A DNA stretch of 64,000 nucleotides from Narcine bancroftii (taxonomy: Eukaryota), in contig NC_091471.1 in NCBI RefSeq assembly GCF_036971445.1, forward strand, positions 241,676,001-241,740,000. The letters are read 5' to 3'. The position numbers were made by a program, and so were the translations under genes. Positions 1-64,000 of the stretch are shown piece by piece. A model generated the notes under the pieces. It ran no database searches. It was not told where the DNA came from and was given only the letters and a program-made list of their open reading frames with translations. Each line of letters starts with the position of its first letter. Position 1 is the stretch's first letter.

Positions 1-1670
1 TAGAACATTGGAAAGAATTACTGCTAATGTCGATAGGGAGGGTAAATTGCATTAAAATGAATGTCTTCCCAAGGATACAATACTTATTTCAATCGTTGCC
101 AATTCCCTTAACAGAGAAATTCTTTAATGAACTAAAGAGAATAATAAGGAGATTCTTGTGGAAGGGGGGGAAAATTAACAGAATGGTCCAACCAAGGTGG
201 TTTGCAGTTACCAAACTTTAAAAATTATTAGAGCAGCACAATTAAGGTATTTATCAGATTTTTACCAGACAAGGGAAAAACCATACTGGACTAAGATAGA
301 ACTAGATAAAACAGGGGAGAAGGTACCGGAACATATATTTTATAATTGGGATGAAAAGCTGGTGCAATATAAAAACTCACCAGTATTGCATTATTTACTT
401 AATATATGGGAAGAAGACCAGGAAGAAGATCAACTTAGAAAGGAAAAAACGAATTACCAAATACCAAAATTGTTATTGACACAAAACCCACTTATTCCTT
501 TTACAATAGATAACCTTTCCTTTAGAGAATGGGAAAATCAAAAGAATAGAAAATTGTTTTTTTGGGAAATAATTTATTAACATTTGAACAGTTGAAGTAC
601 AAATATGGAATAACTCATGGTACAATGTTTGCATATCATCAACTGAAAGCTTATTTAAAGGATAAATTGGGAAACAGACTGAGATTACCTGAAGGAAGCA
701 GCTTTGAATATGTGATTACAGACACAATAATTAAAAGATTTATAACGAACATGTACATTAAGCTGCAAGATAAGGAAAATGATGAAATAAGCTATAAACC
801 TAAACAAAGGAGGGAAAAGGATTTAAACATAAAGATAAAAAATGAAACATGGAAAAGTTATGTTCTGGAACTATGAAGAATATAATAAACACAAGGTTAC
901 ACATGATACAGTATAATTGGTTACACAGGTTATATATCACCCCTCAAAAGTTAAAAGAATGGGATCCAACATTATCAGATAGATGTTTTCGCTGTAAGAA
1001 GGAAATGGGAACAACAGTACATACAATTTGGGGATGTACGAAAGTGAAAATGTTTTGGGAAGATCTAAATCAGATATTAAATAAAATCACAAAAAATAAC
1101 ATACCAAAAAATCCAGAGATCTTTCTTCTAAGAAACATAAGAAGTAAGGAATTAGGCCTCAAATTGGATAAGGTGCAAAAAGATTCATTATGATAGCCTT
1201 TGCTGAGGCAAAAAAATGTATAATGCCAACTTGGAAAATGGAAGACAGCCTGAGAATACAGCAATGGTACATGGAAATGAATAAATGTATTCCATTGGAA
1301 AAAATAACATACAATTTAAAAAATAAAGTCACATCATTTGAACAAATTTGGGAACCATACATGGAACATAACAGAGAGGGCTTGCCTTGGACCTGCACCC
1401 CCTAAAATGACAAAATGACTTGATCCAGCGTGTAAAAGTAGATGACACATTTTTCTTATTTATTTTTCATTGTGTGATGACATTGTGTAATATTTTCATT
1501 GTCTTGTATATGTTGAATATGTATTGATTTTGGAGGGGGAGGGAAGGGGGAGGGTGGGTAGGGGGGGATAAAAGGGAGAAAATGCCACTGTGTATATTTA
1601 ATGAGAAACATTTGTACATATTTTGGTTGATATGGTTCAGTGCGAAAAATAAAAAATATTTTTAAAAAAT
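1..1670 (+). mobile_element. L1-clade LINE, 3' part of ORF2 (frameshifted) with 3' UTR and A-rich tail
   Basis: IGRVNCIKMNVFPRIQYLFQSLP; QYNWLHRLYITP..CFRC..H..WGC (CCHC knuckle); broken across several frames. Confidence 0.88.
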
Positions 1671-3954
1671 GTATGCTCATCCAAATCGTTAATGAAAATT
1701 TCATGCAGCTGAAAGTCCGAGACTAATACACAGATCTGCTAGTAACAGTAAACAACATTTTTTTTCCACTATCTTTTGATCAGTCCTCTATCCATGTGAT
1801 GCTAACTTCAACCCCATAACAACATATCAAATACTTTCTGAAGCATCTGATTATCTAAAACCAAAATGCTTAATCATATTATGATTTATCAAATATTCTT
1901 TACTACATCAGTTTCTAAAATGATTTGTGTGCACCTTGCAGAAATATAAAATTAGAATAGTGCAATGAGTTTTCCCCTGCAGAATTGTTTACTAAAAGAA
2001 CATTAATTAACCATATTTCCCAGTTACTTTTATGACATTTAATTTAAAAAAAATCCTAAATGCATCCATATTTACTTCCTCCAAACTTCTTTTGCCAATT
2101 TTACACATTTGCCAACATTGAAGTCTCTCCTGGTTAAAATACCTATTTCTTTTTTAGTTACTTGTTTAATTTTCTCCCAAATGTGTTAACGTTGAAAATG
2201 GAAATAAATCCAACTGCTGTGTTGTTACTTATCATACACATCTGCTTCAAATACAAGAAGATTGGCATCAAGCAGCTCCCCAAGTTAGGCTGCAAAAAGC
2301 AGAGCTCATCTCCATGAATGTAACGTAATTCCCACTACATTCTTTTTATCATCTTAACTGAACAACTGTACCACTGTGCCATGGTCGCATTCCCCACCCT
2401 TCCTGGATTTTCTAGACAGCATCGGATTCGAACCGTTATTGGCGCTGTAATTATGTTGCACTAACTGCTAGGCTAACCATGCCACCGTATAGGTAGCAAG
2501 TACCATTGATCAGAGTTCACATGCATATCAACATACAAGGTCCCAATAACTGTTTAATCAACCCAGCCCATTCCTAACCTATGGGTTATGACTGCACCCG
2601 GATTCAAATAGTCCAATGAACTCTTTCAGCTTTATGATTTTCCTCAGTACAGCACAGTCTCAAAAATGACTGAAGTACCTTGAAATTGAACAGAATTACT
2701 GTTAATATTTTTCAACATCTCTTTGCTGACTACATATTACTACATGTTCAACACATTACCTGACTGCCATTTCAATCAACTATTTGGAATAAATAGGTAA
2801 ACTTGCTACCAACAGGTGTCTACTTTTTAAATTGGTTTATCCACCAAAAGTTAGGAATGTTTACATATGAGTGTGAGTAGACACAATCATGGAAATGAAA
2901 TGCTGCACACAATTTTGATGCATTGCCTCCACCTTTCATAAACCACAAATCGAGGAAATGCAATACTTTTCCTCCCTCCCCACCACATATCTCTGGTCAA
3001 AACTAAATGCACAACTGAGGTAATAATCCGCAAGATACTACCTTCTGGATAGAAGCACAAAAGTCTGTAGATGCTATGATTGTAGTAAAAATGCACAGAA
3101 ATGCTGGAGGAACCCAGCCAGTCTTGCAGTGTCCACAGAAGGTAAAGATATCCAGTTGACCTTCAAGCTGAAGGAGATTGCTGTGAATCTTGCATCAAGC
3201 AAGCAATCTGCCTTTAAGATGCCCAGTCTTGGCTGCAGGAAACAGCACTTACTCCTCCGATTTTATAGTACTTCCTCACAGCTGAACATAACCATTAAAA
3301 TCTCTCTCTCATTTTTACTATAAATGCAAAGGGAGAGTAGTATCAGTTCTACATCGCTTTTCGAGGCACTGGCCTAATAATGAAAGATTTGAGCACAACT
3401 GCTATAGTTTGTACAACGCAGTGCCAAACAAATTGTACTGTGAGAGCTGAGATATTAAAACTTAAGACTTATCTACTCCATTAACGAGTTAGGAAACATT
3501 CCAGGTTGTCATCTTAAAGAATAGCAGTCCTCACTGGCAGTAACACATTTTAGGATCATTAATACATTGATGTGAGCAGATAGCTGCAATATTTCCCACA
3601 ATATTCCACTGATGACACTTCAATGTGCTATTACTTTAAAAATGCAATAAGGGCAAAAACCAAGAGAACAATTTAAAAAATGGCAAATAATACAATGCAA
3701 GAGAATACAATCCAATTTTGTCATCCCCAGGTAACAAATGGATTCTGTGTTTACAGACATCCACTTTGACCATGCCGGAAAATATACAAAATAAAATTAC
3801 CCTACCTCTACATGAATTTGTAATGAATGGCATGAAAACTGCACACAACTAGTAAAAATAATTGCGAAAAGTGGACCGAAAAAACTAGTTCTACTACATG
3901 TAGGAAGTACTTAGGTCAGACTTTTGAATAATATCATGGGAGCTTGTTCACATT

Positions 3955-4515
3955 ATAGTAAAGATGTACAAGACATCAGGGAGACCAAATTTAGAGTATG
4001 TGTGCAGTTTTGGTCACCTAACTACAGGAAAGATATCAATAAGATAGAAAGAGTGCAGAGGTGATTTATTTGGTTGTTGTCTGAACTTCAGAAACTGAGT
4101 TGCAGAGAAAGGTTAAACAGGTTAGGACTTTATTCCCTGGAGTGTAGAAGAATGAGCGGAGATTTGATAGAGCTACTTAAAATTATGAGGGGGATAGACA
4201 GAGTAAATATAGATAGGCTCTTTCCATTGAGGGTAGGTGAGATACAAACCAGAGAACAGGGGTTAAGGGTGAAAGGGGAAAAGTTTAGGGGAACTTCTTA
4301 GAGTGGTGGGAGTGAGGAACAACCTGACAGCTGAAGTAGTGAATGTGGGTTCAATTTTAACATTTAAGAAGAATTTGGACAGGTACGTGGATAAGATAGG
4401 AATAGAGGGCTATGGATTAGGTGCAGGTGAGTGGAGCAAGGCAGAAAAATGGTTCGGCACAGACTAGGAGAGCTGAAGTGTCCTGTTTCGGTGTTGTAAT
4501 GTTTGATGGTTCTAT
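3955..4515 (+). mobile_element. CR1 LINE 3' fragment
   Basis: RERLNRLGLYSLECRRMSGDLIE...; CR1-type 3' UTR. Confidence 0.85.
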
Positions 4516-5204
4516 GTACAGGTGTGCACAAAAAGGGCACTTGTATGCTGGAATGGCCAGTTCTGTTTAAAGAGGACACCACAGAGATCCGAATACCTTT
4601 TAAGGAGACAAGTTAGTTCACAGATCATAAAGGACCCCCATTACCTTGGTCACAACCTCTTCTCACTTTTGGGAAGAAAGAACCCTGAGTTCCTGCACTT
4701 CTAGGTTTGAGAGGATTTTTCCTCCCCAACAGCTATCAGGCTCTTGAACCTCCCCTTACTACCCCAAGCATAAGAATCAATGCCACAAAAAGACCGGTCT
4801 GCACTACTGAAACAACAAATTTATATTGTTATCATTATGTATTTATTTATCTCATTCTCTATGGGAATTTTGTGAACCAAGTACCTCTGGCTGCAAGTCA
4901 AAGTTTCTGGCACATATGCATTGCACTTATTTGTGTGACAATAAATATTATTATTTTCTTTGGTTTTTTAGGCCATCAGCTCCCTCCTTCACCTACTCCT
5001 ATGCTCTTTCGAGCTGATCATCACCCACACAGTGGCCATCTGCCACTATTCTCGTTCTGAATGCTAAACAATCACTAATCGCCCTTACATTCTCTCCCCT
5101 CTCCACCCAAGCAAAAGTCTACTTTGGCACAGCCCAGTTTCCCAGATAACCCTGAAGAATCTGAAAAAATAGTTCAGCACAGGCTAGAAGGGCCAAACAT
5201 CAAC

Positions 5205-5650
5205 TATGGTTCTCTGACATGGGGCTTCATCAATAGAGGGATTGAGTTCAAGAGGTCAAGTTGCAACTCTACAAATCTCTGGTGAGACCACTCTAAGAGC
5301 AGTGGTTCAGTACAGGAAGGACGTGGAAGCTACAGAGAGATTTAAACCAGGACGTTGCCCAAAATGGAAAATAAGGTTAGCACAGCTTGGAATTTTCTCT
5401 TTGGATGAGGTGAGACTTCATAGAGGTATGTCTATAAGATTCTGAGGGGCATAGGTAAGGAGGACAGCCAGTGCCTTTTCCTAGGAATAGTAAACATCAG
5501 GGGACATCTGTACAGAGTGAAGGGCGGGGGAGGAAGGGGGGGGGGGGGGGAATTTAATGGATGCCTGGAAATCCTTGCCGGGGTGATGGACACTGAAACA
5601 TTAGGGGCATTGAAGGGATTCTTTAGACACATGGATGACAACATTGTGAA
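5205..5650 (+). mobile_element. CR1 LINE 3' fragment (degraded)
   Basis: Decayed similarity to the CR1 RT C-terminus seen at 57788-58513. Confidence 0.7.
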
Positions 5651-5739
5651 AGAGATCATCCAATTACGGGCTGCTTCCTACCCACCTGTTTCCCCCTTAC
5701 AATTTAATTGGCAAGTCTGCAGGAAGTCGAGCCAAGGGA

Positions 5740-6640
5740 ACCAGTCCCAGCGCTTCCGCTCACCAGGACTGACGTCGGGGGCGCGCGCCCCGCTTTCCCC
5801 CCAGCGCGCGCCCCCGGCCCGGCCCATCCACGCCGCTGCCTGCGCCGCCATTTTGTAGCGTCTTTAATTTTCTTTCTCCCTCACAAAATGTTCCCTGGCA
5901 GGGCTCCCACCGGGCAACAGGCCGGCGGAGTCTGGTCGCGGCGCATCCCTCCGGCATTTCCGCGCGCTTCGAAACCCCTAACAAAGGCAGGCAGCCGAGG
6001 GCCAGAATTTTGGGATCGTTATTTAAACCAACCTAAAAGATCGCGGTCGATCGCTTCACGGTGCAAACCAGTTCGAATTAGGATGTTCGCTCTCGACGAT
6101 TTATGAAAACTTTGAGGGGGGGTAAAAAAAAGGAAAAAAATTCCCTTGGCCAAAAAGCGTACAAGGCCTGCGAACCGAACGCAGTCGTTTGATTGTCATG
6201 CCGATCGGCCAATGGCGCGTCAGCATTCACACCGCCCTGACCATCCCAGCCACTCAGGACAAGGCAGGGCGGGTTCTCTCCTCCCATCAAGTTAGGTTAC
6301 ACGTTAAAATGATGCGACCGAGGCGGAAATTCGGGACCATCTCCGACAGTAAAAACAAAACGCTTTCTCTGAAAAGCGCGACTCAAGAGAGACCTGCTTC
6401 GAAAACAGATATTTTTTTTAAAACAAAATAAAAGCGCACCGCCGCTTTACCTGAGTACCAAGAATCCATTTTTGATTTCGTTAAATTCAAAAAAGCCCTT
6501 GCCCCGCTCCGGGAGAATTGTCCAGCTCCGGAAGAACCGCCCTTCGCGTCCGATTGGTTGTAGCTTCGCGACGACGCATGAGGACCTTTCGAATCTGATT
6601 GGAGGCTGAGCTGTCCCTCAAGGAACGTCCTCATTTTTAT
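5740..6640 (-). promoter_or_regulatory. CpG island / promoter and intron 1 of paralog C
   Basis: CpG-rich; CCAAT boxes on the minus strand upstream of the ATG (gattgg near 6552 and 6597); YY1-like ACAAAATGGCG at 5856-5846. Confidence 0.7.
6451..6469 (-). CDS. Putative coding exon 1 (MDSWYS-G) of a third, divergently oriented AKAP8-family paralog C
   Basis: Minus strand aaaaATG GAT TCT TGG TAC TCA G|gtaaag: same 19-nt length, phase 1 and MDxxYSG pattern as A and B, inside a CpG island. No downstream exon was found in 1-6450. Confidence 0.62.
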
Positions 6641-7889
6641 TTACATAATGGCAATCTACCAAAGGTAGATCACATCGATATTGGGAGCAGGAGACCCCGG
6701 TGATCCTCTCTGCCACTCTTATGGTGCTGTGGATTGGCCTCCAATCCATTTCTCTGCAGCAACTGTACCACAATGATGCAGCCGGCCAGGACGCTCTCGA
6801 TAGAGCTGTTGCAGAAGGTTAAGATAATGGTGGCCGGTAGCCTTGCCTGCTTCAGTCACCTCAGGACGTGCGGTTGCAACCAAAAGCTCATACCCATTGT
6901 GGGCTGATGGTTTCAAGTACAGCACATTCACATTCTGGGATATCAGGGCTGAGAGTTGCAGTGTCAAGGTGGGGAGCCGAGGCATCAGGTCGGAGAGTTG
7001 TAGTCTCAGGGTAGGTAGTCATAGATGGGCATGGAATACCTTCATCAAGATATAATGAGATAGAAAAGCTTTCATCTTTTTAAAGGAATATATAGCTTAG
7101 CACAACATCGAGGTCTGACCTGTACTGTCTTGTAATATTCTATTTAAAACTAATCTAACAGCAATTTGACATTGATCATAAAGTTTCAGAAGTGAATGAA
7201 CATGGCTGTGGGACTCTAGGTGGTTAAAGAGTCTTGAGAAATGACAGCCATTGAAATGAGTCACAGGAGTGGTCCCTGTGGAAGGCAGAAAGGGGTGAAG
7301 AAAGGTAGATGTGCTGCTGGGATCTCATTGTAACTGGCACAAATGACAAAGGATGATGTGCTGGGTGTGAAGGCAAGGTGGGATTAGAGGAAATTTATCT
7401 CAGTTTGGAGGGAGGGATGAGAGCAGAATGCTCTTCATCTGTCCATCATTCTTCACCCCTCCAATTCACAAATCAACTTTCACAAACCCATGACACAATC
7501 CTCCACTGATTTTTATCCCCTCCTCCTCCTGGTTCCATCCGCTTCCACAGACAGGAGACGTCATTAGGATGCAAGAAATTACCAAATGATCAGAAAGTTT
7601 CAAAGCTTCCTTGTAAAAATTACTACTGGGATCTTCTGATCCCCAGGTATTTAGGGTAGTATTGAGAACCTTGAGAAAATGCATTGAGCATGTTTAGAAG
7701 CATGATCTCATTTTTGCACTAATCATTTATTTTAAATAGTGTATTTAAGGAAATGTAATTTATAGGAATTTTTGCACCTGTAATACACAGTACTGCTGTC
7801 ACAAAACAACAAATTTTGTGACACATGTTCATGACAATAAACCTGATTCTGCAGAAGCATCACACAGCTCACACACTAACTCCCATCAT

Positions 7890-8795
7890 TTCCCACAGTG
7901 GCACCTCAGAATCTGTATTTATTGTCATGAACATCATGAAATTTGTTGTTTTGGACAGCCTCACAAGGCAAACATTTATATAAACCACCTTACCAAATAA
8001 ATAAAAATAATGCAAGAAAACCTCAAAGTAAAAGCAGTGTCTGTGGTTCGTTGTTCTTTCAGGAATCTGATGGCAGAGGGAAAGTAGCTGTCCTTGTGCC
8101 ACTGATTGTTTGTCTTCAGACTCTTGCACATTTTTCACGATGGTAGCAGAGTAAAGATGCCATGACCTGGGTAGTTGGGGTCTCTGAGGATAGAGGCTGC
8201 TTTATTAAGATATTGCCTTTTATAGATGTCCTTGATGGATTGAAGTCTGGAGTTTTTACTTGTTCTGAGTGTTGGCACTTCAGTACCAGACAGTAATGCA
8301 ACCAGAATGCTCTCCATGGTACAACTTGTATAAGTTTTTTTGAGTCTTTGGTGACATACTGAATCTCCACAAACACCTCACAAACGAGCCTTCTTTCTCA
8401 TTGAAAAAACACAAATGCTGTAGAAACTCAGCAAGTCAAACAGTGCCTTCATGTAGCAAAGGTGAAGATACATCACCAACGTTTCGGGCTTGAGCCCTTC
8501 ATCACGGTGTAGGGGAACATGAGAGATGTCTGAACAAAAAGGGGAAGGGGGTGAGGGTGGGAGATGATAGGTGGGGGGGGGGGAAGGGTGCATCAATGTG
8601 GAGACCTCAGGACAGAGCCTTGGATATCTTGACACACAGGAATTTGAAGTTCTTGACCCTCTCCACCACTGAACCCTCAATGAGGATGTTTCGTGTCCCC
8701 CTGAAGTCCACAATTATCTCCTCCGATTTGCTAACGTTGAGTGCACGGTTGTTGGTGTGACATCACCCAACGAGATGAACTACCTCCCACCTGAG
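7890..8795 (-). mobile_element. Rex1/Babar-type LINE 3' fragment, interrupted by a Penelope terminal repeat (~8400-8590)
   Basis: KDIYKRQYLNKAASILRDPNYPGHGIFTLLPS and VERVKNFKFL-type remnants on the minus strand. Confidence 0.7.
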
Positions 8796-8939
8796 TGTTA
8801 ACTTACAAATACTTATCTAGAGATGAATTTAGGTCTCCTTAAAAATCAATATTTCCAAGTCTGACAGTATTTAAAAGCTACACTGCCGATCTGTTTTATG
8901 AACTTGACCTCCCATTTTCCCCCACAATATAGCCTGACT

Positions 8940-9925
8940 TGGGTCACGTGTCCGAGCCAGCATCCGCCCTCTGAGGTTGTAGTGCACGTGATCCTCTCAT
9001 TCCAGTGTCACCGGTCCCACCCTCCCCGCCTTCTCTGACGTCACCAAGGCCTTTGCGAACGTATCTCACTGAAGCGGGATAACAATGGACGGTCGCTACG
9101 GAGGTTGGTGCGATCCAGATTGTCTGGGATGGTTGTTAAGGCGCGAGTAAACCTCCCCTTTGTATTCTTGCGAACCATTTAACGAGGATTGCCTCTGGGT
9201 GAGGCTCCGACGCGGGTAAAGATCTCGCTCGGGGTCGCCTGAGTTACTGGCCTCCTGCTTCCTCGTCCTGCTCGCGGATTGGCTGAGCTGCGACCAGCGC
9301 TTCAAATCATAGGCTAGCGGCGCTATCAATCAAGGCCCGCCAGCTTGGCTGCTTCCTCCAGAGCCAGGGCTGCTGCGTTTCCACTCACGTTGGGCTTAAA
9401 GTTAAGGGGAAAATACGGCTCTTGCATAGGAGATGCCGTGTGGAAATCAAATCAATTGATAACGCCAATCTTCCTTCACACGTACGTGAAACGCACTTTC
9501 CACGTGCGGTGCCAGTTGAAGCAACCTCTTTGAAGCCTTCAGTCGAGGCCTTTTCCTTTAAAAATATATATTTTTGACGGCGCCTTCGTCCCCCGCCGGG
9601 GACGAAGGCGCCCCTCCCGCCTTTTCCTCATTAACCTCGCCGGTCGCTGGCTGCAACGCCACAAAATGGCGCCGGCTTTCCTGCCGCCGTCTCCCCCCCT
9701 CCCTCCCCGTGCTCACGAGCGCGCTCTCGCGCACGCGCCAATGGAAGAGGGGGCGTGGACGTCCCTGAAGGCTCGGGCTGGCGCGGGCCCACGTGCTCGG
9801 GTCTCCCTCTCAGCTGGGGTGAAACACGGAAGACTGCAGTCACATGGGAGGTGTGTGGAGTAGGGGGAAACTCGGCATGTCAACCTGCACGTTTTAGAGC
9901 GAAGCCAACGGCACGTGAACGACGT
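8940..9925 (+). promoter_or_regulatory. CpG island / promoter and intron 1 of paralog A
   Basis: CpG-rich; E-boxes CACGTG, GC boxes, CRE TGACGTCA (~9036), YY1-like ACAAAATGGCG at 9661. Confidence 0.75.
9085..9103 (+). CDS. AKAP8L: Paralog A coding exon 1 (MDGRYG-G)
   Basis: ATG GAC GGT CGC TAC GGA G|gttggt in a CpG island; mirrors exon 1 of paralog B and the human AKAP8 start MDQGYGG. Confidence 0.8.
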
Positions 9926-12900
9926 TTCAGACTTACCCTTTATCAAGGCATGCCTTTGAAAAGGAGAACACCTTCAGGGTAGGCGTGCCTCCAAAAGATT
10001 TCACAGTCTTGCAGCATGGAAGTCTGCAGACACCAAGATTGAAGTAAAAACATAATGCTGGAGAAACCCATGAGGAATTTCAGGGTTGTATGTCTATGTA
10101 ATCTAACAATAAATTGAAATCTGACCAACAGTTCCTCCCTGAGCCCTTCATCAAGGTATGTAGGCAAGGAAACTCAGCAGTTCCAACGGTGTACTTTATA
10201 TAGCAAAGATAAAGATGCATAACTAATGTTTCTGGCTTGAGCCCCTTCATCAAGATATGCTTTTTTGAAAAAACTTCTTCAGGGTAGGCATCCTTTGAAG
10301 AGATTTCACGGAGCCATCCAGTAGATGGTCAGTGCGATGCTGTTACGGCACTAACGATCGGGACCTGGGTTTGAATACATTGATGCCTGTAATTGTTTAA
10401 CTTTTCTTATTAGTAATGAATTATTTGTTCAACCAGTTGCCTTCGAAGGGAGGAGATTGATTTTTTTTTTAACCTTTTCAATGTAACATAGGTTTCAATG
10501 CCATTTTTATTACTATGTAACATTTATTTGATGAAACCAATAAAAATATTGAAACAGAGGATACATAACAAATGTTTTGGGCTTGAGCCCTTCAAGGTAT
10601 GAGCAAAATGCAGACATGCCCCTGCAGGAGACTCAGCAGATCAAATTGTACTTTATGTAGTAAAGATAACATTTTAGGCTTGAGCCCTTCGTCAATTTTT
10701 ATCAAGGTATGAGCTTATACCTTGATGAAGGGCTCAGGAATTGTTTCTCCAGCATTGTTTTTTTTTTACTGAAGTCTCGGGTCTGATCCCTTCTGGGAAT
10801 AACCAAACACCAGAAAATCTCAGAATAGAAACAGTGCTGACAGAGGAACGAGTCCAGACCAACACAAGGTGTTCATTAGATATGATATGGGAGAGGTGAG
10901 AATTGATCTTGTCTATTTGAAAAGGGGCAGAGTTGGGGGACAGGTGACGGGGGGGTTGGTTTAGGAAAGCAAGATAAGTTGATATTGATGCATTCTGGTT
11001 GGAGCATGCCTAGGCGGAAGATATCGTGTTGTCCCTCCAATTTGCTGATGGTCTCATTCTGGCAGTGGACAGACATGCCAGCAAGGGAATGGGATGCAGA
11101 ATTGAAATAGGTGGCCAGGGAGGTCCCTGCTATTGCAGTGGACAGAGTCTGGTCCTCAACAAAGTGATCTCCCAGTCTCTCAGATGCAGAGGAGACCACA
11201 ACAAGAACACTAGATGCAGTAGAAAACCCCTGCAGATTCACAACTTCACTTGGAAGGACTGTTTTGGGGGGGGTGGGGAGGATGTGTTGACACAAGCACA
11301 GGTTAAAGAAGCTTCATCGATTTCAGGCACTTTTTCCACGGGTCTCGCCTGACCTCTTGAGAGTTCCAGCATTTTTATTTCAGATAACCTGCTGGAGGAA
11401 CTTAATGGGTTAGGCAGCATGGACAGGTAGAATCAAAATCACGTTTATTGTCATGGAATTTATAGTTTTGTGTCGGCAGTATTGTGCAGAACAAGTTACA
11501 AAACACCGTCTGCAGACACCATGATTGAAGTAAAAACAGCGATGGAGAAGCTCAGCAGGTGTGCGTAGTTTATATATCAAAGATAAAGACACATAGCTAA
11601 TGTTTCAGGCTTGACCCCTTAATCGAGGTATGCTTTTTAAAGGGAGAACTTCAGGGTGGGCATCCCTTAAAGAGGTGGCCTTCTCTACATCGGAGAGACT
11701 GGGCACAAATTGGGAGATTGCTTCACTGAGCACCTTTGCTCCAACCACAATAGCCCACCATTTCAGTTCTCCCACCCGCAAATTGGAGGAACAACACCTG
11801 ATTTTTCAGTCTAAACTCTCTTCAGCCAGATGACATTAACTTTTGCAGTTTCTGCTAACCTGCTTTCCTCTTCCCCCTCTCCCCTTCCAAGTTCTCCCTC
11901 CCTTCACCTAGCCATGCCTCCTCCCCTTGGTCTCTGCTGTTCCCTCCCTCTTCCAACAGCCATCTCCTGCCTTTGTGACCACACCACCTCTTCCCCCCCC
12001 CACTTATTTGTTTGGAAGTCTGCTGACATTTTCCCATACCCTAATGAAGGGCTCAAGGCTGAATCGTCAGTTATATATTTTTGCGGTTGCTATATAAAGG
12101 ACACTGCTTGACCTGCTGGGTTTCTCCAGCTATCCCTTGTAGAGATTTCACAAGAGTTTTGCAGTAGACAGAAATAAAACACGAAATTCTGCAGACACTG
12201 GTTGAAGTAAAAACAATGCTGGAGAAACTCAGCAGGTCAAAGAGTGTACTTTATATTGCAAAGGTAAAGATACATTGCCAACGCTTTGGGCTTGAGCTCC
12301 TCATCAATCTCCATAAACTTTTTATTTGCAATGCTGCCACCACAGCATGCTGCTAAATCCTTAGAATGATAAAATGGGAGTAAACATTTCTCATGGTCTT
12401 ATTACGTCCAACCACATTGACCCCACCCCCGATCAAAGCGGACCCACGCCTCAACTTTTTTTTAGAAGTCTAAAAATTCAGCCATATCCCTCAACACCAT
12501 TGAAAGGAACCTTGCTGGATGTATTGCATTGCATTGTGGGAGCTGCAGACAAGGTTGAAAAAGTTGCTGAAAGTGGTGAATGTTAATAGTATTAATTTAG
12601 ACATACAGCGTGGTAGCAGGCCATTTCAGCCCACGGGCCTGTGCCTCCCAGTTTCACACCTATAACCCCAGTACATTTTGAACAGTGGGAAGAAACTGGA
12701 GTAGACATAGGAAGAACAAGCAAACTCCTTACAGACGGCGCCGGAGACAAACCCTGGTTACTAGGGGCTGTAAAAGCGTTGCACTGACTGCTACACTAAC
12801 TGTGACGCTCCTTTTTTGTGGGGAGGAGTTATGCAGAATTTAACAAACCTTCCCTCCCCTCCAAAGTTCAACTTTGAATGGCAGAATATGTAGATGGACT

Positions 12901-15900
12901 CCATCTACGTTTCCTGCTACCCAGCAAGGATGGCCAACATGCTGAAGGGCTATCACACTCTGGACGCACTCGCTTTTTCTTCCTCCCATTAGGAAGAAGG
13001 CTTGTGTGAAATTGTGCACAGCAGCCACTTAAGAGCACTTTCGTCACTGCAGCCATTAAGCTCTTGGCTGAACTCCACAACAGTGCTCTAATACTGCCTT
13101 TGTATTTTAAATTGATTTTCTGTTGTAACTCTATTCATACTTGTGCTCTAGGCTTTTTACAGGGCAAGGTGAAATTTAGAGTTGACCTGTGAGAGTGCTA
13201 GTGGAAGAACCTTTATCAATGTAACAGATTTGACTGGAGCAGTCTCTACCTAAAAGAGTTGTCCTGAATGTTAGGTTATATTCTTGCCACACAATTATTT
13301 TTTTCTGACCTCTCAATTTTTTTGAGAGCTCCTTACAAGGCTGTCTTTGGCCATTCCCACTTTTCATAAGAGCCTTTGTGAAATATTATACCTTATATTG
13401 GGGCATTTACAGTTTCTGACGTGAGCATTACCCAAACCTGAGTGGTCACATGGAAGCTGGGAATGCTCAGCTGGTCAGATACCCTCTATAGAAGGGGGAA
13501 ATTTTAAGTTGATGCACAGATGTAAAAGGGCATTCAGCCCCAGCATCCAAGGCAGAGAAATCCCACCACTCGTAGCCCTGTAACAGTCAAAGATTCCAAC
13601 TAATTTCCCCTTTTGAATCTTTTTGATGAAGGACAATTTGTAGTGACTTGTTTACCACCATATGTTTGGGAGGAATAGGTAGCAGTTAACTAACAGCGTA
13701 GTGGTTAATGCAGTTAATTTGGGTGTGATTGGGCAGCACAGGTTTAAATGGCTCAAATCAGTTTCCACTGTCCTGTAAATAAAATCTAAAATTTGAAGGC
13801 CAGCATGGTTAGTTGTAGCAGTTAGTGCAACACTGTTATGGTGTCTGCAACCCAGGTTCGAATCCTGCGCTATCTGAAAGGAGTTTGTACATTCTCCCCA
13901 TGTCTGTCTTGGTTTCCCCTGGGTGCTCCAGTTTCCTTCCAACTTTCAAACATACTGGGGTTGTAGGCTAATGTGCGATATTTGGGTGGCACGGATTTAT
14001 GGGCCGAAAGAGTCTTACTGGGCTGAATGTCTTTTTTTTTAATTTAAAAAGCAGGGGTATGAGGCTGAGGCTTTATAAGGCACTATTGAGGCATCGCGTA
14101 ATATAGGGTACTGTTTAAGTAAGGATATGCTGGCATTAGAAAATGTTCAGCAAAGATTCACAAGAATGATTCCTGGAATGAGGGGATTAGCCAATGAGGA
14201 ACATTTGGGAGTTCAAATGAATGAGGGGAGATCTCATAGAAGCAATTAAAATGTTGAAAATCCTGGAGATGTGGAAAAGCAGAGGGAAGATATGTCCCAT
14301 GATACAGGAGTCAAGGACAAGAGGGCACAACTTCAGGACTGAAGGGTGCCCTTTTAAAACAGAGATGCAGAGGAATTAGCCAGAGAGTGGTGAACCTTTG
14401 GAATTTGCTACCATTGGTGGCTGCGGGGGCCAGGTCATTGAGTATATTTAAGGTAGAGATTGATACGTATCCGAATAGTCAGGGTATCAAAGGTTATGGG
14501 GAGAAGGCAGGGAGTGGGGCTGAGTAGGAAAATGGATTGGCTCTTGATTGAATAGCAGAGGACCTGATGGGCTGAGTGGTCTACTTTTGATCCCATAACT
14601 TAAACCTTAGGAATCTTGAACTTCTGAAGTAAACCTATGTGGTCACAGAAGAATATGCAGACTCAATATAGCTTGCGTCCAAGGTCAGGATCTCAGAGGT
14701 GGTGCTGCCACTTTGATGTCTATAATTGTTTCTGTCTTCACAGTGTTTTGTAAGCTTTTTAATTTAAGATTTCCAATATTGCTTTTTGATTATTATCTGG
14801 CATTTAGATATCATAAACTGTAGGAGTAGAATTAGGCCATTTGTGTTTACATGAGAAAACATTACAGTACTTAGTAATGGAGCAAATTCTAGAAATAGTC
14901 ATCAAGATTATTATCTGATTGCACAAGTACAACCCAACCAAACAGGTTTCTCTGGTCTTTCCTGCAAAACATGCAGACACACAACCATTCACAACACACA
15001 TGCAGACAACAATACTGTACATATGAAGGACAAGTACAGATGCTTCCCTACTTATGATGGTCTGGCTTAAGATTTTTCAAAGTTACGATGATTCTAATCC
15101 ATACTTTCATTTTTGAATTCTGATCTGTTCCCATAATTGCAATATGCAGTACGCTAATATCTCGCGATGGTGGATGAAGACTATGTCTGTTAAACATCAA
15201 CATGTGTTGATGATCCTGTCACTTTAGCCTCCCCACCATGCTCACTAACCAGCAATTAATTTTAGTTCAATGATTAATTCTTCAAGACCAGTGTGCTTTC
15301 AGCTGTGCATATTGCTGGAACGCAACTCCATTTTAAGTTGAGGAGCCCCTGTGTTCATATGTGCAAATAAATAAATAATGCTTCGTGAATCCAAGATTCT
15401 CGGATGGTTAGTGTGAACAGTTCTTTTGGTTGTTCAGCAGTCTCACTACCATTGGGAAGAAGCTGTGTTTCAATCTGATGGCACTGGCTCTGATACACTC
15501 AACAGGACAAAGTGAAACAGTCATTGAGCACAGCACAGTTACAAGCCATTCGGCCCACAATGTTGGGCCATCATACCATAAAAAGACAAAACCCTCTATC
15601 AAAAATTGAATATTCCCAGTCAATTTGACAATCTGGCTTCCTCTATTTCATATGCTGTACGTGACCATCGCCAGTGGGCTGATATCGCCTCAAACCGTGC
15701 ATCTTGGCGCCTCACAGTTCGGCGGGCAGCAACCTCCTTTGAAGAAGACCGCAGAGCCCACCTCACTGACAAAAGACAAAGGAGGGAAAACCCAACACCC
15801 AACCAACCAATTTTCCCCTGCAACCGCTGTAACCGTGTCTGCCTGTCCCGCATCGGACTTGTCAGCCACAAACGAGCCTGCAGCTGACGTGGACATTATC

Positions 15901-18900
15901 CCTCCATAAATCTTTGTCCGCGAATTTCATCTATTAGTAATTTGAAATCAACATCACTTGTTGAAGCAGATGTAATGGTCATATAATGCGATTCGGGTTT
16001 CTCCTTAAAATAATTCTAACCAATGAAATAAATAGTATTTGCCAAATTCCCCAGGCAATGTCAATTATGTTAAGGGGACTTCATTAACAATTCCATTATA
16101 CAGGTTAAACCTCTTTAATCCAGCTACTGCCAGACCACAGTAAATGGCAGAAAACAGAAATTGACCCCTAATGGAACGCCCATCTAAGCCTATCAAATGT
16201 AGAACAAAGCTTAAAACAGGAAATAATATTGTGGGGTGACATGGTTAACATAGCAGTTAGTGTAACACCTTTACAGTGCCAGTGATTGGGACTGGGGTTC
16301 AAGTCCTTTACTGTCTGTAAGGAGTTTGTACTAACGGCAGCAGATTCAAAACATGCCAGGACACTGGGAGACAGAGCGCCGGATAATAGAAGTTCAATCT
16401 GCACAAAGTAACCATATATTACAGAGAGAACAAGTGAGAATCCAAAGATTCATCACCCACTACCTATAGAAATTTCTTCTCATTTCAGTCCTATAAGTCC
16501 TCCTCTTATTACTCATGGTCTGTACTTCTCAACATGGCAAACATGCTCACTGTATTTGGCCTGTTGATCACTGTTTTTAAAAAATGTAAGCTTAATTGAG
16601 ATTTTTCTTTCTTTTCAATGTTAGTACTGTCGAGTGTACTTTATCCCATCTCATGGAAAACATTAGATCCTCATTTATAAAATAATAAAGAACAAACTAG
16701 TTTGTCAATTGTGACTGTGCTGGGCTTTTTTTTTGGTTTAGCTGCTCCATTCCATGTGTCTTTCTTGTAACCTGTAATTATTGGGGTATAAGAATTGGGT
16801 TTGACCTTTGTGAAGTGAACCAGTACGGACTTGAAGGGCCGACATGGCCTGTTTCTGTGCTGTAAACGGTTATATGGTTATATGTTTGTGAAACAACTAA
16901 AATCATTCGATGTGTGGGTTTTACGAGCAATCCCAAATAATTTATGTCACGTCGGAGAGTAGTTTTTGAGCATTTCTTTGGTTTATACAGGGCCTCTGAG
17001 TACTCCTGATACATGGGCTTGACGTTTCACTCTTTGAGCAGTCAAGGGCCAGAGATTTCTAGGGTTTTGCATTTTTTTTCAAGGAGCATGTTGAATCTTT
17101 TCTTACGTCAGTCAACTTAGTAATCTCTTCAATGAAAGAGTTTGGAATAATGTCTACATTTTGTGAGTTTAGTGTAGGGTATGCCCAGTGGACTGATTAT
17201 GGGCCTCAGGTTTGGGATTATTAGCCTGGGAGAGGACATTGACCTTGGCTCACTGAACGAATTAATTTGGAAATTTGGCAGGGACTGTAGGTGATGTCTT
17301 CTGTATCGTGAGGTGCTGACTGTAGGTTGTCAGGTTTCCAGAATTATGCAGGAGAGTAGGGATTACCTATGTCCAGTAGACTATGAACTTTGTGGCTTAA
17401 TCCAAGCATCCTTTTCCCTTGATGGCCCAAAGATTATGTGGAGCCTTCAAGTGGTGAATTACCATCTCTGCTGATTCTGGTGGATCTTCAATACTCACTA
17501 GGATGTTGCCTTTCTCATGGCCTTTGATGTATTTGGTGCTCGCAGTAATTTCTTGATGTGTGGAATGTATCAAGTTGTTGAAAACTGGTTATGGGGTGGT
17601 TTTAAATCTCAGACAAAACCCTAAATGGATCATCTAATTGATATTGTTGGTTTAGCATGTTTGCATATACTTCCGTCTTTCCTTGGCAGTCGTGTTTTGA
17701 CTCTGCCGTTAGTGAGGATGCTGCCTTGATGGGCTTATTGCAATATCCTCACCATAACCTAGTTCAAGACCACCAAAGATCTCTGCAGTACTGATTCAGT
17801 CCATTTTTTTGTACTAGGTCCAACAGTGAATATTACTTTTTCCTCTGTGGTAACACTTTAATTGTATCTGTACATTGTACTTGCATAAATGACAATAAGC
17901 TAAAAATTGAAACTTACAAACTATAAACCACCTGCAGGACGAGTTGTACTGCAGATAAATCCGATTTGCTGCTTGTGAGTGCTCTGAGCTCTGTCTATGT
18001 GACGGCTAGCGTGTGTGAACTGAGTTGCAACTTCACCGGGCACTTTATTTTTTGGATATGACAGATTTTTGCACCCGACATGTCTTCTGTGTTCGTTATT
18101 GAACAAGGATTGATCCACTGACTTTGTAGAGTGAGGAACGCAGTCAGCCACAATGTTGCATTTGAGTGGATGTTCCAGCTAGGACTTTTTCCACTCTGAC
18201 ATTTGATTGTAATGTCGAGAGAAATGTCAAGCCAGATTGTGGTGGTGGATACATTTCTGCTCCTTCCTGATGGTCCATGCTGCTTCATGGATGCCCAATT
18301 TTCAACTGTCAAACCTGTTCTGTCGATCTGAGTTGGCACAATTGTAATGCTACATGTTAAGCTTGTTCTTTCAAGAACAACTTCTCATAGGTTCTTTGAG
18401 CTGCTTCAACCGACTTCCAATGACAGCAGCCATCATATATCACTTCCCATTTCTGTGCCACTGTGTGCATTGCATGCTGGGAAATGTAGTTCTTATTTAC
18501 CCACACAACACATCTTTCCCCTTTTTTAAAAAAACACAATTTTATGTCCACATAACAAAAGTATATGTCAGTCTCTTTTCGCCAGTTGCATCTGATGACT
18601 TCTGACTTTAAAAGATTATTCAAGTTAATTGAGGGCATCTGTAAGATTCACCTGAAGTTTTTCCCTGCTCTTTTCCTGTTTATCAGCAAGTTCATGAACA
18701 GTGACCAGTAGCTATTGATTTTGCAGTTCCTCAACATTACAATAGGTCACCAGTGCTGAGAAATCACTTCAGAGGAACAACTTATGTCTACAGAACTAAC
18801 TTCATCTTCATGTAAAATGTGATTTCCTTTCTAGTTCCATGAAAAGCACCCTATTCTGCTGTGACAGTCTGACACTTGCATTTTGTATCTCTGATTTTCC

Positions 18901-21900
18901 CTGTTGAACATGCTTATTCGCCTCAACAGTGCATTTTGTAATTTTAATTTAGCTGATTTATGCACATGTTCACATTCTTCATGCTGGCCTTCAGAAGTGA
19001 GCTTTCATCTCCACTTCTTTCACAATTTCATCCAAATATTTATTCACTCTTATTTTCCTGTTTTGCCAATAGCAATTGATCTTGGGCATCAACATATCCA
19101 TTATGCAATTTTGTGAACTTCATTCCAGGCTTCCCAATCTTGGCCACCGCTGCTGCAGTAGATGACAGCTGCCATTTCTGGTCCTTTAAGCTTTGTAGTT
19201 GAAAGAAGATGGTTTGTATTTTCTAATTCCTTATGAAGAGACTCTTCAAGTTGTTTTCTTAAGAGTTCAGATTCTTGTATTGATGTATTCTTATCCTCTA
19301 ATGCAACCATTCTTACTTTTAGATGCAGCTGAAGTCACTCATTAGAGTCAAACTGAGTCTCTAAATGTCTCAAATGTTCTTCAATGCTGCCACGCCTTTG
19401 TCAGAGCTGCAATTCATTCAGCAAGTTCAGCTTCTATTTGTGATAACGTTTCTGCTCGCTTCGTTGGGCAAGTTCAGATTTTACTTATGATAACGTTTCT
19501 GCTCACTTCATTGGCCAATTCGTTGGGCAAGTTCAGCTTCTACTTGTGATGATGTTTCTGCTCGCTTCATTGTTTGCTGCAGTTTCTGTTCAAGTTCCAG
19601 AGATTCTTATAACAGTCTATTTTTGTCTTCTAGTTGGCATAAGTAGGCATCCTTATTTGCCAACTCGTTTTCCAGTTTGTCGTTCAGGTTGATTCTCTTT
19701 GTACATTAAGGTATTACTTCTCCACTGTAGTTATTCTTCTTTCCATGAGCATTGTGTTCTTATCTTCGATCTGTGAAGCCACCATGAAGACTCTTTTCAC
19801 GAGGTCAAGCTCTTCATATCCTCTCAGACCTAATATTGGCTGTACTCTCCTTTCTACAATCAGTGGCTGTGATTTTAGATGCCACTTTTTGTGTTTGAAA
19901 GTCACCATGCAGACCCCTTTTAAGTGAACATTCTCCCCAGTGTAGCCTGTCACTTTTAATTCCACAGGATAAATGTTGTTTTTTACAGTGAAAATCTTTT
20001 AACCATCCATAGATAACAGATTCACCTGGACTCCGGAGTTGATCTTAAATGGAGTTACTGTCTCATTCACAGTCAGTGGAACAATCCATTCCGTTTTGCC
20101 AACAACAGTCTGTCGTTAATCCGTGAAGAATTCTTCCATCTTTTCATCCACTGTCTATTCCTTTCTCTTGCTATCCCCCTGCTTTGCAGCACTTTGCAAA
20201 ATGATTCTTCTTCCCACATTTATGCTCTGCTTATTTGTTTTCATTGTTGTGTCTAACTTGTGCAGCTCCTTAGCTTGTGCTTGCGTGGTCTCTGCTGCCC
20301 TACACATATTCACAGCCTTTTTCAGAGTCAAATCTTTTTCATGCGACAGTCTTTCTCGAAGTCCATTATCTGCAAACTATTTTGTCTTTAATGTGTGAAT
20401 TTTTCAAATCTCCAAATTCACAGGACTTACTCAGTTGTGAAGCTCAGCTAAGTATTGGTCAACGCTCATACCTTTCTCCTGGTCACAGGAGAAAAACATG
20501 ACTCTTAAACGTGACATTTTTACTTGGAACAAAATACTCCTCAAATTTGTCATCAGAGTGTCCAACGTGAAAGCTGCCTCATCAATTTGAAAATTGTTAC
20601 AGATATCCAAGGCATCTTCACACATAGATGCTTTCCGTTTTCTACCATTTCACCAGCATCTAAATAAATGCTGTTTGAAGCATTTCCAATTATTGGCTAG
20701 GTTGTCAGAAAACTGAATCAGTGCGGGAGGACTTAACTTACAAACTTGTCTTCTCTTACTCACTTAAGACATTTCTGACATCATGTTACGCTTGTTCTTT
20801 CAAGAAGAATGACTTTATGTGGGATTGAAACACAACTGACTTTATTTTCCTTGAGCTGTTTCAACCAATTTCCAACATCCACCCCCATCAGATATCACTT
20901 CCAGTTTCTGCCCAACCACGCGCATTGCATGCTGGGAAATGTAATTCTTATTTCTGCTTTGGCTTGGCTTCGCGGATGAAGATTTATGGAGGGGTAATGT
21001 CCACGTCAGCTGCAGGCTCGTTTGTGGCTGACAAGTCCGATGCGGGACAGGCAGACACGGTTGCAGCGGTTGCAAGGGAAAATTGGTTGGTTGGGGTTGG
21101 GTGTTGGGTTTTTCCTCCTTTGTCTTTTGACAGTGAGGTGGGCTCTGTGGTCTTCTTCAAAGGAGGTTGCTGCCCGCCGAACTGTGAGGCGCCAAGATGC
21201 ACGGTTTGAGGCGATATCAGCCCACTGGCGATGGTCAATGTGGCAGGCACCAAGAGCTTTCTTTAGGCAGTCCTTCTACCTCTTCTTTGGTGCACCTCTG
21301 TCTCGGTGACCAATAACACACTGCACAGAATGATTGAGATTCTATGAAAATGGAACTGTGTTTCCGTAGTCCAGCAGTCAAAGAAACAATGTCTGCCACA
21401 GGTTGGTTGATGTCGTGATCAAGCTAATTGATTAATTAATTAGTTTTCATTTTCTCAATAGATCAAATCAAAACTCCATATTTGCAAGCAGTCTTGACCA
21501 CTTAATAATTTTTAATTGTCATCTGGGAGAAAGTGGTGGGAGCATGTGTACTGCATCTGGTGTGCTGCCTGGATTTTAATTGTCTGCTTTTTAATTCCAA
21601 TGTTCTTTTCCAATACTGAAAATAGCCACATTCTTTTTCTTAATCTTTTAAGATATTTTGCATATCTTTCACTTAACTATTACTGTCTTTTACTGTAGAA
21701 TCTGTACTTTGCAGATTAAATCTGTTTTTTTCATTGTCTTGTGTAGAGATCCTATTTTTTGCCTTCATGCTGAGTGGCAGACGGAAATGAATCTATTGAT
21801 ATGTCTTAACTCCAATACATGCCCCCACACAATATGCTAAGGAATAAGGTTGGCTACTGAAATGGTAAATAGCAATATCACCACTGAATTTAATAATTAA

Positions 21901-24900
21901 TTAGTTTGCTTTGACTGTTTGGTTTCTCTGTGTATAGCTGAATATGAAAATTGAGTGACAAGAATTTCCATACTTTTTCAGAGTCTCATTTCTATAAGGG
22001 TTTGTTGTTGAAGAACTTAGGATTCAGAAACATGAACATTTATAATGTTAGAGTACTTGTCAATTGGCTTATGAAATAGGATTGGAGTTGTCCACTAAAA
22101 TGTAAATGAAATTATGTCATGCTAAATCTTTCACCAAACAACCTTTCATGGCAGTGGTCTTCTTTAAAAAATGTTAAAATTTGAAGATTTTTTTCTAAGA
22201 CCATTCCCTTACACTTCTGATTTAGACTCTTGTTAGTAAGGATGCCTCCTTTTGCTTGCGTGAAGGGACCCATGGTTGCTTGTTCTACTCATTAAAGGTA
22301 CAGGTCCCCTCTGGAGGGTGCCATACTGCTTTGGCTTATTACAAGAGATCAGAGCAGAAACTCGGAGACTTTCGTGGCAAGTATTGTGAATGGTAGGTGC
22401 TGTTTGGCATACAATATTATCCTGACCATGAAGTTTAAATGTTTATACCCATGAACTAACACCACCAAGCAACGGAATCTGATTGGATCGAAGAACCATA
22501 TCCATCATGTATGAAATATGTGCAGTTCAGGTATTCTGATAGTTGTCCTTTTTACTTCTGTCACTTTCCCCTTTCTTTTCTCTTGCTGTGTATCCTCCCT
22601 TTCTTGCCCCTTTTTTCCCTCTTGATATGCTCGTACAAACCATTTTTTGTGGTAGTTGATAAACCAATCATTTCCTATTCTAATGGCCATTCTAATTCTA
22701 ACCACGTTTCTGATGAATGTGAAATCATCAGGCTGCAATACACGATCAGCACATGCTGCCCTTTGTCCTCTATCGCAAATGTTTTCCATTGAGTTGATGT
22801 GGGGCATTAATGTGCACCCTGACCGGTTTTGAGCACAATATCTTTTTGAAATCTTTGGTTTGAGTTCCCAAAAAAAGGAAAATCTGCAGGATCTCTGGTG
22901 TCTAATTACATTCTAATGAAATTATGCCCACCTATTTTAACTATGTATGGTTAACATTACAGTCATCTGGAAGAAGATCTATTTCCCAATAAGAAAACTG
23001 TTTCCCCCATACATTCACTATAAAGGTGTATTTATACATAATTCCTCTCAGCTTCCAATTGTAGATTTACGTTACTGGGCTCAACATGTATCATTTCTGC
23101 CATATCTAAACACGTCAACAGTATTCATTCGACTTTTCTGTAATTTTATTCTTGCTGCATGGTTATCTTCAATATATTTTTAATTATTCATGGCAATGAT
23201 TTTATTGTCATATACAGTAAAACCCCTGTTATCTGGAATTCAAGCAGCCAGCAAAAAAAGTCGCAGAAAATCTACCATTAGTTAGCCAATAACGCAACAT
23301 GTAATTTCAAGCAACCAGAAAATTCTACCATCCACATATGTATAGATGCACCAAAATACTTGCTTGCTACAGTTGAATAGGCACTTAGTTTTAAAAAAAC
23401 TTTTAAAAAGTACAATAACATGGTTAAAAAGAGACAAGAAATGCAAAAAAATACATAATGGTGACAATTAACCAGGTGGGGAAAAAAATGACTTGGCAAT
23501 AGTGCTGAGGGTCCTTTTGTGATGTTGGAGAAGTCCCTGATTAATGTAACAAGGGCCTGATGGCTGTTTGAACGAAACTGTTTTTGAGTACAGAGCTGCT
23601 GACGTTCTGGCTTCTGTACCTTCTGTCTGAAGGTTGTGACCAAAGTGATTGGAGTCCTTTATGCTGCCTTCTTGAGGCAGTGCATCACATAAGTGAACTC
23701 AATGGATGCCTGGAGCCTTCTGTGCTCTTGTTTAATGTGTGATTGCTTATGCAGAGAAGCACAATTTTGTTATTGTGTATACTCCAGTCCACCACCATAC
23801 TAAAGATTTATGTAGCACTGATGTGTAAACCCATACACATGAAGATGACCCAATCATTTTATTTATTGGTTGATCAAGAACAGGTGCTCAGAATATTTGG
23901 ATGAAGGGTATCATCTAGGATATTTGTGGCCACCATGTGGAATAAGTTAAGTTGAAGATCCCAGCCTTACCAATGATTTTCACTTGTTCAGTTTTAAAAT
24001 AAAAGTTACCTGAAGACAGCCTTCAAACATTCATTTGTTAGACTTGTATGAACAATTTAAACAAGGGTCACCTGAGGAAATAATTGGTGTCCCCCCAAAA
24101 CGTTGAGGAATATCCAGTAGAATCTCCATTACCCAGAATTCAATCAACTAGAAACCCAAACAACTGGCAAAAAAAATCGAGGAAATAAATAAAATTGAGA
24201 ATAAATAAAATTTTAAATAAAAATTTTAAATTGTAAAAGCACATATTCTCCGACGCAACACACATCCTTGGAGAAGATGGGAACAAACATTCAGCCAGCG
24301 GAGTGCCCTGGTTGTGAATAAAGTGTTTGAGTAAAATGGTGTCACCTAGGATGAAGAGCTGGCCAATGCTGCTCACCACTGGGGCGACTCTCCCAAAGTG
24401 TCTCCATATCCCAACCTAGAAAGAATCTTTTATCTATTCGTATTAAGTATATTAGTAAGCTTTTATCTGTAATCTTGGGAGAGCGGGTTAATTATGGTGG
24501 TTGTGCGATTAGCATAGCAGCTAGCACAATGCTGTTACAGCGCCAGCATCTGGGGTTCAAATTTAAATTTTATAAGTTATAGGAATTGCTTGATTAAAAT
24601 GAATTACATAATTAAATTCTACAATACTGATTGTATTTTTTTCAAATTATTTTATATTTGGAACTGTCTTTTGTCTTTTAAACTGTGTATTCTGAATGAA
24701 GGTGTATTAGTTAGGCATTGTAACAGTGTCTCAGTCAACCGGAAAATTCGTCTACGCAGCATCCACGATCCCTATAGGTGCTGGATAATGGGGATTCTAC
24801 TGTATTTGGCTTTTTTGTGTGTGAAGGTAGCTGGACTAACCAACTCAATTTTTGTCTGATTCTGTTTTCCTCAGAGTATGGAGAGGATGATTCTTGGAAC

Positions 24901-27900
24901 ACAGGGGAAGACGATGGTCAAGGTGATTATCTCTCTACTATTACACTAAACTATAAGATGCAAGTTTAATTGGGTCAGAATTATCTTTTTTTTTCCTTGC
25001 AGTTAATTCAATAATTATGTATGATAGTTTCAAGCATGTGATTGGTATTAGATTTTTCTACAATTTTAACTAGTTCAGACCAGCAAATAAAAATGTTCTG
25101 ATTTCTAATGTTGGACATCAATTAGCTGTTTAGGTTGGAAATGATTTTAATGAGCAACTGTTTATCATTAAGGATTAGCTGCTGTCTTGATGCCCACTGT
25201 GTAGGGGATAGCAATTTGCTATGATTTATCATAATGTTAAATAAATTAAAAAAACAAAAATACAAGATGATTTTAAAGATTTTTGGAATGCGACTAAGCA
25301 GTCCAGTAGTCATGAATTTCCTTTGGAAAATGAATTCAATTTTTAAATTTTGAATGAAATCTTTTAATTTGGACATAAAGCATGGTAACAGGCCATCTTG
25401 GCCCATGAGTCTGTGCCGCTCAATTTACACGCAATTAACCTAGACCCCATACGTTTCGAGCAGTGGGAGGAAACCAGAGCTCCCAAGAAAAACCCACGCA
25501 GACACGGAAAGAACATACAAACTCCTTACAGACAGCGCGGGATTCTAATCCCGGTCCCTCTTGCTGGTGCTGTAACAGTGTTGCGTTAACTGCTATGCCA
25601 ACCGTGCAATACAAGGTTTCCCATTAAATTAAGGACAAGTGGCATAAAGTGAAAATATATTCTTTCCAATGACTTAATGTTTTTTTTAAATGAAATTTGA
25701 ATGGTTCTCTGCAATGAGGAATTGAGAATAGTGGTGTATTGGAACTAGGCCATTTTGAAGTAAAATAGGAATGTGTCCCAAACAAGGGTACTGAAATTCT
25801 TAAACTTTTATTTCTCTCTGTTTCTGTTTCTTCCATGTTAACTGTTACTTCCTCTACAAATCCAAAAACTTTTTTTTAAGATGAGAGTTTTAATAGTTAG
25901 GACCATAATATTGGGTAAAGAAGACTGTTATGATCTAATTAAATTGTGGAATAGACTTGAATAGAAGACAGGCTTGGTTCTATTGCTGTGTTTGTACTTA
26001 TTTTATGTGAGTATCTGATTATGTGTATTTTGTTCCTGTTAGGGTATGATGGCTATGATTACAATTACAACCAGGATTATTCAGGAGATTACTCAGGAGA
26101 TTACTCAGGAGATTACTCAGGAGATTACTCAGGAGATTACTCAGGAGATTACTCAGGAGATTACTCAGAAAATTATGGCTATAACCCTGGCAATAAAGCT
26201 TGGAATACTCCCAAAAACCCCAACACAGATACCATCATCGCTAAGATCAACCAACGCCTGGATATGCTCTCTCAGCTTGAGTGTGATAACGCACCAGGCT
26301 CCTCTTCCTGGTCTTCAGGCCACTACAACAGGTATCTTCTGGAAAGTCACTAGATGGTAAAATATTGTGTGGAAAAAGTGAAGAAATTCAACTTGGGACT
26401 GATGTGGCATTTTAAGTTTAAATAGGCTAGCACCCATGTCAGCTCTACCTCCACCCCATCCCCTCCCAACCAACCAACCCCAAAGAGAAACTGGTGCTTG
26501 CCTACAGTATGGTGAGAAAACACTGGTTTATTAATGTTATATTTAATGCTGCAATATTTATCATATTTGAAACAACTCATTTAAGCATGGATCTAACATA
26601 GATTTAACCAACATTGTTTAAACCTCATTAATCCTGCTTATGTCTCACTTAGTATTTTGTGCCAGACATTCGAATCATTTTGAAACCACCAGGATTGTCG
26701 GCATAATTGACCCTAGGTTTGGTTGGTTGTTTTAGGAATGTGAATGGGTCTTCAAGGATTTTCATCTGCAGTACAACATGCGCTTGGTAATGTGTAGAGT
26801 ATAGATTGCCTTGACATTATAAAATGCCCAGTCTTTCCAGTAATTAGGTTATCTTGACAACAACTTAACATATGTAACTGAGGGCTGCGGTGAGTTGATT
26901 CATCATTTTAAAATGCAAATTTGGAGGCTCTTTTCTCCATATCTGAAAAATTTGCCTTTTTGGTGCTCTAAGCCATTCATTAGCCACTGTCGTTAGTAAT
27001 TGTTACCGACTCCAAGGTGAAACCTCAAACACCATGATTACCTGAAATATCCTGTTTAGTCTTTAGTCTGCGTTCACTGATTGATTGGCAGAGGCTTGTG
27101 CCCATCGTCCTTTCCAGCTACTGATTAGATTCCTTGCTTCCTCTGCGACTCTTTCAGGTTTGCACCCTATGAGTCCTATGACTCCAGGTCTTCAATGAAT
27201 GACCATGATCCGTACAGATCTGGCTACGGCTATGGTTACGGTGATTCTGGACCTAATTATAACGATTCCTATGGAGGTCATTATGACCACTACGACAACT
27301 CCTACGGCTCTCGCAGAGATCAGTACCACCACAGAGCATATGGGAGCCAACGGGGTCAGAATTGGTCTAGAGACTGGGCTCCAAATAAGAGAGCAAACTG
27401 GAATGACCCCTACATGCAGCCTGGAAGTTCCAGGCGGATGTCTGCACACTGGAATGAGCTGTCAATGGGAGGCAGAGGCTACAATGCTGCCTCCTCCACC
27501 AGAAACCTCCCTTCGCTCTTCTCCCCAAACATTATCCCCATGGACCTGTTCCGAGCTCAAGGCTCGGCAAGAGCGTTTGGTGGCAGACAGCGAAGGAGAG
27601 ACAAGACTCGAACCAGAGGCGTAAGTACCTATCTTAAAAACACAAGCATTTTATTTTACTCAGTAGCCAGTGGGTATAATCAGTGAAAAATCTAAAAAAA
27701 GTTAATTTGCAGATTTTTTTGTGCAGTGTCCATCGTCCATTTTTAATCTCAAATCAGGTATTCATTCTGCTAATGCCCTTCCTAGCAATGGAAGAATTTG
27801 TAGCTTCATTGGTTGAGAATAGGGCTAAATGTTCAGGTTTTACATTGATGCTAATTATTCTTGCGTGTTGCAGGACCATCTTCCAAGTAAATTCATTGTG

Positions 27901-30900
27901 TAAACATTTCAGTGTTTCGATTTAATGTAACACTTTATAAAATAATTTTATTTTCTCTCAACTCTTGCACCCCCTCACCCCAAACCCTCAAAGCAATACC
28001 TGTTGAACAATCAGACATAGCGTTGGCATGGTTGAGTATTGGGTATTAAGGGACTGAAGGAGTCCTGAACTTGGTCATAATTGATTAACTATGCCGCTAC
28101 CTTGGTGGGGTGGGTTGCCTCATGTGTTGGGATGCTGGGTTGGCAAAAAAGCCTTTTTGGTTGGCTTTAAGAGTGTATTGTATGCCATGCTGTCAAAAAT
28201 AACTTGATAGTAGTGGAGACTCTAAGTGTTACATGACAATCTAATTTTGCATTTTCCAGTTGGTTACACCTGTCTGGTTTGAGTTACAGATTAATATGCT
28301 TCCAATATGATGTTGTAATACATCTTATTTACAGGATTTTATGATAAATCTTTTTGGCTTCTGGCCTTGCTTAAGTAAACTCTGGAATTCTTAAAATTGG
28401 CTTTTTATTTGGCATAAGTAATTCTTTAAGAGTTTGAAATTTGATTCCAATGCAAGCTGTCTTTGTTTCTTATTAGAGAAAGAAGGTTATAGTTGGTCCA
28501 GGGAGGAAGAGGAAACAATCAACAAGTAGTACTGAAGACCCTGAAAACAAGCAAGCAAAAACAGATGAAGATGACGGTGAAGACGACGCTGGTAGTGTAC
28601 ACCACTTTGATACTCACTTGGGCCTTCTATCTTCTTGGTACTGAGAGGAGCAAGTGAAAGTTGGTCATGTTGTTTGAGCTCGAGAACAAATCCTGAACAG
28701 GCTCTGATCCAGAAAGTCGGCAAATACAATCTGGGATTTAATTGCTGAAAGGATGGATCCCAACAGTAGAGATGCCTTGCTGCAATTGTAGAGTGCTTTT
28801 GTGAGTGTACCCTTGGAATTTGCCCACAGTTGTAGTGGTTTTATTTAAGGTAGATCATTCTCCCTCACAGACCTGTGTACATTTAAAATTGAAATTTTTG
28901 TACTAAAGGAAATGAAGGATTATGGAGATGAGGCCTGGAAGTGGACCCAGCTGTTATAAAGCTCAAGCCATTCTAAATACATTAAATGCAGATTACAAGG
29001 AATGGATGCTGCTCAAGCAAATATTGAGAGGCTGGAGGGCCTCAGCAGGTCAAGCAGAGCTCCAAAGAGAAATGGGCAGTTGCCATTTTTGGTCAATATC
29101 CTTCAAAACTGGTGAGGAGCTGGCAACCATAAAAGGCGGGGTGGGGGTGGAGAGGAACGAAGAAGTGATGGAATGCTGGGCCAATTAAAATGAGAGTAGA
29201 TGCATGTAAAGACAGGGAAAGAGTGGAATCAGATTGCGGTGGTGTCACCTGAAATTCACTATTAATGGTGTTGGATTCAAATTCAAATACCATTTGACTC
29301 GATGGGTCCCTCCAGCTACTCATTGCTCAAAATTCCAGACTTTGTATTCCTTGTGTTTCTTAAATATGTTGGATTGCGGGGCAGTGACTGTGCAGTCAGA
29401 GGATTGTAGTGTAGAAAATGATTTGGATAGAGAGTTTTCTAATCAAAAGTTATAGTAGCTGAAAAATTGGAAACCTTATGCTATTTACAGTAAGAAATCT
29501 GAAATTCTGGGCTAGAATGTATGCAAATTAAGTTAGTCTCGTGAAATTGGGTTTATGGTTAAAGATCATGGTTGTTAGTGAACAATTTAATAGAATCAGC
29601 TCAATTTTATTTCTACAGTTGAAAGCTCCTCTGTGTGATTTGATGTGATAACCATTCAAGCAATTGTTTATGCTGTTTTTATTGCAGAAGACAAGGAAGA
29701 CGATGGAGCTGATTCAGTAAGTACGAACTTCATTTGTCTTTTCTCCAAAAATACATCAACCAGAATGTAGATTCATTTTTCTGCTTATTAAACCTGTTTG
29801 GTTGTTAAATGTGGAATTGTTATGAAATTAGAGAGGAGGCAGAAAATGCCTTGGATTTAACCAACTTATCCCTTTTATTAGACAAATGAATTGTTGCGTT
29901 CTTTTTGTGATTTTGCTCCACTGAATTCAATTTCAAAACTTGAATTATCTGCTTCATGCGGCTGTAAAACAATTTAAATTGGTATTCCCTCTCTCTGGTC
30001 AAGAGATGGCTTCAGTTAAACTGTCCAAATTAATATCTATCAACAAGTTGAATTTTAATTGGTGTAATTGAAAATTATTGACAATTAAAAACAAAGGTGT
30101 GTGTAGTCAATACTGGATGGTGCATGTGGGGTGTGAAGCTTGGTCAGGACCTGAAATTTTAATGTACTCGCATTCTTTTTCAGGGAGGTGAGGACAAGGA
30201 TCCAAATGAGAAGAAACCGAAGCGTTGTAGGTTTGATCACAGATCCCGAGAAAATGTTGCATCACTTACTACCTTCATTAACTAGTAATCTCAAACTACT
30301 CAGATGGCAATCTACAGATTCTGCACATGTAAATGTTATACTTTCCATTCATCGTCTTGCACATTCATTTAAGATGGTGGAATAACTTGCATTAGGCTTT
30401 TGCCAGTTTAATGAACAGACAGTGAATAAAGATTGAGGGTTTCAATGGGTCAGGCAACTACAACAGCTGGTCAAATTGCTTAACTGTCATTGGTCCTGGA
30501 TGGGGCAAATTTATATTGAATATGAAACATCAAGAAGATCACAGTGATGTTACAAAAGAGGGTGCTGCTTGTCTAGGAACAATGGGATCTCAGAGTAAAT
30601 ACACTGATGTCTAAAAGTTGCACCTTAGCTGAACATTGCCATTAAATACATTTTAAGTTTAAAATTAGACATACAGCATGGTAACAGGTCCTTCCAGACC
30701 ATTCACCTGTGCCGCCCAAATAACCTACATCCCCGGAACATTTTGAAGGGTGGGAAGAAACCCATGCAGACACGGGAAGAACATATAAACTCCTTAAAGA
30801 CAGCACCTGAAAGCTAGAGAACTTGTGCTAAATTACCCTTAAATAGCTTATAATTATGAAAATTGCACACATGATTGCCATTAGAAAAACAGACTGGAAT

Positions 30901-33900
30901 GGTGCCAGAACTGCAAGAGTGTACAGATCAATGAAAGGGAAGAGAGGAGTAAACAGACATAATGATTAAAGTAAAATCACTAGTAAATCACAAAATTCTG
31001 TGGAATAAAAAAAACACACAAAGCACAAAGCTGGGGAAAATCAGCACGTCAGAGTACTTTGTATAGTAAAGGTACATAACCAAATTTTAAGGCTTGAACT
31101 CTTCATCGATAATGAAGGACTCAAGCCCAAACTGTTGGTAATGTATCTTTATCTTTACTATATAAAGTACGCTGTTTAACCTGCTGAGTTTTCTCAGCTT
31201 TGTGTTTTTTTACTTTAAGATCAATAAAAGATGTTGTTTGCTCCAGAAAAGGAGGTCAAATGCAATGTGGCAATTACCATTTAGTAAATATAGAAGTGTG
31301 CAACATGATTTAGGTATTATTTTAATACTGCCATATTGGTACTACCCTTGTTCCTTCAAATAGTTCCAACTATGCAAGAAAAGAAAAAGACTGGCAAGCC
31401 CAAGAAGAATCGTGACCGCCTCGCAGAAAGGTATAGTTTGAGGATGGTTTTTGCCAAATTTAAGAACTTAAAACTTAAGATCAATTTTGTACATTGTCAT
31501 GTAATGAGCAAGATTTCTATTATTTGGCACTTGATCCTCATTATCCCTTCTGTTTTTGCTTGTTTTTCAAAGTAGCGGAATTGTTTAAATATTGTTATGC
31601 AGTCCTCAACTTGTCATTTTGGAGTTGCTATGTTAGTTTTGTGGAAGAGGTCATTCTACCCAGAGCATTCAAGTTCTCTATCAGAATATTAGCATGGACA
31701 CTGGCATAAAAATCTTGGATGCTTTACTGATTGCCTTACCTTTTTTTATCGTTGATTTGATATGAGCAACGTGGTTTCATTCGGTTAGAAAATGTTTCAG
31801 AAGCTCATGAATATGACCAAGATTCCTTAGCTAACTAACTGCCTTGTTTCTTATAGGATAACATATGCCTGCTCAGTTTGTAAGTTTCGTACATTTGAAG
31901 ATGAGGAAATTGCCAATCATATGAAGAGCAAATTTCATCAGGAAACTTTAAAATTTATCGGGACCAAGCTCAAACCTGAAACTGCTGACTTCTTGGATGT
32001 ACGTACGTGTACGTGTGTGTTGCTATGTTTGTAATGCAAGATGGAAAATCTGTGGCCTTCCATTTTTAATATCGCATTTATTTTCCTTTGTTGAAGTTTT
32101 GATGACATTGCCTCATTAATGGATAACTTTTAAAACCTGCTAACAGCAACTTGGAATTTATAAATTAATTGAAACATGCTCCAGGCCTTGGAGTTCAGTG
32201 TATTAAACTGAGAGGTGACAAGATTACATTTGAGGCCATAATATGATCTGGAGTCACTTGTGACAAGCTGCTTGTTTCTCCTTGTTACTTTACATCTCCA
32301 TTAAAAGAGCCCTGTGATCATGGATTACAAGGCATTGGGTTCACTTAATTTCTCTCCGTGCCACTTTGGCTGTAGGTGTTGTTTATTAACTTAGAGTTGA
32401 CAGAATCTCTTGATTTGTTTAAAACTATTGTTTAAAATATGTCAAATTTGGTGAATTGCTTTGATTTGGGGAATTTTGTGCATTTAAAAACTAATTCTAG
32501 GGGCATTGGTGATTGGAGAGCAGATCCAAAATATTTTAAGTTCGAGTTTATTATCATCTGACTGTATATATACAACCCGACGAAACAGCGTTTCACTAAA
32601 TACTCAACTAAATACATAAAATATAATTTAAAATAAATATATTTTGGGATGATTTTTCTCAATTTAAATATAGATGATTTCTGTATAGTTGGACCCCCCC
32701 TCATTATGGCTTTTTTGGGTTGTGGAAATTGTTTGCCCTTTCAGAATTTAAAAAATTAGATATTTAAGCTATTGCATAAAATTTGTTTTTATGCCATTTG
32801 TGAGGGAAAAAGTAAGTGAATATATTTTTCCTCAACTCTTCTTTTGATTCAGTTTCAGATGATGACCGCTCTATGGGCTGCTTTCTAGAAACACCATAAC
32901 CCCTCCGCCCTTACCCCCATTCAACCCACCCCCCTCTCCTATGTACATGCTCAGCTGTTGTGAGTAGTCAATGTTTAAACATTGACGAATTCCTTAAGTC
33001 ATTTACAGTTTATATTTGACTCTGATCAAAGCTTTGTGTTCCATCTGGATAATGTTCATTGTCATTTGGTAGAGCAACTGTGGATATGCCTTTAACTTGT
33101 GCATGCTAATTGTCTTGGTATTTTGTTTCAGGAATACATTTCAAACAAAAACAAGAAAACACAGAAACGACGAGAGCAAATAGGAGATGAAACTATTCTA
33201 AAAAAGCAACTAATGCAGCAGCATGACGTGCTTCAAGGTATGTTGGAAACAAAAGCATCTTTCCATATTGATTATTTTTGTTTAGTTGGCACAGTGTATA
33301 GAACAAATTTTTGCAATTTGATCATCTTTCTGGAATGATATGTCCAGTTTCTACAAATGTGTCTTCAGGAAGCATTCTGTAAAAGTACAAATACTGTGTT
33401 TGAATTCTGGCATTGAAAGAAAATTTGGAAGTATACTGGATAGATTTTTATAATTAGTGTGAATTTGTTGTAACTATAAAATAATGGAAGTGGAGTATAA
33501 AAACCCAAGACCAAATACCTCCATGTCCAAAAGCAAAATAGCGGTTATGCTGAAAATCTGAAATTAAACATAATGAACCTCAGCAGTTCAGGCTGTACCA
33601 ATGAGGAGAACAGAATTAACCATAGAAAATCATGCCCTTGGCCCTTCTAGTCCAAACTATTACTTTGCCTAGTCCCACCCATGTGCACCCAGTCCATACC
33701 TCTCCCATCATGTACCTGCCCAATGTTTTCTTAGACATTAAAATTGAGCTCGCATTCACCACTTCGGCTGGCAGCTCGTCCCACACTCCCACTCTGTGTG
33801 GAAAAAGCTCCCCCTAATGTTCCCCTTAAACTTTTCCCCTTTCACCCTTCACCTATGTACTCTGATTTGTATCTCAACTGACCTCAGAGGAAAAGGCCGA

Positions 33901-36900
33901 CTTGCCTTTACTCTATACTCCTTATAATTTTAAATACCTCTGTCCAATCTCCTCTCATTTTTCTCCAGAGAATAAAGTCCTAACTTGTTTCACCTTTCCC
34001 TGTGATTCAGTTCCTGAAGCCCCAGCAACATCCTAGTAAATCTTCTCTGTACTCTTTCAACATTATTGATATCTTTCTGAACATTTTAGGTGGATATCCT
34101 TGCAGTTATGAAGAAAGATCATTGACTAGAGGATTGCTGCAATTTGTGAACACATTTTTGTCTTAATTCTGCTGCAGGTATTGGTATGGAGCAGTGCATG
34201 AAAAAGGTGGAGGCAGCTCATTGTATGGCTTGTGATTTCTTCATTCCAATGCAGACTGGCTTCATTGGACAACATTTAAGGTCACCTGATCATATCAGAA
34301 ATCGCAAAGTAAGTGAAATAGCCTCTGAACAAATTTGGGAGTAAGACAGGTGGATGGGTTCAGACAGTAGTCAAATCTTTTCAGAATTCATTATTATGGA
34401 TCTGCGCTTAGAACCATAGAACATTACAGCACAAAACAAACCTTTCGGCCCTTCTAGTCTGTGCCCAACTATTATTCGGCCGAGTCCCACTAGCTTGCAC
34501 TTAGACCAATGCCCTCCTTACTTCTCCCATCCATGTAATGGTCCAACTTCTTTTTTGAATGTTAAAATTGAGTCTGCATTCACCATTTCAGCTTTATATT
34601 AAAACCAACAGCATCTCTAGAATTTGTCATGTGCAAACATGCCTATTTGAAAATAATTAATCAAACATGTTTCAAATTTAGTCAAAAAGAAAGCAGGCAT
34701 TTGGGATGAAGGAAACTAAAATTGCACAGACTTTTGAGGAATATAAAGGAAATAGGAAGAACATTAATTGGACATTTGGAGGACTAAACGGAGTAATGGA
34801 TAATGTTAATGTGCAGGATAAAAGAAAAGACCAAGTGTTTTCATTCATGCATTAAAAATAAGAAGGAAATTGGGAAAATAAACATAGGTTAACTGATTAG
34901 AATATGCAGGTGACACAACAATTGATGGAGTTGTGGATAGTGAGGAGTTGTTGAAGGATTCAGCAGAATATTGATCCTCTAGAATTGTGAGCCGCCAAAT
35001 GGCAGGTAGAGCTTAATCTGGACCTGTGTGAGGTGTTGCACTTTGAGAGGACAGAAGGAAGGAAAGTGGACAGTAAATAGCAATCCCTTCGGAACACCAA
35101 TGTACAGGAGATTTTGGGGTGCAAGTTCATAGCTCGCTGAAAGTAGCAACACAATTGGGTAACAAAGCCAGCATTTGGCATACTTGCCTCGAAGGTTGGG
35201 GTGTTGAATATAATACTGCAGCTGTACGAAACTTTAGTTAGTGTGGTCTTGTCGCTGCTTTACAGGAAGGATATAGAGGCTCTGGAGAAGGTGAAGAAGG
35301 GGTTCACTAGGACGTTACCTGAATGAGGGAGTATTAGCTATGAGGAGTGGTTGGTCAAAGTTGGAATGTTTTCTCTGGAACATTGGAGTTTGAGAGGCAA
35401 TCTCATAAAAGTAGATAAAATTATGCAAGCCGTGAAAGGTTAGAATCTTTTTCCCAGAGTGGGAATATCAAATATTAGCGAGTATATAACTAAGATGAGA
35501 GGGTGGAATTTTAAAAGGACATTTACAGTAGTGGTATCACCTTTACTATAAATTTGCCATTTTCACTTCCCTGAGATGCACTCCATTACATCCAAGGAGG
35601 GTATCTGCCTTAAAGCCAACTAGTTTGCTCAGTACTACCTTTTCACTGACAGCAACTGTATGGAGGTTCTTACCTCCTGTCGCATCCATATCTTTCTGGC
35701 ATATTAGGCATGATCTCACCGTGAAGACTGACACAAAGCTTTGGCCATTTTTGCATTACTCCCTAATATTAATCCCCTCCTCTCATCTTCCAAGGGGCCT
35801 GTGATTACTTGAGCCACACTTTTCCACTTTATATAATAATAAAAATGTTTATTAGCTGTTACAGAAAATAAGAGAAAGTGAGAAAAATAATAGGGAAAGA
35901 CTGATGCGAGTCTTGACGATAAAGAGTTCGGATCAGATCATTTTTTCTTCCTTTGGACGGTGATTGATCTGCTGAGTTCCTCCAGCAATTCTGTCTTCAA
36001 AATTTCAGCATCGGCCTCTTTTGCATTTCTCTGAAATGTTAGAAGTTTATAGATGTTTTAATTAAAGTATAGTGTAGTGCTGGACACAGCCAAGAAAGAT
36101 TCAGCCACCACATTGAAAGTTGTTAATGACTTTTTATTCCAAGTCAGCGTGCGCTCTTTTAAGGGCAGCAGCGTGAGCTGTCACCTCGTGCATTGTGACA
36201 TCATAATCAGGCAGGAGACTTTAAGCAGGGAGAAAACCCTGACTGCGCCATCTTCCCTTGGCTGCCCCACCACATGGCTTTTTTATAAAGTTTGCACAAA
36301 GTGATCAACAGTTGAACTTTATTTCACCCGGGAGAGGGGGGGGGGTCCATAAACATTGTCATTTTGCATGCCATCTCTTTGTCTATCAAGTGAAGGATGC
36401 AAGAGCTGTTTTCCCAGCAGGGTCTTTATAATGAAGAATTATTTTTGTTGAAATGATAATCCTATCAAGTTCTATTCAGTGGTTGATTTTTTTCGATTGT
36501 TTGTACATCATCCACAATGGTTACAGCATTGTTATTTTTATAACCCATTGTGTCGATACTGGCTCCATGCGAGAGTAATGTTTCCCTGTCCTCTCCCTTG
36601 CCGTACAATACTTCAGGAGTTCTTTTCCTTGAAAGAAATGAGAAATTTAAGGTTGCCTTGTCAGTAGCCAGGAAGTCTTTCATGGTTGCGTGGAAATCCC
36701 ACTCCCAGCTAAATATCACACAATGGAATATGGAAATACAATGTTCCATTCCCCTGTGGAGAAAATCGCCTACAATTTATGGAAGAGATATGATATGTTT
36801 GTTGAAATGTGGAACTGTTTGTGAGGCACATAGGTGCACAGATATAATTCACAACCCCACCCCTGAATAAGAGAAAAGAAACAATCCGTCCCAGCAGGTA

Positions 36901-38775
36901 AAAAATTGAAGAGTATCAAATGAGGGGTGTGGTGCAGATGATTTGTATTTTTACCCCGACCTTTTTATTTAATACCCAAGGATCTCTTGCTTCGAGGAGG
37001 ATCGTTGTCTTGGATGGTATTTAAGTGATTTTGGTATTTGTATAATTTAAGGGATGGGGGGGGGGGTGGAAATATGTAAAGACTCTGTAAATCGAATTAC
37101 GTGGGAAGAGAATGTAATTTGTTTTTGGGTTTGCATGAGTCTTTGGAAAAGCAAAAATAAAATAATTCCCAAAAAAAGATGAGAAAAATTTCCATAGTTT
37201 CAAATTTTAATTCTGAAGTCCATTTGAGAAGTTCACTGCTGCTCTCGTGTGGTTCATATTCAATTTCCAAACAAATATTGTGTTTGCACCAAAAGAACAA
37301 CTTATATAGTGCATGTTCTCACTTTTAACAATATTAATGCTGTATTTACTCATTCATTTCTAGCTTGCTCTTGAGAGGGCCAAAAAGGGTAGCCTGGTTA
37401 TTGCAAAGAGCATCTTGAATAACAGCAACATTGCAACGATGTTGGAGAAATATGTCAAGGTGAGATTTTTTTAGTATACAGATATGTAGTTTTTTATCCG
37501 AAATACTGAAAACCGAAGACCTGTGAAAACTGAACATGATCCAATGCAACTCATGCTCAACTCGCGCTTGAATAACCCGTGTCAGTAATTAGTAGAACCC
37601 TAGGGAGTCCTTATTTTATAGGTGCCAGAGGAAAAACAAAGTCCTGCACCTTCAATTCACCTTAGATGGCCGGACTCTTCCCCGCCCCGTATGTTAGGGA
37701 GAGGATCTGTGGTCAGGAGTTCAGAAGGGCAGACAGCCAGGGCATCAGGGGTTCAGATATGTGTTCAGGTGGGCCGGCATCCGGGGCATCAGGAGTTCTG
37801 GTGGGTGGATGGCTGGAGCTAGGGTCCTCTCAAGAGGAGCCTGGAGCTCCAGTAAGCGGGTGGCGTCAGGAGCTACAGTTGGCGGACTGTTGAAGCGAGG
37901 GTTCGCTGTCAGGGTGACGGGAGCTTGGATGGCAGCAGCAAACAACCCCTTGTCCAGCACCACCACTACAACTTTCTGTTTTTACATCACTAAATTTGAA
38001 ATGCCTTGTGAAAACTTATTTCAGGTAATCATTCAACATTTGCTTAATGAGGATGAAACTAGTTCTGAAACAAAATCATTTTGTTTTAACACCAAGATCT
38101 CTAATTCAAAACTAATTTGGGTGTAGAATTCCTTATCTGTTCCTTGATGCTAGGAAATGAAATCATTCCTCTTGTAAAGGGACTATAAAGCCTGGTCAAC
38201 CCAATTGTGGGAAATTTTGATCCCAAACAACTAGACAATTTTGTTTGTTGTTCCTTTGACAGGGTGAAAAACCATTCACCGATGATCCAGATGATAAAGA
38301 TGAAGAGGAGGGAGGAGTTCATGAGGGTGATGGTGAGGGTGATGGGCTCAATGATAGTACTAATGATGGCGAGAAGAAAGAAGGGGCGGCAGATGGTGGG
38401 GAGGTAAGTGGGGAGAGAGATGGTGGAGAGGGAGAGGCTGTGGAGGGAGAGGAAGTTGAGGATGGAGGTGGAGAGGGAGAAGTAGGGGAGGGAGAGGGTG
38501 GAGAAGGGGAGGGAGGTAGTGAAGGCAAGGGAGGTGAAGCTGAATATGGAGAAGAAAACATGGAGGAACAAGTAGATACATCCAATGAACCAGTTAATAC
38601 CGTGGGTGAAGAAATGGAGGAGCCAGGAGGAGATCCTGAAGCTGAAGAAGATGATGACTTGGGGGAAGTAGATGATGATGCAATTGAAAGCAAGGATCCT
38701 GAGGAGTGTCTTGAAGCTGATGAAGATAAGATTCTGGAGGGAGAGGATGACACATTTGATACAGATTTAGAGTAA
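9085..38775 (+). CDS. AKAP8L: A-kinase anchor protein 8-like (AKAP95 family), paralog A; complete 13-exon gene model, ~686 aa
   Basis: Exons 9085-9103, 24875-24922, 26043-26331, 27158-27620, 28477-28591, 29688-29716, 30184-30226, 31364-31430, 31857-31998, 33132-33237, 34178-34308, 37364-37459, 38263-38775. All introns are GT-AG and phases chain without a frameshift (2061 nt). Family motifs: [100 protein letters not shown]8 versus AKAP8L orthology is uncertain. Confidence 0.9.
9940..12310. mobile_element. Cluster of Penelope-like element remnants (GIY-YIG C-terminal fragments plus direct and inverted terminal repeats)
   Basis: [33 protein letters not shown] (-, ~10960-11260); [19 protein letters not shown] (+, ~11690-11850); at least 7 copies of the repeat tgctggagaaactcagcag...gtttcgggcttgagcccttcatcaaggtat in both orientations. 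Confidence 0.75.
12600..12810 (-). mobile_element. tRNA-derived V-SINE (HE1-like)
   Basis: Reverse complement of the SINE family seen at 13800-14040. Confidence 0.65.
13800..14040 (+). mobile_element. tRNA-derived V-SINE (HE1-like)
   Basis: A/B box-like head (tagcagttag..., ggttcgaatcc); V-domain-like ggtttcccctgggtgctccagtttcc; CR1-like tail. Confidence 0.75.
14050..14600 (+). mobile_element. CR1 LINE 3' fragment
   Basis: Degenerate CR1 RT C-terminus and 3' UTR. Confidence 0.8.
15037..15351. mobile_element. Tigger/pogo-type MITE
   Basis: TA|CAGATGCTTCCCTACTTA...TAAGTTGAGGAGCCCCTG imperfect terminal inverted repeats. Confidence 0.6.
15661..15924 (+). mobile_element. RTE-clade LINE 3' end
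   Basis: [16 protein letters not shown]...[22 protein letters not shown]; near-identical to four other copies in the window. Confidence 0.9.
19420..19572. repeat. ~48-bp tandem repeat x3 inside the Gypsy element
   Basis: Unit gcaagttcagcttctacttgtgataacgtttctgctcgcttc(g/a)ttgg. Confidence 0.85.
20955..21309 (-). mobile_element. RTE-clade LINE 3' end nested in the Gypsy 5' LTR
   Basis: Same family as 15661; splits the LTR sequence ttcttattt|caataacaca. Confidence 0.9.
24875..24922 (+). CDS. AKAP8L: Paralog A exon 2 ([16 protein letters not shown])
   Basis: ttttcctcag|...CAAG|gtgatt; 48 nt, phase 1-1. Confidence 0.75.
25370..25610 (-). mobile_element. tRNA-derived V-SINE (HE1-like)
   Basis: gtgggaggaaaccagagc...aaacccacgcagacacgg...acaaactcctta. 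Confidence 0.75.
26043..26331 (+). CDS. AKAP8L: Paralog A exon 3 (Tyr-rich, DYSG repeat, [10 protein letters not shown])
   Basis: ctgttag|...ACAG|gtatct; phase 1-2. Confidence 0.9.
26075..26170 (+). repeat. Coding 12-bp tandem repeat (GATTACTCAGGA) x8 = DYSG x7 + DYSE
   Basis: Directly visible; six internal units are identical. Confidence 0.97.
27158..27620 (+). CDS. AKAP8L: Paralog A exon 4 ([10 protein letters not shown]...[11 protein letters not shown]...RTRG)
   Basis: ctttcag|...GGC|gtaagt; phase 2-0. Confidence 0.92.
28477..28591 (+). CDS. AKAP8L: Paralog A exon 5 (RKRKQ NLS)
   Basis: cttattag|AGAAAG...GCTG|gtagtg; homologous to paralog B exon 5; donor somewhat weak. Confidence 0.8.
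29688..29716 (+). CDS. AKAP8L: Paralog A exon 6 (29-nt acidic microexon)
   Basis: ttattgcag|AAGAC...TCA|gtaagt; phase 1-0. Confidence 0.75.
30184..30226 (+). CDS. AKAP8L: Paralog A exon 7 ([14 protein letters not shown])
   Basis: tttttcag|GGA...CGTT|gtaggt; phase 0-1 as in paralog B exon 7. Confidence 0.72.
30660..30810 (-). mobile_element. Truncated V-SINE
   Basis: Same family as 25370. Confidence 0.65.
31005..31216. repeat. Palindromic pair of Penelope-type terminal repeats
   Basis: Two ~100-nt arms inverted about catcgataatg (~31103-31113). Confidence 0.75.
31364..31430 (+). CDS. AKAP8L: Paralog A exon 8 ([12 protein letters not shown])
   Basis: caaatag|TTCCA...GAAAG|gtatag; phase 1-2. 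Confidence 0.8.
31857..31998 (+). CDS. AKAP8L: Paralog A exon 9, AKAP95 C2H2 zinc finger 1
   Basis: [48 protein letters not shown]; ttatag|...|gtacgt. Confidence 0.95.
33132..33237 (+). CDS. AKAP8L: Paralog A exon 10 ([15 protein letters not shown]...HDVLQ)
   Basis: tttcag|...CAAG|gtatgt; phase 0-1. Confidence 0.92.
33620..34078 (-). mobile_element. CR1 LINE 3' fragment
   Basis: Reverse complement of the family at 3955-4515. Confidence 0.8.
34178..34308 (+). CDS. AKAP8L: Paralog A exon 11, AKAP95 C2H2 zinc finger 2
   Basis: [44 protein letters not shown]; ctgcag|...|gtaagt. Confidence 0.95.
34890..35530 (+). mobile_element. CR1 LINE RT fragment (degraded)
   Basis: Remnants of ADDTKI, WQMEFN..CEVLHF and the downstream CR1 motifs. 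Confidence 0.75.
36600..37165 (+). mobile_element. L1-clade LINE 3' fragment
   Basis: [12 protein letters not shown]...[12 protein letters not shown] matches the C-terminus at 1190-1405; A-rich tail. Confidence 0.7.
37364..37459 (+). CDS. AKAP8L: Paralog A exon 12 ([20 protein letters not shown]...LEKYVK)
   Basis: tttctag|...AAG|gtgaga; 96 nt, phase 0-0. Confidence 0.93.
38263..38775 (+). CDS. AKAP8L: Paralog A last exon (GEKPFTD + Glu/Gly/Asp-rich tail, TAA)
   Basis: tttgacag|GGTGAAAAACCATTC; open frame to the TAA at 38773-38775. Confidence 0.9.
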   Translation, partial: GEKPFTDDPDDKDEEEGGVHEGDGEGDGLNDSTNDGEKKEGAADGGEVSGERDGGEGEAVEGEEVEDGGGEGEVGEGEGGEGEGGSEGKGGEAEYGEENMEEQVDTSNEPVNTVGEEMEEPGGDPEAEEDDDLGEVDDDAIESKDPEECLEADEDKILEGEDDTFDTDLE

Positions 38776-39020
38776 CTTAGCGTGACTTCTTCAAAAATGT
38801 GGACAAATTATTATGTTCCCCTGTTGTTCTCTGAAGCTTATATTAGTTTTAACTTCGCATTGTTTAACTTGCAAGTAGTTTTGTTAATGCAGTACTCAAT
38901 TTCCAGCTGGATGTTTAATAGTTTGAAGAGTCTAGTAAATGCTCCCTATGTATTGTGCTGAATGGCTTTTCACAATGATGTAGACCGTAATCTCCTGAAC
39001 TGTCATGTGGAACATTTTAC

Positions 39021-39026
39021 AATAAA
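39021..39026 (+). terminator. Polyadenylation signal of paralog A
   Basis: AATAAA ~245 nt after the stop codon, followed by T/GT-rich sequence. Confidence 0.65.
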
Positions 39027-39299
39027 CATTCTTTCTATAATTGGATGAATGTGGTCATCTATACTGTTCAAGAAACCTTCTAAAGAGCCACGTTATGAAA
39101 AGAAATGTGGTGATTACAAATTGTGGGTACAAGGGACCATGACGCTCTAATTTTTAAAAGAATGGTTTGTATTTTCTATTTCAAAAGGTTTGCTTCCTTT
39201 AAAAAATTGGCAATTATGATAGACAACTTCAAGCTGAACGAAAAGATAATTTCAGATTTGCTGTTTCATATATGAAGTTGGAGAAATGAAATTAACAAA

Positions 39300-39764
39300 T
39301 TTAACATGACCAATCGCATATTGATGTTGACACGTTGCGTTAGTTCAACTAATCAAAAAATATTTTGCTGCTGATATCCATTTGTACTCAGCATCTGATG
39401 CCTCTCGTGTCAGCGCCCAACAATAGTCGGGTGGCAATGATGGATTCCAGTTGCCCTGATACCGCTTTTCCATGGTCACATTGTCCTGTTGAAACATTTC
39501 ACCGTGTTCGTCACTGACGGCACCAAGATCAGCAGGGAAGACGTCCACGTGGGAACGCAGAAAATGAATTTCCAACGACACGTTGCACTTCATGGTTTTG
39601 TTTGCTTGAAGTAGAGTTAAAATGTGACAGGAAATCACAAAAATACAGTACAGCTAAAAAAAACTTTGATAGGAACATATTAAGGTGATTTATGTGATAA
39701 GCAGCCCAAAATCCATAAAATACACCTGAAAATGTTCAGGAAGCAAAATGTTAATCGTCCAGTG
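39300..39764 (-). mobile_element. Chapaev3-like (CMC) DNA transposon remnant, internally deleted
   Basis: SLEIHFLRSHVDVFPADLGAVSDEHGEMFQQD..MEKRYQGNWNPSL.DYCW transposase C-terminus; CACTG terminus at 39764. Left end not located. Confidence 0.72.
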
Positions 39765-40899
39765 TAATTAGATCACCACTTCAACTGAGAAGAGAATTGT
39801 GAGAAATTGGAAGTAAATTCCATTGAAACCTGGATTGTTTCAATTGTGACAATAGCATCAGCCTATTTTGGTGAGTAATCAAATGTAGTTTTTGGGCCAT
39901 ATCTCTCATTTGGTATTGTGATTCATTGGAAGTAGATGAATCCTTATTGCAAGTCATAGATGTACATTTTATGTTTAGAATGCAAATATACTGTATATGT
40001 CTAAAATACTTTGTTTTCCAATGGTTCTCAAAATGTTCAACTTACTCTTGCTCAAATATTGCAAGAAAATGCATTGCAGAGTATCGTGTGGGGGTTAGGA
40101 TAGTTGATCTGAAGAAAAGCTATAGACCAGCATTTATGTAGCCCAATAATCTGAATCTATCCATCTCTAACCCCTTGGGGATTTTTCACAAACTCTTTCT
40201 CACAATCCTTTTTATCCCTCCTCCTCCTCCCACCCCCACCAGAAATGAAATTTTATTCAACTCCTCCTCCGTCACACTTTGCTGCAATTTATCACTGCTC
40301 TCTAACTTGCTTGCGATTCTACATGAAGTGTCAGAACATATGCAATTGCCAAGTAATGCCTTGTGTTTGGAGAGGCTGCAGCTGATATCAAAAAATTTAT
40401 TTTACGGTTAAACATGAATTGGGATCAGAGGTCTCAACACTGGTTGCCATGCCATTAGATCTGTCTGTAACTAACACGATGTTTCTGGTTTCTTGAAATT
40501 AATCTGTCTTGAAAATATGCAAAGACTGCTTCACTAACTTTAAAAAAGCACTTCAAAGATCAATAACATTAACAAAGAAACTGTCCCATCTTTGTCTTCT
40601 TGAATGATGATCTCTGTTTTAAATGGATGAGGTTTCAAATGTTCACTTTGGGTGCTTTCTTCGTACCATGTGCCCACCAAATCTTTTCTCACCTCCAAGA
40701 TTGGAGCAAATCATCTGTGGGTCACTATCAACTTATTTTCAACTTTCCTATTTGGAAAGCAATGGTTGAAAATGAAAGTCATCCCTTCACAATGCTGTCT
40801 ACCTGCTGAGTATTTCCAGCATTCTGTTTTAACAGACGGTGGTATTTCTGTTAGGAAGTCCAAGATCTAGTTAAGAGAGGACATCTTTTCCACCACCAT

Positions 40900-41240
40900 C
40901 TGGGGAATTGTTAAACGCCGAGCTGAAGTCAATGAACTTCAATGCCAGCAGCCTGGCATATGAGGCATCGTTATCCAGGAGGGTCAGGATGGAATGAAAG
41001 GACAAGGCTATATAGCATCATCTGTGGAGTGGTTTCTTCTGTAGGCGAATTGAAGTGGGTCCAGCATCTCTGGGAAGTATGCATTGATACATTCCATCAC
41101 CAGACAATCAAAGCATTTCATAATGATGGAGGTCATATGGCAGTAGCCATTGAGCCTGGTAATGTTGCTCTCTTGGGTACTGAAATGATGGTGGCTGTCT
41201 TGAACCCTGTAAGAACGGTGGACTGCTGCAGTTACAGTAG
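40900..41240 (-). mobile_element. Rex1/Babar LINE RT fragment
   Basis: TSIIMKCFDCLV...LDPLQFAYRRNHSTDDAI. Confidence 0.8.
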
Positions 41241-43099
41241 CCACTTTTAAATTGCTGCACCTGGGTAGCAGATGTGACTACAGGGGCAAAGGTGCTGGAA
41301 GCACCTTATAAATTGCAGGGAGATCAGCCCATTAAATCGCAAACCCAGCAATTTAAGGGGGTTCCCGCCCTCACAATGACGTGTCACGCACTGACCGGAA
41401 GTGCTACCGTATGTTCAGATGCTGCTGCCCAGTGACGCATGCATGCAGGTGCTGACGTCACCGGAATAGGCGGGTCGGCCATTTTCAAATCAACCGTGGA
41501 TGAGACCGAGGTAAGTTTAACTGTTCCCTGACTACCTCTGGTAGGTCAAGGATCCAGTTGGACCCTTTCAAACTGCTGCATACTTTGACACTAACTGGAA
41601 ATTGACCGGTTAACCCATTTTACTCAGCAGTTGGAAAGACCCTGCATTATTGGGCCCATTGAATGACGCTAAGGCGTCAGGGTTAGTCCTACGCAGAAAA
41701 TACCTGATTAGTATCAAGTTGGATCCTGACCATGAAAGAGGACAGACACAACTGCATGACAGACAGCCACAACCAGCCTGTACAAACTCGTTCTGCAAAA
41801 ATTAACTCCAGCAGAAACCCTAATGCCTGATCCTGTGGATCAACACCCACCAGAGACAAAAGTACAAGAATCATCAAACCCTGACCAAGTCACAGTCATC
41901 TGCTAAGATTATCATGAATTGGAATGGTCAATGTTTTCCACTGGTCTTGATTAAAGATTCAAAGACAGGAACATTGTTGCTCAAGATTCCAGCATCTTCG
42001 TTTGTGCTTCTCATTGGTTAACATTTCATTTGTTACATCATAGATCAGCAGCAATAGAAATTCTCCAAGACAATGTTATTTTTTAAACAATATCTTTATT
42101 AATAATTACTAATATATAACACATCTTATTTAAATCTGAATTTGACCCCAACTATGCGCAAATATACATGTATATGTGTGTGTTGGAGGAGGGGGTGGAT
42201 TACCCAAACTATTACATCTTAGGCACAATTCTCGAAGGTCAATTCCCAAAGTTCAGTCTTAGAAATCCTGTGTTGAAACTCGGAACTTTTAAACTGTTGT
42301 TTAGAAGAAATTGTGAAGAAGGTGAGACACTGAGAGTCACCAGACTGCCTTTAACTCGCAAATCCTTGAGTTTCTTCCAGAGAAATGTTCTTTCATTGAA
42401 TGATTGTCACAACTCCCCGTTTCCTTGTGTAGGGGAAACAAAACTTGTGACTACCACAATGCTTCCAAGAATCTCGGCAAGGTTCAGGTGAAATGGCCCA
42501 TCAGAATGGTCACGATCCAAATGCAAGATTGATCTTGCTTCCGTTACCCAGATATGGGTCAGTCAAAAATGACCCATTAGAATGGTTACGGTGGTTCATT
42601 GTTTTCCATGACAAAGGAAAACAGCAGAAGTGTCCATTTCAACTCTTTTTAGATCACTTGGTTGATTAATACTCGTTTCTATTTCAATGCCCTCCAAAAA
42701 AAAAGACTCAATAATCAGACGACTACTCTCTGAACAGATGACTTTACCTTGGGTAAACAATCCATTGATTTGGTTCTTAATTGAGACCATTAACTCGGTT
42801 TATGGCTTGGATTCAGATGACTGCATCTAAAAATGTTATGAAATCTGAGTGTTTTTGCACCCTGATCATCTCCCAAAGAAAAAGTAATAGAGACACAACA
42901 CATTGTCCAAATGAGAGACCAAGGTATACAATTTACAATGGCCAATTACCCAAAAAAATTCATGGGTTTTTTGGATATGGGAGAACATGCAAACTCAGCA
43001 TGGTGGTGGAGGATCGAACCAACTGGAACTGTTTCAATCGGTCTGCTGGTGGTGTTATTGCACCACCTTCTTGTAGGCAACCTTTCACCGTCTGTGAGA

Positions 43100-43576
43100 T
43101 TCTTTCTTTGGCTTGGCTTCGCGGACGAAGATTTATGGAGGGGGTAAAAAGTCCACGTCAGCTGCAGGCTCGTTTGTGGCTGACAAGTCCGATGCGGGAC
43201 AGGCAGACACGATTGCAGCGGTTGCAAGGGAAAATTGGTTGGTTGGGGTTGGGTGTTGGGTTTTTCCTCCTTTGCCTTTTGTCAGTGAGGTGGGCTCTGC
43301 GGTCTTCTTCAAAGGAGGTTGCTGCCCGCCAAACTGTGAGACGCCAAGATGCACGGTTTGAGGCGTTATCAGCCCACTGGCGGTGGTCAATGTGGCAGGC
43401 ACCAAGAGATTTCTTTAGGCAGTCCTTGTACCTTTTCTTTGGTGCACCTCTGTCACGGTGGCCAGTGGAGAGCTCGCCATATAACACGATCTTGGGAAGG
43501 CGATGGTCCTCCATTCTGGAGACGTGGACTCGATGCTGTCGACCTCTGCCATCTCGAGTACTTCGACGTTAGGGGT
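43100..43576 (-). mobile_element. RTE-clade LINE 3' end
   Basis: MEDHRLPKIVLYGEL...[12 protein letters not shown]; (AAAG)n tail; small internal deletion at a CGTG microhomology (~43523). Confidence 0.92.
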
Positions 43577-44164
43577 TAATCTAATTAAAATCTATTTATA
43601 ATTTGCTGTTGTTTAAGATGAAAGTCAGAGCCTTTCACTTAAATCAGATTTATTGTCACGAGTACATACATGACATCCCTGTGAATCCTGCGGGCCGGGC
43701 AGAATTACAAAAAAAAACTACATTGTGGGAAAAAAAACAACTAAATATGATTGCATGATATTGAAATTTGGCATATAAAGCTTTATCAAAACCTTGAAAT
43801 GTTAAAAAAGAAGGGAGAACTATATTTGTTCAGGTATAATTTTTGATATTATACTGTAATTAATAGCTCTCCTGAGTAACATCTCAAAATAAGGAATTTC
43901 AGATTAATTCAATTTTTGAGAGGGAATATTCCTACAGTGATTAAGTTCACATTTTCATATTTAGTACACAAATAAAGAAATGTAAACAAACTGACTGCAC
44001 TACAGAGAGAAGTAAAAAATGACCATATTAAGTAGGGGGAAACTGCACTTACTGGAACTCAGGGGTATAAGAAACTTGTGAATGATTTGAGCAATAACTT
44101 AATTACACTTCCCAGTGGGAGGCTCGAATTGGAGGAGACATTTTCCTTTGACATTTAATGTTCG

Positions 44165-45250
44165 AGGATGTGCCCGCAACGCCTGCACCTTCTTGCATGG
44201 GTAATAAACGGGTTAAAATTCTCAGCCGGGCACCCATGGTAACCGTCATGAAGAAGAACGATTGACGGAATTTAAAGCCAACCAACGCCCGCTACGCTTT
44301 AAAGCCTGCCCACATTCTCAAGCCTTGACCAATCGGCGCCGGGTGGGACATCCGGGTGAGTGGGAGCTCGCTAGAAGCGGCTGAGGACTTCTTTCTGCAG
44401 CCGAAGCAAAATGGATGGTCGTTATTCAGGTTAGTCGAGCAAGTCTCATCACGTTTGGTCCTAATTTTTCTTCCAACGATTTCACCGTCGTGTATGTGAG
44501 GCAGAGATTGGCGTTCCCAGCGGGATTTGTTTACGGAGGGGAGATATTTCGCGTCAAGACGGGGAGGTAAATCAACGCTGACGCGGCTATCGGCCTTCCT
44601 GGGGAGATGATTGGCTCTTGTGTTTGTCAGTCAGGGATTTGCCGTCATCTGATTGGTTGGCGTTCATGTCGTCCTGGTTCTGAGGCGCGAGTATTAATGG
44701 CTCCTGGTTTGTTCGCAGCTCGAACATGGCCTTGCTGGGAGCTGATTGGCTGCCGTGCGTGTCAGGCAGGGGTGTCCCGTCATGTTATTGGTCGGTGCTC
44801 CTGTCACTCATCCGCAGAGCCCTCTTCAGAGGCGCGAGCAGTAATGGCTCCTAGATTGTTCACAGCGCCAACGAGTCGTACCCCCCCCCCACCACTGCTC
44901 CATCCTGGGACAACCGTGACAGCTCAAACGGCGTCCTCCAACGGCACAGTGATTTAAGAATGCAGCAGAAGTTTTGCTCATTTTTTTCTCTCTCTCTCGT
45001 CTGTGGACGCCTGGCCCGAATTAAATGTGGACGCTGAAGTGGATGGTGTTCGTCTCCTGGGCTGCCATGCTCACAAAATGGCGCTGCTTCGCGAGGCGGA
45101 CTGTTGGCAACGCGCGGGGGTCTCGCGGCGTCCGTCGTGCCCAGCACGTGCACGCCTTTCTTTTCCCCCCCCCTCCCAAATGTCCAAAGCGGTGGGTGTG
45201 GCAGGATCCCTGGGCTCCTGCATCGCATCCCATCCCACTGCAGCTAAAGT
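44165..45250 (+). promoter_or_regulatory. CpG island / promoter and intron 1 of paralog B
   Basis: CpG-rich; CCAAT at ~44329; multiple ATTGG in intron 1; YY1-like ACAAAATGGCG at 45073. Confidence 0.75.
44411..44429 (+). CDS. AKAP8: Paralog B coding exon 1 (MDGRYS-G)
   Basis: aaaATG GAT GGT CGT TAT TCA G|gttagt within a CpG island. Confidence 0.82.
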
Positions 45251-57200: not shown

Positions 57201-60200
57201 CAGCAGTGTGGACTCGATATTTGCCCATTAAATATATAGAACTATTTTTCCCCATACTTAAAAGGTGGAGCCACCAGTTTTGCTGAACTCCATAGTTCTT
57301 CCTGACTAGCTACCTCTCCTTTTGGATATAAATTTGAGTCCAACAATTCGTGTATTTTTTTTTTTTTGCAGAACAGCATTTGAGAAAATTCCGACTTTGT
57401 GTAATTTTTGGTGTGAGGTACAGCTGATGCAAGAAATTGTACAATATTTGGTATTGATGACTCTAGTCACTGTCCATCACTCTTCATTGATTATTGTTCC
57501 CAAGTCAAACTCCCATCTCTTCCTTGACTGTGCAAGTTGAGCTTGCTTGTCAGAGGCTGTTTGAGTTGCATGGTATGAAGAGTATTTGTGTAGCAGTGGG
57601 AGCTCGTCCCGACGACTACCCTTCAGCTATGAAGTCCCAAGTCTATATATTACCACAACAAATGTGAAACTTCATGCAGTATGTTTCCACCCACATATTA
57701 CAAACATAGAAGATAGGAGCAGGAGTAGGTCATTCGACCCTTCGAGCCTGCTCCGCCATTCAACAAGATCATGGCTGATCTTAAAGTTCAGTACCCCGTC
57801 CCCGCCTTCTCTCCGTTACCCTTATACTGAAGAAATATATCTAATTCCCTCTTAAATATATTTAATGAACCTGCCTCTACTGCCCTCTGTGGCAATGAAT
57901 TCCACAGATTCACCACCCTCTGGGTCAAGAAGTTCCTCCTCATCTCGGTCCTAAATGGTTTGCCTATTATCCTCAAACCATGGCCCCGGGTTCTGGATTT
58001 TCCCATCCTTGGAAACATCCCATCTGCATCCATTCTGTCCAGTCCTGCCAGAATTTTATATGTCTCTATGAGATCCCCTCTCAATCTTCTAAACTCCAGC
58101 GAGTACAATCCCAATTTGTGCAATCTTTCCTCATAAGTCATTCCTGCCATTCCAGGTATCAGCCTGGTGAATCGCCTCTGCACTCCCTCCATTGCAAGAA
58201 CATCCTTCCTTAGATAAGGTGACCAAAACTGCACACAATATTCCAGGTGGGGTCTCACCAAGGCCCTGTACAGCTGTAGTAAGGTATCCTTGTTCCTATA
58301 CTCAAACCCTCTTGATATGAAGGCCAACATACCATTTGCCTTTTTAACCGCCTGCTGTACCTGCATGCTCGCCTTCAGAGACTGGTGTACAAGTACCCCT
58401 AGGTCTCTCTGCACTTCCCCATCTCTTAATCTATTACCATTCAAATAGTAATCTGCCCTCTGGTTTGTATTACCAAAGTGGATAACCTCACATTTATCCA
58501 CATTGTAGTGCATTTGTCATGTATCTGCCCAGTCCCTCAATTTATCCAAATCACACTGGAGCTTCCTGACCCCCACTTCCGTGCACACAACCCCTCCTAG
58601 CTTAGTGTCATCTGCAAATTTGGAGATATTACATCCAATCCCCTCATCCAGATCATTAATGTAAATTGTGAACAGCTGGGGTCCCAGTACAGATCCCTGT
58701 GGCACCCCACTGGTCACCGCCTGCCCCTCAGAAAATGAGCCATTTATCCCAACTCTCTGTCTTCTACCTGCCAGCCAGTTCTCAATCCACATCAATACTT
58801 TGCCCCCAATCCCATGAGCCTTGATTTTGTAAGCCAGTCATTTATGCGGGACCTTATTGAAGGCCTTTTGGAAGTCCAGGTACACCACATCCACTGGCTC
58901 TCCCCCATCTATTTTACCTGTCACCATCTCAAAGAATTCCAATAGATTTGTCAAGCACGATTTACCTTTTGTAAATCCATGTCGACTCCGTCCGATCCCT
59001 TCTCTGCTAGTCATATGCTCCGCTATTACATCCTTAATAATGGATTCCATCATTTTGCCCACTACTGATGTAAGGCTCACCGGCCTATAATTCCCCGCTT
59101 TTTCTCTACCCCTCTTTTTAAATATTAGTTTTCATGTTGCTTCAGGATTAGGAATAGACTACAACTTTTGAATGCATACTATAAATACGCATTAACTCTA
59201 GGGGAGGAGGGTGAATCCAAATTTTAGGATCGATAATGAAGTGCTTAAATTGGTAAAAGATTAATTATCACTGGCCTGTTCATTACCAGATAAGGTTACC
59301 TGTTGCTTATTTAGAAAATATTGTTAGTTTCTTCTTTATGAAAACATGCCATTCTTGGTATTTGTATTATCTGTTCGGACTACATAACAAACTTAAATTT
59401 ATTTGTGCTACTGACCAGATTCCTTGTTTGTTCTGTGACTCTTTCAGCTTTGCACCTTTTGAGTCCTATGACTCCAGATCTTCGGTAGATGATCGTGATC
59501 TGTTCAGATCTGGCTTTGATTACAGCGAGTCTGGACCTTATCGCAACGATTCCTATGGAGGTCGTTTTGACCGCTTTGACAACTTCACCAGGCCCCGCAG
59601 GGATTATTTCCGTTACAGAGGGCGTGATGGCTCCAGCAAGTTTCGGGGTCAGAGTTGGTCTCGAGACTGGGTTCCAAATAACAGACCCTTCTGGAATGAA
59701 CCCTTTTCATCAAGTACTGAGCGACTGTCTGCGTGCTGGAATGAGATGTCGATGGGAATGGGTGGCAGGGGCTATGGTGGCCCCTCCAGGAACCCTCCTT
59801 CACTCTTCTCCCAGACCTTCAATTCTGGATATGGGTCATATGGCATGCAAGGAATGGGGAAACAGTTTGGAGGTTTCAGACCACGAAGGAGAGATTGGAA
59901 TCGGGTCAGAGGTGTAAGTAAAATACTTTTATTATTTTATAAGATTACAGGTTAAACAATTCAACTGCGTGAATTTCAGTATGCACTTGAAGAATTCAAA
60001 TTCCAAATCTGCTGCAATCCATTTCTAATTCTTACTTGTTTAAAAATAAAGTAAAGATTATTTGGAAGACAAAAATGGCAAAATATATGGAATGGATGAA
60101 AATAAAGAGAGCATTTGTAGGTGGAATCTATAGTTTACGGAAAAACATTTATTCTGTTAGATAAAAGTTTAAAAGGTCGTGATACAGATTTCAAAATCAT

Positions 60201-63200
60201 TTGTCATTTGAGCATGAAAAATTGGATGAATAATAGGATCTACTTTGCATAGTGGTTTTTGGGAGGATTATAATTTGTTTTGCATTGTGTTTGAGTCATT
60301 GGAAAAATTTCAGTGTATGCACGTGAAATTTGGAATGTTTAACATTCGCTCATCCAACTTCTGTGGCTCCGTAAGCTTTGTACACTTCAGTTAAATTTCA
60401 TCAAAGTGCTTAGGTATATACAACCATTCTCACAAATTAGTGGATGACAGGATAAAGACAAAAGTTTTGACTTGATGAAATGCATGCAAAAATAAGAATT
60501 GAAACAGTGTCTCCATTGAGTTTTAGAAATAGATTACCGGTAGGTTTGAACATTTGCAAGAACCAGAAATTAATCTGGCTCCAAGATTGATTGCTGAGCA
60601 GTGATATCAACGTATTCTGTTCTATGCATCTGAGGAGCATGATCTCTTTTAGTTAACAGAATCAAGGGGAAATGTTGACTAATGCTATAATATCTTTATG
60701 ACAGAGAAGAGGTAGAGGTGGAATAATAGGTGGAATGAAGAGGAAACAATCAACAGGAAGCAATGATGAACCAGACTTCAAAATGTCAAGAACAGACCAG
60801 TCAGATTTGTCAGACAGTGAAGAAGGTAACCTTATTAAAAATTTAATATTGCACCTTCTTCCTTCATGACTTTTCGTTCTTGATAAGGAGTTTAAGTAAC
60901 CCATTTATCATGCAAAAGAGTTACTCAAACATCCTGAATTTCAGGTAGTACTTTCAAGTTGGAGTGATGAGGGTGAAATTTTGAACAATCATGTCTCCCT
61001 CTTGGGTATTGGATTTTAACACTCTTTGGGACTCATTATTTGGAATACAACAAGGTTGGGACTTGGGGAACCTCCCAGGTTGTACAGTATATTTGCCCAT
61101 TAAATATATAGAACTTTTTTTCCCCCATACTTAAAAGGTGGAGCCACCAGTTTTGCTGAACTCCATAGTTCTTCCTGACTAGCTACCTCTCGTTTTGGAT
61201 GCAAATTTGAGTCAGTTTTTTTTTTGCAGAACAACATTTGAGAAAAATCCGTATTAATTTTTTCTTTTTTGGATTCGAGGCAGCTTTTCTGTTGAGTAAA
61301 TTGTTCAGAATGATTGAAGCATTCTCCAGAGCTCTAGATCTATTTTTTACTCAGTAATATTTTTGGTTAATTAGTGTTTTAGCTGATCTGGTTCACATGT
61401 TAATGAGCATGTGATTTGTGTTTTGTATTTAGAAGAGAGGGAAGCACATAATGATGATATTGAAGATGCTGCTGCAGGTGATGCGTCCACTGTGAGTATT
61501 TCTGTCATTGTTGAAGATTGCACTTTGACAAATTTTAAGCATGGAAATGGTTTCAGGATGCAAAAAGATGGGATTCAGAGGTTTATTTTACTTTCAGTAA
61601 AAGTCCAAAAATCCGAATGCCAGAAATCTGGACCACCTGTGGCTCCAGACTCTCAAACTTTTTAAATTTAGTGTGCATGCATGTGCAAGTGCCACAGATG
61701 CATTGCAACAATAAGCAACCATGCTTATACAGGTAATGTTATCACAAAGGAATTAATTTGTATCCTGTATTTTTCTTTTACGATGTTCATTTTAAACATA
61801 ATTTCAAGCATTGCATGCTTTTTTTGGAGTATAAAAGATTATACTTACATTTTTGTCAAATGTTGACTTTATTTTTCATTAAAACTGCTCATTTTGTTAA
61901 ATGAGCATGCTGTATTTGTTAACGAATAATCAAAATTTACCTGTTCATCTCTTCTTCATTCCTCCTTAAATCTGAATGTAAAAGTACTGCCCGAGAATCC
62001 AAACTGACCAAAATCCCCGAACAGTCTGGATTTTAGGACTTTTACTATATGGAGAATCCGTTTAAAGCTCGATTTAATTTCAGGAAATTCCCTTGTGTCT
62101 GCGTCACATTATTAATGTCACTTGGCTACATTACTTGTTGGAATGGCCTGAATGGATATTAATTGGATTATTTTTGTTTTTTAATTTTTTATGAATAAGG
62201 GTGGAATATTTTGACTATTTCCCTTTTGTTTTGGATGTTGTTTCAAATGGTAAAGATGAGGGTGTTTTTTTTTTCATTATTGTTTGTTTTTATTCATCAC
62301 TCATTTACCAAATCTGTACATTTGTTGCCCTTAAGAAGGTGGTGGTGGTGAACCGCCATCTTGAACCACTGCAGACCTTCAGGTGAAGGCATTCCCCTAT
62401 CTCTGTTGGATAAGGAGTTCCAAGGATTAGACTCCATGATGATAAAGGACCGATGATGTCTATTTCCAGGTCATCATGCTGTACAACCTGGAGGGGAATA
62501 TGCGTATGCTGGTTTTCCATCTACTTGACGCTGAGAGCTCCTTTGAGCTTAAGGGTTTAGGATGTGCTGTGGGATTGCTGATGGTGGACTGATGTTTACA
62601 TAAGCAATTGGAGTAGGCCATCCTGCCTGTCACGCCTGCTCCATACTGAGCTAGTTTATGTTTTGTCCTGGATTGTCCGTTGAGAATTGTTTATACCACA
62701 CTTGTCCAGGCAAGTGGAGGGTGTTCCTTCAAATATCTGATTTTTGCCTTGGTCCAATATCTAGTACCGTAGAATTAATTTGGCTTTATTTCTTTGGTAA
62801 TTCAGAGAGGAAATTTAGTTTAATTTTATTATTCTGTACATCATTATTCATGTTGCTGTTTTCAGGTTTTCCAAATGGTAGAGATTTTAAAATTTAAATA
62901 AACTCATCAGATAGCAGTTAGCGCAATGCTATTACAATGGCAGCGACCCGGCTTTGAATCTGACAATGTCTGTAAGGAGTTTGTACGTTCTCTCTGTGAC
63001 CTGCATGGGTTTCCTTCGGGTGCTCCAGTTTCCTCCCACCATTCAAAATATACCAAGGTTAATTGGGTGTAATTGAGCAGCACATGTTTAAGTGGCCAGA
63101 ATTGGCTTGTAACGTGCTGGAAGCAACAACAAAACAAATCCTGGTTCATTTCTCCACCATAAATTTCAATGATTGTGCATCTGAGCCAACATGTTTTTGT

Positions 63201-63509
63201 AAAATCTGGGGTAATTTCTTAGTGTATCATTTAAACTTCTTTATATTTAGAGTGTTGAGGATAAAGATTTAAATGAGAGTCCCGAGAAGGAGAAAAAAGA
63301 AGCTGCCGAGGGTGAAGATGATGAGTCCAAGAAATGTAAGAGTACTGGTTTCCTGTTCATTTTGTTTGTGTGCATCTGATAGAATACCTGTGCCATTAAC
63401 TCGTTTTTTTATTAGCTGGTGACCTACAAGAGGAAACTAGTGACAGTAAAAAGAAGCCATATAACAAGGAGAAACCAAAGAAAAAACAGCGGGATCGTAT
63501 TACACAAAG
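44411..63509 (+). CDS. AKAP8: A-kinase anchor protein 8 / 8-like (AKAP95 family), paralog B; 5' part (8 exons), continues beyond the window
   Basis: Exons 44411-44429, 47287-47325, 48211-48379, 59448-59913, 60705-60825, 61433-61491, 63251-63335, 63416-63509. Phases 1,1,2,0,1,0,1,2 are identical to paralog A. Motifs: [54 protein letters not shown]. Symbol tentative. Confidence 0.88.
45375..45830 (-). mobile_element. Rex1/Babar LINE 3' fragment
   Basis: AAIKDPHQPAHALFSLLPSGKR. Confidence 0.72.
47287..47325 (+). CDS. AKAP8: Paralog B exon 2 (GSYGNWTAESSSA)
   Basis: ttttgtag|...GCAG|gtaaaa; 39 nt; resembles AKAP8 GYGAWSAGPANTQ. Confidence 0.8.
48211..48379 (+). CDS. AKAP8: Paralog B exon 3 ([18 protein letters not shown])
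   Basis: cctcctcag|...GAAAG|gtatct; phase 1-2. Confidence 0.92.
49114..49993. other. Assembly gap
   Basis: Run of N. Confidence 1.
49994..51816 (-). mobile_element. RTE-clade LINE, long RT-containing segment between two gaps
   Basis: NYRGITLLSIAGKIFAR, QCGFR, FVDLTKAFDTV, GVKQGCVLAPTLF, LFADD; one frameshift near 50680. Confidence 0.95.
51817..52180. other. Assembly gap
   Basis: Run of N. Confidence 1.
55860..57400 (-). mobile_element. L1-clade LINE 3' fragment carrying a nested RTE
   Basis: WPCTKMRPFWEDL remnant; similar to 849-1405. Confidence 0.68.
56747..57218 (-). mobile_element. RTE-clade LINE 3' end
   Basis: MGHVSRMEDHRLPKIV...HKRACS; (AAAG)n tail. Confidence 0.92.
57703..59123 (-). 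mobile_element. CR1 LINE, well-preserved RT and 3' end, 5'-truncated
   Basis: SLTSVVGK, HGFTKGKSCLTNL, YLDFQKAF, VPQGSVLGP, FADDTKLGG, RPHLEYCVQFWSP; a few in-frame stops. Confidence 0.95.
59448..59913 (+). CDS. AKAP8: Paralog B exon 4 (FAPFESYDSR...PPSLFSQ...RVRG)
   Basis: ctttcag|...GGT|gtaagt; phase 2-0; colinear with paralog A exon 4. Confidence 0.92.
60705..60825 (+). CDS. AKAP8: Paralog B exon 5 (MKRKQSTGSNDEPDFKMSRTD)
   Basis: atgacag|...GAAG|gtaacc; phase 0-1. Confidence 0.88.
60960..61250. repeat. Local duplicate of 56616-56746 + 57219-57392 (empty-site version)
   Basis: Near-identical sequence without the RTE insertion. Confidence 0.88.
61433..61491 (+). CDS. AKAP8: Paralog B exon 6 (acidic)
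   Basis: gtatttag|...ACT|gtgagt; phase 1-0. Confidence 0.78.
61595..62047. mobile_element. Tigger/pogo-type MITE
   Basis: Terminal inverted repeats CAGTAAAAGTCCAAAAATCC ... GGATTTTAGGACTTTTACTA followed by TA. Confidence 0.72.
62905..63110 (+). mobile_element. tRNA-derived V-SINE (HE1-like)
   Basis: gggtttccttcgggtgctccagtttcctcccac core. Confidence 0.75.
63251..63335 (+). CDS. AKAP8: Paralog B exon 7
   Basis: atatttag|AGT...AAAT|gtaaga; phase 0-1. Confidence 0.8.
63416..63509 (+). CDS. AKAP8: Paralog B exon 8 (KPKKKQRDRITQR)
   Basis: tttattag|...CAAAG|gtaatt; phase 1-2; preceded by an 80-nt intron. Confidence 0.85.
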
Positions 63510-63809
63510 GTAATTAAGTTTTGCATGTTAACAGGCCTTGTACATTAAAATGAAAAGATACTTACCGCCAGAGAACAGCAGGCCACTTTGGCCTATCACG
63601 ACAGCAGCACAATGTGGGATGAATGGCCGTCCTCGTTAACCATAATCCTTCGTGCAACTGTATTTCCCAAAGCGGTTCCAGCTGCGTGAAATGGTCAGCC
63701 ATTCATCCCGCATTGTGCAGCTGTCGCGATGTACCGAAGCGGCCCTGAAGTGAGGGAGTAGGGTGAGCAGGCAGCTGACCTCACGACCGGGGCGGAGAGA
63801 GGGGGCAGG

Positions 63810-64000
63810 CAGGCGACCAATGGACCTACCAGCAGAAGGGGTCGAGCGAACAAGGGACCTACCAACGGAAGGGGGGGCGAGCAAACACTGGTGGAAGGGG
63901 GTGAGCAAGCAACGGACCTACTGGCGGAAGGAGGTGAGCAAACAACGGACCTACTGGCAGGAGGGGCCAAGCGAGCGATGGACCTACTGTCGGAAGAGGG
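63810..64000. repeat. ~33-bp GC-rich minisatellite, about 6 imperfect units, runs off the window
   Basis: Unit ~gagcaaacaacggacctactggcggaagggggt. Confidence 0.85.

What the first reader, a model, noticed from the sequence alone, without database searches (positions are those of the whole stretch)
5740..63509. Probable three-gene AKAP95-family cluster (one divergent copy plus two tandem copies) instead of the familiar AKAP8/AKAP8L pair
Seen: three CpG islands each contain a 19-nt phase-1 first coding exon, MDSWYS-G (6469-6451, -), MDGRYG-G (9085, +) and MDGRYS-G (44411, +). A and B continue into full AKAP95-type exon chains with identical phases. Established: human has two adjacent, co-oriented genes, AKAP8 and AKAP8L, plus the unlinked ZNF326. 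Inference: this lineage has expanded these nuclear condensate/splicing regulators by local duplication, including an inversion.
Basis: partly seen in the sequence, partly recalled or inferred. Interest (0 to 1): 0.8.

Follow-up and report, generated by a model that had tools for sequence, protein, structure and literature searches.

The report
Third AKAP8-family gene in cartilaginous fishes
This stretch of an electric-ray chromosome holds three neighbouring genes for a known family of RNA-splicing helper proteins where humans have two; the extra copy is old, shared by sharks, rays and a chimaera, and is an ordinary gene duplication rather than a new kind of system.

Summary
The window matches Narcine bancroftii (electric ray). 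Gene A (9085-38775, +) is a complete 13-exon, 686-aa AKAP95-family gene. Gene B (from 44411, +) has exons 1-8 here. The lone minus-strand exon at 6469-6451 encodes the exact N-terminus of a third RefSeq AKAP8-like protein (P0025) on a contig of the same length as A and B; its other exons lie left of the window. All three classes occur in sharks, rays and Callorhinchus. A and C are sister genes (100/100; six alternatives rejected, AU p<=2e-4), so they duplicated in the chondrichthyan stem. Whether B is AKAP8 and A+C are AKAP8L co-orthologues is unresolved: exons 4-5 favour it, zinc-finger exons do not. All keep both zinc fingers and lack the mammalian PKA helix, so they most likely work as nuclear RNA-binding splicing scaffolds. 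A and C are Tyr-rich and B is Phe-rich in the disordered region. The genes are already machine-annotated and caecilians reached three genes independently; I found no paper on the shark trio. Interest modest.

The parts
5740..6610 (-). CpG island / promoter and start of intron 1 of gene C; CCAAT boxes at 6602 and 6557 (-)
   Evidence: CpG o/e 1.02
6451..6469 (-). Gene C coding exon 1 (MDSWYS+G, phase 1, donor gtaaag); exons 2 onward lie left of the window
   Evidence: equals N-terminus of Narcine RefSeq P0025; no further exons in 1-6450
5846..5854 (-). YY1-type motif (label recalled) 615 nt past C's ATG, in intron 1
   Evidence: short A-C match
9085..9103 (+). Gene A exon 1 (19 nt, phase 1) in CpG island about 8950-9900
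9663..9671 (+). YY1-type motif 578 nt past A's ATG
24875..24922 (+). Gene A exon 2 (48 nt)
   Evidence: 100% to P0001 7-23
26043..26331 (+). Gene A exon 3 (289 nt; YG-rich, IAKINQRL motif; holds a 12-nt x 7.8 repeat at 26075-26168); absent from RefSeq isoform P0001
27116..27157 (+). Conserved 3' end of intron 3 of A (35/42 identical to B)
27158..27620 (+). Gene A exon 4 (463 nt; Tyr-rich disordered region)
   Evidence: 100% to P0001
28477..28591 (+). Gene A exon 5 (basic RKRK cluster, likely NLS; inferred)
29688..29716 (+). Gene A exon 6
30184..30226 (+). Gene A exon 7
31364..31430 (+). Gene A exon 8
31857..31998 (+). Gene A exon 9 (zinc finger 1, residues 363-385)
33132..33237 (+). Gene A exon 10 (PF04988)
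34178..34308 (+). Gene A exon 11 (zinc finger 2; PF04988 E 1.7e-14)
37364..37459 (+). Gene A exon 12 (PF04988)
38263..38775 (+). Gene A exon 13 to stop codon (acidic tail; no PKA-anchoring helix)
44411..44429 (+). Gene B exon 1 (19 nt, phase 1) in CpG island about 44100-45500
45075..45083 (+). YY1-type motif 664 nt past B's ATG
47287..47325 (+). Gene B exon 2
48211..48379 (+). Gene B exon 3 (IVAKINQRL)
59406..59447 (+). Conserved 3' end of intron 3 of B
59448..59913 (+). Gene B exon 4 (Phe/Arg-rich disordered region)
60705..60825 (+). Gene B exon 5
61433..61491 (+). Gene B exon 6
63251..63335 (+). Gene B exon 7
63416..63509 (+). Gene B exon 8; exons 9-13 with both zinc fingers lie right of the window
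   Evidence: full protein P0105

Best explanation
The locus is a cluster of three intact AKAP95-family genes, C (-), A (+) and B (+). Shown: three genes with the same exon plan; A and C are sister paralogues that arose by a local duplication in the stem of cartilaginous fishes and stand head to head in this ray, each with its own CpG-island promoter 2.6 kb apart. Inferred, about 0.6: A then B is the AKAP8L then AKAP8 tandem of bony vertebrates, and C is an inverted extra AKAP8L-type copy. Inferred from the family: each protein enters the nucleus, binds pre-mRNA introns by two AKAP95-type C2H2 fingers, and uses its aromatic/Gly/Arg-rich N-terminal region to bind hnRNPs and form condensates that promote exon inclusion; none anchors PKA. 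Inferred, weaker: the copies were kept because they diverged, the Tyr-rich A/C and the Phe-rich B giving condensates of different fluidity and partly different targets or tissues.
For: Exon 6469-6451 equals the N-terminus of P0025; 8 of 12 C-class proteins begin MDSWYSG. P0001, P0025 and P0105 of Narcine share contig length 375,657,673. PF04988 passes the cut-off in 6 of 6 proteins tested. A+C clade: SH-aLRT 100, 100/100; 6 of 6 alternatives rejected at AU p<=1.9e-4. A and C each hold a Callorhinchus member. All three classes seen in 6 of 20 chondrichthyan species; 10 of 11 species with contig data for two or more classes have them on one contig length. Both fingers keep their Cys/His ligands in A, C and B. 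Mammalian AKAP8 helix: scores 72-97 in 3 of 3 mammalian AKAP8, shuffle level (19-28) in 6 of 6 chondrichthyan proteins, as PMC12203939 states for non-mammals (passages). Family function: PMC5105168 passages, PMC7671046 whole text. Exon-4 Y/(Y+F): A 0.76, C 0.76, B 0.37, AKAP8L 0.61, AKAP8 0.49. B and AKAP8 share SSSERLSARWNEL and PSLFSQAL, while A/C and AKAP8L share GRM..RWNE and NI(I/F)P (alignment).
Against: Orthology of B to AKAP8 is not resolved: SH-aLRT 66 for it, a tie in the AU test, 2.9/52 for the rival grouping, and 3 against 3 against 1 diagnostic columns. The trees have no outgroup. No functional or expression data for the shark or ray proteins were seen. Pristis B is 12 Tyr/12 Phe, so the Phe bias varies within B.
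Confidence: 0.85

Rival explanations
1. Independent expansions: the jawed-vertebrate ancestor had one gene here. A, B and C all arose inside cartilaginous fishes, and AKAP8/AKAP8L arose separately in bony vertebrates, so B is not AKAP8.
For: Topology (AC,B | AKAP8,AKAP8L) ties for best on 448 columns (AU 0.55 against 0.54), is preferred by exons 9-13 (delta lnL 4.8, not significant) and is the free ML tree at 2.9/52. B shares the QEEI..IK.KL block of exon 8 with AKAP8L, not AKAP8.
Against: Exons 4-5 prefer (AC,AKAP8L | B,AKAP8) by 10.5 lnL (AU 0.11 for this rival, not significant). The site-mixture tree also prefers it weakly. Gene order A then B matches AKAP8L then AKAP8, as the fused camel model P0096 shows. 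Gene conversion among neighbours or fast AKAP8/AKAP8L evolution could pull the shark genes together (inference).
Confidence: 0.3
2. The minus-strand exon is an orphan or pseudo-exon, or the first exon of an unrelated gene.
For: No further C exon in 1-6450; no coordinates for P0025.
Against: Exact match to P0025's N-terminus and phase, expected 4e-6 times by chance in the window; strong CpG island, CCAAT boxes and the same intron-1 motif as A and B; A's intron 1 is 15.8 kb.
Confidence: 0.02
3. Three genes were ancestral to jawed vertebrates and bony vertebrates lost one; A and C look like sisters because of early gene conversion.
For: Inverted neighbours can convert each other (established knowledge). 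Callorhinchus A is as close to C as to A in exon 4 (79-82% against 79%). Exon signals for deeper branches disagree.
Against: A+C holds on the whole alignment with all six alternatives rejected. None of the 20 or 24 bony-vertebrate rows falls with A or C alone.
Confidence: 0.07
4. The expansion is recent and specific to this ray.
For: None, apart from a Narcine-specific repeat in A exon 3.
Against: A-C 59%, A-B 43% and B-C 46% identity, while each has 63-83% orthologues in sharks, rays and chimaera.
Confidence: 0.01

Closest known systems
AKAP8L (HA95/NAKAP95) of bony vertebrates
   Same: PF04988 twin fingers, INQRL motif, YESYDSR motif, Tyr-rich N-terminal region, no PKA helix; A and C share exon-4 motifs with it.
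   Different: Two copies (A, C) head to head instead of one; A/C lack the QEEISQIKRKL block and carry KKPKRFPTMQE instead; orthology not statistically shown.
AKAP8 (AKAP95)
   Same: B shares SSSERLSARWNEL and PSLFSQAL, a lower Tyr fraction, and the downstream place in the tandem.
   Different: No PKA-anchoring helix; no ESSFRF extension or KPDPF linker; B's exon 8 resembles AKAP8L.
ZNF326 (DBIRD subunit)
   Same: Third vertebrate member of the AKAP95 family (PMC5105168 and PMC12203939 passages).
   Different: All named hits of A, B and C were AKAP8/AKAP8L-type or uncharacterised; no named ZNF326 came up, so no direct comparison was made. That it is unlinked in human is recalled.
Caecilian AKAP8L duplicates
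   Same: Microcaecilia and Geotrypetes each have two AKAP8L-type proteins, and Geotrypetes also has AKAP8: an independent three-gene state.
   Different: Nested inside tetrapod AKAP8L and much younger; orientation not seen.

Membership tests
AKAP95 family (PF04988) | AKAP95 domain above the Pfam gathering score | tested here: met
   6 of 6 proteins (A, C, B of Narcine and Callorhinchus), 138-165 bits against 26.8; 2 of A's 3 domain exons pass singly
AKAP95 family (PF04988) | Two C2H2 fingers with intact ligands | tested here: met
   Finger 1 by pattern; finger 2 read from the alignment. The finger-2 pattern had the wrong spacing and found nothing.
AKAP95 family (PF04988) | YG-rich N-terminal low-complexity region and basic NLS-like cluster | tested here: met
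   16-32 Tyr and 7-9 YG in the first 230 residues; RKRK/MKRK in exon 5
AKAP95 family (PF04988) | Nuclear location, RNA binding, condensates, splicing activity | not testable with these tools
   Inferred from mammalian data
True A-kinase anchoring protein (mammalian AKAP8) | Amphipathic PKA-RII helix after finger 2 | tested here: not met
   Segment 569-590 of P0383 (its role is recalled) scores at shuffle level in 6 of 6 chondrichthyan proteins and 72-97 in 3 of 3 mammalian AKAP8
AKAP8L orthologue group (A and C) | Clade with bony-vertebrate AKAP8L | tested here: inconclusive
   SH-aLRT 66; AU tie; regions disagree; 2.9/52 for the rival
AKAP8 orthologue group (B) | Clade with bony-vertebrate AKAP8 | tested here: inconclusive
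   Same calls; shared exon-4 motifs
AKAP8/AKAP8L locus | Synteny with WIZ and BRD4 (recalled) | not testable with these tools
   No flanking gene was found in the window and no vertebrate genome DNA could be fetched
ZNF326 | Clade with ZNF326 | not tested
   No named ZNF326 sequence among the listed hits

The most novel reading that the evidence does not exclude
Sharks, rays and chimaeras have no one-to-one AKAP8 or AKAP8L. Their three genes and the bony-vertebrate pair are separate tandem expansions of one ancestral gene that converged on Tyr-rich and Phe-rich condensate variants. The family also controls its own dose or form by an ancient splicing switch at exons 3-4: a 42-nt intron-3 element kept between A, B and coelacanth AKAP8L, and an in-frame exon-3-less isoform of A that needs a 1-nt microexon or re-splicing step. 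The trio would then be a natural series for testing how aromatic composition sets condensate fluidity and splicing output.
Probability: 0.2. Interest if true: 0.55.

Novelty: new variant of a known kind. Interest (0 to 1): 0.3.

Why it matters
It corrects the simple picture of a three-member vertebrate family (AKAP8, AKAP8L, ZNF326; PMC12203939 passages): cartilaginous fishes have kept a third gene at the AKAP8/AKAP8L locus since before chimaeras and elasmobranchs split (about 410-420 Ma, recalled). RefSeq calls all three 'AKAP8-like', so orthology is easy to mis-assign. The natural Tyr/Phe contrast mirrors the engineered Tyr-to-Phe AKAP95 mutant that hardens condensates and impairs splicing (PMC7671046), which makes a simple comparative test possible. 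It is a retained duplicate of a known family, not a new mechanism.

Tried and rejected
Looking for C exons 2-3 in 1-6450: six-frame reading, tblastn with A and partial B and with six database proteins including P0025 found none. A shared bidirectional promoter for C and A: rejected, as two islands are separated by CpG-poor sequence (o/e 0.18 at 7001-8800). Promoter homology beyond the YY1-type motif: only three short matches, E 0.012-0.53. Rfam: 0 matches at gathering score in 64 kb. Resolving orthology to AKAP8/AKAP8L: five analyses, unresolved. The careful tree did not finish, so the quick tree is cited; the model-selection run timed out; the bootstrap run finished. Callorhinchus P0116 is a partly mis-modelled protein: whole-protein BLAST put it with C by 40 bits (giving 5 of 20 species with all three), but the tree (100) and regional identity (84%/78% to shark B against 57-65% to A or C) put it with B (6 of 20). 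It was left out and the tree. Trees used 46 rows and 42 rows chosen by hand, one isoform per gene, from 413 stored proteins. Searches listed only 120 of 275 and 120 of 219 hits, and 90% clustering hides species, so absences mean nothing. No outgroup was used, so the trees are unrooted. Literature; no listed paper treats AKAP8-family genes of cartilaginous fishes (0 papers hold both 'akap8l' and 'cartilaginous fish'; 0 of 20 listed mention AKAP8). Li et al. 2020 (PMC7425812) is not held and was not seen. The tree figure of PMC12203939 (legend only) and all supplements were not seen and may include shark sequences.
Full report
Observation. The pattern M-D-x-x-Y-x-G|GT occurs exactly three times in 64 kb; 300 local shuffles gave a mean of 0.02 and never more than one. 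Each sits in a CpG island (o/e 0.89-1.02 against 0.41 for the window), and each has a CAAAATGGCG motif (YY1-type, label recalled) 578-664 nt past the ATG. Gene A has 13 GT-AG exons from 9085 to 38775 and gives 686 aa without a stop. Gene B has exons 1-8 from 44411 to 63509; its fingers lie beyond the window. The phases of A and B agree at 8 of 8 shared junctions. No exon 2 or 3 of C lies in 1-6450; that stretch holds a LINE fragment (zf-RVT) and other repeats.

What it is. A's exon 4 is 100% identical to a RefSeq AKAP8-like protein of Narcine bancroftii (P0001), and A ends with P0001's residues 24 onward exactly. B equals Narcine P0105 over the 351 residues in the window. A third Narcine protein, P0025 (661 aa), begins MDSWYSG, which is what the minus-strand exon encodes; a chance match is expected 4e-6 times in the window and 0.02 times on the whole chromosome. 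All three are listed on a contig of 375,657,673 bases. Exact RefSeq coordinates were not obtained. All carry PF04988 far above cut-off, both C2H2 fingers, a YG-rich N-terminus and an acidic tail. Pairwise identity is 59% (A-C), 43% (A-B) and 46% (B-C).

How old. The 43 named chondrichthyan proteins come from 20 species and fall into three classes. All three classes are seen in 5 of 20 species by BLAST score, and in 6 of 20 once the mis-modelled Callorhinchus P0116 is placed with B by tree and regional identity. The database is clustered at 90%, so missing classes are uninformative. In 10 of 11 species with contig data for two or more classes they share one contig length; the exception is Mustelus A on a 40-kb scaffold. 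A and C form a clade (SH-aLRT 100; 100/100), each with a chimaera member, and all six trees that pair A or C with B, AKAP8L or AKAP8 are rejected (AU p<=1.9e-4). The A/C duplication therefore falls in the chondrichthyan stem. The opposite orientation is seen only here; whether other species share it was not testable.

Orthology. The unrooted relation of A+C, B, AKAP8L and AKAP8 is unresolved. The site-mixture quick tree gives B+AKAP8 at 66. The AU test ties that with A+B+C together (0.54 against 0.55). Exons 4-5 favour the first by 10.5 lnL and exons 9-13 the second by 4.8, neither significantly. The free ML tree gives the second at 2.9/52, and diagnostic columns split 3:3:1. Shared exon-4 motifs and gene order (the fused camel model P0096 runs AKAP8L then AKAP8) make me prefer B = AKAP8, with A and C as AKAP8L co-orthologues, at about 0.6. 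No named ZNF326 or cyclostome sequence was available to root the tree. Caecilians duplicated AKAP8L independently and keep AKAP8, so a three-gene state is not unique.

How it most likely works. In mammals AKAP95 binds introns through its fingers and hnRNPs through its N-terminus, and all three family members enhanced minigene splicing (PMC5105168, passages). Condensation depends on Tyr, and a Tyr-to-Phe mutant forms less liquid condensates with impaired splicing (PMC7671046, whole text). Only mammalian AKAP8 has the PKA helix (PMC12203939, passages); the corresponding segment scores at shuffle level in 6 of 6 chondrichthyan proteins. So the three proteins most likely act as nuclear RNA-binding splicing scaffolds, not kinase anchors (inference). 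In the exon-4 region Y/(Y+F) is 0.76 in A (7 rows) and C (6 rows) but 0.37 in B (6 rows), against 0.61 for AKAP8L and 0.49 for AKAP8. I infer, weakly, that divergence in condensate behaviour and expression kept the copies; B varies (Pristis has 12 Tyr and 12 Phe) and nothing here tests it.

Side findings on splicing. The last 42 nt of intron 3 are 35/42 identical between A and B, against 14-20/42 for the six other homologous intron ends and 15.4 +/- 3.2 over 171 acceptor pairs. A coelacanth AKAP8L model reads through what appears to be the same element (P0033). It holds a branch-point-like CTACTGA and an AG 29 nt before the acceptor, whose use would shift the frame. Separately, 7 named A-class proteins from 7 species lack exon 3 and read QG|F at the join. 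A plain exon 2-4 join stops after 35 residues; one more G reproduces P0001. Exon 3 begins AG|G|GTATGA, so a 1-nt microexon or re-splicing step would give this; a shared annotation artefact is the alternative. Several tetrapod AKAP8L short isoforms also drop the INQRL part of exon 3, apparently by an internal donor. No transcript data were seen.

Novelty. The genes are known to databases as unnamed 'AKAP8-like' loci. Searches listed no paper on the chondrichthyan trio (search listings only, except the three papers named); subscription journals, the tree figure of PMC12203939 and supplements were not seen. Verdict: real, a retained stem-chondrichthyan duplicate in a known family; new variant of a known kind; interest 0.3.

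Noticed in passing
window 27116-27157 (+) and 59406-59447 (+): 3' end of intron 3 is 35/42 identical between A and B (other homologous intron ends 14-20/42), with a branch-point-like motif and an upstream AG 29 nt before the acceptor; apparently also in coelacanth AKAP8L (P0033 read-through). Possible autoregulatory splice element.
   Followed up: partly
window 26037-26049 (+), start of A exon 3: Seven named A-class isoforms lack exon 3 yet need one extra G to stay in frame; AG|G|GTATGA suggests a 1-nt microexon or re-splicing, or a shared annotation artefact.
   Followed up: partly
window 26075-26168 (+): 12-nt coding repeat x 7.8 (SGDY) in A exon 3; a single unit in other rays. Adds Tyr stickers in Narcine.
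   Followed up: partly
window 5846-5854 (-), 9663-9671 (+), 45075-45083 (+): Same YY1-type motif about 600 nt into intron 1 of all three genes; 3 of the 5 such motifs in the window.
   Followed up: partly
P0098, P0099, P0100, P0102, P0169: Caecilians have two AKAP8L-type genes plus AKAP8, an independent three-gene state; the duplication predates the Microcaecilia-Geotrypetes split.
   Followed up: partly
P0032 against window 44400-44429 and 59448: A Hypanus B isoform appears to join exon 1, in another frame, directly to exon 4: skipping of exons 2-3, perhaps an NMD form.
   Followed up: no
window 1-1400 (+): 3' part of a LINE ORF2 with frameshifts (zf-RVT, E 1.5e-4) inside intron 1 of C, antisense to C.
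   Followed up: partly
window 15662-15924 (-), 20957-21312, 43100-43576, 49994-50489, 56750-57218 (+): Five copies, 92-99% identical, of a young repeat (likely the 3' end of a LINE); assembly gaps at 49114-49993 and 51817-52180 lie among them in B's 11-kb intron 3.
   Followed up: no
window 63500-64000: CpG-rich stretch with a 33-nt tandem repeat (63887-64000) in B intron 8; it is not a fourth first exon by the pattern.
   Followed up: no
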